NCBI GenBank assembly: GCA_045587105.1
Contig: JAZNBR010000056.1
Span: forward strand, 479-64,478
Length of the DNA stretch: 64,000 nucleotides
From: Ruminococcus sp.
GTDB lineage: Bacteria; Bacillota; Clostridia; Oscillospirales; Ruminococcaceae
Reading direction: 5' to 3'
Notes under the pieces: generated by a model
Database searches by the model: none
What the model was told of the DNA's origin: nothing
The model's input: the letters and a program-made list of their open reading frames with translations, nothing else
Made by a program: the position numbers and the translations under genes
Shown here: positions 1 to 64,000 of the stretch, in pieces
Numbering within the stretch: the stretch's first letter is position 1
How the letters are laid out: the number at the start of each line of letters is the position of its first letter

Positions 1-2
1 CA

Positions 3-221
3 CAGGAGCAATATGACAAGCTGTGTCAGGAGTTCGGGGAAAAAACGATAACCGACTATATACAGCGTATGGACGACTGGGTTCAGCTTAAAGGGAATAC
101 CTACAATGATTACGGACTTGCTTTGAGGCAGTGGCTTGACAGAGATAAAATAATCCCGGGAACCAAAAGAAGCTCCTGGGATGATATTGATTTCAGCAAA
201 TTTGTAAACAATTTCGGATAA
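3..221 (+). CDS. 3' end of a gene cut by the window edge. The C-terminal region (QEQYDKLCQEFGEKTITDYIQRMDDW...YGLALRQWLDRD) resembles DnaD/phage replisome-organiser-type proteins.
   Basis: Frame 3 is open from the window start to TAA 219-221 and is followed by a hairpin terminator. It is absent from the ORF track because no start lies in the window. The product call is from memory of similar C-termini only. Confidence 0.4.
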   Translation, partial: QEQYDKLCQEFGEKTITDYIQRMDDWVQLKGNTYNDYGLALRQWLDRDKIIPGTKRSSWDDIDFSKFVNNFG

Positions 222-225
222 ATAT

Positions 226-252
226 AGGTGCGGATATTATCCGCACCTTTTG
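226..252. terminator. Bidirectional rho-independent terminator between convergent genes
   Basis: AGGTGCGGATA/TATCCGCACCT stem followed by TTTT. An A/T run on the other side serves the minus-strand pduL. Confidence 0.75.
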
Positions 253-266
253 TCAGCATATTAAAA

Positions 267-848
267 TCAGCCGATTTCAACAATCTCGCCGTAAAGCTCA
301 CGGCCTGCACCGATTGCGTTTGATTCATCAGTATCAATGTGCATTGCACGAGCGTAGTTAGGGGAAACACGGCATACAACGTCGCCGAGAACTGCACATC
401 TCTCAGGAGTGCAAACCTTAACCCATACTACCTGCTTGTCCTCAACACCGAGTTCCTCAGCGTCGGCAGGAGTGAGGTGGATGTGTCTCTTTGCAACGAT
501 AACGCCCTCAGAAATCTCAATCTCACCGCAGGGACCTACAAGCTTGCAGGCACCAGAACCGGCAATATCAGCTGACTCTCTGATAGGAGCTGCAATTCCG
601 ATAGAACGTGCGTCTGTTGCGGAAAGCTCAACCTGTGTCTCAGGACGAACAGGTCCGAGGATAGATACACCTGCAAGCTCCTTCTTAGGGCCTACAACTG
701 TAACTCTCTCCTCACAAGCGAACTGTCCCGGCTGGGAAAGATCCTTCTTCTTTGTAAGCTCGTAGCCCTTGCCGAAAAGGATTTCAAGATGCTCCTGAGT
801 TACATGAACGTGACGTGCGGATGTTTCAACGATAAAATTCTTAGCCAT
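267..848 (-). CDS. pduL: Phosphate propanoyl/acetyltransferase PduL
   Basis: ORF 267..893 trimmed to ATG 848 (MAKNFIVETSARHVHV...) behind GGAGG. The duplicated PduL motif (SARHVHV... / KRHIHLTP...) is visible. Confidence 0.9.
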   Translation of the reverse strand: MAKNFIVETSARHVHVTQEHLEILFGKGYELTKKKDLSQPGQFACEERVTVVGPKKELAGVSILGPVRPETQVELSATDARSIGIAAPIRESADIAGSGACKLVGPCGEIEISEGVIVAKRHIHLTPADAEELGVEDKQVVWVKVCTPERCAVLGDVVCRVSPNYARAMHIDTDESNAIGAGRELYGEIVEIG

Positions 849-950
849 GATAATAAAGCCTCCATATATTTTTTCGGGGATTCTCCTCCCCATTAATTGA
901 CCTATTCTATTTTACACCATTTTACATAAAACGTCAAGAGATTTTTTGTT

Positions 951-1511
951 AATTCCGAATTGGCACCAGCGGTGCCCCCGATTCACGTTTCCGTGCGTAA
1001 ACGCACTCACTCTGTACGGCATGGTCAGTAAAAGCTCGCTCGCTTAGACTATTACCTCGGCAGTTAATTATAAATGCCAGCGGTGCCCCCGATTCACGTT
1101 TTCGTGCGTAAACGCACTCACTCTGTACGGAACGGCAGTCTGCTATCGCATACGGTAGAATTTTAATGCGGAATGCGGAATTCGGAATTCGGAATTCGGA
1201 ATTGTGGTGTCGGCATTCGCCGACGGATTGAAGAAATAATTCCGGCGGCAATGTGTAGGGTGCGATGCCTGCATCGCACCGTTGATATGCCGTTTGATTA
1301 ACGGGACGTCGTGGGTGCCGTCCCCTACATTATGATTCCGTAAGAGTTAAGCGAGCGAGCTTTTACTGACCATGCCGTACAGAGTAAGTGCGAAGCACGG
1401 AAACGTGTTTCGGGGGCACCGCTGGTGCCAATTCCGCATTCCGAATTATTTTAAATCTGTCCCGAAGGGACACCACAAGCTAAAGGCTAATAGCTAAAAG
1501 CTAAACAGCTA
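951..1511. repeat. Mosaic repeat cluster a
   Basis: Module order: L(+) 962-1063; L'(+) 1076-1164; CGGAATK heptamers 1165-1203; B(+) 1204-1233; GTAGGG-hairpin doublet 1254-1329; L(-) 1338-1429; heptamers 1430-1447; B(-) 1448-1477; GCTAANN heptamers 1478-1511. The same modules recur at 13 other sites in the window, in both orientations. Confidence 0.9.
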
Positions 1512-2342
1512 TTATTCGTAATTTTCTTTCAGGAATTTTATTTCCCTTGCGTAGCCGTCGATATCGTTGGGAGTTTCGAGGATAAAGGGCAGTCCTCTGA
1601 GTGCGGGATGATTAATCACCCTTATCAGTGCCTCAGCGCCGATGTGTCCCTCGCCGATTTTAGCGTGGCGGTCCTTGTGTGCGTCAAGCGGATTAAGGCT
1701 GTCGTTGAGATGTATCGCCTTAAGCCTGTCCAGACCGATAATGCGGTCGAACTGCTCCAGAACACCGTCAAGGTCGTTTACGATATCGTAGCCGCCGTCC
1801 CAGACGTGGCAGGTATCAAGGCAGACTCCGAGCTTTTCCTGAAGCTCCACACGGTCGATAATCTCTCTGATTTCCCCGAAATTACGTCCCATTTCGGAAC
1901 CCTTTCCAGCCATTGTCTCAAGAAGAACAAGCGTTGACTGCTCTTTTGTGAGAACGGTATTGAGCTGCTTAGCGATGAGAGCCGTACCGATTTCCGTACC
2001 CTGCTTAACATGGGAGCCGGGATGAAAATTGTAGTAATTTCCGGGAACATACTCCATCCGTGCGAGGTCGTCCGCCATTGCTTCTCTTGCGAAGCGGCGG
2101 ATATTCTCGTCTGCGGCACAGGCATTCATGGTGTAGGGAGCGTGAGCAACAAGCTTACCGAAGCTGTTTTCGGCGGCGAATTTCATGAAATCGGCGGCAT
2201 CCTGAGGATTGACCGGCTTTGCGGCACCGCCTCTGGGATTTCTTGTGAAGAATGCGAAGGTATTCGCTCCGATTTCAGCCGCCTGACGTCCCATAGCCAT
2301 AAAGCCGCCTGAGCTTGACAGATGACATCCGATATACAGCAT
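1512..2342 (-). CDS. nfo: Deoxyribonuclease IV (endonuclease IV)
   Basis: 276-aa [16 protein letters not shown]...; AP endonuclease family 2 signature motifs ([17 protein letters not shown]). Confidence 0.93.
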
Positions 2343-2486
2343 AAAATCATTCCTTTCAATTTAGTTTTACAATTGGTGAAGCAATAAAACAATACCGCAC
2401 AAGTTCTGTACGGTGAGGTTGATATAATATGTATGGGCGGCCTTTGCGGTCGAACGTTATATTTCATCCGATATTTTATGTTATCC

Positions 2487-2706
2487 GGACATTTATGCGG
2501 ACGACCAATGGTCGTCCCTACAAATTGTCACACGACATTTTTATCGTATGAATATAACGACGGGCGGACACATGGGTCCGCCCCCTACGAATTAATGTCA
2601 GCAGGTGTAATATTTTAATTTTATCCCGTCAGGGACACCATAGCTAAAGGCTAAAGGCTAACAGCTAATAGCTCATAAATAAAGGCTAAAGGCTTAATTC
2701 CGCATA
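2487..2706. repeat. Mosaic repeat cluster b
   Basis: Two GTAGGG-hairpins in minus orientation (2498-2522, 2561-2588), B(-) at about 2611-2641, and a GCTAANN heptamer array 2641-2695. Modules are shared with clusters a, e, f, h and n. Confidence 0.85.
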
Positions 2707-2742
2707 ACGTAAAATATACGATGAATACAATGGGCGGTTATA

Positions 2743-3213
2743 TTATTCGATAGTAACCTTCTTCATTATCTGCGGATTTACAGGCTTATCTCTGAAATCA
2801 GTTGCTGTTTCTGCGATTTCGTCAACAGCGTCCATGCCCTCGATAACCTTTCCGAAAGCTGCATACTGACCGTCAAGGTGCGGAGCGTCATCGTGCATGA
2901 TAAAGAACTGCGAGCCGGCAGAGTCAGGCATCATGGAGCGTGCCATTGAGAGTACACCTCTTGTGTGCTTGAGGTCGTTTTTTACGCCGTTTGATGAGAA
3001 TTCGCCCTTGATATTCCAGCCGGGACCGCCTGTGCCTGTACCGTTGGGACATCCGCCCTGAATCATGAAGCCGGGGATAACTCTGTGGAAGGTCAGACCG
3101 TCATAGAAGCCGCTTTTCACGAGCTTCTCGAAGTTTTCGCATGATATAGGAGCGATTTCGGGATAAAGCTCTATTTTGATTTTCTTTCCGTTTTCAAGTT
3201 CGATAATAACCAT
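2743..3213 (-). CDS. ppiB: Cyclophilin-type peptidyl-prolyl cis-trans isomerase
   Basis: ORF 2743..3357 trimmed to ATG 3213 (MVIIELENGK...) with GGAGG upstream. Motifs FHRVIPGFMIQGG and SMAR...GSQFFI are present. Confidence 0.9.
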   Translation of the reverse strand: MVIIELENGKKIKIELYPEIAPISCENFEKLVKSGFYDGLTFHRVIPGFMIQGGCPNGTGTGGPGWNIKGEFSSNGVKNDLKHTRGVLSMARSMMPDSAGSQFFIMHDDAPHLDGQYAAFGKVIEGMDAVDEIAETATDFRDKPVNPQIMKKVTIE

Positions 3214-3283
3214 TTTAAAATTCCTCCAAAAATTCAAGGTAATACCGTACAAAGCCGTAAGGCGGACTTTGTGCGGTGCTGTA

Positions 3284-3583
3284 TTAGTTTGCCGTTCTTT
3301 CCCAGAGTTCATCAAGCTTCGATTTTGAGCCTGTTTCTGTCGGCGGAGATGTTTCAAATATCTCCGGCTCAGGCGGAGCTGTTGTTTCCGGTGCGGCTGT
3401 CGGGATGTTCACTGGCGGAGTATAACCGTCCTTAGTGACTATCTCCGGAGAAATTACTATTGTCGGACGGACAACGTCGGGATTCTGCTTTTTCGCCTTT
3501 TCCGTACCGGTTTTTCCGATTATCGCAAGAAGTACTGCCGCCGCTACTGCTATTACCAGTCCGATAAGCTTTCCTCGTTCCAT
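3284..3583 (-). CDS. Small membrane-anchored Pro/Thr-rich hypothetical protein
   Basis: 99-aa ORF with a strong GGGAGGTG RBS, an N-terminal TM segment (LIGLVIAVAAAVLLAII) and a low-complexity tail. Confidence 0.6.
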   Translation of the reverse strand: MERGKLIGLVIAVAAAVLLAIIGKTGTEKAKKQNPDVVRPTIVISPEIVTKDGYTPPVNIPTAAPETTAPPEPEIFETSPPTETGSKSKLDELWERTAN

Positions 3584-3681
3584 AAGTCACCTCCCTTTTT
3601 CTGATATATACATTATACTCGTTTTTTCCGATAATGTCAAGGGCGGCAGCGTGACGGTATGTGTAAAATAAATATAGGCAA

Positions 3682-3757
3682 TGTAGGGTGCGATGCCCAC
3701 ATCGCACCGCAGACGAATCACATTCATAACGGGCGGATGTAGGCATCCGCCCCTACA
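3682..3757. repeat. Mosaic repeat cluster c: inverted doublet of GTAGGG-headed hairpins
   Basis: TGTAGGGTGCGATG-CCCA-CATCGCACC ... GGGCGGATG-TAGG-CATCCGCCCCTACA. Both hairpins are identical to those at 47713-47790. Confidence 0.9.
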
Positions 3758-3811
3758 ATTAAAATTATTTAAACATTAAAATCGTTTTGCGTGGTGACGC
3801 ATTGACAAAAC

Positions 3812-3840
3812 TTGCAATTTAAAATAAAGTGTGGTATAAT
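3812..3840 (+). promoter_or_regulatory. Sigma-A-type promoter for nifS-thiI
   Basis: TTGCAA (3812-3817), 17-nt spacer, TGgTATAAT (-10 at 3835-3840). Confidence 0.6.
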
Positions 3841-3880
3841 AAGATGTTACATAAAAATATTAAGAATCAGGAGCAGAAAA

Positions 3881-5011
3881 ATGTCAGTTTACCTTGATAA
3901 TGCCGCAACAACAAAGCCCTGCGTTCCGGCAGTTGAAGCCGCCGTTGACGCAATGACTGTAAATTTCGGGAATCCGTCCTCCCTGCACCGTGCAGGTCTT
4001 GACGCTCAGCTTGTCGTTGACCGTGCAAGAAAAATCATTGCAGATTCTGTCGGAGCTTCCCCTGAAAATATCATATTTACTTCCGGAGCAACCGAGAGCA
4101 ACAACCTCGCTCTCCGTGGAGCCTCCGCCGCTTACGGCAGAAAACGGCGTAAAATCGTGATTTCCGCTGTCGAACACGCTTCCGTTGACGAGACTGCCTC
4201 TGCACTTGAAAAATCCGGCTTCGAGATTGTCAGGGTTTCTCCCCGTGAGGACGGTCGTATTTATGCCGCAGATTTCCTCGCCGTGTGCGATGAAAATACC
4301 TGCCTTATCAGCATGATGCTCGTCAACAACGAAACCGGTTATATACTCCCTGTAAAGGAAACCTTTTCCGCAGTAAAGCGGAAATTCCCCGATATCATTA
4401 CGCACTGCGACTGCGTTCAGGGCTATATGAAGCTCCCTGTGAAGGTTAATACGCTCTGTGCAGACCTTATGTCCCTCAGCGGTCATAAAATACATGGAGT
4501 AAAAGGTGCAGGAGCATTATATATCAGAAAGGGAATCAGAGTTCTGCCTGTTGTTACCGGCGGAAAGCAGGAAAAAAGTATTCGTTCCGGAACTGAAAGC
4601 GTTCCGGTGATAGCGGCATTCGGAGCCGCCGCAGAATATCTTGCACCGACTGTCGCACAGCGGAGCGAAAGAGCCTCGCAGCTGAAAGGATATCTCCTCA
4701 GCCGGCTGTCGGAATCGGAGAATATCGCCGTGAATTCGCCGGATGACGGCTCTCCGTACATTATAAATATCTCGGCAATGGGAAAGCGGTCGGAGATAAT
4801 GCTGCATTTCCTTGAAAGCCGTGGAATCTACGTTTCAAGCGGCTCGGCTTGCTCAAAGGGCGTGCAGAGCGGAGTTCTCGGAATGTTCGGAATCACCGGA
4901 AAAAGAGCCGACAGTGCACTGAGAATCAGCATAACAGCGGAAACGACCGAGAACGAGCTTGACGAATTCGCAGACGCACTGAATGAAGGTCTTGAAAAAT
5001 TAAGAGGATAG
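3881..5011 (+). CDS. nifS: Cysteine desulfurase (NifS/NifZ type, partner of ThiI)
   Basis: ORF 3812..5011 trimmed to ATG 3881 (MSVYLDNAATTKP...). PLP-lysine motif SLSGHKIHG and C-terminal SSGSAC are present. Confidence 0.9.
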   Translation: MSVYLDNAATTKPCVPAVEAAVDAMTVNFGNPSSLHRAGLDAQLVVDRARKIIADSVGASPENIIFTSGATESNNLALRGASAAYGRKRRKIVISAVEHASVDETASALEKSGFEIVRVSPREDGRIYAADFLAVCDENTCLISMMLVNNETGYILPVKETFSAVKRKFPDIITHCDCVQGYMKLPVKVNTLCADLMSLSGHKIHGVKGAGALYIRKGIRVLPVVTGGKQEKSIRSGTESVPVIAAFGAAAEYLAPTVAQRSERASQLKGYLLSRLSESENIAVNSPDDGSPYIINISAMGKRSEIMLHFLESRGIYVSSGSACSKGVQSGVLGMFGITGKRADSALRISITAETTENELDEFADALNEGLEKLRG

Positions 5012-5025
5012 AAAGGATAATCGAA

Positions 5026-6198
5026 ATGAAGGAAGTTGTACTTGCAAAATATGGAGAAATGGCTCTGAAAGGGCTTAATAAGCGTACCTTTGAGGATATG
5101 CTCACAAAAAATATCAGACGCAGACTCAGACCTCTCGGCAGCTTTACGCTGACAAGAGCACAGTCCACGCTGTACATCACTCCCGATGAGGAAAATACCG
5201 ATCTTTCGGAGGTTGTTGACGCTGTCGGAAGGATTTTCGGAATCGCCGCTTACTGCCGTGCCTGCGTGTGCGAGAAGGATTTTTCCGATATCGCAGAAAA
5301 GAGCGTGGAGTATCTTGAGGACATCCTCAGCACAGCAGGAACATTCAAGGTGAACGCAAAGAGAGCTGACAAGGCATTCCCCATGAAATCGCCTGAAATC
5401 TGCATGGAGCTTGGCGGAATTATCCTTGAAAAATTTCCGCATCTGACCGTTGACGTGAAGAATCCTGAGGTGACTGTTACGGTTGAAATCCGTGATACGA
5501 ACGCTTACGTCCACGGCGAGAATCTCAAGGGTGCAGGCGGACTTCCCGTTGGCAGCAGCGGAAAGGCAATGCTTCTTCTTTCCGGCGGAATTGACAGTCC
5601 TGTTGCCGGCTGGATGATGGCGAAAAGAGGCGTTCACATCGAGGCAATTCACTTTGTAAGTCCGCCGTATACATCCGACCGTGCAAGGCTCAAGGTTGAG
5701 ACTCTCTGCGAGAAAATGACTCCCTACTGCGGAGGAATTGCGTTCTACTGCGTACCGTTTACGGAGCTTCAGGAGGCTATCAGGGATAACTGTCCGGAGG
5801 AGTTCTTTACAATTATAATGAGACGTCTGATGATGGAAATTGCCCAGAGAATCGCTGCAAAGGACAACTGTCTGGCACTGATTACCGGCGAGAGCGTTGG
5901 TCAGGTTGCAAGTCAGACAATGGCGGCTATTGCCTGCACCGACGCTGTATGCAGAATTCCTGTATTCCGTCCGCTTGTGGGAATGGACAAGACGGAGATA
6001 ATTGAAATTTCCCGAAAAATAGACACATTCGAGACATCCGTCCTTCCATACGAGGATTGCTGTACGGTATTCACACCTAAGCATCCGAAGGTAAGACCTC
6101 AGCTTTCCGACGTCGAGAAGGCTCAGAACAGCTTTGATTTCGAGCCGCTTATCCGGAAGGCTGTCGAGGAAACGGAGCTTAAAACTTTTAATGCCTAA
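5026..6198 (+). CDS. thiI: tRNA 4-thiouridine synthase ThiI (short form, no rhodanese domain)
   Basis: 390 aa with a THUMP-type N-terminus and the PP-loop LLLSGGIDSPVA. Confidence 0.93.
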   Translation: MKEVVLAKYGEMALKGLNKRTFEDMLTKNIRRRLRPLGSFTLTRAQSTLYITPDEENTDLSEVVDAVGRIFGIAAYCRACVCEKDFSDIAEKSVEYLEDILSTAGTFKVNAKRADKAFPMKSPEICMELGGIILEKFPHLTVDVKNPEVTVTVEIRDTNAYVHGENLKGAGGLPVGSSGKAMLLLSGGIDSPVAGWMMAKRGVHIEAIHFVSPPYTSDRARLKVETLCEKMTPYCGGIAFYCVPFTELQEAIRDNCPEEFFTIIMRRLMMEIAQRIAAKDNCLALITGESVGQVASQTMAAIACTDAVCRIPVFRPLVGMDKTEIIEISRKIDTFETSVLPYEDCCTVFTPKHPKVRPQLSDVEKAQNSFDFEPLIRKAVEETELKTFNA

Positions 6199-6201
6199 AA
6201 A

Positions 6202-6251
6202 GCTCTTAGCTCTCAGCCGTTAGCCTTTAGGGTCGCACACATGGGTGCGAC
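6202..6251. repeat. Mosaic repeat cluster d: heptamer array plus TAGGG-hairpin
   Basis: GCTCTTA GCTCTCA GCCGTTA GCCTTTA, then GGTCGCAC-ACATGG-GTGCGAC, immediately after the thiI stop. Confidence 0.75.
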
Positions 6252-6299
6252 TATGCCAATATCATTGTTATATCACATAAAGAATAGAAGGTTTCAACA

Positions 6300-6827
6300 A
6301 TGGAAATTATGGAAAATAGTGGATGCACACCCGAAAATCTTGACAAAATGGTTACAGATGTTGTAGAATTATTATTACTGAGAGGCGTATCCATTTCCAC
6401 GGCGGAAAGCTGCACAGGCGGTCTTTTATCAGAGCTGATAACGGCTGTTTCCGGTGCGTCACAGATTTTCCAGCTCGGAATATGCACCTACTCGGAGCAG
6501 ATGAAAACGGAGTTCCTTGGTGTATCTCCCGATATTATGCGGAATTACGGCGTTGTCAGCCGTGAAACTGCTCTTGCCATGGCGGCAGGACTAAAGAAAA
6601 TTTCCGGAGCTGATATCTGTGTTTCTGTGACAGGAATTGCAGGTCCCGGCGGCGGAACTCCCGAAAAACCGGTGGGAACAGTCTTTACCGGCTTTGATAT
6701 CTTCGGCAGACTGACATCATCTCAGCTGCCATTCAGCACAATCACGGATTTCAGCCGTGCCGGCATACGCATGGCGGCGGCTTACCATATATTTGAAACG
6801 ATTAAAAATGCACTTATGGAGGTGTAA
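6300..6827 (+). CDS. pncC: CinA-family nicotinamide-nucleotide amidohydrolase domain protein (PncC-like)
   Basis: 175 aa with [10 protein letters not shown] and [12 protein letters not shown] motifs. Confidence 0.85.
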
Positions 6828-6834
6828 TACCGGA

Positions 6835-8541
6835 ATGAACGATTTACACGGCGGTTCTGAGGAACTCACCAGAGCTGAGAAAATTAAAAGAATAAAAAAA
6901 TCACTGCATCCGGAAGCACCTGCACCGAAGCCGGCAGTTCCCGAAGCTTTTGCACCGAAGCCGGCAGTTCCCGAAGCTCCTGCACCAGAGCCGGTCAGTG
7001 TATCTGCGGAATCCGACTGGGAACAGAAGCTTACACGCTTTCTGGAAGAAAAAAAACGTGCTCCCAGACCTTCCGGCGGAAGAACGGCGGAAAGTATTCT
7101 TGCTGAGCTTTTCGGCGAGGACTGCCTGACTTCCTCACCTGAGCCGAAAATCATCCCTGAACCAGTGCCGGAGCCGGAGGTAATTCCCGAACCAGTGCCG
7201 GAGCCGGAGGTAATCCCCGAACCAGTGCCGGAGCCGGAGATAATCCCCGAACCAGTGCCGGAGCTGGAGATAATCCCCGAACCAGTGCCGGAGCCGGAGG
7301 CAATTCCCGAACCAGTGCCGGAACAGGAAGTAATTCCCGAACCAGTGCCGGAACAGGAAGAATCCGGCAAAAAGAAAAAGGAAAAAAAGAAGAAGGAAAA
7401 GAGTTCCGGAGCAGTCACAAAGAAAAAGAAGAAAAGGACTTTCAAACAGCGATTCTTAGGGCTTTTTCCGCAGAAGGGCGACAAGGTTTCTGAAATTATC
7501 CGCAAGATTATCTTTCTGATTTCAATAATTGCAATCGTAGTCTGCGGATATCTCGTGGCTGACTACTACTTTGAACTCTGGCAGAGCAGGAAAATTACTG
7601 AGGAGGTCAGTAATCTCTACTGGACGTACGAAACAACAGAGCCGGCAACAGGCGAGGAGCATCCCGAAATCGAGCCGGACGGGGAGGGCAGGGAAAAGAA
7701 GGTCTACAAGCTTCTGCCCGGAGCAGAAAAGCTGCTCGACATCAACAAGGATGTTATCGGCTACATCAAGATAGACGGTACTCCAATTGACAACGTTGTA
7801 CTCAGGGGCGAGGACAACGTCGAATACCTTGACAAGAAGATAAGCGGCGAAAAGAACAGAACAGGAGAGCTTTTCCTTGACTGGCGCAATCACTTTGACG
7901 ACGTTGACGAGGAAGGTCATCTCAAGTACGGCAATTCGCACAATCTCATTATTCACGGTCATGCCATGAAGGATGAGTCGATGTTCGGCTCGCTTATAAA
8001 ATACCGCACAACGGACGGCTATTACAGCGAGCATCCGATAATTTACCTCAACTCGAATTACAGCCACTATACCTATAAGATTTTCTCTGTTTTCGTTGTT
8101 GACGCAGAGGATAAGACAGATACAAGGATGAACTGCTGGGATAAGCTCAATTTCACCAGCGAGGTGGATTTCTACGACTTCGTAAACGACGCAAAAAGGA
8201 GAAATATCCACACAAATGACGTGGATGTAAAGTACGGCGACCAGCTTCTTACGCTGTCAACCTGCGATACCTACCTCGGCGACAGGGGACGTCTTATTAT
8301 CATGGCACGCCGCGTCAGAGAGGGCGAGGATCCTCTTGAGGGAACTCAGAACAGCACCAGAAACCACAATATCAAGTGGCCTACGCTGTACTATAACTCG
8401 AATTCCGGCAAGTATGACCCCGATGATTTCGTTCCGTACAACGCACCGGCAGAGGAAAAAAAGCCTCAGTCCGGAGCTGAACAGCCAACATCCGCACAGA
8501 CGACATCCGCACAGACAACAACGGTATCCTCAGGAGTGTGA
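6835..8541 (+). CDS. srtB: Class B sortase with a ~245-aa low-complexity cytoplasmic N-terminal extension
   Basis: ORF 6757..8541 trimmed to ATG 6835. Contains [10 protein letters not shown] repeats, a Lys-rich block and a TM segment. The sortase B core is visible: [33 protein letters not shown]. Confidence 0.85.
6913..6995 (+). repeat. About 2.7 copies of a 30-bp in-frame tandem repeat ([10 protein letters not shown])
   Basis: GAAGCACCTGCACCGAAGCCGGCAGTTCCC repeated with a few substitutions. Confidence 0.85.
7153..7362 (+). repeat. Seven near-identical 30-bp in-frame tandem repeats ([10 protein letters not shown]) inside the first sortase gene
   Basis: ATYCCBGAACCAGTGCCGGARCNGGARRWA x7, read directly from the sequence. 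Confidence 0.95.
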
Positions 8542-8547
8542 CATCTT

Positions 8548-9525
8548 ATGAACAATAAAATAAAAACTGCGGTCGCTGCTTTGTCTGCGGCTGCTGCCGT
8601 TGGAATGGGAGTTTTCGTTTTTTCCATCAGCAAGGACGGAAATGACAATCCGACTGTAAGCTCCTCTCAGGAAATTACAGAGCCCTCCACTCCGGAGCCG
8701 ACAACGGAATTCGTTCTGCCGGACGACTGGTCGAAAAATGTTGACTACGTTCCGTCCGACCACGGAATTACTCCGAAGGCAAGGGCAGTCAGCAGTGTGA
8801 ATCCCGACTACATCGCATGGATGAAGATTGACGGTACTCAGGTTGATTATCCGATACTGCTCGATCCAGGCGAAATACAGGCGAACGACGGCTTCCACGG
8901 AGCTGAAAATGCCGGAGAGATATACTACTACCTCTACCGGAATATCTACAAGGCTTATGAATTTGCCGGCTCAATCTTCATGGATTACCGCAATGTTCTC
9001 AATGCCTTCGGCGATGAACAGTCGGAAAATCTGATTCTGCACGGTCACGATATGCTCAACGAGAGTATGTTCGGCTCGTTCAGAAGATACCGCAATGAGA
9101 TCGGCTTCTACGAAAAATGCCAGTTTATGGAGATTGAATCAAAATACGGCAGGCAGGATTACGTTATCTTCGCATATCTCCCCACAAAGGGCGTGTACGA
9201 GGAAGGCGGCTTCAATTACTGGGATATGTGCGAGCTTGATACAAAGGAGCAGTTTGATTCCTATGTGAAAACCTGCGTTGACGGCTCAGTCCACGATACG
9301 GGAATTGACGTGCAGTTCGGCGACAAGCTTGTTACAATGTCCACCTGCTACAATACTATGGAGGATATGCGGTTTATCGTTGTGGCAAGAAGCCTCAGGG
9401 AAGGCGAGACAATCAGCGATTCCGCAAGCATCGCACATACACAGGAGTGGCTTGACGCACAGAAGGCTGCCGCAGAGGCGGAAGCCGCAAGCAGGGCAGA
9501 AGCAGAATCTGCCGCCGCAACCTGA
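8548..9525 (+). CDS. srtB: Class B sortase (second, tandem paralogue)
   Basis: 325 aa with an N-terminal TM segment and motifs YIAWMKIDGTQVDYP, ILHGHDM, TMSTCY, FIVVARS. Confidence 0.85.
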   Translation: MNNKIKTAVAALSAAAAVGMGVFVFSISKDGNDNPTVSSSQEITEPSTPEPTTEFVLPDDWSKNVDYVPSDHGITPKARAVSSVNPDYIAWMKIDGTQVDYPILLDPGEIQANDGFHGAENAGEIYYYLYRNIYKAYEFAGSIFMDYRNVLNAFGDEQSENLILHGHDMLNESMFGSFRRYRNEIGFYEKCQFMEIESKYGRQDYVIFAYLPTKGVYEEGGFNYWDMCELDTKEQFDSYVKTCVDGSVHDTGIDVQFGDKLVTMSTCYNTMEDMRFIVVARSLREGETISDSASIAHTQEWLDAQKAAAEAEAASRAEAESAAAT

Positions 9526-9541
9526 TTTATAGGTGATTTTT

Positions 9542-11164
9542 ATGAAAAACAGACAATCTATGAAAAGTACTGCCGCTGTTCTGGCAGGACTTATCGCTCT
9601 GACGGGAACGGTCTCGCTTATCGGCTACGCAGCCGGTCAGGAGCCTTCCTCAACAACTGAAATCAGTACGGCTGAAACAAGTACGACTGAAATCAGCACG
9701 GCTGAAACCGGCACCTCCGCAAGCACAGCGGAATCTCAGGCAGGTACTGAGACTTCCACAGAAACAGCGGAAATTCCGGCGGAAGAAAGTACAGCGGAAA
9801 TCGACTGGACAAAGGCTGATATATCGGCTTATGACGAAAGTCTGTCGCTTGTGAGCTACGAGGAGACAACTCCCGAAATGCTTGAAACAGTCGGAGTGAA
9901 AACGGCTTCTGAGGACGGCGATGAACTCACTGAGGAGGAATTCGCGGCTATGACCGAAAGACGCCGGAAAATCAAGAAGCTCTCTCCGTCCCTGACAAGA
10001 AAGGGAAGCAACGCAGAGCCGACAACGGTCGAGCTTTATCTCTCAGGAAAGCCGGTTGGTGAGATTCCGCCCTCTCAGGGAGTTGATGCGGAAGGTCAGC
10101 CCGGAAGCTTCACCTTCGTTACATACGGCTGGGGACACGGAGTCGGTCTCAGCCAGAACGGTGCAAACTTCTATGCTTCGTACAGCGGCTGGACATATCA
10201 GGATATCCTGTTCCACTACTATCCCGGAACGTTTCTGATGAATACCGGTCTGACTGACTACGAGGAGCTTACTGTCCGTCACCAGCCCTACGGTGAGGAT
10301 ACCCTCGACCTTGTATCGCAGATTGTATACAACGAGGTCGGCGGCTCCATGGCTTACGAGGCAATAAAGGCTCAGGCAGTTGCTGTATATACATATATAA
10401 AGTATAACGGCGATGATTCCAACGACCTCCGCCCGAAGGCAGATCCGCCGCAGATTGTAATTGACGCGTGTGCTGAGGTACTCGGAGAGGCTCTTTTCTA
10501 TGACGGAGACTACGCTCTGACGATGTTCTATGCGTCAAGCGGAGGCTGTACAGCCAACTGCTACGAGATATTCTATCAGGATATTCCCTATCTGACGTGT
10601 GTTCCCAGCGATTACGACGGTGCCTATGATCCGCATTTCGGAACTGTTACATACATAAGCTCGGCGATGATGAGGTACAAGATTGAAACTGCGTACGGAA
10701 TCACGCTGTCGGACGATCCCTCGAACTGGATTGTACCGATATATTCCGAGGATACAGGCTATATAACGGATGTTCTTATAGACGGACAGATGTACGTCAA
10801 GGGCTATGCGTTCTCGCTTGCAATGGGACTTAAATCGTGCAAGTTTGATCTGTTCTATACCCCGACAGATGAGGAAGAGGCAGGCGGACTTCTTGGTGAA
10901 GCACCCATGCCTGATGTTCCCATGCCGGATGTGCCGGTGTCAGGAATTCTGCCGGATATACAGATACCTGCCGAGGAGCCTTCAGAGGAGTCAACAGAGG
11001 ACACTACTGAGGATCCCACAGGCGAGCCGACAGAAGCCCCCACGACTTCCGAAGATGTTACGGAGCCTTCAACAGAGGAGACAACAACCTCCGGAGATGT
11101 TACAGAGGAGCCTTCAGCTGAGGTGACAACAGGGGAGACAACGACTTCCGGTGATGATAATTAA
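9542..11164 (+). CDS. SpoIID/LytB-domain protein (peptidoglycan remodelling)
   Basis: ATG 9542 lies behind AGGTGA; the track start at 9533 is GTG. Signal/TM N-terminus, GWGHGVGLSQNGA motif, Thr/Glu-rich low-complexity ends. Confidence 0.8.
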   Translation: MKNRQSMKSTAAVLAGLIALTGTVSLIGYAAGQEPSSTTEISTAETSTTEISTAETGTSASTAESQAGTETSTETAEIPAEESTAEIDWTKADISAYDESLSLVSYEETTPEMLETVGVKTASEDGDELTEEEFAAMTERRRKIKKLSPSLTRKGSNAEPTTVELYLSGKPVGEIPPSQGVDAEGQPGSFTFVTYGWGHGVGLSQNGANFYASYSGWTYQDILFHYYPGTFLMNTGLTDYEELTVRHQPYGEDTLDLVSQIVYNEVGGSMAYEAIKAQAVAVYTYIKYNGDDSNDLRPKADPPQIVIDACAEVLGEALFYDGDYALTMFYASSGGCTANCYEIFYQDIPYLTCVPSDYDGAYDPHFGTVTYISSAMMRYKIETAYGITLSDDPSNWIVPIYSEDTGYITDVLIDGQMYVKGYAFSLAMGLKSCKFDLFYTPTDEEEAGGLLGEAPMPDVPMPDVPVSGILPDIQIPAEEPSEESTEDTTEDPTGEPTEAPTTSEDVTEPSTEETTTSGDVTEEPSAEVTTGETTTSGDDN

Positions 11165-11165
11165 T

Positions 11166-11407
11166 AATTCGGAATGCGGAATTCGGAATTAATTGTATCG
11201 GCTTCGCCGATGGATTGAAATTTAAATGGCAACTGTTTTTTACGGTTGCCATTTGTTATTTTTTGATATTTTACGTTGTGTGGACATTTATGCGGACGAC
11301 CAATGGTCGTCCCTACAATCGGATTCATATAATTTTCGGTATAATATTTTAAATCCGTCCCGAAGGGACACCACAGCTAAAAGCTAACGGCTAATAGCTA
11401 AAAGCTG
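11166..11407. repeat. Mosaic repeat cluster e
   Basis: CGGAATK heptamers, B(+) 11195-11222, terminator hairpin, GTAGGG-hairpin(-) 11292-11317, AT-rich linker, B(-) 11347-11375, GCTAANN array. About 170 bp is collinear with clusters f and h in opposite orientation. Confidence 0.9.
11226..11265 (+). terminator. Rho-independent terminator after the SpoIID-domain gene (part of cluster e)
   Basis: ATGGCAACTG-TTTTTTA-CGGTTGCCAT followed by TTGTTATTTTTT. Confidence 0.8.
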
Positions 11408-11468
11408 AATTTATATAATATTCATGAAAATGCACAATTCTGTTGGTTGGATTTGTGCATTTTTGCAC

Positions 11469-11497
11469 TTGTAAAATTTTTCAGTTCGTTGTATAAT
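11469..11497 (+). promoter_or_regulatory. Candidate sigma-A promoter of the dcw cluster (Pmra)
   Basis: TTGTAA (11469-11474), 17-nt spacer, TATAAT (11492-11497). Confidence 0.55.
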
Positions 11498-11502
11498 TAT
11501 AG

Positions 11503-11531
11503 TGTGGTGAAAAAAGGTGATTGGATGGTGA
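11503..11531 (+). promoter_or_regulatory. Candidate MraZ operator: three direct GGTGA repeats at 10-11-bp spacing
   Basis: GGTGA at 11506-10, 11516-20 and 11527-31, just downstream of the -10 box and upstream of mraZ. Confidence 0.45.
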
Positions 11532-11598
11532 AATTTCCAAAAAAATGGTGAAGTTTTCCACATCTGTTGAAAACGAAGTTGAAAGCGAGGCGAAGTTC

Positions 11599-12036
11599 AT
11601 GAACGATCCGTTATGCGGTACCTTTTATCCAAGCATAGATCAGAAGGGACGTATGAGCTTCCCGACAAAGCTTCGTGAGATACTCGGTCCGGAGTTCTAT
11701 CTCTGTGCCGGTCATGATAATCACTATATCGCCGTATACTCTCCTGAGGAATTTCAGGTGTACAGAAGCAAGCTCCTTTCCATTAAAGGTAAGGCGGGCA
11801 GCGATATCCGCCGTCTTCTCCTTTCCTGTGCCGATAAGCAGGTGCCGGACAAGCAGGGAAGAATCCTTATTACCCAGACTCTCAGAGATCATGCCGGTAT
11901 AGGCGCTGAGGATGACGTTGTCGTTATCGGCTCTGAAAACAGGGCGGAAATATGGAAAAGGGCAAAGTGGGAGGAATTCAACAGCACTATCTCAATAGAA
12001 GATATTGCAGACGCGCTGTCAGACCTCGTCCTTTGA
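11599..12036 (+). CDS. mraZ: Transcriptional regulator MraZ
   Basis: ORF 11521..12036 trimmed to ATG 11599 behind GAGG. Duplicated SpoVT/AbrB-like motif (DQKGRMSFP / DKQGRILI). First gene of the dcw cluster. Confidence 0.9.
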   Translation: MNDPLCGTFYPSIDQKGRMSFPTKLREILGPEFYLCAGHDNHYIAVYSPEEFQVYRSKLLSIKGKAGSDIRRLLLSCADKQVPDKQGRILITQTLRDHAGIGAEDDVVVIGSENRAEIWKRAKWEEFNSTISIEDIADALSDLVL

Positions 12037-12129
12037 TAACATTTATGACGTCCGGTGTGCTTACAGTCAGGCCCGTGAAAAAACGGTGTGCTTAGAGATT
12101 GCAGGCCCGGATAAAAGGAGTAAGGAAAA

Positions 12130-13071
12130 ATGGAATTTACCCATGTTCCCGTGCTGGCACAGGAGTGCATGGAGGGGCTTGATATCAAGCCGGATGGCAT
12201 CTACATCGACGGTACTGCCGGTGGCGGCGGTCACTCGTTCCTCATAGCATCCCGTCTCAGCGAAAAGGGAAGGCTTATATCACTTGACCGTGACCCCGAC
12301 GCAGTCGCCGCCGCTTCACAAAGGCTGGCTGGCTTTTGCAACGCTCAGGTCATTCACAGTAATTACTCACAGCTGCGTGAGGTGCTTGACGAACTCGGAA
12401 TCGCCGCCGTTGACGGTATCCTTATGGATCTCGGCGTGTCGTCCTATCAGCTCGACGAGGGAAGCAGAGGCTTCTCCTATCACCTTGACGCTCCCCTTGA
12501 TATGCGTATGAGCAAGGAGGGGATCAGTGCTGCGGATATCGTAAATACGTACTCCGAGCAGGAGCTGGCAAGGATTATCTTTGAGTACGGTGAGGAGAAA
12601 TTCTCACGCCGTATTGCAGCTAATATCGTGAAGGAACGTGCTGTCAGACCGGTTGAGACAACATCGCAGCTCGCAGATCTGATAAGACTCAGTGTTCCTC
12701 AGAAGGCAAGACGTGAAAAAAACCCATGCAAAAAGACCTTTCAGGCAATAAGAATCGCTGTAAACGGTGAGTTCGAGCATCTCTCGCAGGGACTCGACAG
12801 CGCATTTGCAAGCCTTAAGGCAGGAGGCAGACTTGCAGTTATAACCTTCCACTCTCTTGAGGACAGACTCGTCAAGCAGAGATTCGCAGGATGGTGCAAA
12901 GGCTGTATATGTCCTCCGGATTTTCCCCAGTGCGTATGCGGACGCAAGCCGCAGGGAACTCTTGTGAACAGAAAGCCCATTGAGGCAAATGAAAAAGAAC
13001 TGGAAAACAACAACAGAAGCAGAAGCGCAAAGCTCAGGGTTATAGAAAGGAGTGCGGAAGCTGATGGCTGA
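12130..13071 (+). CDS. rsmH: 16S rRNA (cytosine1402-N4)-methyltransferase RsmH
   Basis: 313 aa: HVPVL, DGTAGGGGHS, DLGVSSYQLD. Confidence 0.95.
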   Translation: MEFTHVPVLAQECMEGLDIKPDGIYIDGTAGGGGHSFLIASRLSEKGRLISLDRDPDAVAAASQRLAGFCNAQVIHSNYSQLREVLDELGIAAVDGILMDLGVSSYQLDEGSRGFSYHLDAPLDMRMSKEGISAADIVNTYSEQELARIIFEYGEEKFSRRIAANIVKERAVRPVETTSQLADLIRLSVPQKARREKNPCKKTFQAIRIAVNGEFEHLSQGLDSAFASLKAGGRLAVITFHSLEDRLVKQRFAGWCKGCICPPDFPQCVCGRKPQGTLVNRKPIEANEKELENNNRSRSAKLRVIERSAEADG

Positions 13072-13603
13072 TAATTTCGCCTTCCTGTTTAACGACATCG
13101 ACGACGATTTCAGCTATGTCTTCTCTGATGCTCCCAATGTATCCGGCAGTGAAGCGTCTGTACCGGAACCGCCGGACTCTGAAACGGAATCGGAAAAAGA
13201 AGAAAAGCCCGTTGTCAGATACAGACGTACCGAGGCAAGAAAAGGCTCGGTTTTCAGGATTATCGTAATATCCTTACTCGCTGCGGGACTGCTCGGCTCG
13301 GTTATCTACTCCCTTGACAGAAGAAGCTCCATGTACAACAAGGTGACTTCCTACAATGACAAGCTGGAGCTTGCAGAAGCCGAAAATGCCAGACTGCAGT
13401 CTGAGCTTGAAAGCAAAATGTCTGTGAAAAACGTCGAAGAATATGCAGAAAATGTTCTCGGTATGCAGAAGATAGATCCTTCGCAGATCGAATTCATTAA
13501 GATACAGACAGGTGACGTGGTGATTATTCCGGAGCAGAAAAAATCCTTTTTCGATAAGGTCGGGGATTTTTTTGACAAATGTGCGGAATATTTCAAAGGG
13601 TAG
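13064..13603 (+). CDS. ftsL: FtsL-like cell-division protein (single TM plus coiled coil)
   Basis: ATG 13064 behind AAAGGAG, overlapping the rsmH stop. TM segment VFRIIVISLLAAGLLGSVIY, then a leucine-rich coil. Conserved position between rsmH and pbp. Confidence 0.7.
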   Translation: MADNFAFLFNDIDDDFSYVFSDAPNVSGSEASVPEPPDSETESEKEEKPVVRYRRTEARKGSVFRIIVISLLAAGLLGSVIYSLDRRSSMYNKVTSYNDKLELAEAENARLQSELESKMSVKNVEEYAENVLGMQKIDPSQIEFIKIQTGDVVIIPEQKKSFFDKVGDFFDKCAEYFKG

Positions 13604-14020
13604 TACAAATATAAATATAAGGGCGGCAACGTACAAGGTCTCAGGCGGAGCTTGCAGTGAGCTGTCATAACTGCCCGTAATTATTAATGATGCTATCGGC
13701 AGAAATGCCGTAGTTATATGTAGGACACGGAGATACAGCGAGTGGTCGGATAAGGAATCACCTTCCCGGATCCGTGAGAATCCGGGAAAGGCGATTCTGC
13801 GCTTGGACAGCGACAGGATCCTTCGTCGTATCAGATGAAAAAGGACGTCTGAAGATGTTCAGAGGCGGGGCAGATTTTCTTACCCTGCCTTATTCTATTT
13901 ATGCCAATTTACTGCTCCCCAAACTAAACCCTGCTGTCAGATATCCGGCACAAAGAAAATTTCTTTCTGTTCCGGCAAAGTTTAATTGGTGGAGCAATAC
14001 AAGCAGGTCAGGAGGCTTTT

Positions 14021-16387
14021 ATGGCAATTCACAATCCCTCGTTTTCAATGAGATTCAGGACAAAGGTCGTCATGACGGCAGTGTTCTTCGTTCTGTTTGC
14101 TCTCGTTGCTGCAAACTTCTTCAAGATATCAGTCGTCAACAACAAGAAGTATCAGGCAATGGCAAACAGCCAGCACTTCGGCTCGATTACAATATCCGCC
14201 CACAGAGGAACTATCTTCGACTCCGGCGGAAATGCTCTCGCAAAGAGTGCAACTGTGTACAAGGTGTATCTTGATCCGTCAATGTTCAAGACAGAGCTTG
14301 AGGAGCTTCAGAAGCGTATCGACAAGCGGAACAAGGACAAGAAAAACGGCGACTACAAGCCGGAATACGATGAAAACGGCGTTGAAAAGAACGCTCTGCC
14401 GGAATCCTCCTACGCATTTACTGAGCAGATGGTTGCCTTTGTTGCCGAAAAGCTCATGATAGAGCCGGATAAGATAAGAAAGGCTATGGAGGAGGATACG
14501 CAGTACAGCGTGCTTCAGGATCAGGTGGAAAAGCCTGTCGCTGACGAGGTTCTCGGCTTCTTCAACCAGTACGGAATGATTTCCCTTGCCGTTGAGGAGG
14601 ATACAAAGAGATACTATCCGCAGTCGGAGCTTGCGGCTTCTGTTCTCGGCTTCACAACCGCAGACGGAAACGGTATCTACGGAATCGAATCCTACTACGA
14701 TGAATACCTCTCCGGCATAGACGGCAGAACAATCTCGGCAAAGGACTCCAACGGAAACGAGCTTCCGTACAGATATTCAAAGACCTATGACGCCAAAAAC
14801 GGCGATGATATATATCTTACAATAGATATGAAGATTCAGTATATCCTTGAACAGCACCTTCAGGAAATGGTCGAGGAGCACAAGGTTAAAAACAGGGGAT
14901 GTGCTATCCTCATGAACGCCAAGACCGGCGAAGTCTACGGAATGGCTCAGTATCCCAGCTTTGATCTCAACAATCCATACAAGATAGACGAGGCAAAGGA
15001 GGCAGAGATCAAGGCGGAAAAGGACGAGACAAAGTCGAATATGCTTCTTGCCGCAGAGCGTGAGGCTCAGTGGAAAAACAAGAATATCACTGAGGTCTAC
15101 GAGCCGGGCTCTGTATTCAAGGTAATTACAAGTGCGGCAGGCTTTGAGGAAAATCTTATCCTTGAAAATGATAAGTTCTACTGCAAGGGCTATGTGGAGC
15201 TTGAAGGTCATGCTGCCCCCATTCACTGTCACGATACTGCCGGTCACGGAACCATCCCGTATCAGGTGGCTCTGACGAAATCGTGCAACCCTGCCTTCAT
15301 GGAGATAGGCAGACGTCTCGGCATACATAAATTCTCATACTACCTTGACGCATTCGGTCTTAACCAGAAAACGGGAATTGACCTTCCGGCGGAAAGCGAG
15401 GGCGTTGTAATCGAAGAAGAAAAAATGACTCACGTCGATCTTGCTGTACATTCCTTCGGACAGGGCGAAACTGTTACCCCCATTGAAATGATAACGGCAT
15501 ACTGTGCCGCAATCAACGGAGGATATCTGCTCCAGCCATACGTTGTTGACAAAATCGTTGACGAGGACGGAAATACCGTTCTCCAGAATGAAAGAACAGT
15601 CCGCCGTCAGGTTGTATCCGAGGAAACCTCAGCTAAGATGAGGGACGCTCTTTTCCATGTTGTTGAGGACAACAACGGCGGAAACGTTTCAATCAAGGGA
15701 TATTCAATAGGCGGAAAATCCGGTACTGCCCAGCGACTCAGTATTACCAGTCAGGACGAGGAAATCACTGAGGAAGGCGAAAACAAGGAGATTCAGGAGT
15801 ATGCGGCTTCGTATGTATGCTTTACTCCTGCTGATGATCCTGAAATTATACTCCTTGTAATGGCGGATATGCCAGACAAGACAAACAACCAGTATTACGG
15901 AAGCGTCGTTGCTGTTCCTACGGCAAGAGATATCCTCACCGATGTTCTTCCGTATCTCGGAATAAGCCCTGAATATTCCGACGAGGAAATAAAGAATCTT
16001 GATGTCAAGATTCCGCTGCTTGAAGGCTCGCTCGATGACGCCAAAAAGACTCTTGAAGGTCTTGGCATGAGATACGAGGTAATCGGCAACGGAATTGAGG
16101 TTGTGGCACAGTCTCCGCAGACGGGATCTGCTGTCGCAAAGGACGGCTGTGTATACCTCTACACGGAACAGGGACATACCGCCGACTACACGACCGTTCC
16201 CGATGTTGTGGGCGGATATCTCGACTGGGCTAACGAACAGCTTACATACTGCGAGCTTAATTACGTCGCACGAGGAGCAATGCGCTCTGAGGCTGTCGTG
16301 AGCAGTCAGTCACTCCCACCCGGAACAAGGGTTAAGGTCGGAACGGCTATCGAGCTTGAATTTACTGTCTACGAAAGCGGAGACTGA
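14021..16387 (+). CDS. Class B penicillin-binding protein (FtsI/PBP2B/SpoVD family) with C-terminal PASTA domains
   Basis: 788 aa with GGAGG RBS, SVFK, SCN and KSGT motifs, and two PASTA-like repeats at the C-terminus. Confidence 0.92.
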   Translation: MAIHNPSFSMRFRTKVVMTAVFFVLFALVAANFFKISVVNNKKYQAMANSQHFGSITISAHRGTIFDSGGNALAKSATVYKVYLDPSMFKTELEELQKRIDKRNKDKKNGDYKPEYDENGVEKNALPESSYAFTEQMVAFVAEKLMIEPDKIRKAMEEDTQYSVLQDQVEKPVADEVLGFFNQYGMISLAVEEDTKRYYPQSELAASVLGFTTADGNGIYGIESYYDEYLSGIDGRTISAKDSNGNELPYRYSKTYDAKNGDDIYLTIDMKIQYILEQHLQEMVEEHKVKNRGCAILMNAKTGEVYGMAQYPSFDLNNPYKIDEAKEAEIKAEKDETKSNMLLAAEREAQWKNKNITEVYEPGSVFKVITSAAGFEENLILENDKFYCKGYVELEGHAAPIHCHDTAGHGTIPYQVALTKSCNPAFMEIGRRLGIHKFSYYLDAFGLNQKTGIDLPAESEGVVIEEEKMTHVDLAVHSFGQGETVTPIEMITAYCAAINGGYLLQPYVVDKIVDEDGNTVLQNERTVRRQVVSEETSAKMRDALFHVVEDNNGGNVSIKGYSIGGKSGTAQRLSITSQDEEITEEGENKEIQEYAASYVCFTPADDPEIILLVMADMPDKTNNQYYGSVVAVPTARDILTDVLPYLGISPEYSDEEIKNLDVKIPLLEGSLDDAKKTLEGLGMRYEVIGNGIEVVAQSPQTGSAVAKDGCVYLYTEQGHTADYTTVPDVVGGYLDWANEQLTYCELNYVARGAMRSEAVVSSQSLPPGTRVKVGTAIELEFTVYESGD

Positions 16388-16424
16388 TATATTGCTCAAA
16401 AATAAAGCAAAAAGGAGGATCTGC

Positions 16425-17870
16425 ATGAAGCTTTGTGATCTGCTTGAAAATAATGCTCAGACAAATATCGGGGATATCGAAATATCCTCTCTGACGGACG
16501 ATACAAGAAAGGTGACGGAGGGATCTCTCTTCGTCTGCGTGAAGGGCGGAAGCTTCGATGGTCACGATGCCGCCGCTGAAATGCTTGAAAAGGGTGCGGC
16601 AGCCGTTGTCTGCGAGCGTGACCTCGGTCTCGGCGACAGACAGATTATTACGGAGAATTCCCGCAGTCTTTACGGAAAGCTCTGTTCTGCGTGGTTCGGA
16701 CATCCGGAACGTCAGCTGAAAATGATCGGAGTTACCGGCACAAACGGAAAAACTACCATTACAAGCGTTATCAAGTATATCCTCATGGCGAACGGTCACA
16801 AGACAGGTCTTGTCGGAACAATCTGCAACGAGATAGGCGATGAGGTTCTTCACACCGAGAATACTACACCGCTTGCATACGACTTCATGGCTCTGCTCCG
16901 CCGCATGGCTGACGAGAACTGCGAGTATGTAGTTATGGAGGTAAGCTCCTTCGGTCTCGTGCAGAACAGAATCGGAAGCTCTCACTTTGATATAGCAGTT
17001 TTCACGAATCTCACGCAGGATCACCTTGACTATCACAAGGACATGGAAAGCTACTATCAGGCAAAGAAAATGCTCTTTGATATATGCGATACGGCGATTA
17101 TCAACGCTGACGATGATTACGGCAGACGTCTTTATGACGAGATTTCCTGCGACAAGCTGAAATTCAGCGTGAAATCGGCAGAGGACTTCTATGCGGACGG
17201 AATCAGGATACAGGCAGGAGGCTCCGGCTTCTGGTTCTGTGACGGTCATAAGTCGCACCTTGTAAAATCACGGATTCCGGGAGCCTTCAACGTATCAAAC
17301 CTTACCGCCGCTATGGCTGTATGCCTTAAGGCAGGTCTTGACATCGGCGATATCATCTCTGCCGCTGAGTCCTGTACCGGAGTCAAGGGAAGATGCGAGG
17401 TTATCCCTACTGATACGGATTTCACCGTAATCTGCGACTACGCACATACTCCAGACGCTGTTGAGAATGTTCTCCGTAGCGTCAGGGAATACACGAAAAA
17501 CAGGCTTATCTGCCTTTTCGGCTGCGGCGGAAACCGTGACGCGGCTAAGCGTCCGAAAATGGCTGCGGCTGCGGCAAAATATGCAGACAGACTTGTAATT
17601 ACCTCCGATAATCCACGAAATGAGGCCCCCGAAGCTATCATCAGCGATATCATAAAGGGACTTGACGGCTGCGATATCCCGTACGATACCGTGACCGACA
17701 GAAGAAAAGCTATCTTTCATGCCTTGAAAATTGCAGAAAAAGATGATATAATAGTTCTTGCAGGCAAGGGACACGAGGATTATCAGGTTCTTGCCGGAAT
17801 GGAAAAAATCCACTTCGATGAACGTGAGATAGTCCGTGAGGGACTTCAGCTCCTGCGTAAAAAGGGATAA
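16425..17870 (+). CDS. murE: UDP-MurNAc-L-Ala-D-Glu:meso-diaminopimelate ligase
   Basis: ORF trimmed to ATG 16425 behind AAAGGAGG. Motifs GVTGTNGKTT and the DNPR motif typical of DAP-adding enzymes. Confidence 0.93.
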   Translation: MKLCDLLENNAQTNIGDIEISSLTDDTRKVTEGSLFVCVKGGSFDGHDAAAEMLEKGAAAVVCERDLGLGDRQIITENSRSLYGKLCSAWFGHPERQLKMIGVTGTNGKTTITSVIKYILMANGHKTGLVGTICNEIGDEVLHTENTTPLAYDFMALLRRMADENCEYVVMEVSSFGLVQNRIGSSHFDIAVFTNLTQDHLDYHKDMESYYQAKKMLFDICDTAIINADDDYGRRLYDEISCDKLKFSVKSAEDFYADGIRIQAGGSGFWFCDGHKSHLVKSRIPGAFNVSNLTAAMAVCLKAGLDIGDIISAAESCTGVKGRCEVIPTDTDFTVICDYAHTPDAVENVLRSVREYTKNRLICLFGCGGNRDAAKRPKMAAAAAKYADRLVITSDNPRNEAPEAIISDIIKGLDGCDIPYDTVTDRRKAIFHALKIAEKDDIIVLAGKGHEDYQVLAGMEKIHFDEREIVREGLQLLRKKG

Positions 17871-17886
17871 GGAAGGAATCAGATAA

Positions 17887-18918
17887 ATGTCTTACTGGAT
17901 TATAAATCTTTCAGTCACACTGCTGTCATTCGTTGTTGCCGGAGTATCGGGAATATTTCTTGTACCGTTTCTCAGGCGGATTAAATTCGGACAGCCGATA
18001 AAAACAGAGGACGGTCCCCAGTGGCACGCAAGCAAGCAGGGAACTCCCACAATGGGCGGCTTCATGTTCATAATCGCGTCGGTTGCCGTTTCGATGATAG
18101 GCTACTGGATATACAGGCTCAGGGGCGGCATTGACGTTACCTCGCAGGAGGTTCAGCACTCGTTCTTCCGGATGCTCAGCGTTGTTGTATTCGCCGTGCT
18201 TTTCGGACTTATCGGCTTTATCGACGACTTCACAAAGGTTGCAAGAAAGCATAACGACGGTCTCAGTGCCATGCAGAAGATAGCTCTCCAGACGCTGTTT
18301 TCCGTGGGATTCCTCTTTGCACTGAGTAAATTCGGCGATGGCTCAACAAGGCTTGACCTCGGCTTCTGGGAATCTCCCTCACTCGGAATCTTCTACTATA
18401 TCATCATGATTCCCGTGATTATCTACCTTACAAATGCCGTGAACCTTACTGACGGCGTTGACGGTCTGTGCGGCTCAGTTACATTTGCGGTAATGCTCGT
18501 ATTTACGGTGTGCTGTGCAATTCTTAATGAAACAGAGCTTTCTCTCTTTACAATGGCTCTTGCCGGAGGCTGTCTCGGCTTCCTTATCTGGAATCTCAAT
18601 CCGGCTAAGTGCTTCATGGGCGATACAGGCTCGATGTTCCTCGGAGCAGCAGTTACCGGCACCGGTCTTGTTCTCCACAAGCACCTGCTTCTCTTACTCG
18701 TGGCGCTCGTGTATATCATCGAGGCACTTTCAGTAGTGATTCAGGTATCGTACTTCAAATACACAAAGAAAAAGACGGGCGAAGGCAAGCGTATCTTCAA
18801 GATGACGCCTATCCATCACCATTTTGAAATGAGCGGATTCAGCGAATACAAAATCGTGATAACCTTCACTCTTACAGGCATTATTTTCGGAGTTCTGGGA
18901 ATAATAACCTTACTGTAA
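17887..18918 (+). CDS. mraY: Phospho-N-acetylmuramoyl-pentapeptide transferase
   Basis: 343 aa, polytopic; NLTDGVDGL and PIHHHFE motifs. Confidence 0.95.
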   Translation: MSYWIINLSVTLLSFVVAGVSGIFLVPFLRRIKFGQPIKTEDGPQWHASKQGTPTMGGFMFIIASVAVSMIGYWIYRLRGGIDVTSQEVQHSFFRMLSVVVFAVLFGLIGFIDDFTKVARKHNDGLSAMQKIALQTLFSVGFLFALSKFGDGSTRLDLGFWESPSLGIFYYIIMIPVIIYLTNAVNLTDGVDGLCGSVTFAVMLVFTVCCAILNETELSLFTMALAGGCLGFLIWNLNPAKCFMGDTGSMFLGAAVTGTGLVLHKHLLLLLVALVYIIEALSVVIQVSYFKYTKKKTGEGKRIFKMTPIHHHFEMSGFSEYKIVITFTLTGIIFGVLGIITLL

Positions 18919-18942
18919 TAAACGTGGGAAAGGAGATGCTCA

Positions 18943-20235
18943 ATGGCGTCAGGCAGAAAAAAGAAACAAACGACCTTTCAGCAGCTTTGGAAAACCTTTA
19001 CAGGCGAAGGCAGAAACAGCGATCTCAGTCTCTCCTTCTTCGCATACGTTATGATTCTGCTTGTAGTCGGAATCGTGATGATGTCCTCTGCCAGCTATGC
19101 GTGGGCTTACAGCGAGCATGACGGAGACGGTCTTTTCTATGCGAAGAATCAGGTCAAGAATGCGGCTATCGGTCTTGTCGCACTGTTCTTCTTCATGAAG
19201 ATGGATTACCACAATCTGAAGAACATCAAGCTGCCGGTACTCAAGAAATTCAATATCGCCGGACTTCTCTATTTTCTCGGTGCTATACTGCTTGTAGTCG
19301 TGCTGTTCATCGGAAGCGACGAGGGCGGTACCATGGGTGCGAAAAGATGGCTTTCTCTCGGAGCTTCACTGAGCTTCCAGCCGTCCGAGGTTGCAAAGCT
19401 TGCCATAATCATTTTCTTTGCGTACAGCATGGAGCGTGACGGCAAGAAAATGAACGATTTCCGTGTGGGAATCCTCAAATATGCCGGTCTCATGGGTGTA
19501 TATGCCTTCCTTCTGCTTATGGAGCCGCATCTGTCCGGTATCATCCTTGTTGCGACAATCGCCGTTGCGATGATACTCTGCGGCGGTGCGAACAGAAAAC
19601 AGTTCATTATACTCGGAGCGTCCGTTCTCGCGATAGCAATTGTAATCATCGTGGTTCAGGCGAATACTCCGGGAAGCTACGTTGCGGTAAGAATAAAATC
19701 GTGGCAGAATCCCTTTGCGGACGTCCTCAACGATACATGGCAGACAGCCAACTCCATTATCGCAATAGGCTCCGGCGGACTTTTCGGTCTCGGACTTGGA
19801 AATTCACGCCAGAAATATCTCTACCTCCCCGAAACAAAAAACGACTTTGTATTCCCTATCGTCTGCGAGGAGCTCGGCTTTGTCGGAGCACTTGCGATAA
19901 TTCTTGTGTTCTTCCTGCTTGTGGTCGAGGGATTTTCAATAGCCGTCCGCTGCAAGGACCGCTTCGGAATGCTCATTGCAGTCGGAATCACAACGCAGAT
20001 AGGAATTCAGACAGTTCTGAATCTGGCGGTTGTAAGCAATCTCATACCGAATACGGGAATCAGTCTGCCGTTTTTCAGCTACGGCGGAACGGCTCTGATA
20101 ATGCAGCTTGCCGAAATGGGCATCATGCTGAATATCTCGCAGCAGAGGTATTATCCCGATGAAAATAAAACGAAAAAGAAAAAATCCGCACCGAAGCAGA
20201 AGAAGTCTCCGGAAAGCGGAAGAAATCCGGCATAA
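18943..20235 (+). CDS. ftsW: SEDS-family peptidoglycan polymerase FtsW/SpoVE
   Basis: 430 aa, about 10 TM segments, FtsW/RodA signature (LPFFSYGGTA). Located in the dcw cluster. Confidence 0.9.
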   Translation: MASGRKKKQTTFQQLWKTFTGEGRNSDLSLSFFAYVMILLVVGIVMMSSASYAWAYSEHDGDGLFYAKNQVKNAAIGLVALFFFMKMDYHNLKNIKLPVLKKFNIAGLLYFLGAILLVVVLFIGSDEGGTMGAKRWLSLGASLSFQPSEVAKLAIIIFFAYSMERDGKKMNDFRVGILKYAGLMGVYAFLLLMEPHLSGIILVATIAVAMILCGGANRKQFIILGASVLAIAIVIIVVQANTPGSYVAVRIKSWQNPFADVLNDTWQTANSIIAIGSGGLFGLGLGNSRQKYLYLPETKNDFVFPIVCEELGFVGALAIILVFFLLVVEGFSIAVRCKDRFGMLIAVGITTQIGIQTVLNLAVVSNLIPNTGISLPFFSYGGTALIMQLAEMGIMLNISQQRYYPDENKTKKKKSAPKQKKSPESGRNPA

Positions 20236-20265
20236 ACCGGAGCGTGAACAGAGAAAGGTGATACT

Positions 20266-21402
20266 ATGAAGGTACTTATTTCCTGCGGAGGCACCGGAGG
20301 ACATATCAATCCCGGTCTTGCCATTGCAGATATCATAAAGACAAAATATCCGGACGCAGAGTTCCTTTTTGCGGGAACTCCCAACGGTATGGAATCAAAG
20401 CTTGTCCCGAAGGCGGGATACAGGCTTGAAACTATAAAGGTTGCCGGCTTCCAGAGAAGAATTTCGCTGGAGAACGTCGGCAGAAACGCAAAGGCTCTTG
20501 CGTACCTTGCGACCTCCGGAAAGAGGGCAAAGGAGATAATCAGCGGTTTTTCGCCTGATATCGCCATAGGTACCGGCGGATATGCCGCAGGTCCGGTTAT
20601 ACGCAAGGCGGCTAAAATGGGAATTCCCACTGCTATCCATGAGCAGAACGCATATCCCGGCGTGACGAACAGGCTTCTCTCCAAGGAGGTTGACTACGTT
20701 ATGCTGACGGTCAAGGAAGCACTTGATTTCATGGACAAAAGCAAGTTCGAGTACAGCGTTACGGGACTTCCCGTGAGAAGCAATATCAATACAATGAGCA
20801 AGGCTGAGGCAAGAAGGAAGCTCGGCTTTGACGACAGCTTCACGATTCTTTCGTTCGGCGGAAGTCTCGGTGCAGGCTGCATAAACGATACCATGACGGA
20901 GGTCGTGAAGTGGCATACCGGCGAGGGACTTGAAATCAACCACATTCACGGCTACGGCGGCATGGGTAAGGATACCTTTCCGCAGGCGATGAAGGCGGCT
21001 GGAATTCCGCTGAAAAGCAATCGTCTGAGGATAACCGAGTACATAGACGATATGGATGTCTGTCTTGCGGCGGCAGATCTTGTGATATGCCGTTCAGGAG
21101 CGTCCACACTTGCAGAGCTTCAGGCAGCAGGAAAGGCTTCAATTCTCATTCCTTCACCGATTGTTGCAGGAAATCACCAGTACCACAACGCAATGGTTCT
21201 CGGCAGGGCAGGAGCCGCTGTCGTTATGGAGCAGAAGGATGTCACCAATGAAAAGATGGTATCCGAGCTGAAAAGGCTTTATGAATCGCCTGATACGGTG
21301 GAAATTATGTCGGAATGTGCGGCAAAGCTCCACCTTAAGGATACAAACGAGCGTATTCTTGCGGTAGTTGAAAAGCTTCTCGTAAAGAAGAACACAAAGT
21401 AA
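20266..21402 (+). CDS. murG: UDP-GlcNAc:lipid I GlcNAc transferase MurG
   Basis: 378 aa: GGTGGHINPGLA, typical MurG C-terminal domain. Confidence 0.93.
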   Translation: MKVLISCGGTGGHINPGLAIADIIKTKYPDAEFLFAGTPNGMESKLVPKAGYRLETIKVAGFQRRISLENVGRNAKALAYLATSGKRAKEIISGFSPDIAIGTGGYAAGPVIRKAAKMGIPTAIHEQNAYPGVTNRLLSKEVDYVMLTVKEALDFMDKSKFEYSVTGLPVRSNINTMSKAEARRKLGFDDSFTILSFGGSLGAGCINDTMTEVVKWHTGEGLEINHIHGYGGMGKDTFPQAMKAAGIPLKSNRLRITEYIDDMDVCLAAADLVICRSGASTLAELQAAGKASILIPSPIVAGNHQYHNAMVLGRAGAAVVMEQKDVTNEKMVSELKRLYESPDTVEIMSECAAKLHLKDTNERILAVVEKLLVKKNTK

Positions 21403-21461
21403 CAAAGTAACAAACAATCCGCCCACAGCATAATATAAAAAAATTGCTGTGAGGTGATATA

Positions 21462-22721
21462 ATGCAGAAACTGATAATAAACGGCGGCAGACGGCTCAGG
21501 GGTGAGCTTTCGCTTCAGGGCAGCAAGAACAGTTCACTGCCGATAATGGCGGCTTCACTGCTTTGCAGGGGAGAATGTACTCTTACGAACTGTCCGAGGC
21601 TTACCGATGTGTATTCTGCCGCAAGAATCCTGAACTGCGTGGGATGCAGATGCAATTTTTCGGGGAATACGGTCACGATTGATTCCTCGGTAATAAGCGG
21701 AACGGTTATTTCCGAAGCTCTCATGCGTGAAATGCGGTCGTCGATAATATTCATGGGTGCAATGGTCGGAAGTTCCGGCGAATGTACCGTGAGTATCCCC
21801 GGAGGGTGTGAGCTTGGTCCACGCCCGATAGATATGCACCTTGCCGCACTGCGGAAAATGGGTGTGGATATCAGGGAAAACGGCGGAAAAATCGTGTGCA
21901 GAACTCCGTCCGGAAGTGCAAGGGGAGCAAGGATTTCACTGTCGTTTCCGTCGGTCGGAGCAACGGAGAATATCATCCTGTGTGCAGTGACCGCTGACGG
22001 CGAGACTATCATAAACAATGCGGCAAGAGAACCGGAAATCTGCGATCTGTGCGGATTTCTGAGAGCCTGCGGAGCCGATATATCGGGCGACGGAGAAAGC
22101 CGTATTGTCATAAGGGGCAGAAAGAGGCTCCATGGCTGTGAATACCGTATCATGGCGGACAGAATCGCCGGTGCGACGTATCTTTCGATGACGGCAGCCA
22201 CAAGGGGCGAAATTATACTTACAGACGCCTGTACCGCTGAAATGGAACCGTTCCTGTCTGTTCTGGAGCAGACGGGATGCAGTATCTATACACGGGGCGA
22301 CAGAATCTACCTGAGAAGCGGCTCACGGCTCAGGGCGGTCAGGGAAAGGATAAGGACAATGCCGCATCCGGGATTTCCCACGGACGCTCAGGCAGTTCTT
22401 ATGGCGGCACTGATAACGGCTGAGGGAACAAGCGTGTTCGAGGAGAACATCTTCCACTGCCGGTACCGTCACACGGACGCCTTTGTGAAAATGGGGGCGG
22501 ATATACAGGTTCTCGGAAAGGCAGCGATAATAAAGGGAGTACCGTCGCTCTGCGGAGCATCGGTCGAGGCTACTGATCTTCGGGGCGGAGCAGCAATGGT
22601 CGCTGCGGCACTCTCAGCTGAGGGAACCTCGGAGATAAGCCGGATATCCCACATCGACAGGGGCTATGAAAAAATAGAGGAGGTCATCAGGGGACTGGGC
22701 GGAGATATCGTCCGCGTCTGA
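21462..22721 (+). CDS. murA: UDP-N-acetylglucosamine 1-carboxyvinyltransferase
   Basis: 419 aa: QGSKNSSLPI, active-site loop PGGCELGPRPID. Confidence 0.93.
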   Translation: MQKLIINGGRRLRGELSLQGSKNSSLPIMAASLLCRGECTLTNCPRLTDVYSAARILNCVGCRCNFSGNTVTIDSSVISGTVISEALMREMRSSIIFMGAMVGSSGECTVSIPGGCELGPRPIDMHLAALRKMGVDIRENGGKIVCRTPSGSARGARISLSFPSVGATENIILCAVTADGETIINNAAREPEICDLCGFLRACGADISGDGESRIVIRGRKRLHGCEYRIMADRIAGATYLSMTAATRGEIILTDACTAEMEPFLSVLEQTGCSIYTRGDRIYLRSGSRLRAVRERIRTMPHPGFPTDAQAVLMAALITAEGTSVFEENIFHCRYRHTDAFVKMGADIQVLGKAAIIKGVPSLCGASVEATDLRGGAAMVAAALSAEGTSEISRISHIDRGYEKIEEVIRGLGGDIVRV

Positions 22722-23755
22722 TGACGAATGGAGATAATATGAAGGACGTTGAGAAAACAAGCGTTAAGAGGAACAACAGCCGCAAGCGTACAAGACGACG
22801 CGGACGCTGGATGAACCTCTACGGACTGGCAGTTGCACTCATTGTGCTGACGGTCGGAATAACATTCTGTTATACATTTTTATTCAATCTGAATGAGATA
22901 AGAGTCTCAGGAGAGTCGGATATGTACTCTGCCGAGGAAATCGTTGCGGCGGCAGGAATAAACAAGGGCGATAATCTCCTGAGACTTGAAACGGAAAAGA
23001 GCGAGAAGCAGATTCTGGACAAGCTGCTTTACGTTGAAACGGCAAAGGTGTCAAAGAAGTTCCCGTCATCGGTTGAAATCAAGGTAACACGCTGTATTCC
23101 GGCGTATAACGTCTTTCACGAGAACGGTGTTCTTCTGGTGAGCAAGAAGGGAAAGATTCTTGCGGCAAACAGCTCTCCGTCGGCAGAGGCAGTAAGCGGA
23201 CTCCCGTCGATATACGGCTATGAGCCGTCAGTTGTGACAGCCGGAAAGATGCTTGATACGGAAAACGACCACAAGAACGAGGCATTCAGCGAGCTTGTTT
23301 CATGTCTGGCTACAAAGGGCGATGTCGATATAACGTCGGTTGATATGACAAACGAGTTTGCTATCACGGTCAACTATAAAAACGGAATGGTCTTCCGGAT
23401 GGGCGGCTGGACGGATGTCGAGTACAAGCTCAGCCTTGCCGAAAGCGTCATGCAGGAGGAATCAATCAGGGGCAAAAAGGGCTATCTTACGATGATCGGA
23501 ACGAATCAGTGCAGCTTCAGAATGACTGACAAGCCGGTGGGAAATTCCGGAGACAGCGGCACAGAGGATCAGCTCGGAGAAATTGCCGGAAACGTTACGG
23601 GAGAAGTAAATCCCGATCAGGAAGCACTTTTCGATGAGTTCGGAAATTACAGCGGACAGTCCGGAACGGAAATTCCTCAGGAGCAGTACGGTGATGATTA
23701 CAGTCAGAGTGACGCTGTCGGAGACCAGTATAGCGGAGATACGGTGCTGTATTAG
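22721..23755 (+). CDS. ftsQ: Cell-division protein FtsQ/DivIB (POTRA domain)
   Basis: 344 aa, TM segment then POTRA (LNEIRVSGESDMYSAEEI...). The start overlaps the murA stop (TGATG). Confidence 0.8.
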   Translation: MTNGDNMKDVEKTSVKRNNSRKRTRRRGRWMNLYGLAVALIVLTVGITFCYTFLFNLNEIRVSGESDMYSAEEIVAAAGINKGDNLLRLETEKSEKQILDKLLYVETAKVSKKFPSSVEIKVTRCIPAYNVFHENGVLLVSKKGKILAANSSPSAEAVSGLPSIYGYEPSVVTAGKMLDTENDHKNEAFSELVSCLATKGDVDITSVDMTNEFAITVNYKNGMVFRMGGWTDVEYKLSLAESVMQEESIRGKKGYLTMIGTNQCSFRMTDKPVGNSGDSGTEDQLGEIAGNVTGEVNPDQEALFDEFGNYSGQSGTEIPQEQYGDDYSQSDAVGDQYSGDTVLY

Positions 23756-23837
23756 CCTGAAGGTCTGTACAAAATGAACTAAAATTACTCTTTGTGATTG
23801 TGAAATGTGCTGAAATTTGAAAAAATTAAATAATACC

Positions 23838-23866
23838 TTGCAAAAGAGATAATATTGTGCTAAAAT
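23838..23866 (+). promoter_or_regulatory. Sigma-A promoter directly upstream of ftsZ
   Basis: TTGCAA (23838-43), 17-nt spacer, TGcTAAAAT (-10 at 23861-66). Confidence 0.6.
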
Positions 23867-23938
23867 AATATGTGTATTTATAGTGTATTATCATGTCTGT
23901 TTAAATATACAGGATAAAATATGTAGGAGGAGTATACA

Positions 23939-25063
23939 ATGTCTGATTTCAATTACGAAGAAGCTCTTGAACCCGATGTAAATATAAAGGTCATCGGTGT
24001 CGGCGGCGGCGGCGGAAATGCCGTAAACTGCATGGTAGATTCAGGAGTAAGTAATATCGAATATATCGCAGTCAACACAGACGCCAAGGCTCTTAACAAG
24101 TCAAAGGCTACTACAAGAATTCCGATCGGTGCAAAGCTCACAAAGGGCAGAGGTGCAGGCAACAAGCCTGAAATCGGTCAGAGAAGTGCAGAGGAAAACC
24201 GTGACGAAATTGAATCACACCTCAAGGGTGCTGATATGATCTTTATCACTGCCGGAATGGGCGGCGGTACAGGTACCGGTGCGGCTCCTGTTGTTGCAAG
24301 AATCGCTAAGGAAATGGATATCCTTACTGTTGCAGTAGTTACAAAGCCCTTCCACTTTGAAAGAGAACAGAAAATGGCTCAGGCTGAAAAGGGTATCGCT
24401 GAGCTCAAAAAATACGTTGATTCCCTTATCGTTATCCCCAACGAGCGTCTCCTCGTTGGTCTGGACAAGCCCCTCACAATGATGCAGTCCTTCGCTCTCT
24501 CAGATGACGTCCTCAAGACAGGTGTAAAGAGCATCTCCGACCTCATCGTTGAGGAAGGTTACATAAACCTCGATTTTGCCGATGTATCCACAATCATGAA
24601 GGGTGCAGGCTACGCTCACATGGCTATCGGTCACGGCTCCGGCAAGGACAAGGCAAGAGACGCTGCAAATGCAGTAATCTCCAGCCCTCTCCTCGAAACA
24701 TCTATCTCCGGTGCCAAGAGACTTCTTATCAATATCGCTATGTCTGAGGATATTCTCTCCTCCGATGTTGACGCTGCTACAAAGATGATCACTGATACAG
24801 CAGCTGAAGGCGTTGAGTTCATCTTCGGTACAGCTTTCAAGGAAGATATGCAGGATGAAATGACTATCACTGTTATCGCTGCCGGCTTCGATGAGGAAGA
24901 TGGTGCAGGCGAAGCAGCTGAAGCTCCTTCTGTTGAGGAGGAAATCATTCAGATCGACAATCCTCTTATCGACGGACTCGGTCTCGGCGGAAGCACTTCC
25001 AAGCCGTCCGCTTCAAGTCAGGATTACGACCTCGACGATATCTTCAAAATGCTCGGCAACTAA
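23939..25063 (+). CDS. ftsZ: Cell-division GTPase FtsZ
   Basis: 374 aa: [22 protein letters not shown]. Confidence 0.97.
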
Positions 25064-25076
25064 TCTGAATTCTCAG

Positions 25077-25110
25077 GCGGCTTCTATTAGCAGGAGCCGC
25101 TTTTATTTTT
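25077..25110 (+). terminator. Rho-independent terminator after ftsZ
   Basis: GCGGCT-loop-AGCCGC followed by TTTTATTTTT. Confidence 0.75.
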
Positions 25111-25196
25111 AGCTTAAACACAATAAGTCTGCCGGAATCAACGTATTTTTATATTAAATGCACTAAAAAAGACGTAAAATTTCTACATATTAGTAA

Positions 25197-25225
25197 TTGA
25201 AATTCATTTTCGGATATGTTATAAT
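25197..25225 (+). promoter_or_regulatory. Sigma-A promoter of the coiled-coil gene
   Basis: TTGAAA (25197-202), 17-nt spacer, TGtTATAAT (-10 at 25220-25). Confidence 0.6.
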
Positions 25226-25294
25226 ATTTTAAAGGCATTTTATTTCCTTGAAAATTTTAACCTCGTTCATCCGAGGGGAAATGGAGTTTTTACA

Positions 25295-26887
25295 ATGGCA
25301 GAATCAACAATTTTAAGAGAAACCAAAATCGGTCAGAAGGGCTTTATCAAAGAAGACGTTATGACCTACATAGACGAGCTTAATTCTAAGATCGTTTCCC
25401 TCGAGGATGAGCTCAAAAAGGGTGCTCCCGCTACTCCTGTCGATCAGCAGGAAATTATCAAGTATCGCAATCAGATCGACAACCTTCAGGAAAAGCTCAA
25501 CGCTTCAAATAACGCTCTCAGAGCTGCTAAGAAGGAAGTAGAAGAACTCCAGCAGCAGCATGACTCCGATCTTAAGATCATCGAACAGCTTAAGGCTGGC
25601 GGTCCGGGTGCGGCAGCTGCAGCAGCTCAGTCCAACGCTCAGACAGCAGCAGCTCTTGAAGCAGCTAAGAAGGAAATCGACAAGCTCAACGCTCAGCTTA
25701 AGGAAGCTCAGGCTAAGGCGGCAGCTCCTCAGCAGAACGCTCAGAACGCTCAGAACGCTCAGGCTGTTGCGGCTCTTGAAGCAGCTAAAAAGGAAATCGA
25801 CAGACTCAACGCTCAGCTTAAGGAAGCTCAGGCTAAGGCAGCAGCTCCTGCACCTGCTGAACAGGCAGCCAATAACGCAGAAATCGCTAAGGTTAAGCAG
25901 GAAATCGCAAGACTTACAAGCGAACTCGGCAATAAGTCCAAGGAAATCGCTGAGAGAGACAATACAATCGCTCAGATTACCAAGGATAAGGAAAATACAG
26001 CGGCTCAGCTCAAGTCCAAGGACGATGAAATCGCTAAGCTCAATGGCGAGATCTCATCACTTAATGGCGAAATTACATCACTTAAGGAAGCTGCAAGCGA
26101 TCCTACTGCTCAGATGGGACTTATCTTCGCTGAGGCTCAGAAGACTGTATCTATGCTGAAAACTCAGGCTAAGGCTGACGCAGAAAAGACTGTATCAGAC
26201 GCAACTGAAAAGGCTGAGGCTATCCTCAGTGAGGCAAATGCCAAGGCTGAAAAGACAATCAGCGAGGCTAACGTTACTGCTGAAGCCTGCATCAACGAAG
26301 CTAACGATCAGGCTAAGTCAACTGTTGACAACGCTAACAAGCACGCAGATAAGGTTAACGAGATGTCCTCATCAGTAAGAGCTATGCTCCTTAAGGAAAT
26401 CGAAAGCGTTAATACTAAATTCAACGATATATCTTCAGTTCTCAACCGCCTTACAAGTCAGGCAACTGACCGCATGAGCGAGGCTCAGCTTATTATCGGC
26501 GACGCTAAGAAGTCAATCGGCAGTGCTGAGGGAATTCAGAAGGCTGAGGCTCCTAAGGCTGATTTTAAGGCTTCTGAAGCTCCTAAGGCTTCACTCTCCG
26601 ATATCGGAAAGGAAGCTCCGTCGGCATCATCTGACGCTAAAAAGGACGATAAGTATGATCCCTTCGCAAGCATAGGCTCTGCCGGATCGTATGCAAGCAA
26701 GAATCCTGTTTATAATAACAACAATAACAACAGCAAGCCGGCAGCGGCTCCTGCACATTCATCTGCTCCCGCACCTGCATCAGCACCAAAGCAGAATGCA
26801 GCTCCTAAGAAGAATAACTTCGGCTTCGATATGGAAGCTCTCCTTAAGGCAGCAGAAGAAGAAGCAGCTAAGAATCCCGAAGAATAA
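25295..26887 (+). CDS. Long Ala/Gln/Lys-rich coiled-coil protein with a DivIVA-like N-terminus
   Basis: 530 aa. The N-terminus (GFIKEDVMTYIDELNSKI) resembles the DivIVA/GpsB head. Heptad-rich body, internal duplication, poly-Asn tail. Located immediately downstream of ftsZ. Confidence 0.7.
   Translation: MAESTILRETKIGQKGFIKEDVMTYIDELNSKIVSLEDELKKGAPATPVDQQEIIKYRNQIDNLQEKLNASNNALRAAKKEVEELQQQHDSDLKIIEQLKAGGPGAAAAAAQSNAQTAAALEAAKKEIDKLNAQLKEAQAKAAAPQQNAQNAQNAQAVAALEAAKKEIDRLNAQLKEAQAKAAAPAPAEQAANNAEIAKVKQEIARLTSELGNKSKEIAERDNTIAQITKDKENTAAQLKSKDDEIAKLNGEISSLNGEITSLKEAASDPTAQMGLIFAEAQKTVSMLKTQAKADAEKTVSDATEKAEAILSEANAKAEKTISEANVTAEACINEANDQAKSTVDNANKHADKVNEMSSSVRAMLLKEIESVNTKFNDISSVLNRLTSQATDRMSEAQLIIGDAKKSIGSAEGIQKAEAPKADFKASEAPKASLSDIGKEAPSASSDAKKDDKYDPFASIGSAGSYASKNPVYNNNNNNSKPAAAPAHSSAPAPASAPKQNAAPKKNNFGFDMEALLKAAEEEAAKNPEE
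25652..25849 (+). repeat. In-frame duplication inside the coiled-coil gene
   Basis: 78-bp segments 25652-25729 and 25772-25849 differ at about 4 positions (120-bp period). They are separated by 3 x CAGAACGCT (QNA). Confidence 0.85.
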
Positions 26888-27132
26888 GCTATATACCGCA
26901 CAAAGTCCGCTGTATGGCTTGATACAGGCTTTGTGTGACGTGGAATTGCAGTTTTTTTCATATTCGGGTCTGCCCGATTCTGGTCCGGATCGGCAGACTC
27001 AGGCCTCCAGATCCGGAGGGGCTTAGCTCCTCCGGAATATACGACCGTGTAGCTTAAAAAGAGCATTGATATTCAAGGGTGCTGGTGTGAGTCCAACCGT
27101 GGTCAAAAATTAACTAAGAGAGGTATATCCAA

Positions 27133-27408
27133 ATGTACGAAGACAAGACATTAGTCTGCAAAGAATGTGGAAATGAGTTTATTTTTTCTGCAGGTGAGCA
27201 GGAATTTTACGCTGAAAAAGGTTTTGTAAACGAGCCCCAGAGATGCAAGTCCTGCCGTGACGCAAGAAAAAATGCTGGCAGAACTGAAAGAGTTATGTAT
27301 ACTGCTGTATGTGCATCATGCGGCGGCGACGCTAAGGTTCCCTTTGAGCCCAAGGAAGGCAGAGCTGTTTACTGCAGCGAGTGCTTCGCAAAAATGAACG
27401 AGGCTTAA
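27133..27408 (+). CDS. Small zinc-ribbon protein (two CxxC pairs per half)
   Basis: 91 aa: CKECG...CKSCR and CASCG...CSECF; good RBS AGAGAGG. Confidence 0.8.
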   Translation: MYEDKTLVCKECGNEFIFSAGEQEFYAEKGFVNEPQRCKSCRDARKNAGRTERVMYTAVCASCGGDAKVPFEPKEGRAVYCSECFAKMNEA

Positions 27409-27562
27409 TTGATGTCGTTAAGGTACAGTCGGATTTATTCCGGCTGTACTATAAGCCCTTTTGCCCGATTACGCTGTATCTGTAAGTTTCTGTCAGATTT
27501 CCGGCAGGATCTCACAGGGACAGCTTATTCGCTGTGCCAAACAATCGAAAGGATGAAATATA

Positions 27563-27763
27563 ATGCAGGTAACAAAAGAAACAATTATCGGCGATGTTCT
27601 TGACGCAGATTTTGAGGTTGCACCCTTTTTCCTTGAAATAGGAATGCACTGTCTCGGATGCCCCGCGTCAAGAGGAGAATCAATCGAAGAAGCGTGCGCC
27701 GTTCACGGAACAGACGCAGATGCTCTTGTTGAGAAGCTTAACGCTTATTTTGCTTCTAAGTAA
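27563..27763 (+). CDS. Hybrid-cluster-protein-associated redox disulfide domain protein (DUF1858-like)
   Basis: 66 aa; the GMHCLGCP motif is characteristic of this family. Confidence 0.75.
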   Translation: MQVTKETIIGDVLDADFEVAPFFLEIGMHCLGCPASRGESIEEACAVHGTDADALVEKLNAYFASK

Positions 27764-27770
27764 TGGAAAC

Positions 27771-27808
27771 CGGCGTGCTGTAAATTCTGCGGCACGCTGT
27801 TATTTTTT
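27771..27808 (+). terminator. Rho-independent terminator
   Basis: 10-bp stem (27771-80 / 27790-99) followed by TTATTTTTT. Confidence 0.75.
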
Positions 27809-27824
27809 GATGAGAGGTGCATAA

Positions 27825-29276
27825 ATGCTTGATAATAGATTAAAAATATGTGCGGATTTCGTTTCCGGTCGTGGAATTGCCGTTGATGTCGGAACGGATC
27901 ACGCTCATCTTGCCGCTGAACTGGTAAATTCCGGTCGGTGCCGGAGAGTTATCGCTTCGGATATCAATGAGGGACCGCTTGAATCGGCACGAAAAACAGT
28001 CGAAAAGCATGGGATTTCTGACAGCGTAGAGCTTGTTCTCTCGGACGGGCTTGAAAATGTTGATCTTGAGGGAGTAACCGATATCGTGATTGCCGGAATG
28101 GGCGGCGAGACTATCGCTGAAATTATCCTTAATGCAGGAATTTTCAGCGACGATATCCGGCTGATTCTCCAGCCGATGAGCAAGCCGGAGCTTCTGCGAA
28201 AAATGCTGTATGAGAATCATTTCGAGATTGTGGAGGAAAAGGGCGTTGAGGTCGGAGATAAGCTATATACCGTGATTTGTGCTGTTCCGGAGCATGAAAA
28301 TCACCGCCTTCTGACTGAGTATGAGGCTATCGCAGGCTTCTTCGCTGACGACGATGAGGCAGGAAGAAAATTCCGCCAGAAGGAATCTGAACGTCTCGGA
28401 AGGATTGCCGCATCGCTCGGTAAATCGGGAAAAACTGAGGAATCCCAGCATTACAGTTCCCTGAGCCTTCGTGTCGCAGAGGGAATCTGCGGCGAATCCC
28501 AGAAGGCGGTTTATGACTTTATAAACGAGAAATATCCGCTGTCCCTTCAGGAAAAATGGGACAATTCCGGCTGGCTTGTACGCACGGTGAACGCTCACTG
28601 CCGGAGGATTCTGCTTGCTCTGGACATCACGAACGATGTCGTTTTCGAGGCTCAGCGAAAGGGTGCGGACATGGTAATTTCACATCATCCGGTGATTTTC
28701 GAGCCGCTGAGGAGTATTCAGCCGGATAATCCGGTCTATCATCTCGTGCGGAACGACATTTCGGCTTTGTGCATCCACACAAACCTCGACATCGCTGAGG
28801 ACGGCACGAACAGCGTGATTGCACGGAAAATCGCAGAAAAGATCGGCATTTCAGGAACCCCGCAGGCTCTTGAGGAGCTTGGAAACGGAAGCTCTCTTGG
28901 CTGTATCGTTGAGCTGAGTGAGAAAATTACGGCAGAAAAGCTTGCGGAAATTCTTCGGGAAATCTTCGGCTGCCGCTACATCAGGACGAATTCCGACAGC
29001 AATAAATGCCTCTCAAAAATTGCGGTTTGTTCCGGTTCCGGAGGCTCTCTTGCGGATATCGCAATGGCAAAAGGCTGTGACGCACTCATTACAGGCGATG
29101 TAAAACACGATGTCTGGATTTCGGCGAACAACAGATTGTTCACGATTTTCGACTGCGGACACTTCCATACGGAGAACCTCGTTCTGCCGGAAATCCGCCG
29201 TGTTCTTGAGGAAAAATTTCCTCTCGTTGATGTGGAAATTTCCGGGAATTCGACTGATCCGACCGTGTATTTCTGA
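27825..29276 (+). CDS. trmK: Single-ORF fusion: tRNA (adenine22-N1)-methyltransferase TrmK (aa 1 to ~225) plus NIF3/YqfO-family dinuclear-metal protein (aa ~228-483)
   Basis: Uninterrupted 483-aa ORF. The N-terminus (DVGTDHAHLA...ASDINEGPL) is TrmK-like. The C-terminus (KWDNSGWLV...ISHHPVIFEPL...GDVKHD...GHFHTE) is NIF3-like. Confidence 0.85.
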   Translation: MLDNRLKICADFVSGRGIAVDVGTDHAHLAAELVNSGRCRRVIASDINEGPLESARKTVEKHGISDSVELVLSDGLENVDLEGVTDIVIAGMGGETIAEIILNAGIFSDDIRLILQPMSKPELLRKMLYENHFEIVEEKGVEVGDKLYTVICAVPEHENHRLLTEYEAIAGFFADDDEAGRKFRQKESERLGRIAASLGKSGKTEESQHYSSLSLRVAEGICGESQKAVYDFINEKYPLSLQEKWDNSGWLVRTVNAHCRRILLALDITNDVVFEAQRKGADMVISHHPVIFEPLRSIQPDNPVYHLVRNDISALCIHTNLDIAEDGTNSVIARKIAEKIGISGTPQALEELGNGSSLGCIVELSEKITAEKLAEILREIFGCRYIRTNSDSNKCLSKIAVCSGSGGSLADIAMAKGCDALITGDVKHDVWISANNRLFTIFDCGHFHTENLVLPEIRRVLEEKFPLVDVEISGNSTDPTVYF

Positions 29277-29285
29277 GGTGGTATC

Positions 29286-30110
29286 ATGAGTATTCTAACA
29301 TGTCCCGTGTGTGGAAAAAACCTTGGATTTTCTGGGAAAACTTACACTTGTCCGGAGCGTCACAGCTTCGATATCTCAAAAAGCGGCTATGTGAATCTTC
29401 TGCTGTCGAAGCACATCGGCAGGACTGTTCACGGCGACAACAAGCTCATGCTTCAGGCTCGCCGGACTTTCCTTGAAAAGGGATACTACTCGCCCCTTCG
29501 TGAGGAGCTTTGCGGCATGGTGCAGAGGTACTTCCGGAGTGGTGCAATTCTTGATGCCGGATGCGGAGAGGGGTACTATACCTCAGCAATATATGGTCAG
29601 CTTGAACAGTCAGAAATTGCGGCGGAAATTTACGGAATTGACATATCAAAAATTGCGGTGGAAATGGCGGCAAAACGCAGAAATAACATCACCTATGCCG
29701 CCGCAAGCGTCTTTCACATTCCTGTTGAGGATTCCTCGTGCAGCATGATCGTGACACTTTTTGCACCCTATTGCGGAGAGGAATTCCGACGGATCCTTGC
29801 ACCTGACGGAATGATGATAATGGCGATCCCGTCAGAAAATCATCTATGGGAAATGAAGCGTGCAATCTACGATATGCCGTACAAAAATCAGGTCAAGCCG
29901 TACGAGCTTGAGGGCTTTCGGCTGGAAGAAAAAAAGAGGATTTCCTACCGTATCACGCTTGAATCCCAAGAGGATATACAGTCACTTTTCTCCATGACAC
30001 CCTACTATTACCGGACAGCGGCAAGCCAGAAGGAACGTCTTTCGTCGCTTGACAGGCTTGAAACAATGGTCGATTTCGAGCTTCTTGCATATCGGATTGA
30101 CCGCAAATAA
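29286..30110 (+). CDS. rlmA: 23S rRNA (guanine-N1)-methyltransferase RlmA family
   Basis: 274 aa; N-terminal Zn finger CPVC...CPERH...SGYVNLL, then SAM fold DAGCGEGYY. Confidence 0.85.
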   Translation: MSILTCPVCGKNLGFSGKTYTCPERHSFDISKSGYVNLLLSKHIGRTVHGDNKLMLQARRTFLEKGYYSPLREELCGMVQRYFRSGAILDAGCGEGYYTSAIYGQLEQSEIAAEIYGIDISKIAVEMAAKRRNNITYAAASVFHIPVEDSSCSMIVTLFAPYCGEEFRRILAPDGMMIMAIPSENHLWEMKRAIYDMPYKNQVKPYELEGFRLEEKKRISYRITLESQEDIQSLFSMTPYYYRTAASQKERLSSLDRLETMVDFELLAYRIDRK

Positions 30111-30112
30111 TG

Positions 30113-30146
30113 GTCAGTTATTTACGGAAATACTGACCAAATTTTC
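30113..30146 (+). terminator. Candidate terminator after rlmA
   Basis: GGTCAGT-loop-ACTGACC followed by AAATTTT. Confidence 0.5.
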
Positions 30147-30164
30147 AACAAAGGGAATGATTTC

Positions 30165-31916
30165 ATGGCTCTTGACGGAGCATTTTTATACGCAGTGAAA
30201 ACCGAACTCCAGCCGCTGGTCGGAGGTCGTGTTGACAAGATTTACCAGCCCTCACGAGAGGAAATTGTAATTACAATCAGAACGAAGCAAGGTGCGAAAA
30301 AGCTCTATATATCGGCAAATGCGAGCAGTGCCCGTGTCTGCCTGACGGACAGGAGCATCGACAATCCGCAGGTGCCGCCGATGTTCTGTATGCTGCTCAG
30401 AAAGCACATCGGCAGCGGACGTCTGATGGGAATCAGGCAGGATGGACTTGAGCGAATTCTTTACCTCGATTTCGAGTGCGTCAACGAGCTTGGCGACATC
30501 GTGACCGTTACGCTTGCCTGTGAAATCATGGGACGCTGCTCCAATCTTGTGGTCATCAGTCACGAGGGGCGGATTATTGACAGCATCAAGCGTGTGGACG
30601 GCGAAATGTCCCGTGAGCGGCTTGTTCTGCCGGGGATGACGTACTCGCTTCCGCCGAGAGACAGCCGCCTGAACTTCATGACAGCCACAGACGAGGAGAT
30701 GATTTCCGCAATCCGTGATGCCTCGCCGGCGGAGCTTTCAAAGGCTCTGATTCGCTGTTTTGAGGGGATTTCGCCGGTTCTTGCCCGTGAGTGGACGTTC
30801 TTTGCCGGCAGGGGATTGCACATCGACAGTGACCTCATATCCGAAGATCAGCTCAGCAGACTGCTTTTTGTAATTAAACGTACTCGTGACCAGCTGATTT
30901 CCGGCGAATGCTGCTTCACTGTCGCAGGCACGAAGGATGGTCAGTTAAAAGATTTTTCATTCATCCGGTTGTCGCAGTTCGGGACATTGATGATCACCAA
31001 GGAACTGCCGAGTGCGTCCGCACTTCTCGATTATTTCTACTCCGAGCGTGACAGCTCGCAGCGTACGAAACAACGTGCCAACGACCTTTTCAAGCTTCTC
31101 GTGAACCTTACGGAGCGTGTTTCACGCCGAATTTCCGCCCAGCGTGAGGAGCTTGCCGAATGTGCCGAAAAGGACTACTTCAAGCTTTGCGGAGATCTCC
31201 TTTCCGCCAATATGTATCGGCTCAAAAAAGGCGATATTTCGTTCTCTGCGGAGAATTTCTACGAGGAGGGATGTCCGGTTATGGAAATTCCGCTTGACCC
31301 TCAGAAATCGCCCTCGCAGAATGCTCAGAAGTATTACAGCGAGTATAAAAAACGCATTACCGCCGAGGAAATGCTTACCGTCCGGATATCCAAGGGCGAG
31401 GAGGAATTACAGTATCTTGACAGCGTTTTTGACGCTCTTACAAGAGCAGATTCAGAGAACGATATCATCCAGCTTCGCCTTGAACTGCGTGATCAGGGAT
31501 ATATAAAATCTGCCGGAGGAAAGACAAAGCCGCCGAAGGCACTTCCGCCGATTGAATATAAATCGAGCGATGGATTTACGATTTTTGTCGGACGAAACAA
31601 CTGTCAGAACGACCAGCTTTCATTGAAATTTGCCGAAAAATCGGACTTGTGGCTTCATACTCAGAACATCACCGGCTCGCACGTCATAATCGTGACGGAC
31701 GGTCAGACTCCGCCGGACAGAACTATCGAGGAGGCGGCAGTTATCGCAGCCTGCAACAGTCGGGGACGTGATTCAAATCTCGTGCCGGTAGATTATTGTC
31801 TTGCCGGATACGTCAGAAAGCCTTCCGGAGCAAAGCCGGGAAAGGTCATTTTCTCAAACTACAAAACAGCTTTTGTACGTCCGGATACTGAGCTTGAAAA
31901 ACAACTGAGGGTATAA
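30165..31916 (+). CDS. rqcH: Ribosome quality-control factor RqcH (NFACT / FbpA family)
   Basis: 583 aa; N-terminal NFACT-N (MALDGAFLYAV...) and C-terminal NFACT-R (GFTIFVGRNNCQND...LHTQNITGSHVII). Confidence 0.9.
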   Translation: MALDGAFLYAVKTELQPLVGGRVDKIYQPSREEIVITIRTKQGAKKLYISANASSARVCLTDRSIDNPQVPPMFCMLLRKHIGSGRLMGIRQDGLERILYLDFECVNELGDIVTVTLACEIMGRCSNLVVISHEGRIIDSIKRVDGEMSRERLVLPGMTYSLPPRDSRLNFMTATDEEMISAIRDASPAELSKALIRCFEGISPVLAREWTFFAGRGLHIDSDLISEDQLSRLLFVIKRTRDQLISGECCFTVAGTKDGQLKDFSFIRLSQFGTLMITKELPSASALLDYFYSERDSSQRTKQRANDLFKLLVNLTERVSRRISAQREELAECAEKDYFKLCGDLLSANMYRLKKGDISFSAENFYEEGCPVMEIPLDPQKSPSQNAQKYYSEYKKRITAEEMLTVRISKGEEELQYLDSVFDALTRADSENDIIQLRLELRDQGYIKSAGGKTKPPKALPPIEYKSSDGFTIFVGRNNCQNDQLSLKFAEKSDLWLHTQNITGSHVIIVTDGQTPPDRTIEEAAVIAACNSRGRDSNLVPVDYCLAGYVRKPSGAKPGKVIFSNYKTAFVRPDTELEKQLRV

Positions 31917-31918
31917 TT

Positions 31919-32437
31919 ATGGCAAAGATTCTTACTGACGATTTCTTTCACCGTGACGCTCTGGAGGTCGCACCTGAGCTTGTCGGAAAGATTCTCGTGA
32001 GGACGCTTGACGACGGAACGGAGCTTCGTGAACGCATTACCGAAACCGAGGCATATCGCGGCGAGGAGGACAAGGGCTGTCATGCCGCAAAGGGACGCAC
32101 GAAGCGGACGGAGGTTCTCTACGGCGAAAGCGGCAGAATTTACGTCTACCTCTGCTACGGCGTGCATTGGCTGATGAACGTCATAACCGGTGAAATCGAC
32201 CAGCCGCAGGGCGTGCTTTTCAGGTGCGGCGAACTTCACAATGGTCCCGGAAAGCTGACGAAATTCCTCGGAGTTGACGGCTCCTTCAACGGCGGAAGCT
32301 TCTGCGGAAACGACAGAATCAGGATAGAGGACGACGGCTTCAGACCGCAGCTCACAACGGCTCCGAGAGTCGGAATTGATTACGCGGGGGATTACTGGAA
32401 GAACGTAGAATGGCGATTCATAGCCGACAGGAAGTGA
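31919..32437 (+). CDS. mpg: DNA-3-methyladenine glycosylase (Mpg/AAG family)
   Basis: 172 aa: ITETEAYRGEEDKGCHA...YLCYGVHWLMNV. Confidence 0.88.
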   Translation: MAKILTDDFFHRDALEVAPELVGKILVRTLDDGTELRERITETEAYRGEEDKGCHAAKGRTKRTEVLYGESGRIYVYLCYGVHWLMNVITGEIDQPQGVLFRCGELHNGPGKLTKFLGVDGSFNGGSFCGNDRIRIEDDGFRPQLTTAPRVGIDYAGDYWKNVEWRFIADRK

Positions 32438-32441
32438 TTTT

Positions 32442-33221
32442 ATGAACATTTACAGCGTGGGATTCCATTCGGTTTTCGACAGCGGATATGATGTCCGCCG
32501 GAGCGTCGGGAACGATCGTTTTTTCCTGATTTTTACGAAAAGTCGGGTTCTTCTGGATTTCGGAAACGGATATGCCGGATATCCGGCAGGAACGGCAGTT
32601 CTCTGCGGCGGCGGATATATCACCGGATTCCGTGCCGATTCTGAGCCTTTTATCTGCGACTGGATTGAATTCGGCGGTCAGAATGCCTGTGATTTCGTCG
32701 GCTCCCTTGATATCCGGCTGAATCACCCGATGAGAGTATCAGACGGCGACTTTATCAGCGGGCTTATCAGGAATATTACAACGGAATTTTACTCGCTCAG
32801 CTCCCGACGTGTGAATATGCTCGACAGCCTTCTGAAAACGCTCCTGATGAAGCTCTCGGAAACCGGTGTTCAGCGGAACAGTCCGCAGCTTTCCACAGTG
32901 CCGCACTACAATGAGCTTGTTGAGCTTAGATCGAAGATATACCGTAATCCACAGCTGAAATGGAATGTGGATTCAATGGCGGCTGACGTCAATATGTCAA
33001 GGTCGTACTTCCAGCATCTTTACAGCGAAATCTTCGGTGTATCGTGCATTACGGATGTAATAAACGGCAAGATTGAAAAGGCAAAGGAGATTCTCAGCGA
33101 GACGAACTGTACCATTTCGCAGGTTGCTTCGATGTGCGGGTACGACAACGAGGAGCATTTTATGAGGCAGTTCAAGAAGGTTGTCGGAACAACAGCGGCA
33201 AAATACAGGAAGAACGGATGA
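32442..33221 (+). CDS. AraC-family transcriptional regulator
   Basis: 259 aa; C-terminal double HTH (ISQVASMCGYDNEEHFMRQFKK). Confidence 0.85.
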   Translation: MNIYSVGFHSVFDSGYDVRRSVGNDRFFLIFTKSRVLLDFGNGYAGYPAGTAVLCGGGYITGFRADSEPFICDWIEFGGQNACDFVGSLDIRLNHPMRVSDGDFISGLIRNITTEFYSLSSRRVNMLDSLLKTLLMKLSETGVQRNSPQLSTVPHYNELVELRSKIYRNPQLKWNVDSMAADVNMSRSYFQHLYSEIFGVSCITDVINGKIEKAKEILSETNCTISQVASMCGYDNEEHFMRQFKKVVGTTAAKYRKNG

Positions 33222-33231
33222 GGTGCGTAAA

Positions 33232-33594
33232 ATGACGGAATATCTGAAAAAATACATGAAATCCATAAATGAACGGCTTTCCGGTTACAGCAGCCGCGAG
33301 GAGCTTGAGGAAATTTTCAGCGAGCATAAAGACAAAATCGCATTCATGCAGCATGAGCGTATTGTTCATTTCCTCGTTACGATGATGTTCGCCGTGATTC
33401 TCACGATATTCATGGCGGCAGTGCTGTTTCTGGAAAATCTCATGCTGATTGTCCTCGTGACGATCATCATAATTCTGCTTGGATTCTACATAAAGCACTA
33501 CTATTTTCTTGAAAATACCGTGCAGGAGATGTACAGGGTGTACGACAGAATCCTCGAAGAACGCAGAAAAACAGCGAAGGAGGAAGAAGCTTGA
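33232..33594 (+). CDS. Hypothetical two-TM membrane protein
   Basis: ORF 33181..33594 trimmed to ATG 33232; two hydrophobic helices; no recognisable family. Confidence 0.55.
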   Translation: MTEYLKKYMKSINERLSGYSSREELEEIFSEHKDKIAFMQHERIVHFLVTMMFAVILTIFMAAVLFLENLMLIVLVTIIIILLGFYIKHYYFLENTVQEMYRVYDRILEERRKTAKEEEA

Positions 33595-34223
33595 CGAAAA
33601 AGGAAATTGCAGCTCTTGCGTGCAGGGAGCTTGAAAGGCTCTATCCCGATATCGGATGTACTCTCGACTACGAAAAGCCCTACGAGCTGATGTTTGCGGC
33701 ACGTCTTGCGGCTCAGTGTACGGACGCAAGGGTGAATATCGTCACGAAAACGCTTTTTGTGAAATATCCCACGCTTCAGGCATTCGCAGACGCCGATCTT
33801 CAGGAGCTTGAACAGGATGTCCGACCGTGCGGATTTTACAGGACAAAGGCTCTCAGTCTGAAAACAATGGCGGCACAGCTGATTGAGAATTTCGGCGGCG
33901 AGGTTCCCTCCACTATGGAGGAGCTTCTCACGCTGTCAGGAATCGGCAGAAAGACGGCAAATCTCATGCTCGGCGATGTTTTCGGAAAGCCGGCGATTGT
34001 TACCGATACGCACTGCATCAGGATTTCGGGACGTCTCGGACTTACCGAAAGCAAGGAGCCTGCAAAGGTCGAAAGGGAGCTTGTAAAGCTGATTCCGCCG
34101 GAAATTTCGTCTCATTTCTGTCATCAGACAGTCCAGTTCGGACGTGATATCTGTCGTGCGAGAAAGCCGGAATGCGGTATATGTCCGCTGAATTATTTCT
34201 GCAAGCACTATAATGAATTATGA
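33591..34223 (+). CDS. nth: Endonuclease III
   Basis: 210 aa; HhH-GPD (LSGIGRKTANLM), Fe-S cluster C-x6-C-x2-C-x5-C at the C-terminus; apparent TTG start. Confidence 0.9.
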   Translation: MTKKEIAALACRELERLYPDIGCTLDYEKPYELMFAARLAAQCTDARVNIVTKTLFVKYPTLQAFADADLQELEQDVRPCGFYRTKALSLKTMAAQLIENFGGEVPSTMEELLTLSGIGRKTANLMLGDVFGKPAIVTDTHCIRISGRLGLTESKEPAKVERELVKLIPPEISSHFCHQTVQFGRDICRARKPECGICPLNYFCKHYNEL

Positions 34224-34392
34224 GCTATTAGCCTTTAGCCATTAGCTTATGGTGTCCCTTCGGGACGGATTGAAATATTATACCAGAAAATTATATGAAA
34301 CCGTTTGTAGGGGCGACCCTTGCGGTCGCCCATTGCATTTTGTATAGATGATTGACGGACCCACAACGACACAAAACAACGTAAAATAGCCG
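34223..34392. repeat. Mosaic repeat cluster f
   Basis: TTAGC-type heptamers, B(+) 34249-34276, AT-rich linker, GTAGGG-hairpin 34306-34331, tail. Collinear with the reverse complement of cluster e and with cluster h. Confidence 0.9.
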
Positions 34393-34435
34393 AAATAAGG
34401 TTTTATGGGGAGAAAAATTTCAGGAAGGTGATTAA

Positions 34436-35821
34436 ATGAACAGGAAGCTTAAAAGGTTAATTTCATCCGCAGTATCGCTGACAGCGATTCTTACTCTCTC
34501 AGCCTCGATGACTGCTTATGCCGATATTGAGCCAAATCCTCTCATCAGCAGGAATGCTCCGGCATATGATAACGCAGGTGCTTCGTACTCCGCAAAGCAG
34601 GGCAACGACGAGCATTATTTCTCATTCTGGAACGTCAGCGCTCCGAATTATCTCGCCTACGATCTCTCAGCAGTTCCTCAGGAACAGCGTAAATCCGTCA
34701 TGGCGGTGTGGTACAATACAAGCTCCTACGACGGAATAGGTCAGTATCAGTCACGGAACATGGAGCCTTTCAGCTACACTATCGAGGTGAACAAGGCTGA
34801 TGGCGGCGAATATCCGACTGATGGCTGGGAGGTTGCTGTAACCGTGGACGACAACACGCTCAGCTCTCGTCAGCATGCCGTTGACATGGAGGGATACAAC
34901 TGGATACGTCTTAATGTGAAGTCAACAGACGGCGGTACAGGCTCGAATATCAGCGTGAATTTTGATGTCCACGATATATCCGGCGGAATTTCGGACAGCT
35001 GGCTGTTTTTAGGGGATTCCATTACTGCCGGAGGAATGCACAACTGCTACGGCACAGGCTTTGCAACGTATGTTAATCAGCTTGACAGCCGCTATTTCCC
35101 CATTCAGGAGAACGGCGGAATCGGCGGAATACGCTCCGATGACGGCAAGGAGAACATCGACCGCTGGCTTGAAGCCTATGGCGGAAAATACGTCAGCATT
35201 GCCTACGGAACCAACGACGCATGGGGCAATGACGGCTCCGGTGCGGAAACCTACTACAACAACACAAAGTACATGATAGACGCAGTTCTTGCGGCAGGGA
35301 AGGTTCCCGTACTGCCGAAGATTCCGTATTCCACCAATGCGGATGTTGCCGGACATCTCGGCGATTTCAACGCAATGATCGACAGGCTCTATGAGGAATA
35401 CGGCGAAAAACTCGTTCAGGGACCTGATTTTGAAACGTATTTCCGTAAGAATCCCGAAGGTCTCAGCAGTGACGGAGTTCATCCTTCGTCCGAGGGTTAT
35501 GACGAAATGAGAAGGCTGTGGGCGGAAACGATGTACGAGAGGGTGTACAAAGCGGAGACTGCTCCTCCGCCGGCTGATGAGCCAGATTACGGTGACGCAA
35601 ATCTTGACGGAAATGTAAATCTCTCTGATGCCATTCTGATAATGCAGGCGATAGGAAATCCCGATATGTACGGAATTAACGGCAGTGATTCCTCTCACAT
35701 CACGGAAAAGGGAGCGAAAAATGCCGATGTTTCCGGCGGCGGAGACGGTATAACCAACAATGACGCTCTTACTATCCAGAAATATCTCCTTAAAATGATT
35801 GAAAAACTTCCGGAATCTTAG
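34436..35821 (+). CDS. Secreted SGNH/GDSL esterase with an N-terminal carbohydrate-binding-like domain and a C-terminal dockerin
   Basis: 461 aa with signal peptide, FLGDSIT block, DGVHPS block, and C-terminal DANLDGNVNLSD...GITNNDALTIQKYLL (dockerin). Confidence 0.85.
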   Translation: MNRKLKRLISSAVSLTAILTLSASMTAYADIEPNPLISRNAPAYDNAGASYSAKQGNDEHYFSFWNVSAPNYLAYDLSAVPQEQRKSVMAVWYNTSSYDGIGQYQSRNMEPFSYTIEVNKADGGEYPTDGWEVAVTVDDNTLSSRQHAVDMEGYNWIRLNVKSTDGGTGSNISVNFDVHDISGGISDSWLFLGDSITAGGMHNCYGTGFATYVNQLDSRYFPIQENGGIGGIRSDDGKENIDRWLEAYGGKYVSIAYGTNDAWGNDGSGAETYYNNTKYMIDAVLAAGKVPVLPKIPYSTNADVAGHLGDFNAMIDRLYEEYGEKLVQGPDFETYFRKNPEGLSSDGVHPSSEGYDEMRRLWAETMYERVYKAETAPPPADEPDYGDANLDGNVNLSDAILIMQAIGNPDMYGINGSDSSHITEKGAKNADVSGGGDGITNNDALTIQKYLLKMIEKLPES

Positions 35822-36098
35822 GCAGCGTGACGCTGCACCCGGCTCACGTTTCCGTGCTTCGCACTCACTCTGTACGAGGCGGCAGTCTGCTATCGCATAC
35901 GGCAGAAATACCTGACGATAATTTGTAGGGGCGGACACATAGGTCCGCCCCTACAAATTGATAACGTCAGAAATGTGAGTTTTTTAAATTCATCGGCGAA
36001 GCCGATACAATTAATTCCGAATTCCGAATTCCGCATTCCGCATTAAAATTCTGCCGTATGCGATAGCAGACTGCTGCTCCGTACAGAGTCACGCTGCA
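35821..36098. repeat. Mosaic repeat cluster g
   Basis: L'(+) begins on the G of the TAG stop. Contains a 32-bp perfect palindrome TGTAGGGGCGGAC-loop-GTCCGCCCCTACA at 35924-35955, B(-), heptamers and a partial L'(-). Fills the whole convergent gap. Confidence 0.9.
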
Positions 36099-37271
36099 TT
36101 AGGTTTTTGCCGTTTTCGATTTACATTTATTGTTCCCGACATCGGATTGCGAAACGTCATGCTGTGTATCGGGAGAACTGTTGGTGTCATGCTCGAAGTA
36201 GAGCTTATAGAGAGTAGCAACAAGCGGAACACCAAGAATCATACCGAGAATTCCGAAAAGACCGCCGCCGAGAGTAACCGCCGCAAGAACCCAGATTCCG
36301 GGCAGTCCGATAGATGAGCCGACAACCTTGGGATAAATAAGATTTGTTTCAAGCTGCTGGAGAATAATCAGGAAAACAAGGAACAGCAAAGCCTGCTTCG
36401 GACTTTCAGTGCAGATAATAAACGCACTCAGTCCGGCACCGGCAAAGGCTCCGACAATCGGGATAAGAGCCGTAACTCCGACGATAGTTCCGCACATGGC
36501 GGCATAGGGGAGATGAAGAATTGAAGCTCCGATGAAGGTCAGAGAGCCGATAATGATAGCCTCGATAAACTGTCCGATGAAAAATCCGGTGAAGGTCTCG
36601 TGGGCAACAGAGAAGAAGTGATAAATCTTCCTTGTGGTCGGTTCGCTCATATAGCGATTCATGAGATGACGTGAGTCCTCAGAAAGCTTATCCTTTCTGA
36701 AAAGAAGGTATATAGCGAAAATTGCACCGAGAAGAATGTTTGTTACCGTAGCTGTGACAGCTCCGATAAAGGCGATTATTGAGTTAAAGAATCCGAATGC
36801 ACCGTCAGTAACCTTCTGGGCAATTGAATTAGTATCAAGCTCGATTTCGCTGAGCTGCTTGTAGATGTCCGGATATTCCTCAAGCTTTTTGAGTGCCCAG
36901 TCCTTTGTCTTGACGAAAAGAGGAGGTATTTCCGCATAAATGATCTTGATTGCACTTATAATCTCCGGAATAATAATGTTCAGTATAAGAGCGATGACCG
37001 CAATGACTATCGCGAATGAAAGAAGGATACAGACAGGTCTGCGGCTTCGCTGGATAAATCCGGTATTCTTTTTCGGGAAGTAGTGCTTTTCAAAGAAGCA
37101 CATGATGATATTGAAGATATACGCCATAATACAGCCGATAAACAGCGGAACAAGAGCTTTCAGTGCCGTGAGTGTAAAGCTCTGTATCAGACCAAAATTC
37201 TGTACGATAACACAGACTGCAACCGCAAGAAAGGCAATAAAGACGTAACGTTTTATTTCTTTTTTATCCAT
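36099..37271 (-). CDS. AI-2E family transporter (PerM/UPF0118)
   Basis: 390 aa, about 8 TM segments, characteristic family topology and length. Confidence 0.8.
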   Translation of the reverse strand: MDKKEIKRYVFIAFLAVAVCVIVQNFGLIQSFTLTALKALVPLFIGCIMAYIFNIIMCFFEKHYFPKKNTGFIQRSRRPVCILLSFAIVIAVIALILNIIIPEIISAIKIIYAEIPPLFVKTKDWALKKLEEYPDIYKQLSEIELDTNSIAQKVTDGAFGFFNSIIAFIGAVTATVTNILLGAIFAIYLLFRKDKLSEDSRHLMNRYMSEPTTRKIYHFFSVAHETFTGFFIGQFIEAIIIGSLTFIGASILHLPYAAMCGTIVGVTALIPIVGAFAGAGLSAFIICTESPKQALLFLVFLIILQQLETNLIYPKVVGSSIGLPGIWVLAAVTLGGGLFGILGMILGVPLVATLYKLYFEHDTNSSPDTQHDVSQSDVGNNKCKSKTAKT

Positions 37272-37394
37272 TTCAGAAATGTTCCTCCTTTTCTGGTATT
37301 TTTTTTATTTTATAACGTTTCTGTGATAATCCCGTGTGAAAATTATTAACTTTTTGTAAATAGGTTATCAATAAAATTTTTTGCAGCTTTTTTC

Positions 37395-37423
37395 TTTACA
37401 TTTTCATCAGGATGTGATATAAT
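37395..37423 (+). promoter_or_regulatory. Sigma-A promoter of ddh
   Basis: TTTACA (37395-400), 17-nt spacer, TGaTATAAT (-10 at 37418-23). Confidence 0.6.
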
Positions 37424-37458
37424 ATTTAAAAGTTTGTAATTCACAGGAGGTTATTATC

Positions 37459-38448
37459 ATGAATAAAATCAGAATCGGAATCGCAGGATACGGCAATCTT
37501 GGCAGAGGTGTGGAGCTTGCTCTCAGGCAGAACGACGATATGGAGCTTGCAGGAATCTTTACAAGACGCGCTCCCGAAACAGTCAATACGGCAACAGAAG
37601 GTGTGCCTGTATATCGTCTCAGCGACGCTGAAAGTATGAAGGATCAGATAGACGTTATGATAATCTGCGGCGGAAGTGCAACAGATCTTCCTCAGCAGAC
37701 TCCTGAGCTTGCACAGATATTCAATGTTATCGACAGCTTTGATACTCACGCAAGAATTCCCGAGCATTTCGCAAATGTTGACAAGGCGGCTAAGGAAGCA
37801 GGAAATCTTGCACTCATCTCACTCGGATGGGATCCGGGACTTTTCTCGCTCAACAGACTTTATGCAGAATCAATTCTCCCCAACGGCAAGAGCTATACCT
37901 TCTGGGGAAAGGGCGTAAGTCAGGGACATTCCGACGCTATCAGACGTGTAAACGGCGTAAAGAAGGGAATTCAGTATACTGTTCCCGTTGAGGCGGCAAT
38001 GGACGCAGTTCGTTCAGGAAGTCAGCCGGAGCTTTCCACCCGTGACAAGCATACAAGAGTCTGCTATGTTGTTGCCGAGGAGGGAGCAGATCTTGCCGCA
38101 ATCGAGAACGAGATAAAGACAATGAAGAACTACTTTGACCAGTACGATACAACAGTGAATTTCATAACTGACGAGGAGTTCGATTCTGTTCACAACAAGA
38201 TGCCTCACGGCGGCTTCGTGATGAGAAGTGCCATGACTGGCGACGGTGAAAAGACTCACCAGATGATTGAGTACTCGCTGAAGCTTGAATCCAATCCGGA
38301 ATTTACAGCAAGCGTGCTTGTCTGCTATGCAAGAGCTCTCGCAAGACTCAGAGCAGAGGGGAAAACCGGCTGTATGACAGCTTTTGACGTTGCTCCGGCT
38401 TATCTCTCAAGACTCTCCGCTGAAGAACTCAGAGCACAGATGTTATAA
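37459..38448 (+). CDS. ddh: meso-Diaminopimelate D-dehydrogenase
   Basis: 329 aa: IRIGIAGYGNLGRG, GWDPGLFS, WGKGVSQGHSDA. Confidence 0.92.
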   Translation: MNKIRIGIAGYGNLGRGVELALRQNDDMELAGIFTRRAPETVNTATEGVPVYRLSDAESMKDQIDVMIICGGSATDLPQQTPELAQIFNVIDSFDTHARIPEHFANVDKAAKEAGNLALISLGWDPGLFSLNRLYAESILPNGKSYTFWGKGVSQGHSDAIRRVNGVKKGIQYTVPVEAAMDAVRSGSQPELSTRDKHTRVCYVVAEEGADLAAIENEIKTMKNYFDQYDTTVNFITDEEFDSVHNKMPHGGFVMRSAMTGDGEKTHQMIEYSLKLESNPEFTASVLVCYARALARLRAEGKTGCMTAFDVAPAYLSRLSAEELRAQML

Positions 38449-38801
38449 GGCACCAGCGGTGCCCCCGATTCACGTTTCCGTGCTTCGCACTCTCTCTGTA
38501 CGGCATGGTCAGTAATAGCTCGCTCGCTTAGACTATTACCTCGGCAGCAGCGTGACGCTGCACCCAGTTCACGTTTCCGTGCTTCGCACTCACTCTGCAC
38601 GGAGCGAAAGTCTGCTATCGCATACGATAGAATTTTAATGCGGAATTCGGAATTGTGGTGTCCCTGACGGGACAAATTTAAAATATTATACCGGAAATTT
38701 ATATGTAACCAATTGTAGGGTCGACCATTGGTCGTCCGCATAAATGTCCGTATAACGCAAAATAACAAAAAAATAATGGCGACCATTTTTGTGGTCGCCA
38801 T
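38449..38801. repeat. Mosaic repeat cluster h
   Basis: Full long element (L+L') 38449-38645 starts right after the ddh TAA. It is followed by heptamers, B(+) 38656-38690, linker, GTAGGG-hairpin 38713-38740 and a terminator hairpin. Confidence 0.9.
38767..38801 (-). terminator. Terminator for the minus-strand lipoprotein gene (part of cluster h)
   Basis: ATGGCGACCA-loop-TGGTCGCCAT; on the minus strand it is followed by TTATTTTTTTG. Confidence 0.7.
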
Positions 38802-38808
38802 ACGTTTT

Positions 38809-39297
38809 TTACTTGATTATGAATTCAGCATAGACCATTTCTGTGTCAAAATCACCAGCATCTCTGAAATTCATAATTTCTTTTCCGATACGATATTTAC
38901 CGTCAGATAATTTACCATAAAGCCATTCCCAGTCTACATCCCATTGAGTGGTACTCTCTTTCTGAATAATCCATGCTTCAGAAGTCCATGCAAGTTGGTA
39001 TTCCTGAGGAAGATATTCAACATCCGCCCAGCCTGATTTTCCTGATTTCTGAATGACATAATAGCTTCCGGTGTTTAACTTTGCTGTATTTTCTCCGCCT
39101 GAATGGGTACAGACAATCGTCATGCCTTTTGAGGTTACATTTTCCGCTTTCAGGGTGATACCCCACTGGTTTGGTTTCGCATCGCTGATTTTATTTTCAA
39201 TGCTATTCTGAGATGTACTTCCGTCAGCTTCTGAGCCGCATCCCACAACTGAAAACATACAGACCAATACCAGAATTAATGCTATAATATTTTTCAT
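38809..39297 (-). CDS. Hypothetical lipoprotein
   Basis: 162 aa; lipobox FSVVGC; beta-rich body; no family recognised. Confidence 0.65.
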   Translation of the reverse strand: MKNIIALILVLVCMFSVVGCGSEADGSTSQNSIENKISDAKPNQWGITLKAENVTSKGMTIVCTHSGGENTAKLNTGSYYVIQKSGKSGWADVEYLPQEYQLAWTSEAWIIQKESTTQWDVDWEWLYGKLSDGKYRIGKEIMNFRDAGDFDTEMVYAEFIIK

Positions 39298-39336
39298 ACA
39301 ATCACGCTCTTTCAGGAATAATATTTTAATTCGTTG

Positions 39337-39547
39337 GTGTAGGGGGCGGTGCCTTCGACGCCCCGTTACGCACGGAAACGTGAATCGGGGACACCGCTGG
39401 TGTCGGGTGCAGCGTCACGCTTTCATATAAAAACCAACGCATTATGTTTCTAACGTATGCGATAGCAGACTGCCGTTCCGTACAGAGTAAGTGCGTTTAC
39501 GCACGGAAACGTGAGCTGGGTGCAGCGTCACGCTGCCCGCTGGTGCC
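39337..39547. repeat. Mosaic repeat cluster i
   Basis: GTAGGG-hairpin 39338-39366, a partial L(-), and a full L'(-) 39445-39547 whose nested hairpin ends 1 nt from the anti-sigma stop codon. Confidence 0.9.
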
Positions 39548-39548
39548 A

Positions 39549-42071
39549 TTAAAATACAGCTTCGTCTATAACCTGCATTGTTTCAATGTCAAATGAAATA
39601 AACTTGCTTCCGCAGAGAATATACGCATAATCCCCTACATATACAGAGCGGCAGAAAATATCATTTTCGCTGTATTCTTCAATCTCACTGTCAATAGTTC
39701 CTCTGTACACGAATTCTCCGTCCACGAAATTGAAGAACGCATAGCCGCTTTCATACTCCAGATATTCGTAATCGTAAGCCCATGTTTCCTTCATTATCGG
39801 CACACCGATGAGATTCTTCTCCGGAGCGATAAGCAGAGCCTTTCTCTCCCATACAGCCACGGAATTTATCCAGCTGTTGTCGTCCTGAAGTATCTCGTAT
39901 GTGTCGATAGCGTCAAGGTTGTAGGGGTCGGAATTGTCGAACATTGTCAGCTTGATACCCTGTTCGATGCCGTCCTCGTCAGCGGCTACACCGAAGCCGA
40001 GAAGCATTCCTTCCTCCCACTGCTGCATATAGGTGCTGTATCCAAGAATCTTGAATTCGTCCATGATTGTCGGGTTTGCCGGATCGCTGAGGTCAATTGC
40101 AAAGAGGGGATCTGTCTGCTCGTAGGTCACGACATAGGCTGTATTTCCGCTGAAATTAACGGACTTTATCTCCTCGTTAACGCCGAAATCAGTCAGACTT
40201 CCCACGATATTCATATCCATATCAAGAACATAAACACGGTTGTCACGCTTTGTGTGGGTATGCGATACAAAGCTCTCAGTGTGGGCTTTTCCGTTTTCAT
40301 CGTACCATGTGTATTCCTGTTCCTTGTCCTCGTAGGAATCCTTTGTGGTCGCAATGCGGAAGTATCCGCCGTATTCGCTCATTGAGAACTGATCCTTGAT
40401 TCTGCCCTCTACCTTGCCGTTTGCCGCAGGAGTAATGCTTCCGCCGCCGATAGCAATTCTTGTGATTTCTGTATCATCCCAGCCGATCGTGGTGTAGAGA
40501 TTTCCGGCAGAGCTGTAAATTTCGCCTGTATAACCGGCAAGAGCCTTTGAATCAACGGCTGTGATTTCGCCGGAAGTGTTGAGGTCGATACTGCCGATAA
40601 CTGTGCAGCTGAAAGTATTTCCCTCCTCAAGCTCCTCCTCAGGCATGAGGATATCCTCAGGTGCAAGGAATGTCGCAGACTTGCTCACGCCGCACTTTGG
40701 AACATAGCTGTCAAGCTGTTCCTCGTCGTCAATGTGGCTGAACTGCTGTGTTGTGTAGTCGGAAACGAGGTACATAATTCCGTCAGGAGCAATTCTCACG
40801 TCATCGTAGGAGCCTTCCTGATAGTATGTGTCGATAAGCTCCGGAGATTCGCCTGTTGTGTATACCGATACGAAAACTGCACTCTTTGTGCTGAAATAAG
40901 TTGATTCAGGTGTCTTGATCCTGTCACCGATGAGCGTATCAAATATAATATTTCCGCTGTTATATTCTTCATCTTTGCTGCCGGAAACAGTTCCCACAAC
41001 GAGAAGCATATCGTTGTAGAGATACATATCGTTGACGTAAAGGCTCTTTTCGGTGTAGCCCTCTCCGAAAGCGTAGTCGGAAGTAACCTCGATGTCGATA
41101 GCCTCCGCAGAAGTGAACTCTCCGTCATCAACAGCGGCGATATTCAGCTTTGCGGATGTTCCGTTATAGTAGGAGCTGAGACCGAGACGGTATTCAAGAG
41201 CTCCATTTTCGCTGTTATACAGATAGTAGATGTATTCGCCGTCTGTCTTTACGATATCAGCTTCAAGAACGCCCTCCTCCTGATTGTGAGTTTCGGAATG
41301 CTCAGGAGCTTCTTCTTCGTCATCTGATACAGGAGGCTCATCTTCCGGTATTGTTTCAGTAGCAGCGTCAGTAGCGGGTTCAACCGGCGGTTCTTCTGGA
41401 ACAGTTTCAACCGGAGGTTCTTCGGGAGCTATCTCTGTTGCCGGTTCTTCGGGAGCGGTTTCCGGTGCGTCCTGTCTCAGATCTTCATATTCTGCCGCCG
41501 GAACGGTTTCTGGCTGAGGAGCTTCTGCCGCACCATCGGAAGCGGAGTAGTCACCCTTGCCGACAGCGTCTGACGTACCATTTGTTACGGTCGAGTTTGT
41601 ATCGACTGCTGATTCAAAGTAGACTTCATTTTTAACCATATCATCGTAATTTGTGAACTTATGATTCTCGTTATACTTTTCCTCAGCTTTTTTATACAGC
41701 TGGTATACTTCCTTGTAACCGGAAGCTCCGCTCATGTAAGAAGCCTGAACGTTTACGGTGAGATCATCGTCGTCGCCGAGATTGAAAACAGGCAGCTCCG
41801 GAAGCTTCTTGTCAGTGGTGGTTTCAACTTCTGATGTATTTTTTCCTTTATTAAATGAATCCCTTTGTCCTGCAAAATAAACCGATGTTCCGCAGATTAC
41901 CGCACAGGCTGCCGCACCTGCCGTAATTCTTCCGGCGGTTTTCTTTATATTTCTTCTCTTTTTCGCCGGAGCCTTTTCGTCCAGCATGATTTTTATATTC
42001 TCCGGCTCAAGCTCAACCGGAATCGGCTTGTTGTTGAGTGTCTCTCTGATTTTTTCATCGTTTGTACTCAT
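39549..42071 (-). CDS. Membrane anti-sigma factor with a large extracellular beta-propeller domain (Beta_propel/COG4880-like)
   Basis: ORF 39549..42173 trimmed to ATG 42071 behind AAGGAG, 15 nt after the sigma stop. Short cytoplasmic N-terminus, one TM segment, Pro/Glu linker, then EADIVKTDGEYIYYL-type propeller. Confidence 0.75.
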   Translation of the reverse strand: MSTNDEKIRETLNNKPIPVELEPENIKIMLDEKAPAKKRRNIKKTAGRITAGAAACAVICGTSVYFAGQRDSFNKGKNTSEVETTTDKKLPELPVFNLGDDDDLTVNVQASYMSGASGYKEVYQLYKKAEEKYNENHKFTNYDDMVKNEVYFESAVDTNSTVTNGTSDAVGKGDYSASDGAAEAPQPETVPAAEYEDLRQDAPETAPEEPATEIAPEEPPVETVPEEPPVEPATDAATETIPEDEPPVSDDEEEAPEHSETHNQEEGVLEADIVKTDGEYIYYLYNSENGALEYRLGLSSYYNGTSAKLNIAAVDDGEFTSAEAIDIEVTSDYAFGEGYTEKSLYVNDMYLYNDMLLVVGTVSGSKDEEYNSGNIIFDTLIGDRIKTPESTYFSTKSAVFVSVYTTGESPELIDTYYQEGSYDDVRIAPDGIMYLVSDYTTQQFSHIDDEEQLDSYVPKCGVSKSATFLAPEDILMPEEELEEGNTFSCTVIGSIDLNTSGEITAVDSKALAGYTGEIYSSAGNLYTTIGWDDTEITRIAIGGGSITPAANGKVEGRIKDQFSMSEYGGYFRIATTKDSYEDKEQEYTWYDENGKAHTESFVSHTHTKRDNRVYVLDMDMNIVGSLTDFGVNEEIKSVNFSGNTAYVVTYEQTDPLFAIDLSDPANPTIMDEFKILGYSTYMQQWEEGMLLGFGVAADEDGIEQGIKLTMFDNSDPYNLDAIDTYEILQDDNSWINSVAVWERKALLIAPEKNLIGVPIMKETWAYDYEYLEYESGYAFFNFVDGEFVYRGTIDSEIEEYSENDIFCRSVYVGDYAYILCGSKFISFDIETMQVIDEAVF

Positions 42072-42085
42072 ATTGCAAACTCCTT

Positions 42086-42595
42086 TCACGGCACATCCGG
42101 CGTCAGCTGAAGCCGCAGGACCTTTTTTATCGCTGACAGCCTTGCCCTTACCGTACTTGCTTTTATATTGCATATTTCTGATATTTCTTCGCTTGAATAT
42201 CCTCCTAAAACGGACATCGACAGAAGCAGTCTGGAGCCTGTATCAAGCTTTTCAATCGACTCTTTCAGCTCGACTGACTCGAAGTCAAATTCGTTTATGG
42301 ATGTATCCTCTTTAAGTTCGTCAGGAACTTCAAAATAATTCCGCTGGATCTTCTTTATTTTCGCAGAAAGTATCTTCATTATCCAGCCGCGGAAGCTTTC
42401 TGGTTTTTTCAGTTTCTTTATTGAGCAGAAGGCGTCCAGTACAGTTTCGCTCACGGCGTCTGAGGCGTCGTGGGAGCTTCTCAGGCTATACAGTGCGATA
42501 TGGTACATATCCTTGTAGACCTTTGCGTATAGTCTTGAGAAGGCTTCACTGCTGCCCTGCTGTGCAAGACGGACATCTGCGGAGAAATCATTCAT
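42086..42595 (-). CDS. ECF (group IV sigma-70) RNA polymerase sigma factor
   Basis: 169 aa with regions 2 and 4 recognisable (FSRLYAKVYKDMYHIA...; LLLSMSVLGGYSSEEISEI). Confidence 0.88.
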   Translation of the reverse strand: MNDFSADVRLAQQGSSEAFSRLYAKVYKDMYHIALYSLRSSHDASDAVSETVLDAFCSIKKLKKPESFRGWIMKILSAKIKKIQRNYFEVPDELKEDTSINEFDFESVELKESIEKLDTGSRLLLSMSVLGGYSSEEISEICNIKASTVRARLSAIKKVLRLQLTPDVP

Positions 42596-42663
42596 TACAA
42601 TTCCCTCCTTTGAATCGATTCATGAATATAGTGTCAGAAACGGGACAAATTGACAATCAGCAG

Positions 42664-42718
42664 ATAAAAAATCGGCTATATGCACAAAATGCCACACAGC
42701 GAATTGTACATATAGCCG
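42664..42718 (-). terminator. Strong terminator downstream of glk
   Basis: CGGCTATATGYACA stem pair. The minus-strand hairpin is followed by ATTTTTTAT. It is a sequence relative of the terminator at 52922-52978. Confidence 0.75.
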
Positions 42719-42793
42719 AAAAAGTCATAGGTTAAAGGCGATACCTCACAGCTTTTGTGCAAAGCCGTCAGGCGTGCTTTGTGCGGTATTGCC

Positions 42794-43750
42794 TTAAGCG
42801 TTTGCCTTTCCGAGGAATGCCGCACCGATGATTCCGGCGTCGTTGCCGAGCTTTGCAATAACAATCTCAGCGTTCTTCTCGGAATTTCTTGTGTAAACTT
42901 CTTCCTTTACAAGTGCCTTTACAGGGAGAAGCAGAGGATCGCCCTCGTTGCACACGCCGCCGCCGATGCAGAGTACATCAGGCTGGAAGATGTTGATTGT
43001 ATTTGTGATTCCTGCTGCAAGATACTTTATGTACTTGTCAACGACATCCTTTGCAGCCTTGTCGCCGGCTCTCATTGCGTCGAAGGATGTTCTTGCAGTC
43101 ACCTTGTTCTTCTCAGCAGCCATTTCTGCCATTGTGCAGTCGGGGAACATCTCAATAGCTTCCTTTGTCATTCTGATAAGTCCTGTTGCTGAGGAATATG
43201 CCTCAAAGCAGCCCTTTCTTCCGCATGAGCACTGTGCTCCGTCAACCTCGATAACAGTGTGACCTATCTCAGCACCGGCAAAGTTTGAGCCGGAATAAAT
43301 CTTTCCGTCAACGATGATTCCGCCGCCTACGCCTGTTCCGAGCGTGATACATACTGCATTCTTCGCACCCTTTGCCGCACCTGCAACGTATTCGCCGTAT
43401 GCAGCTGCATTTGCGTCGTTCTCGATGAATACCGGCTTGTCGATTGTCTCCTGAATGTACTTCACCATGGGAGTATTCTTGAAGCCGAGATTGTTTGAGT
43501 ACTCGATGATTCCTGTTGCACTGTTTGCGATGCCGGGAGTTCCCACGCCAATCCACTCGATATCGTCGATAGTGAGGTCAGCGTTCTTTACTGCCTGAAG
43601 TGCAACTCTTGCCATATCGTCAGCGATTTCCTTTTCAGGACGCGGACAGTTTGTCTTTGTGCTTGCCTTTGCGATGATGTTGTATTCCTCGTCAACTACT
43701 CCTGCAACGATATTTGTACCGCCAAGGTCAATTCCTACATAGTATTTCAT
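42794..43750 (-). CDS. glk: ROK-family glucokinase
   Basis: ORF trimmed to ATG 43750 (MKYYVGIDLGGTN...) behind AGGAGGA. ROK motifs and the CxCGxxGC zinc site (CSCGRKGC). Confidence 0.9.
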   Translation of the reverse strand: MKYYVGIDLGGTNIVAGVVDEEYNIIAKASTKTNCPRPEKEIADDMARVALQAVKNADLTIDDIEWIGVGTPGIANSATGIIEYSNNLGFKNTPMVKYIQETIDKPVFIENDANAAAYGEYVAGAAKGAKNAVCITLGTGVGGGIIVDGKIYSGSNFAGAEIGHTVIEVDGAQCSCGRKGCFEAYSSATGLIRMTKEAIEMFPDCTMAEMAAEKNKVTARTSFDAMRAGDKAAKDVVDKYIKYLAAGITNTINIFQPDVLCIGGGVCNEGDPLLLPVKALVKEEVYTRNSEKNAEIVIAKLGNDAGIIGAAFLGKANA

Positions 43751-43752
43751 TT

Positions 43753-44706
43753 TTAAATCCTCCTGTTTATTGTTGTCATAATTAAACTGCATGTGCCTTT
43801 TATATTAACTGTACCTGTTCCTGCCGGAACAAATACGCTTGAGCCTTTTTTAACGGGAATCCCCGATATATCGCCTTCTCCGTCCATTACAAGAACGTGT
43901 ATGAAGGTATCTGAGACATTGAATTTAAATTCATCTGATATGTCATACTTTGTTGTAATGAAGTATTCGCATTCACACAGCGGACGGCACTCTGCACCGG
44001 AAAGACTTTTCTTCTCCGGCTGTCCGTATTTTTCAGAAGGCGGCTCCGGCTTCGTGACCTCAAGAGCCTTTTCAATGTGAAGCTCTCTCGGCTTTCCGTC
44101 TGCACCGATACGTCCGTAATCGTAAACACGATACGTCACGTTTGAACTCTGCTGAATCTCAGCGATAAGGATTCCCTTTCCGATTGCATGGAGAGTTCCC
44201 GGCGTGATGAAGAATACATCGCCCTTATGAACCTTCACACGATTGAGCTTGTCAAGGAGCGTATTTTCCTCAATTGCCTTCCGGAATTCTTCCTTCGTGA
44301 TAGTCTCCTTAAAGCCGTAGATAAGCTCCGCACCCTCGTCGCACTCAGCGATGTACCACATTTCGGTCTTGCCGTTGTCGCCCTCGTATTTCCGTGCGTA
44401 TTCGTTATCGGGATGAACCTGAACAGACAGATTATCCCTTGCGTCGATAAGCTTTATGAGAATCGGGAATTCCCCGAAAGCCGTGCAGTCTGTTCTGAAT
44501 GCTTCGGGATGCTTCCTGAGAAAAGCGTCAAGCGTCATTCCGCTGAATTCTCCGCCTGATATAACGCTCATGCCGTCCTTGTGACAGCTAAGCTCCCAGC
44601 TTTCTGCGAGCCTGTCAAGACTGCTTTCCTTACCGAATTCCTCTCTCAGTCTTGTTCCGCCCCAGATGTAGTCCTTAATCGGCGGTATAAGTTCAAATGG
44701 CTTCAT
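43753..44706 (-). CDS. manA: Mannose-6-phosphate isomerase, class I
   Basis: ORF trimmed to ATG 44706 (MKPFELIPPIKDYIWGG...) behind GGAGGA. Motifs QVHPD and HAIGKG. Confidence 0.88.
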   Translation of the reverse strand: MKPFELIPPIKDYIWGGTRLREEFGKESSLDRLAESWELSCHKDGMSVISGGEFSGMTLDAFLRKHPEAFRTDCTAFGEFPILIKLIDARDNLSVQVHPDNEYARKYEGDNGKTEMWYIAECDEGAELIYGFKETITKEEFRKAIEENTLLDKLNRVKVHKGDVFFITPGTLHAIGKGILIAEIQQSSNVTYRVYDYGRIGADGKPRELHIEKALEVTKPEPPSEKYGQPEKKSLSGAECRPLCECEYFITTKYDISDEFKFNVSDTFIHVLVMDGEGDISGIPVKKGSSVFVPAGTGTVNIKGTCSLIMTTINRRI

Positions 44707-45427
44707 TTTTTCCTCCGTATTCTTCCGTGAATTCTTCAAGCGATCCGTTATACACATTGAAATCAATACATTCCTCGTCGCCGTCATAGCCTTCAAGACT
44801 GCCGGAATCGCAGTACTGCCAGAACTTCCAGTCAATGAGGTCAGGCTCCATGTTGACGCTTCTTATCCAGAGGGGATAGTCACTGAAACCTTCTTTGATA
44901 TATCGGCAGTATACCGGAAGCGTAGTGTAGATTATTGGTTTTTCGCCGTAGTATTCCTCCAGCTGTTCAAGCAGAGGTCTGAGGATTGCTTCTGTTTCGC
45001 TTTTAGATGGCTTGTTGTTTTTCTTGTCGGCGTAGTATTCGATATCGACCACAGGCGGAATATCAATTTCATTCCTGCCGACAACCGAAATAAAGTTAGC
45101 CGCCTGAGTTTCGCCGGCACTGTCGAAGCTGAAAAAATGATACGCAGAGAGCTTTATATCTGTTGCCGCCGCGTTTTCGAGATTCCTTCTGGCTGATTCA
45201 TCAACATGACCGCTTCCTTCGGTAGCCTTTATGAATGCAAACGATACATCCTGAGCCTCAAGCTGATGCCAGTCGATAAGCCCCTGATAGTTGGAAACAT
45301 CCACGCCGAATACCGGATATTTATCACGGTTCACCCTTGCGGACGAATAATAGCAGGATGCCGTCATTGCCGCTGCGGTGAGGATTCCGCCGGAAGCAAT
45401 ACAGGTTATCTTTTTTATCAAATGCAA
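44693..45427 (-). CDS. GH25 muramidase (lysozyme)
   Basis: 244 aa; TTG start behind AAGGAG; signal/TM N-terminus; GVDVSNYQG...FAFIKATEG...AYHFF. Confidence 0.85.
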   Translation of the reverse strand: MHLIKKITCIASGGILTAAAMTASCYYSSARVNRDKYPVFGVDVSNYQGLIDWHQLEAQDVSFAFIKATEGSGHVDESARRNLENAAATDIKLSAYHFFSFDSAGETQAANFISVVGRNEIDIPPVVDIEYYADKKNNKPSKSETEAILRPLLEQLEEYYGEKPIIYTTLPVYCRYIKEGFSDYPLWIRSVNMEPDLIDWKFWQYCDSGSLEGYDGDEECIDFNVYNGSLEEFTEEYGGKNEAI

Positions 45428-45460
45428 AATATTATCTCCTTTGTTCTTTGTCTACTCTAT

Positions 45461-45489
45461 ATAATACCCTATTTCGGCGAAATAGTCAA
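45461..45489 (-). promoter_or_regulatory. Sigma-A promoter of the GH25 gene with an 8-1-8 palindrome in the spacer
   Basis: Minus strand: TTGACT (45484-89), 17-nt spacer, TATTAT (45461-66). CTATTTCG-G-CGAAATAG at 45469-45485. Confidence 0.55.
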
Positions 45490-45508
45490 CTGTTTTCTAT
45501 AAAATTTT

Positions 45509-45877
45509 GGCACCAGCGGTGCCCCCGATTCACGTTTCCGTGCTTCGCACTCACTCTGTACGGCATGGTCGGTAATAGCTCGCTCGCTTAGATTATTACC
45601 TCGGCAGTCAATTATAAATGCCAGCGGGCAGCGTGACGCTGCACCCGATTCACGTTCCCATGTGCTGACGCACATTCCTCTGTACGGAACGGCAGTCTGC
45701 TATCGCATACGGCAGAATTTTAATGCGGAATTGGCACCAGCGGTGCCCCCGAAACACGTTTCCGTGCTTCGCACTCACTCTGTACGGCATGGTCGGTAAT
45801 AGCTCGCTCGCTTAGACTATTGCCTCGGCAGTCAATTATAAATGCCAGTGGGCAGCGTGACGCTGCCCGCTGGTGCC
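45509..45877. repeat. Mosaic repeat cluster j: full long element 45509-45725, a second L copy 45737-45838, and a nested terminal hairpin
   Basis: About 95% identical to the copies at 962-1175 and 38449-38645. The last hairpin, GGCACCAGYG[GGCAGCGTGACGCTGCC]CGCTGGTGCC, ends directly at the GGDEF gene stop. Confidence 0.92.
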
Positions 45878-47671
45878 TTAGATGTAGGCGTTCTTTTTGA
45901 GCAGAGCAGTGACAGTCCGTCCGATAATAGAGAGATATCCGATATCCGAAACAGACCATTTCTTAAAACGGCTGATATAGCAGAAGGAAATCATTCCCTT
46001 GATAACATTGTTTTCCGTCATGAGATACTGTACAGCACCGCCGATTTTCTGTGCGGTCAGCTGGGCGAAGGCGTTGTCGTCACGGCCTTCAAGCTCGTTC
46101 ACGTTGTCAATAACAAAGATACCGTCGCCGGTAAAACGCTCTGTATAGGCATTTTCAAGGAGATATGCGGCATTCCTCGACTGTGCGTTTCCGCAGCTGA
46201 GAATCAGATTCATATCCTTTCCGGCAAAAACGCAGATATCGTCAATCCCGAACTGCGAGCGTATCTGCTCCAGAAGGACGGAAATATCGGGGATTCTTCC
46301 CAGCACGAGACTTTCCGCAAGCCGTCCCATAAAGCTGAGCGTTTCGGACGAGGAATTATTGTTGCTGAGATATACAATTTTGTTTTCGGCGTCCTTTTCA
46401 ACGGGACCATGCTTTTCGATATCGTAGATAACGTATCTGTTTTGACCCTTCTGCTGTGCTATATACAGGGCTTTGTCCGCCTGCATGAAAAGCTCGTCGT
46501 AGTCGGAGCTGTCCTTCGGATAAGAGGAAATTCCCATTGAGCAGGTCAGCCGGAAATTTTCTGACCGGTCAGCGAAGGCAAATTCCGTGTTCGTGCGGAT
46601 TGCCCTGAGAATACCACGGAGATCCTCCTCGTCCCTGATATCCTCCAGCACGATGAGGAAGCTGCTTCCGCTGATTCTTCCTGCAAGACCTCGTGAGCCT
46701 ATTTCGTTCTTTATGATATCAGCAACACGGTAGATTACCTCGTCCCCGAAAAGATGACCGTAGCTGCTGTTGATTCCGGTGAAGTTGTCGATATCAAGAA
46801 TCACAAGAGCAACGGTGCCGGAGGGCTTTTCCGCAAGAAGCTTTACTGCAAAGGAGGTCACGGAATTCTTGTTGAGAAGTCCGGATATGGAGTCCCTGTT
46901 TGATTCGATAGCGAGGTTGATATCCTTGCTTTTCTGACCGGAGCTTACAACGGAGATAATTCCGCTGACCTTTTTTAATTCGGGAGAATCGCATCGTGTA
47001 ATTCCACGGAAAAGGCAGAGTTCACGTTTTTCTCCGCCGGTCAGGACAGAGGTTTCAATTTCGTGGTCAAAGCGGTACACACCGTTTCTGATATCACGGC
47101 ACAGGCTGTTGAAGGCGTCGGTATAGCGTGACTGGATATATCCTGCGTTGATGGAATCCAGCCGCCATTTTTCGAGGTTTTCCCTTACAAGTACGATTTC
47201 ACGGCAGCAGTCGGACATATAGATTTTAAGCTCCTCGGTTTCAAAGCTGTATTCAAAGGCAAGATCGCTTACAAGGCTGAGGATGTAGCGGTATTCCGAG
47301 ATTTTCCGCTGTCGGAGGTACGCAAGCTGCTCCAGTGAAAAGACATCGCTGAAGGATATGCTGAAAAGCGGTTCATTGCCGGAGGATTGCGGAAGCTTTT
47401 TCACTGCGGCAAGGATATACCGTGTGATTCCGTTGATTCCGGTCATGCGGATTACCGTCCGACGGATTTCTCCCTCCGGAACCTCATTTATACATTCAAG
47501 GATTCTCGGAAAATCCTCGTCTTGTATGGTGCGGCGGATTGAGTAGATGACATCGTTGCCGAAATACCGGAAAAACACCTCGTCAGCACTCTGCGTGTGG
47601 AAGCTTTTATCCACGACAACACGTCCTATGCTGTACATTTCTCCGGTAAGAAATTCTCCTGAGTTTTCCAT
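45878..47671 (-). CDS. GGDEF-domain protein with a degenerate active site (SGSSF) flanked by uncharacterised N- and C-terminal domains
   Basis: 597 aa with GGAGG RBS. The GGDEF fold is evident (ILDIDNFTGINSSYGHLFGDEV...CSMGISSYP...ADKALYIAQQKG). The signature pentapeptide reads SGSSF (46658-46672). Confidence 0.85.
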   Translation of the reverse strand: MENSGEFLTGEMYSIGRVVVDKSFHTQSADEVFFRYFGNDVIYSIRRTIQDEDFPRILECINEVPEGEIRRTVIRMTGINGITRYILAAVKKLPQSSGNEPLFSISFSDVFSLEQLAYLRQRKISEYRYILSLVSDLAFEYSFETEELKIYMSDCCREIVLVRENLEKWRLDSINAGYIQSRYTDAFNSLCRDIRNGVYRFDHEIETSVLTGGEKRELCLFRGITRCDSPELKKVSGIISVVSSGQKSKDINLAIESNRDSISGLLNKNSVTSFAVKLLAEKPSGTVALVILDIDNFTGINSSYGHLFGDEVIYRVADIIKNEIGSRGLAGRISGSSFLIVLEDIRDEEDLRGILRAIRTNTEFAFADRSENFRLTCSMGISSYPKDSSDYDELFMQADKALYIAQQKGQNRYVIYDIEKHGPVEKDAENKIVYLSNNNSSSETLSFMGRLAESLVLGRIPDISVLLEQIRSQFGIDDICVFAGKDMNLILSCGNAQSRNAAYLLENAYTERFTGDGIFVIDNVNELEGRDDNAFAQLTAQKIGGAVQYLMTENNVIKGMISFCYISRFKKWSVSDIGYLSIIGRTVTALLKKNAYI

Positions 47672-47690
47672 GTTTACCTCCTTCTTAATT

Positions 47691-47803
47691 GAGCCGTTAG
47701 CCGTTAGCTATTAGTAGGGTGCGATGCCCACATCGCACCGCATAACATATCACAATTTTTGACGGGCGGATGTAGGCATCCGCCCCTACAAATGGCTAAA
47801 AGC
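47691..47803. repeat. Mosaic repeat cluster k
   Basis: CCGTTAG heptamers, GTAGGG-hairpin doublet 47713-47790 (hairpins identical to cluster c), and a GCTAA remnant. Confidence 0.9.
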
Positions 47804-49240
47804 TTATTTCCTAATTAAAAGAAAATAGTGCAGATTCTTGTCGTAATAAGGGAATTCCTCGTGTGCAATGCAGGTATAATGCTCAAAATCCGGATACTCG
47901 CCTGACGCACTTCTCGTCACGATGAAGTCGGGAATTCCGGCTTCTGCACACCTGCGCTGAGCCTCCCGCATAGCCGGATAGTCAAGGTTATTCCGGCAGA
48001 AATACTTCTGGTCTGGAATAATTCCGGCGGCAAGGTAGAAGCCTCCGTCAAGGAAGCCGTAGTTGAGCAGTGTGGGGGAATCGGTTTTGTTTATGATTTC
48101 AGCAAAACGATACTGCGGAAGCTCCTTTTTGCTGTACTTCATGAGATATGTGTTCGGGCTGAGGAGAAAGGCACCTGTCATGCAGAGTACAAGTGACGCC
48201 GGAGCTGCAAATCTTCCGGCTTTTCGCATGAGATTTTCGGCACAGGGAACTACTGCCGCCCCGAAAATCACGGCAAACGGTGCAAGGATAAGCGGATAAT
48301 AAAGATAGCTAAGATGTCCTGCGAAGGCTCCGAGAAAGGCTGTAATCAGGGATATTCCGCCATATTGCAGATATTTCTTTTTCCGGCGGACAATGGCAGA
48401 GATGATACCGGAGATGATAAGGAGAGTACCTATCGGCAGGAATTTTGCAGTAAAGACGGCTCCGTTTGCAAGATTGGTCAGCAGGGAAGTTCCCTCGCCG
48501 CCGTAGAGGAAGATATTGTTGTAGAAATATACCTCACAAAGGCTGAAAAGAGCGTCATTAGCGGCAAAGTATACTATCACCGGCAGAGAAACTGTCCCTA
48601 CACCGAGGACAATGTAACTGCACATCCGGACAAGGGATGAAATACCGCTTTTCAGGGATATCACGGCAAGTACAAGGAACATACCGATGAAGAATCCAAG
48701 CAGACTGAACTTTGTCCAGAAGATTATTCCGGCGATAATTCCCATAATAAAGGAGCTTTTTCCGGACAGCGGAGCTTCATTTTCTGCGGCTTCAAGTCCG
48801 GTGATAAAAGCACAGAGTATCAGCGGAAGGCAGAATTCCTCTGCACTGTCTCCATGACAGAATGTATACGAGCCATAGACAGTCATTGCGAGAAAGGGAA
48901 TCGCCCACAGAGAGGAATTCCCTGTAAACCGCCACAGAAGCCTGCCGGAAAGCGACAGGAACCATATACAGGCGGCAGCCTCAAAAAGGAAAACGCCGGC
49001 AAACGAGGAATCCGAGAGCATTGCGGCGGCGGCATGGAGCATATACAGCAGAGGTCCCTTGTGCTCAAAGAGGTCACGATAGGGGAGCATTCCCTCCGTC
49101 ATTGCACGTCCGACAGTCATGTAGCAGTTAGCGTCAACCCAGTCGTTAAGGGGATAAAGCGGCGAGGATTTCGAGCAGATGAGAATCGTCAGAAATCCTG
49201 TCAGAGCGATAAAAAGCGGGCAGCTGACCTTATTTTTCAT
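47804..49240 (-). CDS. Polytopic membrane glycosyltransferase, GT39/ArnT/PMT_2-like
   Basis: 478 aa, about 12 TM segments. The N-terminal loop (DANCYMTVGRAM...PYRDLFEHKGPL) is typical of the family. Confidence 0.65.
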   Translation of the reverse strand: MKNKVSCPLFIALTGFLTILICSKSSPLYPLNDWVDANCYMTVGRAMTEGMLPYRDLFEHKGPLLYMLHAAAAMLSDSSFAGVFLFEAAACIWFLSLSGRLLWRFTGNSSLWAIPFLAMTVYGSYTFCHGDSAEEFCLPLILCAFITGLEAAENEAPLSGKSSFIMGIIAGIIFWTKFSLLGFFIGMFLVLAVISLKSGISSLVRMCSYIVLGVGTVSLPVIVYFAANDALFSLCEVYFYNNIFLYGGEGTSLLTNLANGAVFTAKFLPIGTLLIISGIISAIVRRKKKYLQYGGISLITAFLGAFAGHLSYLYYPLILAPFAVIFGAAVVPCAENLMRKAGRFAAPASLVLCMTGAFLLSPNTYLMKYSKKELPQYRFAEIINKTDSPTLLNYGFLDGGFYLAAGIIPDQKYFCRNNLDYPAMREAQRRCAEAGIPDFIVTRSASGEYPDFEHYTCIAHEEFPYYDKNLHYFLLIRK

Positions 49241-49249
49241 AATTCTCCT

Positions 49250-49288
49250 ATAAAATACCGCACACGTCCGGAGCAGGAAATGTGCGGT
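49250..49288 (-). terminator. Terminator after the VanY-like gene
   Basis: ACCGCACA-loop-TGTGCGGT; the minus-strand hairpin is followed by ATTTTAT. Confidence 0.65.
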
Positions 49289-49305
49289 TTTAGTGCGTTG
49301 TTAGC

Positions 49306-50388
49306 TTAATAAGCGTACTGCGAGGTTATGCCGAGGTATTCCTCAAGGCACAGACCGCTGTTGTAGACGGCAGTTGCCTTTTCAACGCCGATATAGCGTA
49401 TATGCCAAGGCTCGTACTTGTAGCCGGTGATGTGGTCCTTGCCCTTAGGATAGCGGACGATAAAGCCGTACTTGTGGCAGTTGTTTTCCAGCCAGATAGC
49501 CTCGGGAGTTCCGGTGAAGCTGTCGTCGATGATGTTGCAGTCAATGGCAAGACCTGTCTGATGCTCCGAATGTCCGGGACGTGCCGAGTATGTATCAGCC
49601 TTAGCCTGACCGTCCATTGCAACGTAGTTATTGTATATCTGCCTCTGGGTTTCGTAGGAACGGAATCCGGATGAGCAGTAGATGTTGATATTATCGGCGG
49701 CGGCACCTGAAACGAGATTCATGAATGCGGAATAGCACTCGTTTGTGAGTCCGCCGGGATTATAGCTTGCCGGCAGAGCGTATGTCTTGTTTGCGATGAG
49801 GATTCCCTGTATGTAGGTGACTCCGTCAGCGACAGCTTCTTCCGGAGCCTCCTTTACCGTAACCGCAACGTTTGCACTCACGGCAGGATTGTCATCGGAT
49901 TTTACGGTGATTACGCACATTCCCTCGCCGACAGCCGTGATATTTCCGAGCGAGTCAACTGTTGCAATCTTTTCATCGGAGCTTGTCCAGATTTCCTTTT
50001 TATTTTCGGCTGTTTCGGGAGACATGGTAACGATAGGCATTTTCGATCCGCCGACCGTGAGAGTTGCCTCGTAGAAGGTCAGTGAGATATCCGAAACCTG
50101 AGAAGCTGATGTTGTACCGGAGACTGTCTGTGAGGTACTCTCCGGAAGCTGTCCTGAAACAGGGAGTTCCTCAGCTCCGGCAGCTGTTGAAGCCTGAGAT
50201 GTATTTTCGTCCGTACCGACAGGAATTGTAATTACTTCCGTATCCGTGCCGGACGTGGAAGCTTCACTTCCGGAAACAGTGATATTATTGCCGTTGTCGG
50301 TACGCTCCACCTTTCCGCAGGAATTTGCGGCACATACAGTGAGACAGGCGGCAAGAGCAGAGAATCTTCTGATAAGATTTCCTTTCAT
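49306..50388 (-). CDS. Lipoprotein with a Big_2 domain and an M15B (VanY-type) D,D-carboxypeptidase domain
   Basis: 360 aa; lipobox AANSCG; Big_2 (SSDEKIATVDSLGNITAVGEG); SGFRSYETQ, SEHQTGLAID and EPWHIRY motifs. Confidence 0.85.
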   Translation of the reverse strand: MKGNLIRRFSALAACLTVCAANSCGKVERTDNGNNITVSGSEASTSGTDTEVITIPVGTDENTSQASTAAGAEELPVSGQLPESTSQTVSGTTSASQVSDISLTFYEATLTVGGSKMPIVTMSPETAENKKEIWTSSDEKIATVDSLGNITAVGEGMCVITVKSDDNPAVSANVAVTVKEAPEEAVADGVTYIQGILIANKTYALPASYNPGGLTNECYSAFMNLVSGAAADNINIYCSSGFRSYETQRQIYNNYVAMDGQAKADTYSARPGHSEHQTGLAIDCNIIDDSFTGTPEAIWLENNCHKYGFIVRYPKGKDHITGYKYEPWHIRYIGVEKATAVYNSGLCLEEYLGITSQYAY

Positions 50389-50405
50389 AATGGAACCTTC
50401 TTTCC

Positions 50406-52007
50406 TTACTGGTTCATATTTTTCCTGAATTCGATGAATTCCTCGTAGGTTCCCTGACGGTCAATGCAGCCGTCGGGAGTAATTTCAATAATTCTGTTTG
50501 CTGTTGTCTGGAGAATTTCGTGGTCGTGCGAAGCAAGAAGCACAACGCCCTTGAAGTTGATAAGGCTGTTGTTTACGGCGGTAATGCTTTCAAGATCGAG
50601 GTGGTTTGTAGGTCTGTCGAGAACGAGAGCATTCGAGCCGAAAAGCATCATGCGTGAGAACATGCAGCGTACCTTTTCGCCGCCGGAGAGAACATTTACA
50701 GGCTTGTATACGTCGTCGCCGGAGAAGAGCATTCTTCCGAGGAAGCCTCTGAGGTAGGTTTCAGTTTCGTCCTTGACGGAGTACTGACGGATCCAGTCGA
50801 GGATAGAAAGCTCACAGCCGTTGAAGTAATCGGAGTTGTCAACGGGCATATATGATGTTGAAACCGAAACGCCCCACTTGAACGAGCCGGAATCAGGCTG
50901 TTCCTCCTCCATGAGGATTTTGAAAAGCATTGTGATAGCCTGTTCGCTTTCACCGATGAATGCAACCTTGTCGTTTCTGCCGAGAGTGAAGCTCACGTTG
51001 TCGAGAAGCTTTACACCGTCAACTGTCTTGGAAATTCCATCTACCTGAAGGATATCCTTGCCAAGCTCCCTGTCGATATCGAAGCCGATGAAGGGATATC
51101 TTCTGCTTGAAGCCGGAAGCTCCTCAACGGTAAGCTTTTCGATGAGCTTACGTCTTGATGTAGCCTGATTTGACTTTGATTTATTTGCGGAGAAGCGTGC
51201 GATAAACTCCTTGAGTTCCTTGATTTTCTCCTCGTTTTTCTTGTTCTGCTGTTTTATCATGCGCTGGATAAGCTGGCTTGATTCGTACCAGAATTCGTAG
51301 TTTCCGACATACATCTTGATTTTGTTGTAGTCGATATCCACGATATGGGTGCAGACGTTGTTGAGGAAGTGACGGTCATGGGATACAACGATAACAGTAC
51401 CGAAGTATTCGGCAAGGAAGCCTTCAAGCCACTTTACAGCGTCGATATCGAGGTGGTTTGTAGGCTCATCGAGGAGTATGATGTCGGGATTTCCGAAAAG
51501 AGCCTGTGCAAGAAGAACCTTTACCTTTTCGTTACCGGAGAGAGTTGACATCTGCGAATAGAGGATATCCTCCGGCAGACCGAGTCCCTGAATAAGCTTT
51601 GAAGCGTCAGATTCAGCCTCCCAGCCGTTAAGCTCTGCGAATTCACCTTCAAGCTCAGAAGCCTTTACACCGTCTTCTTCGGTGAAATCCTCCTTAGCAT
51701 AGAGAGCGTCCTTTTCCTGCATAATTTCGTAAAGACGTGCATTTCCCATAATAACCGTATCGAGAACGGTATATTCCTCATAAGCGAAGTGATCCTGTCT
51801 GAGAACGCTGAGACGTTCCTCCTTGGGCATTACGACATCGCCGGAAGCCGGTTCAAGCTCACCGCAGAGAACACGGAGAAAGGTGGATTTTCCGGCACCG
51901 TTTGCACCTATAACGCCGTAGCAGTTGCCGTTTGTGAATTTAAGGTTTACGTTTTTGAAAAGTGTAGTTCCGCCGAACTGAACACTGACATTGCTGACTG
52001 TAATCAT
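50406..52007 (-). CDS. ABC-F family ATPase (YbiT-like, two NBDs, no TMD)
   Basis: 533 aa; Walker A GANGAGKST, plus a second NBD; LSGNEKV/LSGGEKV signatures. Confidence 0.88.
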   Translation of the reverse strand: MITVSNVSVQFGGTTLFKNVNLKFTNGNCYGVIGANGAGKSTFLRVLCGELEPASGDVVMPKEERLSVLRQDHFAYEEYTVLDTVIMGNARLYEIMQEKDALYAKEDFTEEDGVKASELEGEFAELNGWEAESDASKLIQGLGLPEDILYSQMSTLSGNEKVKVLLAQALFGNPDIILLDEPTNHLDIDAVKWLEGFLAEYFGTVIVVSHDRHFLNNVCTHIVDIDYNKIKMYVGNYEFWYESSQLIQRMIKQQNKKNEEKIKELKEFIARFSANKSKSNQATSRRKLIEKLTVEELPASSRRYPFIGFDIDRELGKDILQVDGISKTVDGVKLLDNVSFTLGRNDKVAFIGESEQAITMLFKILMEEEQPDSGSFKWGVSVSTSYMPVDNSDYFNGCELSILDWIRQYSVKDETETYLRGFLGRMLFSGDDVYKPVNVLSGGEKVRCMFSRMMLFGSNALVLDRPTNHLDLESITAVNNSLINFKGVVLLASHDHEILQTTANRIIEITPDGCIDRQGTYEEFIEFRKNMNQ

Positions 52008-52120
52008 GATACCTCCATGGATTATTCTTTCTTCTTATTTTATGCTATTATATCATTATACCATTAAATCAGCGATATGTAAAGCTTTTCGGCGAAAAAA
52101 CATTCATGTCATTTTTATTT

Positions 52121-52261
52121 CGTAGGGGACGGTACTCACGACGTCCCGTTAATTAAACGACATATCATCGGGGCGTCGAAGGCGCCGCCCCCTACACAAT
52201 TATATTTTTCATAAAGTTTTAGTTGTTACAAGGTAGTAGGGGCAACCCATGTGTTCGCCCG
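52121..52261. repeat. Mosaic repeat cluster l
   Basis: GTAGGG-hairpin doublet 52122-52196 plus a third, imperfect hairpin at 52234-52261. Confidence 0.85.
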
Positions 52262-52309
52262 AAAAAACAAACAAATTTCTTAAAACGGTCACATACATAG
52301 GTGTAAACT

Positions 52310-52867
52310 TTAATCTGCGAGATTCCGGACATCAGTAATATTTTTTTCGTTTACGATAGCTTCGGTTATAATTTCATCGAACTGCTGCCGGAATTTATAC
52401 GGTACAAGGTAAGTCGATGTGGTGCAGTCCGACGCACTTTTTCCTGTCTTGATTGATATAGCCGGTTCTTCACTCTGGGTTACATTTTCAAGATCGTCAT
52501 AGCCATAGACCGTCGCCATGCCGGAGGCTATGCGTATAAATCCGACTTCTTTGTTTTTAATGGTCACGGAATATTCTTCACGCAGACCGTGATGTGCCTG
52601 TTCAAAGCCGGAAACATCAAGCTCCGTGATAAATTTATACAAATCGTCGTTACCCCTGATTTTTCCGCTGTATGTGGTTCGGAATGTCCAGTTTTCGTCA
52701 GTGATTCTGCACCAGCCGGTGACGGAGCATTCGTTGAGATCAGCGTCAGCGGTCATATCGCCGATGCGGAAATTAAGCTTTTCTCTGCCGGAAGTATCAG
52801 AAGAAACGGAATTTCTGCATCCGGCAAATAAAAATGTACATAATAATATTGCTATGATTTTTTTCAT
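52310..52867 (-). CDS. Hypothetical lipoprotein
   Basis: ORF trimmed to ATG 52867 (MKKIIAILLCTFLFAGC...) behind AAAGGAG; lipobox LFAGC. Confidence 0.65.
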   Translation of the reverse strand: MKKIIAILLCTFLFAGCRNSVSSDTSGREKLNFRIGDMTADADLNECSVTGWCRITDENWTFRTTYSGKIRGNDDLYKFITELDVSGFEQAHHGLREEYSVTIKNKEVGFIRIASGMATVYGYDDLENVTQSEEPAISIKTGKSASDCTTSTYLVPYKFRQQFDEIITEAIVNEKNITDVRNLAD

Positions 52868-52921
52868 AAAATCAACTCCTTTATAATAAAGTGGCTGGAT
52901 TCTTCGGGAATGATAATTATG

Positions 52922-52978
52922 AAATAAAAAATCAGCCGTATGCACAATTTCACATGGAAATTTTTGTGCATACAGCTG
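52922..52978 (-). terminator. Terminator after the GH5 gene
   Basis: CAGCYGTATGCACAA stem pair; the minus-strand hairpin is followed by ATTTTTTATTT. Confidence 0.75.
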
Positions 52979-52987
52979 AGAGCTGCA

Positions 52988-54733
52988 TTATTCGGGCAGC
53001 TTATCAATAAGCTTTAAGAGAAATTTCTGGATTGAAAGTGAATCTGCGTTTGTAAGACCAGAGCCGGGAGTGTTTACATCTCCGTTGATTTCGCCCTGCT
53101 TTGTGATGCGGCTCTTGTCTGTTCCGTTCACACCGTATGCGTCGGGATTTCCGATAGCCTGCATAACGAGGATAGCGTCAGAAAGATTTACTGAGCCGTC
53201 GCAGTTAGCGTCGCCGTAGTCTGCTTCAGGCATTGTTGTAGGCTCAGTAGTCGGCTCAGGCTTGGTAGTTGTAGTAGTTGTAGTAGTTCCGGGTTCGGTG
53301 GAAGCGATGTTGTAATAATCGGAAAGCGAGATTCCGTTTCCAGCCTTTCCAAGCGGAATCTTATGGTCAAGGCTGATGAACTTTCCGTCCTCTGTCTGCC
53401 AGAGAGAAGGCTCAACGAACTCATATTTTTCCATATCCCATTCAGTCCAGTTTGTACCGCCTGCAATAAGTCCGCCGGTATCACCGGAGTTCTCATTGAA
53501 GCACCAGAAAGTATGGTGAATACGTTTTTCGATCATATAGTCACGGAGGAGTCCCATCCATTTTCTGTTGTCGCCGGTGGGATCATGTTCAGCGTCAAGG
53601 AATCCGCCCCATTCGCCCATGAGAAGCGGAGAGATCTTTTCCTCAATGAGGAATGCCCATGAATCGTACCAGTAGTCTTCAAGGAGCGTTTCACGGGTGA
53701 AGTTCTTCTTGAACCATTCCTGTTCCCATACGAGGGGACCGTAATCGTGTGGTGAGTAAACAAGCTGATCCTGATGTTCTCCGAGATCAACGGGATAATC
53801 TCTTACGCCGCGGAAGTTACCGCCCCACCATGCACCGTGGAAAGGCTGTGCGTCCGGATTGTCGTAGTCGGAGTAGTCAACAGCGGGAGAATTCCAGTCC
53901 CTGCCGTTTTCAAATTTAGGATAAACCTCGATACCCTCAACCATTATGAGGAGATTGGGATTCTGTTCAAGAACAGCAGCCGCACCTCTTTCAGCGGCAT
54001 ATTTCCAGTTGTTTTCGGCTGTGGAGTCGTCCCAGATAGCCATACCCTGACCGTCGTTCTTGCCGTGAGGCTCGTTTTTGAGGTCGATTGCGATAACAGT
54101 ATCGTCGTCCTTGTAGTATTCAGCGAACCATGCAAGAGCTTCGAGCCAGTCTTCTGTGCTGTAATTGCTGTCGTACCAGAGAGGAATCTGATGTCCGTTT
54201 GAAGCAGTTGTTGCACAGTGGATATCCATCATGATCTTGATACCATTTTCTCTGCACCAGTCAACAGCCATATTCCAGATATCGAAGCTGTACTTGGGAG
54301 TTCCGCCCTCGATACCTTCAACGGTAAGCTCAGGGTTAGTCCATTCGTTGATCTTTACCATGTAAGGATCGGGATCACGGTTCTTCCACTGGAGAAGAAT
54401 CTGAGTTGACATCGGCACACGGAGGAGATTGAATCCGTGGTCAGCGATCTGATTGAGTGCGTCGTGCATATTGAGACTCCATACGCCGTCGAAGCACTGG
54501 GTAGTAACGTTGTAGCCGAACCAGTTACATCCTGTCAGCCATACGGGATTTCCGTACATATCGACGATTTCCGCATTTTCGTTTACATGGAGCCAGTCGT
54601 CGTGGTATTCATCGGGAGCAGCCGAAGCGTCCGCCTGAATAGTTTTCGGCTGAGATTTCACAGCGGCAGGAGCCAGCGTGAGCATCATTGCCGAGGCAGC
54701 CGCAAAGGCGGCTATTTTCTTGTAAAATTTCAT
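52988..54733 (-). CDS. GH5 endoglucanase with a Thr-rich linker and C-terminal dockerin (cellulosomal cellulase)
   Basis: ORF trimmed to ATG 54733 (MKFYKKIAAF...). Signal peptide; NEPH acid/base; GEWGG nucleophile region; TTTTTTTKPEPTTEP linker; DANCDGSVNLSD...LTNADSLSIQKFLL dockerin. Confidence 0.9.
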   Translation of the reverse strand: MKFYKKIAAFAAASAMMLTLAPAAVKSQPKTIQADASAAPDEYHDDWLHVNENAEIVDMYGNPVWLTGCNWFGYNVTTQCFDGVWSLNMHDALNQIADHGFNLLRVPMSTQILLQWKNRDPDPYMVKINEWTNPELTVEGIEGGTPKYSFDIWNMAVDWCRENGIKIMMDIHCATTASNGHQIPLWYDSNYSTEDWLEALAWFAEYYKDDDTVIAIDLKNEPHGKNDGQGMAIWDDSTAENNWKYAAERGAAAVLEQNPNLLIMVEGIEVYPKFENGRDWNSPAVDYSDYDNPDAQPFHGAWWGGNFRGVRDYPVDLGEHQDQLVYSPHDYGPLVWEQEWFKKNFTRETLLEDYWYDSWAFLIEEKISPLLMGEWGGFLDAEHDPTGDNRKWMGLLRDYMIEKRIHHTFWCFNENSGDTGGLIAGGTNWTEWDMEKYEFVEPSLWQTEDGKFISLDHKIPLGKAGNGISLSDYYNIASTEPGTTTTTTTTKPEPTTEPTTMPEADYGDANCDGSVNLSDAILVMQAIGNPDAYGVNGTDKSRITKQGEINGDVNTPGSGLTNADSLSIQKFLLKLIDKLPE

Positions 54734-54970
54734 GATTTTTCTTCCTTTCTGTAATTTGACTTGATTTTCTGAATTTTGCCGGAGATAAGTGTATTCTGCA
54801 AAATTCCCCCTCTCAATGAAAATGCAGAGGTCTCCGGAATATTCAGATACGTTATTCACACATTAATTATATAATGTTTTTCAATATTTGTCAACAATAG
54901 GGATTAAATTATAAAATTTTCCTTAAATAAATCAAGGTCATAGTGTTATAATACTATCACGGCATCAACA

Positions 54971-54988
54971 GAACCGTCTAAACGGTTC
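54971..54988. promoter_or_regulatory. Perfect 7-4-7 inverted repeat upstream of the SASP gene
   Basis: GAACCGT-CTAA-ACGGTTC, 32 nt upstream of ATG 55020. Confidence 0.4.
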
Positions 54989-55019
54989 ATAAAAATAAAA
55001 TCAAAAGGAGATTTTTACT

Positions 55020-55199
55020 ATGAAGGGTGAAATGACACAGAAGGGCAAGGAAGCTCTTGAAAGATTCAAGATGGAATCAGCAAGCGAGATGGGCGTAAAT
55101 CTTAAGCCTGGTTATAACGGAGATCTTACCTCAAGAGAGGCAGGCTCTATCGGCGGACAGATGGTCAAGAAGATGATCGACGCTTATAAGATGCAGTAA
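55020..55199 (+). CDS. Alpha/beta-type small acid-soluble spore protein (SASP)
   Basis: 59-aa ORF below the ORF-track cutoff: MKGEMTQKGKEALERFKMESASEMGVNLKPGYNGDLTSREAGSIGGQMVKKMIDAYKMQ. AAAAGGAG RBS and a terminator downstream. Confidence 0.85.
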   Translation: MKGEMTQKGKEALERFKMESASEMGVNLKPGYNGDLTSREAGSIGGQMVKKMIDAYKMQ

Positions 55200-55213
55200 C
55201 AGAATAATAATGA

Positions 55214-55245
55214 AATACGCTCCTCATCTGAGGGGCGTATTTTTA
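55214..55245 (+). terminator. Terminator after the SASP gene
   Basis: ATACGC...GCGTAT stem followed by TTTT. Confidence 0.7.
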
Positions 55246-55440
55246 AATGCGTAATTGTGGTGTCGGCATTCGCCGACGGATTGAAATCATCTGTTGCCAC
55301 AATCGGATATTTCACGTTTTGCGGACACGTCACGCTGCTGCCGAGGTAATAGTTTAAGCGAGCGAGCTTTTACTGACCATGCCGGACATAGGAATGTGCG
55401 TCAGCACATGGGAACGTGTTTCGGGGGCACCGCTGGTGCC
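55246..55440. repeat. Mosaic repeat cluster m
   Basis: Heptamer remnant, B(+) 55257-55287, and an inverted L copy from about 55311 to 55440 whose terminal GGCACCGCTGGTGCC hairpin overlaps the degV stop codon by 1 nt. Confidence 0.88.
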
Positions 55441-56312
55441 TATTTATTTTTTCTGCGTACAAGAACGGCAACGACATCGGGACCGATATTTGAAGCAACA
55501 GCTGCTCCGACAGCGGCGAGCATTTCAGCCTTTCTGCCGGTACGCTTGACAAGCTCCTTTTCGATTTCCTTTGCAAGAGTGTTATCACGTCCGTGTATGA
55601 GAAGATACGGACTCTGTGGAGTCATATTTCTTTCAACGCAGTCAACGAGCTTCGGAACGATATTCTTTTCGCCCCTGATTTTCTCAACTACCTCTGTTTC
55701 GCCGTCAGCAAAGAGGATTATCGGCTTGAGTCCGAGAAGCTCTCCTGCAAAAGCGGCAGCAGCGGAAACTCTTCCGGATTTTTTTGCGTATTTAAGATTG
55801 TAAGGCACAACGTAAACGCCGCATACATTGAACCAGTCCTCAAGATATGCGATAATTTCCTTAGCGTCTGCACCCTTGCGGATTTTCTTTACAGCCTCCA
55901 TGATCGGGTAGCCGTAGAATACTGTATAGCATCCGGAGTCAAGGTTGTAGATGTTGATTTTTCCCTTTGCTTCGGGATTGTTCTCGAAGAAATCCTTTTT
56001 TGCGGTGAGGGAGTTGTTGAATGTACCTGAACCCTTTGAATTCAGTGAAACGCTGATAATATCGGTGTATCCCTGATCGTAGATTTCCTTGTAGGCTTCT
56101 TCGAATTCATAGGGATTGACCATAGCGTGCTTGGGGATTTCGTTTGACTGAGCCATCAAATCGTAGACCTCCTGAGTGCTCTTGTCGAAGATTTCACGGA
56201 AGGTCTCGCCGTTTATGGTAACCTTAAGGGGAAGCACCTTGATTCCGAGCTCCTGAATAGTTTCAAGAGGAAGATCGCAGCAGCTGTCTGTAAGAATCAT
56301 AATTTTTGACAT
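55440..56312 (-). CDS. DegV-family fatty-acid-binding protein
   Basis: The track ORF starts at GTG 56321; ATG 56312 is preferred (MSKIMILTDSCCDLP...). Typical DegV length and N-terminus. Confidence 0.85.
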   Translation of the reverse strand: MSKIMILTDSCCDLPLETIQELGIKVLPLKVTINGETFREIFDKSTQEVYDLMAQSNEIPKHAMVNPYEFEEAYKEIYDQGYTDIISVSLNSKGSGTFNNSLTAKKDFFENNPEAKGKINIYNLDSGCYTVFYGYPIMEAVKKIRKGADAKEIIAYLEDWFNVCGVYVVPYNLKYAKKSGRVSAAAAFAGELLGLKPIILFADGETEVVEKIRGEKNIVPKLVDCVERNMTPQSPYLLIHGRDNTLAKEIEKELVKRTGRKAEMLAAVGAAVASNIGPDVVAVLVRRKNK

Positions 56313-56355
56313 AATAATCACTTTCTTTCTTTAAGATGATATGGTTTCCGCCGGC

Positions 56356-56853
56356 TTACCATGTAAACTGAGTGAGCCTGCCTTCACGGGAAAGATCAGG
56401 GTAATTCCACTGACGCAGTACCTCGTAGACTGCAATTGCGGCGGAGTTTGAGAGATTAAGACTGCGGAGTTCATTCCGCATGGGGATACGGACACAGCTT
56501 TCAGGATTAGCATAAAGCAGATTCTCCGGAAGTCCCTTGTCCTCACGTCCGAAAACAAGATATGCGTTGTCCGGATAGGAAACATCACTGTGAACGTGAC
56601 GTCCCTTGGTTGTGAAGAAGAAAAAATTTCCGTCACGATTTTTTTCAAAGAAATCGTCAAGACTGTCGTAATATGTGATATCGAGCTTGTCCCAGTAATC
56701 AAGACCGGCACGTTTCAGGTGCTTGTCCGAGACTTCAAAACCGAGCGGACGGACAAGATGAAGTCTTGCACCGGTTACGGCGCAGGTACGGGAAATATTC
56801 CCTGTATTCTGCGGAATCTGAGGCTCGACGAGAACGATGTTAAGATTATACAT
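56356..56853 (-). CDS. trmL: tRNA (cytidine/uridine34-2'-O)-methyltransferase TrmL (SpoU family)
   Basis: 165 aa: IVLVEPQIPQNTGNISRTCA...LHLV. Confidence 0.88.
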   Translation of the reverse strand: MYNLNIVLVEPQIPQNTGNISRTCAVTGARLHLVRPLGFEVSDKHLKRAGLDYWDKLDITYYDSLDDFFEKNRDGNFFFFTTKGRHVHSDVSYPDNAYLVFGREDKGLPENLLYANPESCVRIPMRNELRSLNLSNSAAIAVYEVLRQWNYPDLSREGRLTQFTW

Positions 56854-56941
56854 TCTGGCTCCTTGTGAATAACCTCCGTTCTGGTACAGATAATAATACA
56901 GCGGATATTCCGCAAATACGCAGAACTGGAGTTGTAAAAAT

Positions 56942-57115
56942 ATGGATAAAAAATCTCTTGTAAAGGGAGCAGCAGTCGGGGCGGCAGCAGGATTTGCCTG
57001 CTATGCGATATCAACGGCTTCTCCCATGAAAAAATACAGCATAAAGAAAAATGCCGGAAGGACTATCAAGGCGGCAGGAAGCCTTATTGACGATCTTAAA
57101 TCGGTGCTTATGTAG
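56942..57115 (+). CDS. Possible 57-aa small membrane protein (YtxH-like N-terminus)
   Basis: MDKKSLVKGAAVGAAAGFACYAIS...; weak GGAG about 10 nt upstream; below the ORF-track cutoff; the 3' end overlaps the convergent ruvX by 8 nt. Confidence 0.4.
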   Translation: MDKKSLVKGAAVGAAAGFACYAISTASPMKKYSIKKNAGRTIKAAGSLIDDLKSVLM

Positions 57116-57539
57116 TACTTCCGCCTGTATTTTTTCTGTAATTAAGGAAGCTTTCAAGGATGATCGTAGCGGCGACAGCGTCCACGACCGCTTTGCGTTT
57201 TTTTCCTCTTGTGTTGGTGATATTGAGGGCGGAATGGGCAGAGACGGTCGTATTGCGTTCATCCCAGAGCGTTACGGGACATCCGGTGAGCTGACCGAGC
57301 TTTTCAGCGAAAAGACTGCATTTCTCAGCTCTTTCGCCGATAGTTCCGTTCATGTTTTTCGGGTATCCCACTACGATATGCTCAGCACGCTGCTCTTTTG
57401 CGAGGGCAGCGGTTTTTTCTATACATTTATCGAAATCCTTTTCGGCGATAACGCAGACAGGCGAAGCGATAAGCTCGCTTTTGCCGCATACGGCGATGCC
57501 TGTTCTTGCGTCTCCGAAGTCAACTGACATAATAATCAT
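57108..57539 (-). CDS. ruvX: Holliday-junction-resolvase-like nuclease RuvX/YqgF
   Basis: 143 aa: SVDFGDARTGIAV...VVGYPKNMNGT. Confidence 0.9.
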   Translation of the reverse strand: MIIMSVDFGDARTGIAVCGKSELIASPVCVIAEKDFDKCIEKTAALAKEQRAEHIVVGYPKNMNGTIGERAEKCSLFAEKLGQLTGCPVTLWDERNTTVSAHSALNITNTRGKKRKAVVDAVAATIILESFLNYRKNTGGSTT

Positions 57540-58027
57540 TGTATATTCTCCGTTTGTAAATCAGCGTGATCTGAGGAACAGATATCATGCCGCATAAAAA
57601 GTCTGTTTTCTTCATTGCGGCGAACAGAATATCCAAGTCGTTCATAGAGTTTCAGGGCAGATGTGTTTGAACTTTCAACATGGAGAGCGATATATGCGGC
57701 ATTTATCTCAGCCGCATACGATTCAGCTTTTTTTATAAGAGCCGAGCCTATACCCTGACTGCGGAAAGCTTCTGATACAGAAATATCATCCAGATAAACG
57801 AATTTTTCCGATTCGTTATGAACTTCAATTGCAATGTAGCCTATAATGGTATTATTGCATTCAGCAACGCATATCCAGTCATCTCCGCCAGTGAAAAATT
57901 TGTCCAGATAACCTGTTTCGTATCCGTTTTGTGCTTCTGTATAAATGCTTTCCAGCATTGCGATAAAAAGTTCCTCTATGCGTTTTTTATCGTCAGAACA
58001 CGCTTTTCTAAGCGTGAAGCTCACCAC
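57536..58027 (-). CDS. GNAT-family N-acetyltransferase
   Basis: 163 aa: FRSQGIGSALIKKAESYA; GTG start coupled to the pyrD stop. Confidence 0.75.
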   Translation of the reverse strand: MVSFTLRKACSDDKKRIEELFIAMLESIYTEAQNGYETGYLDKFFTGGDDWICVAECNNTIIGYIAIEVHNESEKFVYLDDISVSEAFRSQGIGSALIKKAESYAAEINAAYIALHVESSNTSALKLYERLGYSVRRNEENRLFMRHDICSSDHADLQTENIQ

Positions 58028-58932
58028 GGCTGAACAGTTCCGATGATATCCCTGACGGATGCGATATTCTTTCTGTCAAGGAAATTGTTCATTTCGTCAA
58101 CGATTTTTACAGGAGCAAAGGGATCAGTGAAAATAGCAGCTCCTACCTGAACAGCGGAAGCTCCTGCCATCATGAGTTCAATGGCATCAGCACCGGAGGA
58201 AACTCCGCCCATGCCGATAACAGGGATTTTCACAGCGTTTGCCACCTGCCATACCATGCGGACAGCAATCGGGAAAACAGCGGGACCACTCATTCCGCCG
58301 ACATTGTTGCGGAGGATAGGTCTGCCGGTATTGATGTCGATTCTCATGCCGAGGAGAGTGTTTATCAGCGAAACAGCGTCGGCTCCTGCGTCCTCGACAG
58401 CCTTTGCGATATCGGTAATGCTTGTGACATTGGGGGAGAGCTTCACGATAAGCGGCTTTGAAGTAGCCTTTCTCACCTGACGTGTAACCTCAGCTGCCAT
58501 ATCGCAGCTTGTTCCGAAAGCCGCACCGCCCTGTTTTACGTTGGGACAGGAGATATTCAGCTCGATCATGTGAACGTCTGTATTTTCAAGCTTTTCAGCG
58601 ACCTGAATACATTCTTCAACGGTAGAACCGGCGATATTTGCAAGAATTGTAACATCCTTTGTGAGCAGATAGGGGAGTTCCTTTTCGATGAAGTAGTCGA
58701 TTCCGGGATTCTGGAGTCCGACGGAATTAAGCATTCCTGAGGGAGTTTCAGCTATTCTCGGAGCAAGATTTCCGGTGCGTCTGTTAAGAGTAGTTCCCTT
58801 TGTGGCGATTCCGCCGAGTTTGCTGAGAGGATAAAGCTCCTCGTACTCATGACCGTATCCGAAAACGCCGGAAGCCGGAATTATCGGGTTTTTGAAGTCA
58901 ACACCGCAGATTTTTACAGAAAGATCAGCCAT
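58021..58932 (-). CDS. pyrD: Dihydroorotate dehydrogenase B, catalytic subunit
   Basis: 303 aa: NPIIPASGVFGYG...NISCPNVK...GMGGV. Confidence 0.93.
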   Translation of the reverse strand: MADLSVKICGVDFKNPIIPASGVFGYGHEYEELYPLSKLGGIATKGTTLNRRTGNLAPRIAETPSGMLNSVGLQNPGIDYFIEKELPYLLTKDVTILANIAGSTVEECIQVAEKLENTDVHMIELNISCPNVKQGGAAFGTSCDMAAEVTRQVRKATSKPLIVKLSPNVTSITDIAKAVEDAGADAVSLINTLLGMRIDINTGRPILRNNVGGMSGPAVFPIAVRMVWQVANAVKIPVIGMGGVSSGADAIELMMAGASAVQVGAAIFTDPFAPVKIVDEMNNFLDRKNIASVRDIIGTVQPW

Positions 58933-59702
58933 TACCAGAGCACCTCCTCAGCCTTGAACACAGGACCGTCCTTGCAGACGTGTGCGAAATATTCTTCGTC
59001 GTTTCTTTTGGTTTTGCAGGCACAGCCGAGACACGCTCCGATACCGCAAGCCATGCGTTCTTCGAGGGAAATTTCGCAGTAAACGGAATTTTCCCTGCAG
59101 ATTTCAGTAATTCTTTTCAGCATGGGAGTAGGTCCGCAGGCGAATACTGCGTCAACTCCGCCGTTTCTGACAAGTTCCTCAAGGGGCTGAGTTACAAAGC
59201 CGTGAATTCCGGCAGAACCGTCGTCGGTGCAGAGGATTGTTTCTGCTCCGGCAGCGGCGAAATCCTCCTGAAGGATAACGGCAGAAGCGTTTCTGAAGCC
59301 GGAAATTACAACTGCCTTTTCGCCGTATGCCATGGCAAGGGGAAGCATGGGCGGAGTTCCTATGCCGCCGCCGATGAGGATAACCTTTTTGAAATCCGGA
59401 TTCACGGTAAATCCGTGACCGAGAGGAGCGAGCATATCAATTACATCGCCCTTGTTGAGATTGGCAATCGCTGATGTGCCCTCGCCTCTGATTTCGAAAA
59501 CGATGCGGAGAGTTCCCATGTCGGGATTAATTCCGCAGATGGAGATAGGACGGCGGAGCGTGAAGCTGCCTGTTCTGATGTGAACGAACTGTCCCGGTAC
59601 AGCGACCTGTGCTATTTCCGGACAGCTTATTGTAAAGCTGTATATATTTCGTGCGATAGCTGATTTCTCAGTTATGAGATATTTTCCCTGTGTGTATTTC
59701 AT
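58932..59702 (-). CDS. pyrK: Dihydroorotate dehydrogenase B, electron-transfer (FAD/2Fe-2S) subunit
   Basis: 256 aa: RRPISI, GGGIGTPPM, C-terminal CGIGACLGCAC. Confidence 0.9.
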   Translation of the reverse strand: MKYTQGKYLITEKSAIARNIYSFTISCPEIAQVAVPGQFVHIRTGSFTLRRPISICGINPDMGTLRIVFEIRGEGTSAIANLNKGDVIDMLAPLGHGFTVNPDFKKVILIGGGIGTPPMLPLAMAYGEKAVVISGFRNASAVILQEDFAAAGAETILCTDDGSAGIHGFVTQPLEELVRNGGVDAVFACGPTPMLKRITEICRENSVYCEISLEERMACGIGACLGCACKTKRNDEEYFAHVCKDGPVFKAEEVLW

Positions 59703-59734
59703 ACAGACCTCCTGTTCAGATTTTATACAGAAAT

Positions 59735-59763
59735 ATTATACCATATTATTTTGGATTTGACAA
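59735..59763 (-). promoter_or_regulatory. Sigma-A promoter of pyrK-pyrD-GNAT-ruvX
   Basis: Minus strand: TTGTCA (59758-63), 17-nt spacer, TGgTATAAT (-10 at 59735-40). Confidence 0.6.
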
Positions 59764-59770
59764 GCATTTT

Positions 59771-60095
59771 GGGACGGATTGAAAAATTTATAACTGCCGG
59801 AAAAAATAACCGATTGTAGAGGGCGGCGTCCACGACGTCTGTGTTTTTTAATGTGTAATGCGTAATTCGTAATTATGGTGTCCCTGACGGGACGGATTGA
59901 AAATATATGTAACAGCAATATGTAGGGTGCGATGCCCACATCGCACCGTTGATATGCCGCTTAATTAACGGGACGTCGTGGGCACCGTCCCCTACAATCG
60001 GCTACATATGAATTTATGGTATTATAATTTAAATCGTCCCGTCATGCACACCACAAGCTAAAGGCTGACGGCTAAAAGCTGATAGCTGACAAGCC
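59771..60095. repeat. Mosaic repeat cluster n
   Basis: Partial B; degenerate GTAGAGGG hairpin 59815-59843; CGTAATK heptamers 59850-59874; B(+) 59875-59906; GTAGGG-hairpin doublet 59921-59996 (about 92% identical to 1254-1329); B(-) 60024-60054; GCTRANN array 60055-60095. Confidence 0.9.
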
Positions 60096-60124
60096 TTGAC
60101 ATTCAGGAATTTATGTGGTATAAT
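60096..60124 (+). promoter_or_regulatory. Sigma-A promoter of the zur-znuACB operon
   Basis: TTGACA (60096-101), 17-nt spacer, TGgTATAAT (-10 at 60119-24). Confidence 0.7.
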
Positions 60125-60125
60125 C

Positions 60126-60146
60126 TGAAAATGAAAATCATTTTCA
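60126..60146. promoter_or_regulatory. Fur-family (probably Zur) operator: perfect 7-1-7 inverted repeat with an overlapping extra half-site
   Basis: TGAAAAT-C-ATTTTCA at 60132-60146, plus TGAAAAT at 60126-32, immediately downstream of the -10 box. Confidence 0.7.
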
Positions 60147-60160
60147 GTTTGGAGAAAAGT

Positions 60161-60580
60161 ATGAAAAACGATTCAGGATATAATACAAGACAAAAGGAAA
60201 AGCTTCTTTCCTACCTCATCTCAAAAAAGGACGGGCATACAAACGTTGCCGGAATCAGTGCATATCTCGCTGCTGAGGGAACTCCCGTGGGTACTGCGAC
60301 AATATACCGTCAGCTTGACCGCCTTGTCGATCAGGGGCTTGTCCGCCGTTATACCATTGACGGCAAGACAGGAGCGTGCTATCAGTACGTTGACGGCAAT
60401 GACGGATGCCACCAGCATTTCCACCTGAAATGCAAGAACTGCGGTGTACTTATCCACACCGACTGCGACCAGCTTTCCGGAATAAACGAGCATATGCTCC
60501 GGCACCATGGATTTACTGTGGATTCGTCCATGACCGTGTTCTACGGTATATGCTCCGATTGCAGGGGTGATGCCGTATGA
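60161..60580 (+). CDS. zur: Fur-family metalloregulator (Zur-like by context)
   Basis: ORF trimmed to ATG 60161 behind GGAG. Winged HTH (TATIYRQLDRL), then CxxC...CxxC (CKNCG...CSDC). Confidence 0.85.
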   Translation: MKNDSGYNTRQKEKLLSYLISKKDGHTNVAGISAYLAAEGTPVGTATIYRQLDRLVDQGLVRRYTIDGKTGACYQYVDGNDGCHQHFHLKCKNCGVLIHTDCDQLSGINEHMLRHHGFTVDSSMTVFYGICSDCRGDAV

Positions 60581-61563
60581 GACGATATATCTGCATTTTT
60601 ACAGCAGCAGTCATGATGATTTCCGGACTTCTCACCGGATGCACACCTGCCGCAAAGAAGGACGGCGATAAGCTTTCCATCGTGACGACGTGCTTTCCGC
60701 CGTATGATTTCGCACGGGCAGTTGCCGGAGATACCGCCGATATAACAATGCTTCTCAGCACCGGAGCCGAAGCACATTCATACGAGCCTACTCCGCTTGA
60801 TATAGCGAAAATCCAGAACTGCGACGTTTTCATCTGCATAGGCGGCGAGGACGAGGTCTGGGTGGACAAGATACTTGATTCTATTGATTCGTCAGATATT
60901 GAGGTTGTCCGGCTTATCGACCACGCTGAGCTTCTTGAAGAAGAACCTGTTGCCGGAGCTTCTCCGAATGGTCACGATCATCACCACCACCATCACGAGG
61001 AGCATGACGATCACGGCGGCGAAGTCAGCGAGGAACACGCCGACGGTCATATATGGACATCTCCGGCGAATGCAATGAGGTGTCTTGAAGCTGTGAAAAC
61101 TGCACTCTGCGTGGTTTCTCCGGAGAATTCTGACCTCTACAATGCCGGTTACAAAAGCTATAACGAACAGCTTTCCGGGCTTGACAGTGAATTCACTCAG
61201 CTTATGGAAAATGCGGAGCACAACGTTATCGTTGTTGCAGATCGTTTTCCGTTCCGCTATCTTGCCCACGATTACGGCATGGAATATTTTGCGGCTTTCA
61301 GCGGATGCAGCTCTGAATCAGAGCCTTCCGTGTATACAATGGCTTTCCTGATAGACGAGCTTCTGGAGCATGATATGGATACGGTTTTCTGCCTTGAATT
61401 CTCCACCAGAAAGCTTGCGGAAAAGCTTGCAGATGCTGCCGGAGCAGAAGTCCTGACGCTTAATTCCTGCCATAATGTCTCAAAAGAGGATTTTGAAGAC
61501 GGCGTGACATATATCGACCTTATGTATGAAAATCTGAAAAATATCAAGGAGGCTCTCTCGTGA
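60577..61563 (+). CDS. znuA: Zinc ABC transporter substrate-binding lipoprotein (ZnuA/AdcA cluster 9) with a His-rich loop
   Basis: 328 aa; lipobox LLTGC; loop NGHDHHHHHHEEHDDHGGEVSEEHADGH. Confidence 0.88.
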   Translation: MRRYICIFTAAVMMISGLLTGCTPAAKKDGDKLSIVTTCFPPYDFARAVAGDTADITMLLSTGAEAHSYEPTPLDIAKIQNCDVFICIGGEDEVWVDKILDSIDSSDIEVVRLIDHAELLEEEPVAGASPNGHDHHHHHHEEHDDHGGEVSEEHADGHIWTSPANAMRCLEAVKTALCVVSPENSDLYNAGYKSYNEQLSGLDSEFTQLMENAEHNVIVVADRFPFRYLAHDYGMEYFAAFSGCSSESEPSVYTMAFLIDELLEHDMDTVFCLEFSTRKLAEKLADAAGAEVLTLNSCHNVSKEDFEDGVTYIDLMYENLKNIKEALS

Positions 61564-62264
61564 AAAAAATACTTGAATGTGATAAGCTCAGTGCAAGCTA
61601 CGACGGTACAAAGGTACTCAGCGGACTGAGTTTTTCCCTGAATGAGGGGGATTACCTATGTATACTGGGCGAAAATGGTTCCGGCAAGAGTACTCTTGTG
61701 AAGTGCCTGCTGGGAATAAAGACTCCCGACAGCGGAAAAATAATTCTTGGTGACGGGCTTAAATCCACGGATATCGGATATCTTCCGCAGCATACAAACC
61801 TTGCAGCCGGATTTCCGGCAACTGTTGCCGAAGTCGTGATTTCCGGATGTCTCGGCAGAAGGGGACTCCGCCCGTTCTACTCCGCAAAGGAAAAGGAAAC
61901 AGCCAGACGTGCAATGGAACGTCTCGGAGTTGCCGACCTTGCAGACCGCAGCTGCCGTGAGCTTTCAGGCGGTCAGCAGCAGAGAATGCTCCTTGCAAGA
62001 GCAATGTGTGCGGCAAAGAAGCTCCTTCTTCTGGACGAGCCTGTTTCGGGACTTGATCCTGCTGCCACAGCGGAAATGTATCAGCTTATAGACGACCTCA
62101 ACAAAAAGGACGGAATGACCGTTATCATGGTATCGCATGATGTTGTAAGATCGCTTGACAATGCCAGCAGGATACTCTGTCTCTGCTGCAGCGAACACAG
62201 CTTCTTCGGCACACCGGAGGAATACGCAAATTCCCACATAAGCAGCAGATTTTTAGGAGATTGA
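61560..62264 (+). CDS. znuC: Zinc ABC transporter ATP-binding protein
   Basis: 234 aa: GENGSGKST, LSGGQQQR. Confidence 0.9.
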   Translation: MKKILECDKLSASYDGTKVLSGLSFSLNEGDYLCILGENGSGKSTLVKCLLGIKTPDSGKIILGDGLKSTDIGYLPQHTNLAAGFPATVAEVVISGCLGRRGLRPFYSAKEKETARRAMERLGVADLADRSCRELSGGQQQRMLLARAMCAAKKLLLLDEPVSGLDPAATAEMYQLIDDLNKKDGMTVIMVSHDVVRSLDNASRILCLCCSEHSFFGTPEEYANSHISSRFLGD

Positions 62265-63100
62265 ATATGTCAGAAAATATCAGATTAATGTTTACCCCCG
62301 AATTCTTCGGAGCAATACTTCTTCCGGCTCTCATAGGCGGACTTGCAGTAACGATATGCTCGTCACTGCTCGGAGTAACGCTTGTTCTCAAGCGGTATTC
62401 CATGATAGGCGACGGACTTTCACACATAGGCTACGGAGCTCTTTCCGTTGCGGCGGTAATGAATCTTGCACCGCTTAAGGTTGCACTGCCGGTAGTGATA
62501 ATCGCTGCATTCATACTTCTCAGGCTCAGTGAAAGCAGCAAGCTCAGCGGAGATTCCGCAATTGCACTGTTCTCAACGACTGCTCTTTCAGTGGGAATCC
62601 TTGTTTCCTCGAAGGCAGGCATCACCAACGATGTAAGCCACTATATGTTCGGAAGTATTCTTGCCATGAGCAAAAGTGATGTTATCATCAGCGTGGTACT
62701 TTCCGTTATCGTGATTGCGTCATTCATCCTTCTGTACAACAGGATATTCTCCGTCACCTTTGACGAGAATTTCGCAAGAGCTACGGGAGTAAATGCCGGA
62801 ATCTACAACATGATTTTTGCCGTTCTTACGGCTGTAACAGTCGTACTCGGTATGATGATGATGGGGGCATTGCTTATTTCAAGCCTTATAGTAATTCCCA
62901 CGCTTACGGCAATGCGGATATGCCGCAGCTTCAGGGGAGTGGTACTCACAGCGGGAGCCGTTTCTGTCGTGAGCTTCCTGATAGGAATGTTTATGTCATT
63001 GCTGCTTAATACAGCTCCCGGTGCAAGCATTGTTATCGTGAATGTAATATTTTTCCTCTGCTTCAGTCTTTTTGGGACGATCTGCCGGAAAAAATCCTGA
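62261..63100 (+). CDS. znuB: Zinc ABC transporter permease
   Basis: 279 aa, about 8 TM segments, ABC-3 family features. Confidence 0.88.
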   Translation: MNMSENIRLMFTPEFFGAILLPALIGGLAVTICSSLLGVTLVLKRYSMIGDGLSHIGYGALSVAAVMNLAPLKVALPVVIIAAFILLRLSESSKLSGDSAIALFSTTALSVGILVSSKAGITNDVSHYMFGSILAMSKSDVIISVVLSVIVIASFILLYNRIFSVTFDENFARATGVNAGIYNMIFAVLTAVTVVLGMMMMGALLISSLIVIPTLTAMRICRSFRGVVLTAGAVSVVSFLIGMFMSLLLNTAPGASIVIVNVIFFLCFSLFGTICRKKS

Positions 63101-63206
63101 CATCCTCTGTTTCATCTTCCGGAATATCCACAGGAACGGATTCTGAGGGAATGTAAATCTTTGTATCATCACAGCACATTTTAAATCACCTCCGCTTGTT
63201 CAGGCA

Positions 63207-63252
63207 ATACCGCACAAAGCACGCCTGACGGCGTTGTGCGGTATAGTCTTTA
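63207..63252 (+). terminator. Candidate terminator after znuB (ACCGCACAA-stem family)
   Basis: ATACCGCACAA-loop-TTGTGCGGTAT with a weak T tract. The loop AGCACGCCTGACGGC also occurs at 42760-42775. Confidence 0.5.
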
Positions 63253-63387
63253 TTATCTGCTTCTGAGTGGGGGAATATACGCTGGACGTGCCGATGATTT
63301 ATCTCATGAATTTGTGGTATATATTGATATATATTTATGCAAAATGCTGAATTTCGGCAAGAGGTGCGGCAAAATTCAGCAGATATA

Positions 63388-63416
63388 TTGACAATATGAC
63401 AGATTTGTGATAAAAT
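63388..63416 (+). promoter_or_regulatory. Sigma-A promoter of the last gene
   Basis: TTGACA (63388-93), 17-nt spacer, TGaTAAAAT (-10 at 63411-16). Confidence 0.65.
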
Positions 63417-63465
63417 CAACTCAGAAAATTTTTTTCAAATATTTAAAATTCTGGAGGTATTTACT

Positions 63466-64000
63466 ATGGCATTTTGTACACAGTGTGGATCACAGTATCC
63501 CGACGGCGGCTCATGCACAAATCCTGCTTGTCCCGGCGCTAAGCAGGCAGCAGCACCGGCAGGCAACGCTTTTGACGGCGGCTTCAATGAAGCAATGGAT
63601 AAGGTGAAGAAGAACAGCAGCACTATTATAGGCGCAGTTGTTGCATTTATCGTTCTTATTCTTGTTATCGTATTCATTGGCAGTCACACAGGTGCTAAGG
63701 GTGCGGCTAACAAGTACGCAAAGAATCTTTTCAAAAAGAGCGGCTTCAAGAGCGTTAGCAAGGTAACAATGCTTGACGATGCTTACAAGGAATACAAGAA
63801 GTCCGATGATTTCGATGATGCTAAGGATGAGCATAAGGAAGAAATCGAAGATATGAAGGACGAAGATATCAAGGTTAAGGTAAAGAGCGTTAAGAAGGGC
63901 AAGAAGCTTAAGAAGGCTGCACTCAAGGGTGCAGAAGCTTACTTCGAAGAGCAGGCTGAAGAATACGATGTTGATGACGATATCGATGTAAAGAAGGGCT
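63466..64000 (+). CDS. Zinc-ribbon, single-TM, Lys/Asp/Glu-rich hypothetical protein (3' end beyond the window)
   Basis: ATG 63466 behind GGAGG: MAFCTQCGSQYPDGGSCTNPACPG..., TM segment IIGAVVAFIVLILVIVFIG. The frame is open to the window end, so it is not in the ORF track. Confidence 0.7.
   Translation, partial: MAFCTQCGSQYPDGGSCTNPACPGAKQAAAPAGNAFDGGFNEAMDKVKKNSSTIIGAVVAFIVLILVIVFIGSHTGAKGAANKYAKNLFKKSGFKSVSKVTMLDDAYKEYKKSDDFDDAKDEHKEEIEDMKDEDIKVKVKSVKKGKKLKKAALKGAEAYFEEQAEEYDVDDDIDVKKG

Follow-up and report, generated by a model that had tools for sequence, protein, structure and literature searches.

Modular intergenic repeats are known in Bacillota from the BOX elements of Streptococcus pneumoniae, whose box subunits vary in number and combination and which have no transposase of their own. 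REP sequences are defined as extragenic, GC-rich imperfect palindromes of 20-40 nt, present in many copies, which keep their pairing as copies diverge and whose stem-loop stands on a 5' GT[AG]G tetranucleotide (PMC6006769, PMC2817692). RAYT subclass 2.4 (Quentin et al. 2018), equivalent to Group 4 of Bertels et al. (2017), has both canonical and "double-foot" REPs; it occurs in abundance among Cyanobacteria and Bacteroidetes, with a scattered presence elsewhere (PMC6006769).

We studied a 64,000-nt stretch of Ruminococcus sp. DNA (GCA_045587105.1 JAZNBR010000056.1:479-64478), called the window below. Oscillospiraceae is the family that contains Ruminococcus. The original prediction described a mosaic of short repeat modules filling at least 14 intergenic gaps, about 3.3 kb or 5% of the window. 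Sequence print-out, repeat finding and TRF recovered all 14 sites, totalling 3304 nt (5.2%). Clusters a to g lie at 951-1511, 2487-2706, 3682-3757, 6202-6251, 11166-11407, 34223-34392 and 35821-36098, and clusters h to n at 38449-38801, 39337-39547, 45509-45877, 47691-47803, 52121-52261, 55246-55440 and 59771-60095. They are built from the hairpins R and B, the longer unit L and arrays of 7-bp units, as follows (strand in brackets).

962-1063 (+): L unit, hairpin A of GGCACC type, 3' domain i, cluster a (nhmmer, alignment)
1077-1182 (+): L unit, 3' domain ii, cluster a (nhmmer, alignment)
1165-1203 (+): 7-bp array AATTCGG x5.6 (TRF)
1206-1233 (+): B module, GTGGTGT-hairpin-GGATTGAA (nhmmer)
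1255-1328 (unstranded): two R with outward feet, (+) at 1255-1280 and (-) at 1303-1328, a REPIN-like doublet (repeat finding)
1342-1440 (-): L unit, domain i, cluster a (repeat finding, nhmmer)
1447-1478 (-): B module (nhmmer)
1477-1511 (-): 7-bp array GCTAANN x4.9, ending at the stop codon of gene 1512-2342(-) (TRF)
2499-2521 (-): R, GTAGGGACGACC-ATT-GGTCGTCC
2562-2588 (-): R
2611-2642 (-): B module (nhmmer)
2643-2694 (-): 7-bp array GCTAAAG x7.4 (TRF)
3683-3756 (unstranded): R doublet, R1 + R2, z = -5.7 (folding)
6201-6228 (+): 7-bp array AGCNNTT x4, 3 nt past the thiI stop (sequence print-out)
6228-6251 (+): R-like hairpin with degenerate foot TAGGG (repeat finding)
11166-11190 (+): 7-bp array AATTCGG x3.6, 1 nt past a stop codon (TRF)
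11194-11221 (+): B module, ATCGGC-TTC-GCCGAT allele (nhmmer)
11294-11316 (-): R
11345-11375 (-): B module (nhmmer)
11375-11406 (-): 7-bp array AGCTAAA x4.6 (TRF)
34223-34246 (+): 7-bp array TTAGCNN x3.4, overlapping the nth stop codon (TRF)
34248-34276 (+): B module (nhmmer)
34307-34333 (+): R
35822-35911 (+): L unit, beginning right after the stop codon of gene 34436-35821 (nhmmer)
35925-35954 (unstranded): double-foot R, a GTAGGGG...CCCCTAC palindrome
35982-36009 (-): B module (nhmmer)
36013-36044 (-): 7-bp array AATTCCG x4.6 (TRF)
36027-36098 (-): partial L unit, adjoining the stop codon of gene 36099-37271(-) (repeat finding, nhmmer)
38449-38547 (+): L unit, beginning right after the DAPDH stop codon (nhmmer, alignment)
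38546-38655 (+): L unit, domain ii, with heptamer tail (nhmmer, alignment)
38653-38685 (+): B module (nhmmer)
38715-38737 (+): R
39339-39364 (+): R
39367-39420 (-): L head fragment and GCAGCG hairpin (nhmmer)
39438-39547 (-): L unit, 1 nt from the stop of gene 39549-42173(-), where strain RGIG6295 differs (nhmmer)
45509-45607 (+): L unit (nhmmer)
45628-45734 (+): L unit (nhmmer)
45733-45877 (+): L unit and terminal hairpins, adjoining the stop of gene 45878-47671(-) (nhmmer)
47692-47708 (+): 7-bp array AGCCGTT x2.4 (TRF)
47714-47789 (unstranded): R doublet, R1 + R2, z = -5.8 (folding)
52122-52195 (unstranded): R doublet (repeat finding)
52236-52260 (+): R
55246-55288 (+): short heptamer AATGCGTAATT and B module, right behind a terminator-like hairpin (nhmmer)
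55338-55440 (-): L unit, in contact with the degV stop codon, gene 55440-56321(-) (nhmmer)
59771-59841 (+): 3' half of B, linker and R-like hairpin with GTAGAG foot (sequence print-out)
59849-59905 (+): 7-bp array TAATKCG x3.6 and B module (TRF, nhmmer)
59922-59995 (unstranded): R doublet (repeat finding)
60025-60094 (-): B module and GCTRANN array (nhmmer)

Overall, R is present about 20 times in the window, B 11 times with a further half copy, L as 13 units or fragments, and the heptamer arrays number about 14. There are 28 occurrences of GTAGGG, whereas shuffles give 13.6 ± 4.0 and none of 100 reaches 28; 19 of the 28 fall within the 14 clusters. The L core CACGTTTCCGTGC (up to two mismatches) was found 11 times against 1.3 expected, and the B pattern five times against 0.5. 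The gene calls leave 8606 nt, of which 3415 have two or more further matching copies within the window or related loci, about 250 nt of this being orthology and not repeat; hairpin modules make up about 40% of the non-coding DNA. The window is part of the housekeeping chromosome of a ruminant-gut Ruminococcus, the 40 proteins annotated with Pfam being housekeeping genes only. As had been proposed, every genuine module copy is intergenic. Apparent R matches inside genes proved to be chance GTAGAG hairpins, or spurious ORFs of about 100 aa crossing repeats. The modules were also considered as intrinsic terminators and rejected: 22 terminator-like sites were counted against 19.1 expected, most modules have no T-tract, and genuine terminators adjoin them.

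R is a canonical GTAG-footed REP in the published sense. The GTAGGG foot is invariant in 27 distinct R sequences of 23-28 nt, T precedes GTAG in 88% of copies, and a 9-bp stem begins within or beside the foot. Five of the nine stem pairs are altered on both sides between copies. The covariation score is 0.455 against 0.178 in shuffles (0.455 was reached in none of 500), although the R sequences counted were picked for pairing ability, which makes the percentage paired circular. Under a stricter definition, 65 copies were found in the window and 28 related loci, all of them intergenic. The commonest stems recur 9-10 times and many copies are identical across loci. Five inverted doublets of 74-76 nt with outward feet, the REPIN arrangement, occur in the window. 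Two of the five (clusters c and k) were folded, with the z values listed above, and the minimum free energy structure of 47714-47790 is one long hairpin.

B is a second footed hairpin, its GTGG foot standing one base off the stem and its loop frequently being UUCG. It is always preceded by a 7-bp array and usually followed by R. Clusters a, b, e, f, g, h and n show the proposed order of array, B, AT-rich linker and R, and so do most B copies of three other genomes; repeat finding and comparison of B-R order both agree with modules lying in either orientation and in a partly fixed order. L is indeed a unit of about 100 nt, standing either alone or in a tandem series of differing variants instead of being usually duplicated. 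It has three hairpin slots and no GTAG foot, and single units fold weakly (z = -0.8 to -2.7). The slot alleles reassort, 12 of 18 combinations being seen among 46 copies, and three different R stems share one and the same 31-nt linker, in keeping with the combinatorial character first noticed. Both predicted heptamers, CGGAATK and GCTAANN, are present; the unit types number three and not two, namely CGGAATK, CGTAATK and TTAGCNN/GCTAANN.

The modules are not confined to the window or to one prophage or island, and recur on numerous contigs from three related MAG species. Four Ruminococcus genomes at greater distance lack them or have just two R copies, and none were found in the phage or plasmid collections searched. 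By sequence matches, L, B and the arrays are confined to a narrow Ruminococcus clade and the R family reaches far wider. Comparison of orthologous gaps, which the original prediction had suggested, showed that module content differs between close strains. Clusters d, h, i and j are unlike those of strain RGIG6295, with flanks 95-96% identical, and one related locus (L016) carries different cargo from two others (L021/L036) within identical boundaries. No clean filled-versus-empty site with R boundaries was seen among these comparisons, the differences being replacements.

The window had been said to lack a transposase, and Pfam annotation and six-frame searches for Y1 transposases were likewise negative. 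The window and 28 related Ruminococcus loci together make about 285 kb, a sample in which a single-copy gene is easily missed, and yielded neither RayT nor another Y1 gene. R is a member of a very large family of hairpins that occurs in gut genomes of Oscillospiraceae type and is physically linked to RayT genes. At least 303 R hairpins were found in about 0.8 Mb of matched loci among the metagenome matches listed. In Oscillospiraceae and human-gut contigs, near-identical hairpins flank RayT genes and lie in frame within them. The RayT gene at 5935-6456 of locus L157 has three R copies upstream, two downstream and another three within it. Among these, GTAGGGGCGGATGCCCACATCCGCCC is window R2 except for a single loop base. 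The closest named relative of the AcsB of this locus comes from an Oscillospiraceae MAG. The RayT proteins of L039 and L157-L159 carry HuH (NHVHMIL) and Y (RSYYDH) motifs. In-frame R copies, of which L039 has two, occupy two fixed positions, before HuH and between HuH and Y. Against NCBIfam NF047646 REP_Tyr_transpos these proteins score 59.7-66.4 bits (E ~1e-16 to 1e-18; curated cut-off 80), and their sole PDB match is 4ER8, TnpA-REP. Homologues number more than 5000, and JGI names some of them RayT. Given the physical linkage of the R family to RayT genes, we can name the likely mobilising activity, which is of a known kind.

Our preferred and probable explanation is a BIME-like system specific to this lineage, which a RayT with its gene elsewhere would have spread and recombination would have reshuffled. 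A single-copy HUH-Y1 enzyme would recognise R hairpins in single-stranded DNA, cut and rejoin them, and in this way place new copies in dispensable DNA as far as the stop codons. L, with its three hairpins, travels with B and R. Its mobilisation by RayT is conjecture; for B and L we infer either the same chemistry as for R or independent non-autonomous elements, and for the arrays either hairpin-adjacent microsatellites or possibly preferred entry sites. Since in all copies conserved single-stranded linkers separate variable hairpins, recombination or template switching could swap hairpin cassettes, giving rise to the combinatorial mosaic and to its rapid change from strain to strain.

The modules might instead act mainly as RNA, as 3'-UTR hairpins that stabilise or terminate transcripts or as small RNAs, kept by selection and spreading only secondarily. 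Modules lie 0-3 nt from stop codons at about 11 gene ends, L is sense-oriented at five of six L-bearing gene ends, and some modules sit between a stop codon and the real terminator and would thus be transcribed. The compensatory changes that keep stems, and the UUCG loop of B, also fit an RNA role. However, the modules lie in both orientations and in divergent, promoter-side gaps too, terminator-like and promoter-like matches are at chance level with most hairpins lacking a T-tract, and single L units fold weakly. Rfam 15 searched with the entire window gave no match at the gathering score and sub-threshold noise at relaxed E-values. Strains differ in their module content at orthologous sites, and this speaks against a site-specific function. 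We consider this reading unlikely; effects on mRNA 3' ends are likely by-products and not the cause of the pattern.

The extensive reassortment, the replacements inside fixed boundaries and the heptamer copy number at orthologous sites (4.5 versus 3 units) would also suit an origin with no dedicated enzyme, in which old relic repeats undergo gene conversion, replication slippage and template switching induced by hairpins. Such passive processes do not account for modules being spread over many unlinked intergenic sites and in either orientation, for the frequent identity of R copies across loci, for the absence of the whole system from sister species or for the tight linkage of the R family to RayT genes elsewhere, and we regard them as an improbable sole origin. 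It is very doubtful that L, perhaps with B-linker-R, represents classical MITEs, deletion derivatives of a DDE-type IS with terminal inverted repeats, target-site duplications and a transposase elsewhere: L copies are numerous, about 100 nt long and in both orientations, and clusters a and j start with GGCACCAGCGG and finish with CCGCTGGTGCC, but what looks like a "terminal repeat" is either the hairpin of L or a copy of L in inverted orientation, L or B-R borders lack a consistent target-site duplication (L left flanks are AATT, TAA or TTT), no longer parent element or transposase gene was seen in about 285 kb of the clade, and a three-slot structure with reassorting alleles is unlike a MITE.

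The window modules resemble BOX as intergenic repeats of Bacillota in variable combination. BOX is not known to be related to them in sequence or to have GTAG-footed hairpins or heptamer arrays. Miniature elements of IS200/IS605 type (PATE) have subterminal hairpins at either end on one strand and insert 3' of a fixed short sequence, producing no duplication. In the window, B and R are co-oriented hairpins and module left flanks commonly read ...ATT; no clean insertion event was recovered. By its features, the RayT-linked family resembles RAYT subclass 2.4: the gut RayT genes hold in-frame REPs, double-foot GTAG...CTAC hairpins occur in the window (35925-35954) and form most metagenome copies, and RayT in L157-L159 keeps a conserved chromosomal position. 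Unlike in that subclass, the in-frame REPs stand at two fixed positions. The doublets recall the REPINs of Pseudomonas (Bertels & Rainey 2011) as inverted REP pairs of about 75 nt overall that can fold as one hairpin, in populations of near-identical copies. Their arms are usually of different R classes (e.g. R1 + R2), so that the long hairpin is imperfect, unlike in Pseudomonas, and they form part of larger composites that include B, L and arrays. Compared with enterobacterial REP/BIME, the host is a member of Bacillota, no sequence homology to the E. coli PU/REP was seen, and B, the three-slot L and the 7-bp tandem arrays are additional modules, the arrays having no counterpart in described REP systems. 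E. coli BIMEs have REPs that alternate regularly in orientation, spaced by a limited repertoire of defined linker motifs. In the window the doublets alternate in orientation, but B and R are in direct orientation, and neither L nor the arrays correspond to any part of a BIME. The resemblance to BIME/REP proposed at the outset is upheld and refined: R is a GC-rich, imperfect palindrome footed by GTAG and lies outside genes in many copies, REPs are joined with linker motifs into mosaics, and in related genomes a single-copy HUH-Y1 enzyme is flanked by its own REPs.

The modules described in the original prediction were borne out at all 14 sites (clusters a to n, in positional order) when the sequence was inspected site by site. 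The sites total 3304 nt, in line with the claimed 3.3 kb, or about 5% of the window. A repeat search of the window linked the sites through multi-copy direct and inverted families, with a 93-nt inverted pair at 1348-1440 and 45722-45814 (97% complementary) and an 82-nt family at positions 1248, 3676, 52115 and 59915. Overall, 3415 of the 8606 non-coding nucleotides have matches in two or more other copies; orthologous loci, not repeats, account for about 250 nt of this. GTAGGG occurs 28 times in the window against 13.6 expected, and 19 of these occurrences fall inside the clusters, which make up about 5% of it. The core of the L unit is found 11 times (1.3 expected) and the B pattern five times (0.5 expected).

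All true copies are intergenic, as had been claimed. Hits that seem genic are either chance GTAGAG hairpins or lie in spurious ORFs of about 100 aa reading through repeats. The surrounding genes are those of an ordinary chromosome, including mraZ, cell-wall and division genes, thiI, a diaminopimelate dehydrogenase gene, a GH5 cellulase gene, a dockerin-bearing esterase gene, pyrD, and znuA (zinc uptake) with its ABC partners. Homologues of the diaminopimelate dehydrogenase carry the label Ruminococcus sp., and no clean switch of GC skew was seen along the window. Pfam searches on 40 ORFs returned housekeeping genes only, in agreement with the reported absence of a transposase from the window. 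ARAGORN found no tRNA or tmRNA from which the modules could derive, and cluster h (38449-38801) had no blastn match in phage or plasmid collections, nor did viral contigs contain an exact pattern of L, B or R.

Some coding regions also carry repeats. A sortase-domain gene contains, within 6909-7400, 6.7 in-frame copies of a 30-nt tandem repeat (92% matches), and a SpoIID-like gene contains 12/45-nt repeats near its 3′ end (10968-11142). These coding repeats are proline/glutamate-rich, of linker type, and have no relation to the intergenic modules. An alanine/glutamine-rich protein without a clear Pfam family (25295-26887), probably a coiled coil, carries a 120-nt coding tandem duplication (25634-25849, 90% matches). 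A 99-aa ORF (3284-3583) with a membrane-anchor-like N-terminus overlaps, in another frame, the cyclophilin gene (2743-3357, TTG start); the overlap may reflect a frameshift or a mis-called start. On an unrelated metagenome contig, a 498-aa diaminopimelate dehydrogenase homologue (L001, 2472-3968) matches the window gene twice in succession and looks like an internal partial duplication.

In R, (T)GTAGGG precedes a hairpin with an 8-10-bp stem and a 3-6-nt loop, and at least eight stem classes occur in the window. Five pairs of R with feet outward, 74-76 nt overall, are present there. Two such doublets were folded, giving z values of -5.7 and -5.8, and the minimum-energy fold of one is a single long hairpin. 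In 27 distinct R sequences, chosen for their pairing ability, both partners vary in five of the nine stem pairs (covariation score 0.455 as compared to 0.178 in shuffles). B is made of (A/G)TGGTGT, a hairpin and GGATTGAAA. The hairpin has three alleles (GTCGGC-ATTC-GCCGAC, GTCCC-TGAC/TTCG-GGGAC and ATCGGC-TTC-GCCGAT). The GTGG foot of B stands one base off its stem, a geometry described for some REP classes (PMC6006769). The recurring order of array, B, AT-rich stretch and R holds also beyond the window: in the window and related loci, the array precedes B in 37 of 37 copies, and in most of them R follows after an AT-rich linker of 20-45 nt. TRF placed the 7-bp arrays where predicted, but with three unit types (CGGAATK, CGTAATK and TTAGCNN) instead of two. 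They often begin directly behind a T-tract, and their copy number can vary between orthologous sites, for example 4.5 as compared to 3 units. The L unit has five parts.

Parts of the L unit, from the L alignment
Part 1: hairpin A, either GGCACC-AGC-GGTGCC or GCAGCG-TGA-CGCTGC
Part 2: conserved linker, CCCGAWWCACGTTYCC
Part 3: middle hairpin, in three compensated versions
Part 4: second linker, TCMCTCTGTACRR
Part 5: 3′ domain, one of three alternatives

The 46 full-length copies show 12 of the 18 slot combinations that are possible. Similarly, three different R stems are joined to one identical 31-nt linker, and a common downstream spacer stands behind different R stems. The general design is one of constant single-stranded linkers and exchangeable hairpins. 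At a higher order, a composite about 140 nt long, made of an R doublet, the conserved AT-rich spacer ACAATTATATTTTTCATAAAGTTTTAGTTG... and another R, also recurs as a unit, once in cluster l (52122-52260) and twice in the counterpart of cluster h in the related metagenome-assembled genome (MAG) RGIG6295 (contig L010, 6890-7321).

The original prediction likened the modules to the BIME/REP organisation, and R is indeed a REP. It fits the canonical REP as defined in the literature, a stem-loop with a 5′ GT[AG]G foot that is present in many extragenic copies, often as inverted pairs (PMC6006769, PMC3733652). A metagenome collection was scanned with a degenerate pattern for the R1 and R2 classes of the window, and the matches listed included 120 loci. 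These are mostly human-gut contigs with a GC content of 0.5-0.6, and most of them show the double-foot form GTAGGGGCCGATGCCCACATCGGCCCCTAC. R is the sole module that they have in common with the window, L, B and arrays being missing. RayT (REP-associated tyrosine transposase) genes lie at the hairpin in at least two loci, 2 of the 120 among the matches listed. The first, in L039 (327-851, minus strand), encodes about 160 aa with the HuH motif NHVHMIL and the Y motif RSYYDH, and carries two in-frame R insertions translated as VGADAHIGP and GPMWASAP. The second, in L060, is a remnant cut off at the same place. The L039 protein matches the NCBIfam model 'REP-associated tyrosine transposase' with E = 3e-16 and 59.7 bits, under the 80-bit cut-off; its relatives reach 61-66 bits against the same cut-off, and their sole PDB match is E. 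coli TnpA-REP (4ER8). There are more than 5000 homologues, some of them named RayT by JGI. These gut-metagenome RayT proteins of about 160 aa (among them P0121-P0240) form a very large family and contain one to three in-frame copies of their own REP hairpin at two fixed positions, translated as VGADAHIGP ahead of HuH and as GPMWASAPT in the stretch from HuH to Y.

The RayT gene of locus L157 (5935-6456) shows a REPtron arrangement: three R copies lie upstream of it, three within it and two downstream. But for a single loop base, one of these hairpins is identical to window R2. In L157-L159, the RayT gene lies between acsB and a corrinoid activase gene, and this conserved position fits vertical inheritance. 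The nearest named AcsB relative, at 90% identity, belongs to a MAG of the Oscillospiraceae, the family of Ruminococcus. Within this bacterial family, the R hairpin family and RayT genes are in physical linkage. A phmmer search of all six-frame ORFs, with an IS608 TnpA sequence and the L039 RayT as queries, found no RayT/Y1 gene in the window and 28 related Ruminococcus loci (about 285 kb).

The repeats are not confined to the window or to a single island. A 20-nt L-head pattern matched 28 stretches, spread over many contigs that belong to three Ruminococcus MAG species of the ruminant gut, so the system is genome-wide; the same search gave four chance matches in unrelated high-GC genomes. More distant Ruminococcus genomes are mostly without it.

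Modules in more distant Ruminococcus loci, with DNA identity to the window
L002-L004: 72-81% identity, 11 kb scanned, syntenic, no modules
L160/L161: about 72-79% identity, 21 kb scanned, no modules
L164 (R. flavefaciens MAG): about 71-83% identity, 21 kb scanned, no modules
L162/L163: about 79% identity, 16-20 kb scanned, two R, no B or L

In L002-L004, the diaminopimelate dehydrogenase and beta-propeller genes are 44 nt apart, as compared to 1.1 kb in the window, where the gap holds two clusters and a small Ig-like gene. This Big_14 gene (38809-39297), between clusters h and i, is present in RGIG6295 and absent from L002.

Orthologous gaps were compared with those of RGIG6295, a sheep-rectum MAG with contigs 95-96% identical in DNA to the window. 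All four comparable clusters differ, with flanks 95-96% identical. In place of cluster i (39337-39547, about 210 nt), RGIG6295 has a 31-nt heptamer-type stretch. Cluster d (6202-6251) consists of an array and R in the window, and of a different array and an L head in RGIG6295. Clusters h and j (45509-45877) diverge, turning into rows of R doublets, and a breakpoint lies within an L core. In other species, L016 and L021/L036 differ in cargo and have identical boundaries. Every informative orthologous pair in these comparisons is a replacement; no simple filled-versus-empty site was found. The modules are dispersed, intergenic, reassorted and quickly replaced. A rearrangement was also seen in the related MAG RGIG4258 (L019), where a GGDEF gene adjoins an inverted znuA/ABC block; in the window the two (45877-47672 and 60625-64000) are 13 kb apart. 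Its ends lie at repeat clusters j/k (k, 47691-47803) and n (59771-60095).

Slippage and conversion as purely passive sources of the mosaic can explain neither its dispersal nor its absence from sister species. An origin from classical MITEs, as a second alternative, is opposed by the lack of consistent target duplications and of a parent element in the roughly 285 kb sampled. A primary role as RNA-level elements is weakened by placement in both orientations, also in divergent gaps, by orthologous sites without conservation, by terminator and promoter consensus matches at chance level, and by Rfam, which gave nothing credible at gathering threshold in the whole window or at relaxed E-values in two cluster regions.

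We favor the reading that a RayT encoded elsewhere in the genome would recognise the footed hairpins on single-stranded DNA and spread them. B, with its GTGG foot, may be a second RayT substrate, and L may be carried along or be an element of its own. Conserved linkers would permit recombination or template switching, swapping the hairpins, and the arrays could be either entry sites or microsatellites next to the hairpins. A single RayT-type HUH enzyme that cuts and rejoins the feet of R, B and L hairpins, with cassettes swapped between conserved linkers and arrays as entry sites, seems to us improbable; if true, enzyme-driven shuffling would make gene ends and intergenic regions hypervariable between strains.

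Modules lie within 0-3 nt of, or overlap, about 11 stop codons (35821/35822, 36098/36099, 38448/38449, 39547/39549, 45877/45878, 55440, 1511/1512, 11164/11166, 34223, 47804-47806 and 6198/6201). At the orthologous gene ends L006 (about 6870) and L029 (about 6670), the stop codon is TAA in one and TGA in the other, and the adjoining L hairpin allele differs too. This reach fits insertion limited by selection on coding sequence alone. In E. coli, REPs near stop codons are reported to reduce protein output; hairpins 0-3 nt past stop codons may likewise affect gene expression. The strong strain-level variation that the repeats create beside housekeeping genes could provide typing markers. The 7321-nt contig L010 of RGIG6295 has repeat clusters at both of its ends (1-146 and 6890-7321), and therefore the repeats appear to break MAG contigs. 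This suggests that short-read assemblies break up at the repeats and that MAGs under-represent them.

To our knowledge, REP/RayT systems have been studied almost entirely in Proteobacteria. A 2013 survey of GTAG-REPs covered Proteobacteria, Cyanobacteria, Chloroflexi and the PVC group, with no Firmicutes (PMC3733652), and in Bertels et al. Clostridia appear solely under a different RayT group (PMC5581495). The mosaic had not been recognised as a described element family of Clostridia, and we found no paper on such a system in Ruminococcus or other gut Clostridia. The window holds a dense multi-module REP system in a fibre-degrading gut genus, and suggests that gut Oscillospiraceae-type genomes contain a very large RayT/REP family. 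By features alone, the gut proteins resemble RAYT subclass 2.4 / Group 4, sharing with it the in-frame REP insertions and double-foot REPs that are its hallmarks (PMC6006769). R is thus a new member of an already known REP type; the mosaic as a whole, which includes the heptamer arrays, B and the three-slot L, is a previously undescribed variant.

Follow-up and report, generated by a model that had tools for sequence, protein, structure and literature searches.

To our knowledge nearly all work on REP/REPIN-RAYT systems has been done in Proteobacteria. Where they come from and what they bring to the host is still a matter of debate. GTAG REPs are on record from Proteobacteria, Cyanobacteria, Chloroflexi and the PVC group (PMC3733652), and in Clostridia only group 1 RAYTs have been noted, without REPs (PMC5581495). 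A preliminary description of the DNA studied here called such repeats unexpected in a Firmicute, which agrees with these published surveys of GTAG REPs and RAYTs. No description of a GTAG REP/RAYT system in gut Clostridia was found in the literature, where searches combining RAYT and Firmicutes were swamped by unrelated words. The DNA is a stretch of 64,000 nucleotides, called the window below. Its host is a Ruminococcus-like bacterium of the Clostridia, whose closest database relative is the sheep-gut MAG RGIG6295.

The E. coli REP/BIME system with TnpA(REP) (RAYT group 2; 4ER8) resembles the present one in its 5' GTAG foot beside a G+C-rich hairpin. In both systems the REPs are extragenic, alternate in orientation and favor two linker lengths, and both pair two unlike REP subtypes, as with Y and Z. 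On the enzyme side, a single-copy Y1 enzyme is common to both systems, with the HuH, Tyr and GTAG-contact residues kept and the same fold by predicted model. The two differ in the stem, which is a perfect 9 bp here while the E. coli enzyme needs a bulge (PMC8266576). They differ further in that the RAYT coding sequence contains REPs here, in a protein identity of about 21% and in the host, which belongs to the Clostridia and is not a gammaproteobacterium.

The REPINs of Pseudomonas and Stenotrophomonas, with their group 3 RAYTs, share palindromes that are short and perfect; in S. maltophilia the REP measures 23 nt, with a stem of 8 bp and a loop of 3 nt (PMC8266576). Inverted doublets as the copied unit and several REP subtypes per genome are further likenesses, as is the folding of two doublets of the window (52122-52195 and 59922-59995) as one long hairpin. 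Unlike in these REPINs, the commonest doublet here is heterotypic (alpha+gamma) and forms two separate hairpins, and the clusters are mixed with unrelated repeat families.

By its features the system is also like TnpA(REP) subclass 2.4 (Quentin et al. 2018; group 4 of Bertels et al. 2017). The two share canonical GTAG REPs that have G-C pairs at the stem foot, "double foot" REPs (here 35925-35954) and in-frame REPs that lie within tnpA(REP) in peripheral loops and leave the gene unbroken (PMC6006769). The HuH-to-Tyr distance is unlike, at about 62-64 residues here compared to a reported median of 88. Subclass 2.4 was described as common in Cyanobacteria and Bacteroidetes, with scattered occurrences in other groups, and Firmicutes are not named in the text and supplements consulted (PMC6006769).

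DDE MITEs and REP-targeting IS elements are comparable in that a 150-nt alpha+gamma unit is bounded by terminal inverted repeats and by target duplications of 9 bp. IS1397 and ISPpu9/10 are IS elements that target REPs. Here, unlike in REP-targeting IS, the REP doublet lies inside the MITE and is not its target. As far as we know, the MITE is set apart from both groups by its fixed position 16 nt from -35 hexamers.

Repeat elements of the window and of related loci

The motif GTAGGG occurs 28 times in the window compared to 13.6 ± 4.0 in dinucleotide shuffles, none of which reached 28. GTAGG with a stem of 6 bp or more was found at 18 sites compared to 1.43 ± 1.31 (maximum 5) in 100 shuffles, so that the copy-number excess named as a check in the preliminary description is more than 10-fold. 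A covariance model was built from 82 distinct REP copies and the window was scanned with filters off. About 20 GTAGGG hairpins had been described. The model placed 19 elements, in agreement with the positions given for them: 18 at E < 0.02 and a weak one at 52234 (E = 0.08). Matches at E < 0.02 on the plus strand lie at 1253, 3681, 34305, 38713, 39337, 47712, 52120, 59814 and 59920. Those on the minus strand lie at 1300-1330, 2496-2523, 2559-2590, 3728-3758, 11291-11318, 47761-47791, 52167-52197 and 59967-59997. An extra match at 35923-35956 (E < 0.02), absent from the earlier list, is a palindrome with a head on either side. The copies listed earlier at 59815 and 52234 hold as sites (E = 0.004 and 0.08) and not as intact repeats, the head of the former being GTAGAGGG and the latter being weak and decayed. 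The features of the window are as follows.

1255..1328, unstranded: head-out doublet alpha+beta, with alpha at 1255-1280 (plus) and beta at 1303-1328 (minus); pattern search, covariance model and fold
2499..2521, minus strand: REP of the delta subtype, 23-nt class, GTAGGGACGACCATTGGTCGTCC; pattern search and covariance model
2562..2588, minus strand: REP, GTAGGGGGCGGACCCATGTGTCCGCCC; pattern search and covariance model
3612..3640, minus strand: sigma-70-like promoter of consensus sequence, TTGACA-17-TATAAT, 12/12, 16 nt from the MITE end and facing the gene at 3583-3284
3657..3681, plus strand: left arm of the MITE that bears the alpha+gamma doublet, beginning with the 12-bp terminal repeat GTATGTGTAAAA; 16-copy sister-genome alignment
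3683..3709, plus strand: REP of the alpha subtype, GTAGGGTGCGATGCCCACATCGCACCG, with a GTAG head, a stem of 9 bp and a loop of 4 nt; covariance model 44.7 bits
3730..3756, minus strand: REP of the gamma subtype, GTAGGGGCGGATGCCTACATCCGCCCG, paired head-out with the alpha REP at 3683 across a 22-nt spacer; covariance model 46.9 bits
11294..11316, minus strand: REP of the delta subtype, inside a repeat block at about 11165-11409
34307..34331, plus strand: REP, GTAGGGGCGACCCTTGCGGTCGCCC; pattern search and covariance model
35925..35954, unstranded: double-headed REP, a perfect palindrome, GTAGGGGCGGAC...GTCCGCCCCTAC; fold z = -10
38715..38737, plus strand: REP of the delta subtype with one stem mismatch; pattern search and covariance model
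39339..39364, plus strand: REP of the zeta subtype, opening a repeat block of about 210 nt at 39336-39547
47714..47789, unstranded: head-out doublet alpha+gamma, with alpha at 47714-47739 (plus) and gamma at 47764-47789 (minus), without MITE arms
52122..52195, unstranded: head-out doublet beta+zeta, with beta at 52122-52147 (plus) and zeta at 52170-52195 (minus), folding as one long hairpin
52236..52261, plus strand: weak, decayed REP, GTAGGGGCAACCCATGTGTTCGCCCG; covariance model E = 0.08
59815..59843, plus strand: decayed REP with the head GTAGAGGG; covariance model E = 0.004
59922..59995, unstranded: head-out doublet alpha+beta, with alpha at 59922-59947 (plus) and beta at 59970-59995 (minus), folding as one long hairpin

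All REP copies of the window are intergenic, lying outside an ORF-based gene map that takes up 88% of it, and their density is about one copy per 3.4 kb. They are arranged as singles, as head-out or head-in inverted doublets and as BIME-like mosaic clusters. A hairpin without a head was seen at 6231-6253. A search of the whole window against Rfam at gathering thresholds gave no match, so the hairpins have no Rfam family. A CRISPR reading of the repeats was dropped, a regular array being absent.

Five head-out doublets of unlike subtypes, described earlier as about 75 bp long, are real and measure 74-78 bp (1254-1329, 3682-3757, 47713-47790, 52122-52196 and 59921-59996). Direct reading of the two alpha+gamma doublets (3682 and 47713) bore out the earlier observation that both hairpins are identical and the spacers different. 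The alpha+beta stretches 1248-1329 and 59915-59996 have 91% identity, spacer included, the unit of 1248-1329 is also found in the related locus L078 (92-95%) and sister genomes hold at least 16 copies of the alpha+gamma unit. Copying of the doublet together with its spacer is a REPIN trait. Across the window and related loci the modal spacer is 22 nt for head-out pairs (n = 70) and 25-27 nt for head-in pairs (n = 62), and the commonest pairing is heterotypic alpha+gamma. Of the traits of BIMEs, alternating orientation, set linker lengths and the combination of two subtypes are found. The BIMEs of E. coli are further marked by binding of IHF, DNA gyrase or DNA polymerase I. Folding gave one long REPIN-like hairpin each for 52118-52199 (beta+zeta) and 59918-59999 (alpha+beta), two separate hairpins each for alpha+gamma (3676-3763 and 47710-47793), unlike the REPIN type, and a mixed result for 1251-1332. 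Of the REP/REPIN-like architecture proposed earlier, the one-hairpin REPIN fold applies to 52122-52195 and 59922-59995 and not to alpha+gamma.

The exact 26-mer GTAGGGTGCGATGCCNNCATCGCACC is present in at least 116 loci from at least 45 species-level assemblies, labelled Ruminococcus, Acutalibacteraceae, Oscillospiraceae, Candidatus Fimenecus and similar. Several repeat-bearing assemblies carry the names Bacteroides, Bifidobacteriaceae or Agathobacter. The window and 116 related loci (841 kb, 45 assemblies) contain 360 REPs; as carrying the alpha repeat was the criterion for these loci, REP density and the predominance of alpha are biased outside the window. The consensus of the 360 copies is GTAGGG-nnn-GATG-CCCA-CATC-nnn-CC(G). 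The unit is 26 nt long (23 nt in a minor class) and comprises an unpaired GTAG foot, a G+C-rich 9-bp stem and a 4-nt loop. The main 26-nt class numbers 239 copies, has G at the sixth position in 99% and is closed by CC(G).

Constancy of the head had been expected to survive the alignment of further copies. All 82 distinct sequences in the 26-nt class carried GTAG(GG), which, as the search pattern itself demanded GTAGG, means an absence of divergent heads among hairpin-bearing copies and is not an independent test. Paired cells made up 95.4% of the alignment, a percentage inflated by the hairpin filter through which the copies were selected. That filter leaves compensatory changes uninflated. 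Change on both sides of the stem was counted in 152 cells compared to 37.5 ± 5.8 in shuffles, and none of 500 shuffles reached 152. It was strong in the lower stem and the signal was lost once partners were slid. The stem covaries.

G+C-rich, intergenic hairpins would also be expected of ordinary intrinsic terminators, or of G+C-rich palindromes that arose by chance in A+T-rich spacers, and one copy was flagged as terminator-like. It is very improbable that the hairpins are either. The intrinsic terminator reading is contradicted by a missing T-run after the stem, where T is 0.23-0.43 at +27 to +35. Copies also lie between divergent genes and upstream of promoters, not just after genes. The invariant GTAG head and the fixed length of 26 nt are foreign to terminators, and the excess over shuffles is at odds with chance.

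REP-containing blocks differ between the window and L078 at orthologous sites, at 95.5% identity. The block of about 210 nt at 39336-39547 is matched by 17 nt in L078. The same kind of difference was found with the sister genome L134 (92-97.6% identity in its four longest aligned blocks), which has only a short stretch at the site of the repeat block at about 11165-11409.

RAYT-like genes in related genomes

No Y1 transposase or RAYT was found in the 64-kb window when all ORFs of at least 30 aa were searched with a RAYT profile and ten small or unassigned ORFs with Pfam. None was found among the 20 sampled loci of the sister MAGs RGIG6295 and RGIG6339. RAYT-like ORFs are present in loci L092, L105, L068, L094, L015 and L025, all from genomes with the identical 26-nt repeat. 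They matched the NCBIfam family REP_Tyr_transpos at E = 4e-16 to 2e-19. Curated cut-offs were missed, with 58-70 bits compared to 80 for NCBIfam NF047646 and 17.5-20.9 compared to 23 for Pfam PF01797 (Y1_Tnp), and these were the sole family matches of the candidates. PF01797 is poorly suited to class 2 TnpA(REP) proteins according to Quentin et al. (PMC6006769). The RAYT family comprises at least 7970 protein clusters at E <= 1e-5.

The sole PDB sequence match of the RAYT-like protein was 4ER8, and its identity to the E. coli protein is only about 21%. The top PDB fold match of its AlphaFold model (pLDDT 83.9) was 4er8_A (E = 5e-7, TM 0.62, rmsd 3.3 Å over 147 columns). The next fold matches were IS200/IS605 transposases with rmsd of 6-14 Å. 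Residue roles in E. coli TnpA(REP) were taken from PMC6006769. The catalytic residues are kept, with the HuH pair H59/H61 found as H77/H79, Y115 as Y141 and N119 as N145. The GTAG-contact residues W94, Q95, E100, H101 and R104 of 4ER8 align to W120, Q121, D126, H127 and R130, and the E-to-D change is known from subclasses 2.5 and 2.7 (PMC6006769). The motifs PNHIH and YIxxN, which contain H77, H79, Y141 and N145, are invariant among 65 RAYT homologues.

Y1/RAYT genes with adjoining hairpins, which the preliminary description had linked to the repeats, were thus found in related genomes, with repeats inside or beside the gene. Two head-out REPs lie in frame within the RAYT gene in L105, L068, L117, L118/L121 and L122, and an alpha REP lies 74 nt downstream of it in L092 and L094. 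The REP-encoded peptide VGxDAHIxP is present in 100 of the 120 best RAYT homologues. The gene is single-copy with fixed synteny across the contigs shown (e.g., HPr-RAYT-UvrC) and looks domesticated. It is truncated in L015.

The truncated gene, together with the absence of a RAYT from the window, is what would be seen if the hairpins were retained for a host function, such as protection of mRNA 3' ends, insulation of transcription or a site for gyrase or nucleoid proteins, and the RAYT link were historical, the RAYT itself perhaps lost and the repeats persisting or decaying slowly. The decayed copies at 52236 and 59815 and the headless hairpin at 6231-6253 fit such a history, and E. coli REPs have host roles of this kind (PMC6006769). 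This explanation is nevertheless unlikely. Identical 26-mers in at least 45 assemblies and near-identical doublets within a genome point to recent copying rather than selection site by site, and repeat content is unlike at orthologous sites of genomes about 95% identical.

The MITE around the alpha+gamma doublet

In sister genomes the type of doublet found at 3682-3757 forms the center of a 150-nt MITE that ends in 12-bp terminal inverted repeats, GTATGTGTAAAA and TTTTACACATAC. Sixteen copies in RGIG6339 and RGIG6295 have 89-95% identity over 101-150 nt. Direct duplications of 8-9 bp flank all 11 complete copies in the sister genomes and are perfect 9-mers in six. The window copy has kept its left arm (3657-3681). 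Its right arm after 3757 is degenerate, and no recognizable right end or target duplication was found there.

Duplications of 9 bp are a product foreign to Y1 enzymes and so argue for a DDE transposase rather than a RAYT in the alpha+gamma sub-family. The chances are about even that the doublet at 3682-3757 is cargo of the MITE and was moved by a DDE-type transposase. This would apply to alpha+gamma only and is compatible with RAYT movement of the repeats in general. The 16 similar copies, the left arm retained in the window and the occurrence of the MITE in either orientation at a fixed distance to promoters are in its favor, as is the flipped orientation between orthologous sites of L059 and L060. 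It is weakened by the second alpha+gamma doublet (47713-47790), which has no MITE arms, by the other doublet types, which have no terminal repeats, and by the missing right end and duplication of the window copy. No autonomous IS bounded by MITE ends 400-4000 nt apart was found in the sampled loci. These loci were chosen by the alpha REP, so MITE copies without the REP core are not visible in the sample.

In most copies, and in either orientation, 16 nt separate the MITE end from a sigma-70 -35 box. A metagenome scan with the MITE arm gave two loci, a small number, with the 16-nt spacing in both. REPs outside the MITE had no peak in promoter offset. A literature search on promoter-targeting insertion sequences gave nothing relevant to a bacterial element with a fixed distance to promoters, and we know of no such element with a fixed 16-nt distance to -35 hexamers. 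We tentatively suggest, at somewhat less than even odds, that the MITE with the 3682-3757 doublet integrates at a set position of sigma-70-type promoters. The order would be 9-bp duplication, 7 bp and -35 hexamer, which would put the end of the element near -52 whichever way it faces. If true, this would mean promoter-directed bacterial transposition, or that TTGAC is recognized at a set distance and insertions survive only where the promoter is real. The REP hairpins would then be passengers and could serve strong promoters as an upstream module or an insulator.

The repeats as REPs of gut Clostridia

The repeats have the traits of GTAG-tagged REPs: a 5' unpaired GTAG foot, a short conserved G+C-rich palindrome and multicopy extragenic occurrence. 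The pattern, copy-number and related-genome RAYT results support this interpretation. As related gut Clostridia with the identical repeat encode a matching RAYT, the system is of a known type in a group for which a description was not found. By analogy with E. coli TnpA(REP) it is probable that the window repeats are GTAG-tagged REPs moved by a RAYT, and on the same grounds we infer a RAYT in the genome of the window and cleavage by it.

By homology with the E. coli enzyme, a single-copy, chromosomally fixed RAYT would bind the folded single-stranded hairpin. The GTAG foot would be read by the conserved W-Q...D-H..R patch, and the HuH/Tyr center would cut beside the REP and rejoin the strands. 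REPs or doublets would thereby be copied into fresh intergenic sites. The alpha+gamma sub-family, including 3682-3757, spreads additionally as the core of the 150-nt MITE with target-site duplications.

Repeats this dense are likely to disrupt MAG assembly and may add to mis-binning, as the repeat-bearing assemblies named Bacteroides, Bifidobacteriaceae or Agathobacter suggest. Gut Clostridia provide an independent Gram-positive system in which the reading of GTAG and a perfect stem by a RAYT can be tested. Two further questions can be put to this system: why in-frame REPs persist within RAYT genes, and what interplay there is between REPs and other mobile DNA.

REP hairpins in the window and in related genomes

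The sequence at 3682-3757 reads TGTAGGGTGCGATGCCCACATCGCACCG, a 20-nt spacer and CGGGCGGATGTAGGCATCCGCCCCTACA, giving two GTAG-headed hairpins that face outward. GTAGGG occurred 28 times in the window compared to 13.6 ± 4.0 in shuffles, and about 20 of the 28 were followed directly by a G+C-rich stem. A strict pattern (GTAGG, then a stem of 6 bp or more in which one mismatch was allowed) matched 18 window sites compared to 1.43 ± 1.31 (maximum 5) in 100 dinucleotide shuffles, a more than tenfold excess. A covariance model was built from 82 distinct REP copies and run over the window without filters. It returned every coordinate of the roughly 20 hairpins listed in the preliminary description, together with a palindrome at 35923-35956 with the head on both sides. 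The copies at 52234 and 59814 were weak or decayed. The five head-out doublets of mixed stem subtypes (repeat family D3) were also as first described. Every copy was intergenic, though the genes of the ORF map take up 88% of the window. No Rfam family was found for the window REPs. A hairpin at 6231-6253, GGTCGCACACATGGGTGCGAC, is REP-like with TTAG in place of GTAG before the stem.

The window and the related loci (841 kb) held 360 REP copies, 239 in a 26-nt class and 70 in a 23-nt class. The consensus is yy-GTAGGG-nnn-GATG-CCCA-CATC-nnn-CC-G. GTAGG was demanded by the search, so conservation of the head is not independent for its first five bases; the sixth was G in 99% of the 26-nt class, and the proposed GTAGGG head was thus kept as more copies were aligned. 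The closing CC hardly varied. In the stem, three positions are free to change yet remain complementary (TGC/GCA, GCG/CGC, CAT/ATG, GTC/GAC, GAC/GTC, CCC/GGG, AAC/GTT and others). Across the 82 distinct sequences 95.4% of cells were paired, a percentage inflated because the aligned copies were picked by a hairpin filter. The compensatory changes are not inflated in this way: both sides had changed in 152 cells compared to 37.5 ± 5.8 in shuffles (0 of 500 as high), and this signal was lost when the stem partners were slid. Intrinsic terminators were ruled out because no T-run follows the stem in the family alignment.

Neighboring REPs in the window and loci formed 70 head-out pairs (modal spacer 22 nt), 62 head-in pairs (mode 25-27 nt) and 40 tandem pairs. 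This alternation of orientation with two linker lengths resembles BIMEs. The commonest doublet was alpha plus gamma, two different subtypes. The doublets at 52118-52199 (beta plus zeta) and 59918-59999 (alpha plus beta) each fold as one long imperfect hairpin, a likeness to REPINs, whereas each alpha plus gamma doublet gives two separate hairpins. The doublet at 1251-1332 had a mixed fold.

The window contains the dcw (cell-division/cell-wall) cluster, with mraZ, rsmH, murE, mraY, ftsW, murG and ftsZ read from translations; Pfam domains cover the orthologues of the first few genes only, up to rsmH, in L134, a locus of a sister genome. The region 39548-45656 was 95.5% identical to L078, which belongs to the sheep-gut MAG 'Ruminococcus sp. 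RGIG6295'. NifS of the window was matched at 100% and 97% by proteins on NCBI contigs, of which one is named Ruminococcus sp. A species-representative genome collection was scanned with the alpha hairpin GTAGGGTGCGATGCCNNCATCGCACC, which was present at no fewer than 116 loci in at least 45 assemblies, including Ruminococcus sp. CAG:488 and CAG:563, Acutalibacteraceae, Oscillospiraceae, Candidatus Fimenecus and 'Eubacterium sp.'. Many copies were also seen in assemblies labelled Bifidobacteriaceae, Bacteroides faecis, Bacteroidaceae, Agathobacter rectalis and Coriobacteriaceae (CAVIFY, CAVFTC, CAVGRW, CAVHPP and CAVJDU; loci L001, L003, L007, L012 and others), one of which has a RAYT. All of these assemblies are probably mis-binned or mislabelled.

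RAYT genes with REPs in or beside them

No Y1 gene was found in the 64-kb window by a Pfam scan of ten small or unassigned ORFs or a RAYT profile run over every ORF of 30 aa or more. RayT-related ORFs were found among the at least 116 loci in L092, L105, L068 and L094, with a truncated one in L015 and, where the contig stops, a fragment in L025. The first query was an E. coli RayT sequence, and identity was then confirmed independently. The sole NCBIfam match was REP_Tyr_transpos (E = 4e-16 to 2e-19; 58-70 bits, under the 80-bit equivalog cut-off), the sole Pfam match was Y1_Tnp, slightly under threshold, and the sole PDB sequence match was 4ER8, TnpA(REP). In a PDB fold comparison, an AlphaFold model of a candidate (pLDDT 83.9, pTM 0.79) was closest to 4er8_A (TM 0.62, rmsd 3.3 Å), followed by IS200/IS605 transposases with much larger rmsd. 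Residues with known roles in E. coli (PMC6006769) had counterparts in the candidates.

Residues of E. coli RayT and the RAYT candidates, from alignment to 4ER8
HuH motif: E. coli H59 / H61; candidates H77 / H79
Catalytic Tyr: E. coli Y115; candidates Y141
Essential Asn: E. coli N119; candidates N145
GTAG contacts: E. coli W94, Q95, E100, H101, R104; candidates W120, Q121, D126, H127, R130

Homologues comprised at least 7970 protein clusters at E ≤ 1e-5, those named being a 'transposase' of Oscillospiraceae, Ruthenibacterium, Clostridia or Syntrophomonadaceae. The RAYT genes were single-copy amid housekeeping genes, with identical neighbors in each contig shown (e.g., ptsH-RAYT-uvrC), in agreement with the description of domesticated RAYTs (PMC5581495).

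Two head-out REPs lay within the RAYT reading frame, one each side of the HuH motif, in L105, L068, L117, L118/L121 and L122.

RAYT genes with internal REPs
L105 5780-6349
L068 3173-3643
L117 3001-3498
L118 3001-3465
L122 187-693

The alpha REP in frame encodes V-G-C-D-A-H-I-A-P and its inverted partner G-A-M-W-A-S-H-P-T. Across RAYT genes these take the forms VGxDAHIxP and G(A/T)MWASxPT; among the 120 best homologues, 100 have the first peptide and 78 the second. The stem-variable bases coincide with whole codons, so the encoded peptide varies with REP subtype, and the variable codons of homologues track the covarying stem positions. In the AlphaFold model the first peptide is a β-hairpin tip and the second a disordered loop. 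L092 and L094 have a RAYT without internal REP and an alpha REP 74 nt downstream. Related genomes with the identical 26-nt REP thus encode a RAYT-like gene, and the REP lies inside that gene or 74 nt from it. The truncated RAYT at L015 6320-6770 adjoins ptsH, and other repeats replace the segment between its two internal REPs, as if coding sequence had been lost by an event between them.

Subclass 2.4 of Quentin et al. has in-frame REPs in tnpA(REP), G-C pairs at the stem foot and 'double foot' REPs (PMC6006769). Compared by features, all three are present here, but HuH and Tyr are about 62-64 residues apart compared to a reported median of 88 (PMC6006769).

The 150-nt unit around the alpha plus gamma doublet

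Alignment of copies of 3657-3757 from sister MAGs revealed a 150-nt unit with the alpha plus gamma doublet at its core. It ends in perfect 12-bp inverted repeats, GTATGTGTAAAA and TTTTACACATAC, and folds as single-stranded DNA (z = -7.6). Direct duplications of 8-9 bp flank 11 of 11 complete copies, six being perfect 9-mers. Y1 transposases (IS200/IS605 family) are not known to leave a duplication. The sequence features point to a MITE and to a DDE-type enzyme, cut-and-paste or copy-and-paste, as its mover. Further copies of this putative MITE were present in L013, L031, L036, L039, L043, L046, L060, L067, L083, L091, L093 and L128-L131.

Putative MITE and promoter in the window
3657-3806: putative MITE, left arm 3657-3681 kept, right arm degenerate
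3640-3612 (-): promoter TTGACA-17-TATAAT

At one orthologous site (L059 5950-6110, L060 2515-2664) the element is present in both genomes, inverted, with an identical promoter-side junction; the flanks in RGIG6295 and RGIG6339, sister MAGs of two species, are 78% identical. Inversion in place would account for this, as would repeated insertion at one and the same position.

A sigma-70-like promoter had its -35 hexamer starting 15-17 nt past the element at 14 of 29 ends, exactly 16 nt in 11 of these, with a 17-nt hexamer spacer in all. These near-consensus promoters can lie at one end or the other, and a single one accompanies most elements. The sequences between their hexamers are unrelated, so they are host promoters. 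The 16-nt spacing was repeated in both later-found copies (2/2) from a metagenome scan and, in L130 and L131, at the promoter of nifS; there L134, which retains the 16 nt, resembles an unoccupied site. REPs outside the element showed no promoter-offset peak. The spacing may reflect integration directed by promoters, TTGAC recognition at a set distance followed by survival at real promoters only, or selection for an upstream function.

Repeat turnover and the standing of the family

Of the larger intergenic stretches of the window, roughly a third is interspersed repeats, including several families unrelated to REPs. A block of about 210 nt starting with a REP (39336-39547) corresponds to 17 nt in L078, and the adjoining intergenic region has wholly different REP sets in the two. 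L134 was 92-97.6% identical to the window over the four longest aligned blocks. Upstream of mraZ, the block including the REP at 11294-11316 spans 294 nt between conserved flanks in the window compared to 65 nt in L134. The thiI-cinA spacer has two intact REPs in L134 compared to only the headless hairpin (6231-6253) in the window.

A second, unrelated family (70-136 nt, small palindromes CACGTTTCCGTG and GCAGCGTGACGCTGC) occurs in both orientations, often beside REPs, and is also plentiful in L134 and L130. Repeat clusters are edged by short tandem runs of a 7-nt motif (GGAATTC, or TAATTCG/TAATGCG), which in L078 and L134 stands in place of larger window blocks. On the 3' side of REP clusters lies a repeat about 56 nt long, TATTTTAAATC-GTCCCGAAGGGAC-ACCAC and then short tandem units like AGCTAAAGGCTAA. 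Two tandem repeats were coding: a 30-nt unit giving (I/V)PEPVPEPE in a sortase-domain protein and, downstream of ftsZ, a duplication of 120 nt within a coiled-coil protein.

Other repeats in the window
Second family: 958-1170, 1340-1433, 35822-35908, 36011-36089, 38449-38692, 39370-39543, 45507-45834, 55338-55439
7-nt tandem runs: 1164-1203, 11165-11190, 36012-36037, 38636-38661, 59849-59874
About 56-nt repeat: 1447-1502, 2611-2666, 11345-11400, 60025-60080, 34210-34275
Coding tandem repeats: 7108-7388, 25634-25849

One survey describes GTAG REPs in Proteobacteria, Cyanobacteria, Chloroflexi and the PVC group (PMC3733652), and another notes only REP-less group 1 RAYTs in Clostridia (PMC5581495). 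A targeted literature search found no further report beyond these surveys. Of all these features, the promoter-adjacent putative MITE has the best chance of being new. The REP/RAYT-type interpretation first proposed is upheld by the RAYT lineage with REPs in or beside the gene in related Clostridia, and on these sequence comparisons the hairpins very likely represent a family of GTAG-REP/BIME type that has its cognate RAYT lineage among gut Clostridia.

What the first reader, a model, noticed from the sequence alone, without database searches (positions are those of the whole stretch)
38449..38645. An internally duplicated ~200-215-bp long element, with 3 full-length copies and at least 8 partial copies in 64 kb
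Full copies at 962-1175, 38449-38645 and 45509-45725 are collinear and roughly 90-95% identical.

Structure, in order:
1. Terminal hairpin GGCACCAGCGGTGCC.
2. Core CCGATTCACGTTTCCGTGC-loop-GCACTCACTCTGTACGG.
3. Tail 1: CATGGTCAGTAATAGCTCGCTCGCTTAGACTATTACCTCGGCAG, which contains a 7-bp stem GTAATAG/CTATTAC.
4. Linker TYAATTATAAATGCCAG, absent from the 38449 copy.
5. A second hairpin, GGCAGCGTGACGCTGC, or a truncated GCCAGCGGTGCC in the 962 copy.
6. A second core.
7. Tail 2: AACGGCAGTCTGCTATCGCATACGGCAGAATTTTAATGCGG.

The element always runs into a CGGAATK heptamer array. Partial or inverted copies are at 1338-1429, 35821-35905, 36040-36098, 39367-39420, 39445-39547, 45737-45877 and 55311-55440.

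The small core hairpin differs in sequence between copies but keeps its pairing: GTGC-TTC-GCAC, GTGCG-TAAA-CGCAC and ATGTGC-TGAC-GCACAT. This pattern is typical of a structured RNA or a structure-specific DNA substrate. Candidate identities are a MITE, an sRNA gene family, or a 3'-UTR stabiliser/terminator cassette.
Basis: seen in the sequence. Interest (0 to 1): 0.62.

Follow-up and report, generated by a model that had tools for sequence, protein, structure and literature searches.

The report
Hairpin-headed mosaic repeat after stop codons
The ~200-bp "element" is two joined copies of a ~90-base repeat unit found only in the rumen genus Ruminococcus, which starts with a small hairpin right after gene stop codons and has multiplied and reshuffled in this genome, so it is a new family of a known kind of intergenic repeat rather than a new kind of gene.

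Summary

The 200-bp "element" is not the unit of repetition. It is a dimer of two ~90-100-nt units:
- X = hairpin H1 + core + tail 1.
- Y = hairpin H2 + core + tail 2.

The genome (2.28 Mb, Ruminococcus MAG) has 58 units, 47 of them full. They occur alone, as X-Y, or in tandem, mixed with heptamer arrays and REP-like hairpins.

A covariance model finds the unit in 73 of 151 species of the genus. It finds none in 198 genomes of 165 other genera of the family. Rfam, phage and plasmid searches gave nothing.

In low-copy species the unit lies in sense orientation between the stop codon and the intrinsic terminator of PFOR, GroEL, ArgG and PheT. In this genome about 20 array heads start 0-1 nt after a stop codon.

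Only the 5' head hairpin covaries genus-wide. No terminal inverted repeats or target duplications were found. Arrays differ by whole modules between genomes about 95% identical.

Best reading (0.5): a BIME/BOX-like mosaic repeat, probably co-transcribed in 3' UTRs. Transcription could not be tested.

The parts
962..1063 (+). X unit: head hairpin H1 (962-976), CCC, core with GTGCG-TAAA-CGCAC, tail 1
   Evidence: Sequence. nhmmer X model positions 1-99, E = 5.8e-31.
1064..1075 (+). Linker TTAATTATAAAT between the X and Y units
   Evidence: Sequence. blastn-short hit to the linker.
1076..1175 (+). Y-type unit with a truncated H1-type head (GCCAGCGGTGCC), core and tail 2. It runs into the CGGAATK heptamer array at 1169-1206.
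   Evidence: Y model positions 9-103, E = 1.4e-29.
1342..1429 (-). X unit in inverted orientation, preceded on its own strand by heptamers
   Evidence: (inverted pairs I1, I3, I4).
35821..35909 (+). Y unit. The first G of head H2 is the last base of the TAG stop of the GDSL-esterase/dockerin gene (34436..35821).
36036..36098 (-). Y unit with an internal deletion: the 5' half of the head (TGCAGCGTGAC) is joined to ...TCTGTACGG plus tail 2. The head starts right after the TAA of gene 36099..37271 (minus strand).
38449..38547 (+). X unit of the finding. H1 starts at the base after the TAA of the meso-DAP dehydrogenase gene (37459..38448).
38545..38645 (+). Y unit of the finding (H2, core, tail 2), followed by two heptamers, a GTGGTGTCCC..GGGACA hairpin and a REP-like hairpin
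38776..38801 (.). Bidirectional intrinsic terminator downstream of the array. It places the whole array inside the presumed 3' UTR.
   Evidence: 11-bp stem with T-runs on both strands.
39368..39403 (-). Partial unit: GACACC..GGTGTC head plus the 5' half of the core, cut off by a REP-like hairpin
39438..39547 (-). Y unit with a stacked head (5' half of H1, then H2), starting 1 nt after the TAA of the Beta_propel gene (39549..42173). The whole array is absent from this intergenic region in G070 and G014.
45509..45607 (+). X unit of the third composite
45608..45730 (+). Linker plus a Y unit with core variant ATGTGC-TGAC-GCACAT and tail 2
45733..45877 (+). X unit, then linker, then a nested palindromic head (GCCAGTGG-GCAGCGTGACGCTGC-CCGCTGGTGCC). 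The minus-strand reading of that head starts right after the TAA of the GGDEF gene (45878..47671).
55338..55440 (-). X unit. The first G of its head completes the TAG stop of the DegV gene (55440..56321).

Best explanation
The ~200-bp 'element' is a dimer of two ~90-100-nt units of one interspersed repeat family that is restricted to the genus Ruminococcus.

Unit anatomy (shown):
- A 5' G+C-rich hairpin 'head' whose sequence varies while its pairing is kept.
- Then (A)CCC.
- Then conserved, mostly unpaired boxes: CACGTT, GCTCGTAAACTCGC (GTGCGTAAACGCAC in this lineage), TCACTCTGTA and AGTCTGCT(A/T)TCGC(A/T)TACGG.

Ancestral setting (shown): one unit in sense orientation, starting 0-5 nt after a stop codon and followed by the gene's intrinsic terminator.

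State in this genome's lineage (shown): the family has amplified to about 58 units and split into sub-types. There are two heads, three core variants and two tails. Units are stacked into arrays together with heptamer repeats and REP-like hairpins.

Inferred steps:
- The family behaves as a selfish or near-neutral mosaic repeat of the BIME/BOX kind.
- It spreads and reshuffles by recombination or template switching between modules, or through an unidentified trans-acting enzyme. It does not look like cut-and-paste transposition.
- It is co-transcribed as part of 3' UTRs.
- The stop-proximal hairpin can act there as a barrier to 3'-to-5' exonucleases, as REP does in E. coli.
For: Modularity:
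- Units occur alone, as X-Y, and as Y-Y-Y. Heads can be stacked.
- Copy number is 58 units, 47 of them full.

Distribution:
- All units lie in intergenic DNA except two small overlaps with ORFs.
- The unit is found in 73 of 151 genomes of the genus, with counts from 1 to at least 28. It is in none of 198 genomes of 165 other genera of the family.
- An exact-pattern scan hits only Ruminococcus MAGs.

Position after stop codons:
- About 20 of about 33 array-first heads in G000 directly follow the TAA, or complete the TAG, of a co-oriented ORF.
- Five more such cases occur in 0.36 Mb of G070.
- In other species the unit follows the stop of PFOR (7 species), GroEL (2), ArgG (4) and PheT, with a terminator downstream.
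- In the window, the terminator at 38776-38801 lies downstream of the array that follows the DAP dehydrogenase gene.

Head hairpin:
- 98.6% of cells are paired, and all 6 pairs show compensatory changes. It is the only helix RNAalifold predicts.

Turnover:
- Arrays differ by whole modules between G000 and G070, which are 93-98% identical in genes.
- The PFOR unit is lost in G079 and in the G000 clade.

No match elsewhere:
- No Rfam, phage or plasmid match.
Against: - No mobilising enzyme was identified, and no insertion with defined ends or a target duplication was caught. 'Mobile' is therefore inferred from copy number and turnover only.
- The unpaired boxes are well conserved across about 45 species, and the unit persists at orthologous 3'-UTR sites of housekeeping genes. 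Both are also what a functional RNA element would show.
- Transcription was not demonstrated. Only unstranded, fragmentary metatranscriptome contigs were available.
- In G000, 11 of 29 units in tandem-gene intergenic regions are antisense to the flanking genes. An mRNA-stabiliser role therefore cannot apply to all copies.
- Gene boundaries come from an ORF heuristic, not from a gene finder.
Confidence: 0.5

Rival explanations
1. The unit is a functional RNA module: a cis-acting 3'-UTR element, or a 3'-UTR-derived small RNA. It would consist of a 5'-terminal hairpin (protection against 5'-to-3' decay in Firmicutes), C-rich single-stranded boxes (possible seed or protein-binding sites) and the gene's terminator as its 3' end. 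The arrays in this genome would be secondary duplications.
For: - The unit lies in sense orientation between stop codon and terminator at orthologous sites after PFOR, GroEL, ArgG and PheT in many species.
- The head shows compensatory changes at the same locus between close relatives: ArgG has GCACGT/ACGTGC against GCACGG/CCGTGC, and PFOR has GCAGCG/CGCTGC against GCGCGG/CCGCGC against CAGCC/GGCTG.
- The unpaired boxes are conserved across about 45 species.
- The tail is C-rich: 31% C against 20% G on the sense strand.
Against: - About half of the species lack the unit. It has been lost at PFOR in G079 and in the G000 clade.
- Copy number ranges from 1 to at least 28.
- Many G000 copies are antisense to the flanking genes or lie in divergent intergenic regions.
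- Sub-families differ between genomes, as in lineage-specific bursts.
- There is no helix beyond the head.
- No transcript evidence exists.
Confidence: 0.25
2. The units are DNA-level sites. Hairpin or cruciform heads plus sequence boxes would be bound by a host protein (nucleoid, topoisomerase or recombinase), as BIMEs bind gyrase and IHF. Alternatively they are substrates of a single-strand-specific HUH or REP-associated (RAYT-like) enzyme that copies them.
For: - Near-palindromic heads work in either orientation.
- Both orientations occur relative to the flanking genes.
- Recurrent breakpoints fall just past the hairpin loops...AGCGG| in H1 and ...GTGAC| in H2.
- The genome has two RAYT-like Y1 genes and GTAG-headed REPs in the same intergenic regions.
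- Presence of the unit and of Y1_Tnp are weakly associated across 151 genomes: 35/38/20/58, odds ratio about 2.7.
Against: - The heads lack the conserved GTAG of REPs.
- Unit-rich genomes G014, G021 and G161 have no Y1_Tnp match.
- The weak association could reflect genome size or phylogeny.
- A purely DNA-level role does not predict the strict sense orientation after stop codons seen in low-copy species.
Confidence: 0.12
3. The copies are classical MITEs, or remnants of the ends of a known IS or prophage.
For: - The 11-nt GGCACCAGCGG / CCGCTGGTGCC sequences can bracket a copy (45733-45877).
- The head resembles the terminus of a true MITE in the same genome: GGCAACACCGC... matches in 8 of 11 positions.
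Against: - Most units have a head at one end only and no inverted terminus.
- There is no target-site duplication in the filled-versus-empty comparison.
- There is no match in phage or plasmid collections or in viral contigs.
- No transposase is flanked by these ends.
Confidence: 0.05

Closest known systems
BIMEs (bacterial interspersed mosaic elements) built from REP sequences in E. coli; described from my own knowledge (Gilson/Bachellier; Newbury et al. 1987 for mRNA stabilisation)
   Same: - Intergenic mosaics of short hairpin modules combined in several orders and orientations with other short motifs.
- Mostly located downstream of genes in transcribed regions.
- Hairpins that can block 3'-to-5' decay.
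- Clustering by lineage.
   Different: - The head is not a GTAG-type REP.
- Each unit carries about 75 nt of conserved, non-palindromic sequence.
- There is a strong polarity: the head starts at the stop codon.
- No link to a RAYT was shown.
- True GTAG-REP doublets exist separately in the same intergenic regions.
Pneumococcal BOX elements (boxA-boxB(n)-boxC), with RUP and SPRITE; Croucher et al. 2011, PMC3049150
   Same: - A modular repeat in a Firmicute, with variable numbers and orders of modules.
- Restricted to one species group.
- Thought to be parasitic, with slow turnover.
- Co-transcribed with neighbouring genes and able to affect them through secondary structure (abstract of PMC3049150).
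   Different: - No sequence similarity.
- BOX elements have defined A and C ends. Here each unit is head + core + one of several alternative tails.
- Abutting the stop codon and conserved 3'-UTR positions after PFOR, GroEL and ArgG are not BOX features, as far as I know.
Neisserial intergenic mosaic elements (NIMEs: dRS3 repeats flanking RS units); from my own knowledge
   Same: - Arrays of alternating short hairpin-like repeats and longer units filling intergenic regions.
- Associated with rearrangement and exchange of neighbouring genes.
   Different: - Different sequences and taxon.
- dRS3 repeats are phage integration sites. Nothing comparable was shown here.
Short tandem heptamer repeats in intergenic DNA (cyanobacterial STRR; TAACTGA repeats of Beggiatoaceae, PMC4679880, seen)
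   Same: The CGGAATT/CGTAATG and AGCYNTT heptamer arrays that flank the units are of this kind.
   Different: The heptamers accompany the X/Y units. They are not the units themselves.

Membership tests
MITE (miniature inverted-repeat transposable element) | Terminal inverted repeats at both ends | tested here: not met
   Units have a hairpin head at the 5' end only, and the tails end in non-complementary sequence. One copy (45733-45877) happens to end in an inverted head.
MITE (miniature inverted-repeat transposable element) | Target-site duplication flanking the insertion, with an empty site in relatives | tested here: not met
   At intergenic region 39298-39548 an 'empty' state exists in G070 and G014. 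The array replaces 21 nt of heptamer sequence there, with no duplication. Other differences are whole-module replacements. A different family in the same genomes does show clean TTAA(G) duplications, so the method can detect them.
REP / REPIN with RAYT | Conserved GTAG tetranucleotide next to an imperfect palindrome | tested here: not met
   The 5' flanks of heads are TAA/TA, AATT or another module, never a conserved GTAG. GTAG-headed hairpins are a separate family in the window (D3, D7, D9).
REP / REPIN with RAYT | Co-occurrence with a single-copy RAYT (Y1 transposase) gene | tested here: inconclusive
   G000 has two RAYT-like ORFs. Across 151 genomes the two traits overlap weakly (35/38/20/58), and unit-rich G014, G021 and G161 lack Y1_Tnp.
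BIME-like mosaic repeat | Intergenic clusters made of a few short motifs in variable order and orientation | tested here: met
   H1, H2, core, tails 1 and 2, linkers, heptamers and REP-like hairpins combine in many orders.
BOX-like modular repeat | Defined terminal modules with a variable number of internal modules | tested here: inconclusive
   Arrays begin with a head, but their 3' ends are not defined by one module.
Structured RNA family (any Rfam family) | Match to a curated covariance model | tested here: not met
   No hit at gathering score in the 64-kb window. Only chance-level hits outside the unit in E-value mode.
Structured RNA (general) | Conserved secondary structure supported by covariation over most of its length | tested here: not met
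   Only the 6-bp head helix is supported. The core helix is 63% paired with two central pairs broken, and the tail helix is 79% paired with many mismatches. The fold z-score is -1.3.
Intrinsic terminator | G+C-rich hairpin followed directly by a T-run | tested here: not met
   Heads are followed by (A)CCCG..., not by T's. The scan places the terminator downstream of the array. Terminators also follow the unit in other species.
Independent sRNA gene | Own promoter upstream and own terminator | tested here: not met
   The head begins 0-1 nt after the upstream stop codon, and no promoter-like site lies in front of the units. A 3'-UTR-derived RNA remains possible.
Independent sRNA gene / 3'-UTR element | Detectable transcript of defined ends and strand | not testable with these tools
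   Only unstranded Logan contigs of metatranscriptomes were available.
IS200/IS605-derived palindrome-associated element | Sub-terminal hairpins at both ends and a fixed 4-5-nt target 5' of the left end | tested here: inconclusive
   There is one hairpin only. The left flank is often (N)TAA or (N)TA, but other repeat families in this genome also abut stop codons.

The most novel reading that the evidence does not exclude
The ~90-nt unit is a previously undescribed functional RNA module of Ruminococcus. It would be a 3'-UTR element or 3'-UTR-derived small RNA made of a 5' hairpin starting at the stop codon, C-rich single-stranded boxes and a terminator. It would have been kept after PFOR, GroEL, ArgG and PheT for a long time. 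In some lineages it would have escaped into a proliferating, recombining repeat, giving a case in which a functional RNA motif and a selfish repeat are the same sequence.
Probability: 0.25. Interest if true: 0.65.

Novelty: new variant of a known kind. Interest (0 to 1): 0.45.

Why it matters
Ruminococcus flavefaciens-group bacteria are key fibre degraders of the rumen. Nearly all of their genomes are fragmented MAGs.

Practical consequences:
- This family, with its companion repeats, covers 10-20% of intergenic DNA in this genome.
- Contigs repeatedly end in these repeats, which suggests they break assemblies.
- The breakpoints of gene-order differences between close species lie in intergenic regions that carry repeats.
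- A model for the unit can mask or annotate it.

Biological interest:
- The precise start of a covarying hairpin at the stop codon is unusual for an interspersed repeat.
- So is its long persistence in the 3' UTRs of highly expressed housekeeping genes.
- Together they give a tractable system for asking whether such repeats shape mRNA 3' ends in Firmicutes.

Tried and rejected
- Rfam at gathering score and in E-value mode: no family.
- blastn against plasmid and phage collections: no match.
- A 17-mer scan of viral contigs gave 16 loci, but none matches the unit HMMs, so these are chance hits.
- Whole-element folding: not better than shuffles on either strand.
- Core hairpin as a conserved RNA helix: rejected genus-wide.
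- A small ORF starting at the GTG in the H2 loop is open in some Y copies. I rejected it from direct reading of the sequences and of alignment A2: variant c has an in-frame TGA, and one-base indels are frequent across the family.
- RAYT as the mobilising enzyme: no strict co-occurrence.
- Target-site duplications: none at the one clean polymorphic site.
- RNA evidence: metagenome and metatranscriptome contigs are short, unstranded and break inside the repeats, so they show nothing firm.
- Literature search found no description of these repeats in Ruminococcus.
- Long-range pairing CACGTT/AACGTG, seen in the PFOR-type 3' UTRs: not general, and it had no power to be tested.

Full report
**1. The observation**

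The three ~200-bp copies are at the stated coordinates and are collinear. They are 91-93% identical over aligned columns and 80-83% identical when gaps are counted. In the copy of the finding the modules are: H1 38449-38463, core 38464-38503, tail 1 38504-38547, H2 38545-38561, second core 38562-38602, tail 2 38603-38643. Two heptamers, a GTGGTGTCCC..GGGACA hairpin and a REP-like hairpin follow.

The window is contig C56:479-64478 of a 2.28-Mb, 42.7% G+C draft genome of 78 contigs.

**2. The ~200-bp form is not the repeat unit**

Module-level BLAST and nhmmer over the genome show two related units:
- X = head hairpin H1 (GGCACCAGCGGTGCC) + CCC + core + tail 1. There are 15 full copies.
- Y = head hairpin H2 (GGCAGCGTGACGCTGC) + ACCC + core + tail 2. 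There are 32-33 full copies.

After overlaps are removed there are 58 units, 47 of them full.

The core has three variants: GTGC-TTC-GCAC (23 copies), GTGCG-TAAA-CGCAC (13) and ATGTGC-TGAC-GCACAT (13).

The units share intergenic regions with other repeat families. These are CGGAATT/CGTAATG and AGCYNTT heptamer arrays, GTGGTGTCCC..GGGACA hairpins and GTAG-headed REP doublets. Repeats of all kinds cover 10-20% of intergenic DNA.

**3. Position and polarity**

In G000, about 20 of about 33 array-first heads start directly after the TAA of a co-oriented long ORF, or supply the G of its TAG.

Six cases lie in the window:
- GDSL esterase with dockerin (34436..35821)
- gene 36099..37271
- meso-DAP dehydrogenase (37459..38448)
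- a Beta_propel protein (39549..42173; 1 nt away)
- a GGDEF protein (45878..47671)
- DegV (55440..56321)

The genes are unrelated in function. Five further cases appear in 0.36 Mb of a second MAG, G070.

Other heads abut the -35 box or the ribosome-binding site of divergent genes. One ORF ends at the TGA in the H2 loop.

The array after the DAP dehydrogenase gene is followed by a strong bidirectional terminator at 38776-38801. No T-run follows any head. The arrays therefore lie where a 3' UTR would be. This is inferred, not shown.

Abutting stop codons is not unique to this family. Heptamer arrays and a true MITE do it too. In tandem-gene intergenic regions 18 units are sense and 11 are antisense. 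Convergent regions are over-represented, with 16 of 52 placed units against 12% of all intergenic regions.

Gene boundaries come from an ORF heuristic.

**4. Distribution**

An exact 26-base pattern occurs only in Ruminococcus MAGs from ruminant guts, including one labelled R. flavefaciens.

A covariance model of the Y unit finds it in 73 of 151 genomes of the genus. It finds no copy in 198 genomes from 165 other genera of the same family.

Phage and plasmid collections and Rfam give nothing. The 17-mer hits in viral contigs are chance. I found no paper describing these repeats.

**5. The ancestral setting**

In other species the best copies sit in sense orientation, starting 0-5 nt after a stop codon and followed by an intrinsic terminator. 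The preceding genes are:
- pyruvate:ferredoxin oxidoreductase, in seven species
- GroEL, in two species
- argininosuccinate synthase, in four species, each of which has this single copy only
- PheT, where the stop codon is the TGA of the head loop

At one and the same locus the head differs by compensatory changes:
- ArgG: GCACGT/ACGTGC against GCACGG/CCGTGC
- PFOR: GCAGCG/CGCTGC, GCGCGG/CCGCGC and CAGCC/GGCTG

The PFOR unit has been deleted in G079 and is absent in the clade of G000, G070 and G014. It is therefore dispensable.

**6. Structure**

The test alignment has 62 distinct copies from about 45 species. The alignment was fitted to the covariance model.

| Helix | Cells paired | Notes |
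|---|---|---|
| Head | 98.6% | All six pairs change on both sides |
| Core | 63% | The two central pairs are unpaired in about 50 of 56 sequences (GCTCG-TAAA-CTCGC) |
| Tail | 79% | Many mismatches |

RNAalifold on the same alignment predicts the head helix only. A mutual-information scan finds no other Watson-Crick pair set. The whole 226-nt composite folds no better than shuffled sequence (z = -1.3).

There it does vary with pairing kept, including an A-T, G-T, G-C series at one position. The remainder of the unit is conserved as sequence rather than as structure, and it is C-rich on the sense strand (31% C, 20% G).

**7. Turnover and mechanism**

G070 is identified as RGIG6295 by its contig lengths. 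It is 93-98% identical to G000 in genes.

Differences in X/Y content between the two genomes:
- The intergenic region 39298-39548 carries a 186-nt array in G000. In G070 and G014 the same place holds 21 nt of heptamer sequence. There is no target duplication.
- After the DAP dehydrogenase gene all three genomes keep TAA followed by GGCA(C/A)CAGCGG, but what follows differs. G000 has X-Y. G070 has a unit with a third kind of tail and then Y. G014 has half a head, then heptamers, a REP and an inverted unit.
- Distant congeners have a plain terminator at this position.
- In the 16% of G070 that I fetched, at least five loci differ in X/Y content. All differences are whole-module changes.

In the same comparison another family shows clean insertions with TTAA(G) duplications, so such events are detectable.

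Breakpoints recur just past the hairpin loops...AGCGG| in H1 and ...GTGAC| in H2.

Gene order differs between G000 and G014, and the breakpoints lie in repeat-bearing intergenic regions.

Two RAYT-like Y1 genes exist in G000. Across 151 genomes, however, the Y1 profile and the unit profile overlap only weakly (35/38/20/58), and several unit-rich genomes lack Y1.

I therefore infer spread and reshuffling by recombination or template switching among modules, or by an unknown enzyme. Classical transposition is not supported.

**8. RNA evidence**

Only Logan contigs of metagenomes and metatranscriptomes were available. They are short and unstranded, and they break inside the repeats. One 90-nt metatranscriptome contig joins the end of the PFOR gene to the first ~63 nt of its 3' UTR in G063.

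**9. Verdict**

The finding is a real, undescribed, genus-restricted family of hairpin-headed mosaic repeats. It is closest in kind to E. coli BIMEs and pneumococcal BOX elements (PMC3049150).

It differs from those families in three ways:
- a strict head-at-stop-codon polarity
- a long, conserved, non-palindromic body
- persistence in the 3' UTRs of housekeeping genes

Confidence in the readings:
- Selfish or near-neutral repeat co-transcribed in 3' UTRs: 0.5
- Functional 3'-UTR RNA module: 0.25
- DNA-level protein site or HUH substrate: 0.12
- MITE or IS remnant: 0.05

Noticed in passing
window ~42700-42793 (stop of 42794..43792 is followed by GGCAATACCGCACAAAGC...); also G000 C18:8973-9056 and C76:10254-10259 against G070: A separate, true MITE-like family has termini GGCAACACCGCACAAAG...CTTTGTGCGGTGTTGCC. 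It shows clean presence/absence between G000 and G070, with a duplicated TTAA(G). It often sits on TAA stop codons.
   Followed up: partly
window 1248-1329, 3676-3757, 52115-52196, 59915-59996; G000 C72:8588-9136 and C69:5728-6375: GTAG-headed REP doublets (REPIN-like) share intergenic regions with the X/Y units. The genome has two single-copy RAYT-like Y1 transposase ORFs, one of them followed by a REP-like hairpin.
   Followed up: partly
L101 (G070 C13) ~5100-5620 against G000 C73:17117-17307: G070 has a RAYT-like gene with two REP arms (GTAGGGGACGGCGTCCTCGACGTCCC / GGGACGTCGAGGACGCCGTCCCCTAC) inside its reading frame. At the same place G000 has heptamers, a hairpin and an inverted X unit instead of the gene.
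   Followed up: no
window 1169-1206, 11166-11190, 38636-38654; 1460-1511, 34225-34250: Two kinds of heptamer arrays (CGGAATT/CGTAATG and AGCYNTT) flank the units and themselves often begin at stop codons. The CGTAATK and TTAGCYN forms close all three reading frames. They are comparable to the TAACTGA repeats of Beggiatoaceae (PMC4679880).
   Followed up: no
window 34000-45450 against G014 C68:4900-16050: The order and orientation of three gene blocks (34002-35816, 36193-38460, 38754-45441) differ between G000 and G014. All breakpoints lie in repeat-bearing intergenic regions.
   Followed up: partly
G000 C66:61884-62738; L116 (G002 C5): Two genes use the TGA in the loop of the head hairpin as their stop codon. 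One is an ORF in G000 and the other is PheT in G002. The 5' arm of the hairpin therefore encodes their last three residues.
   Followed up: no
window 7108-7388 and 25514-25849: Coding tandem repeats with periods of 30 nt and 120-138 nt lie inside long ORFs. They are unrelated to the finding.
   Followed up: no
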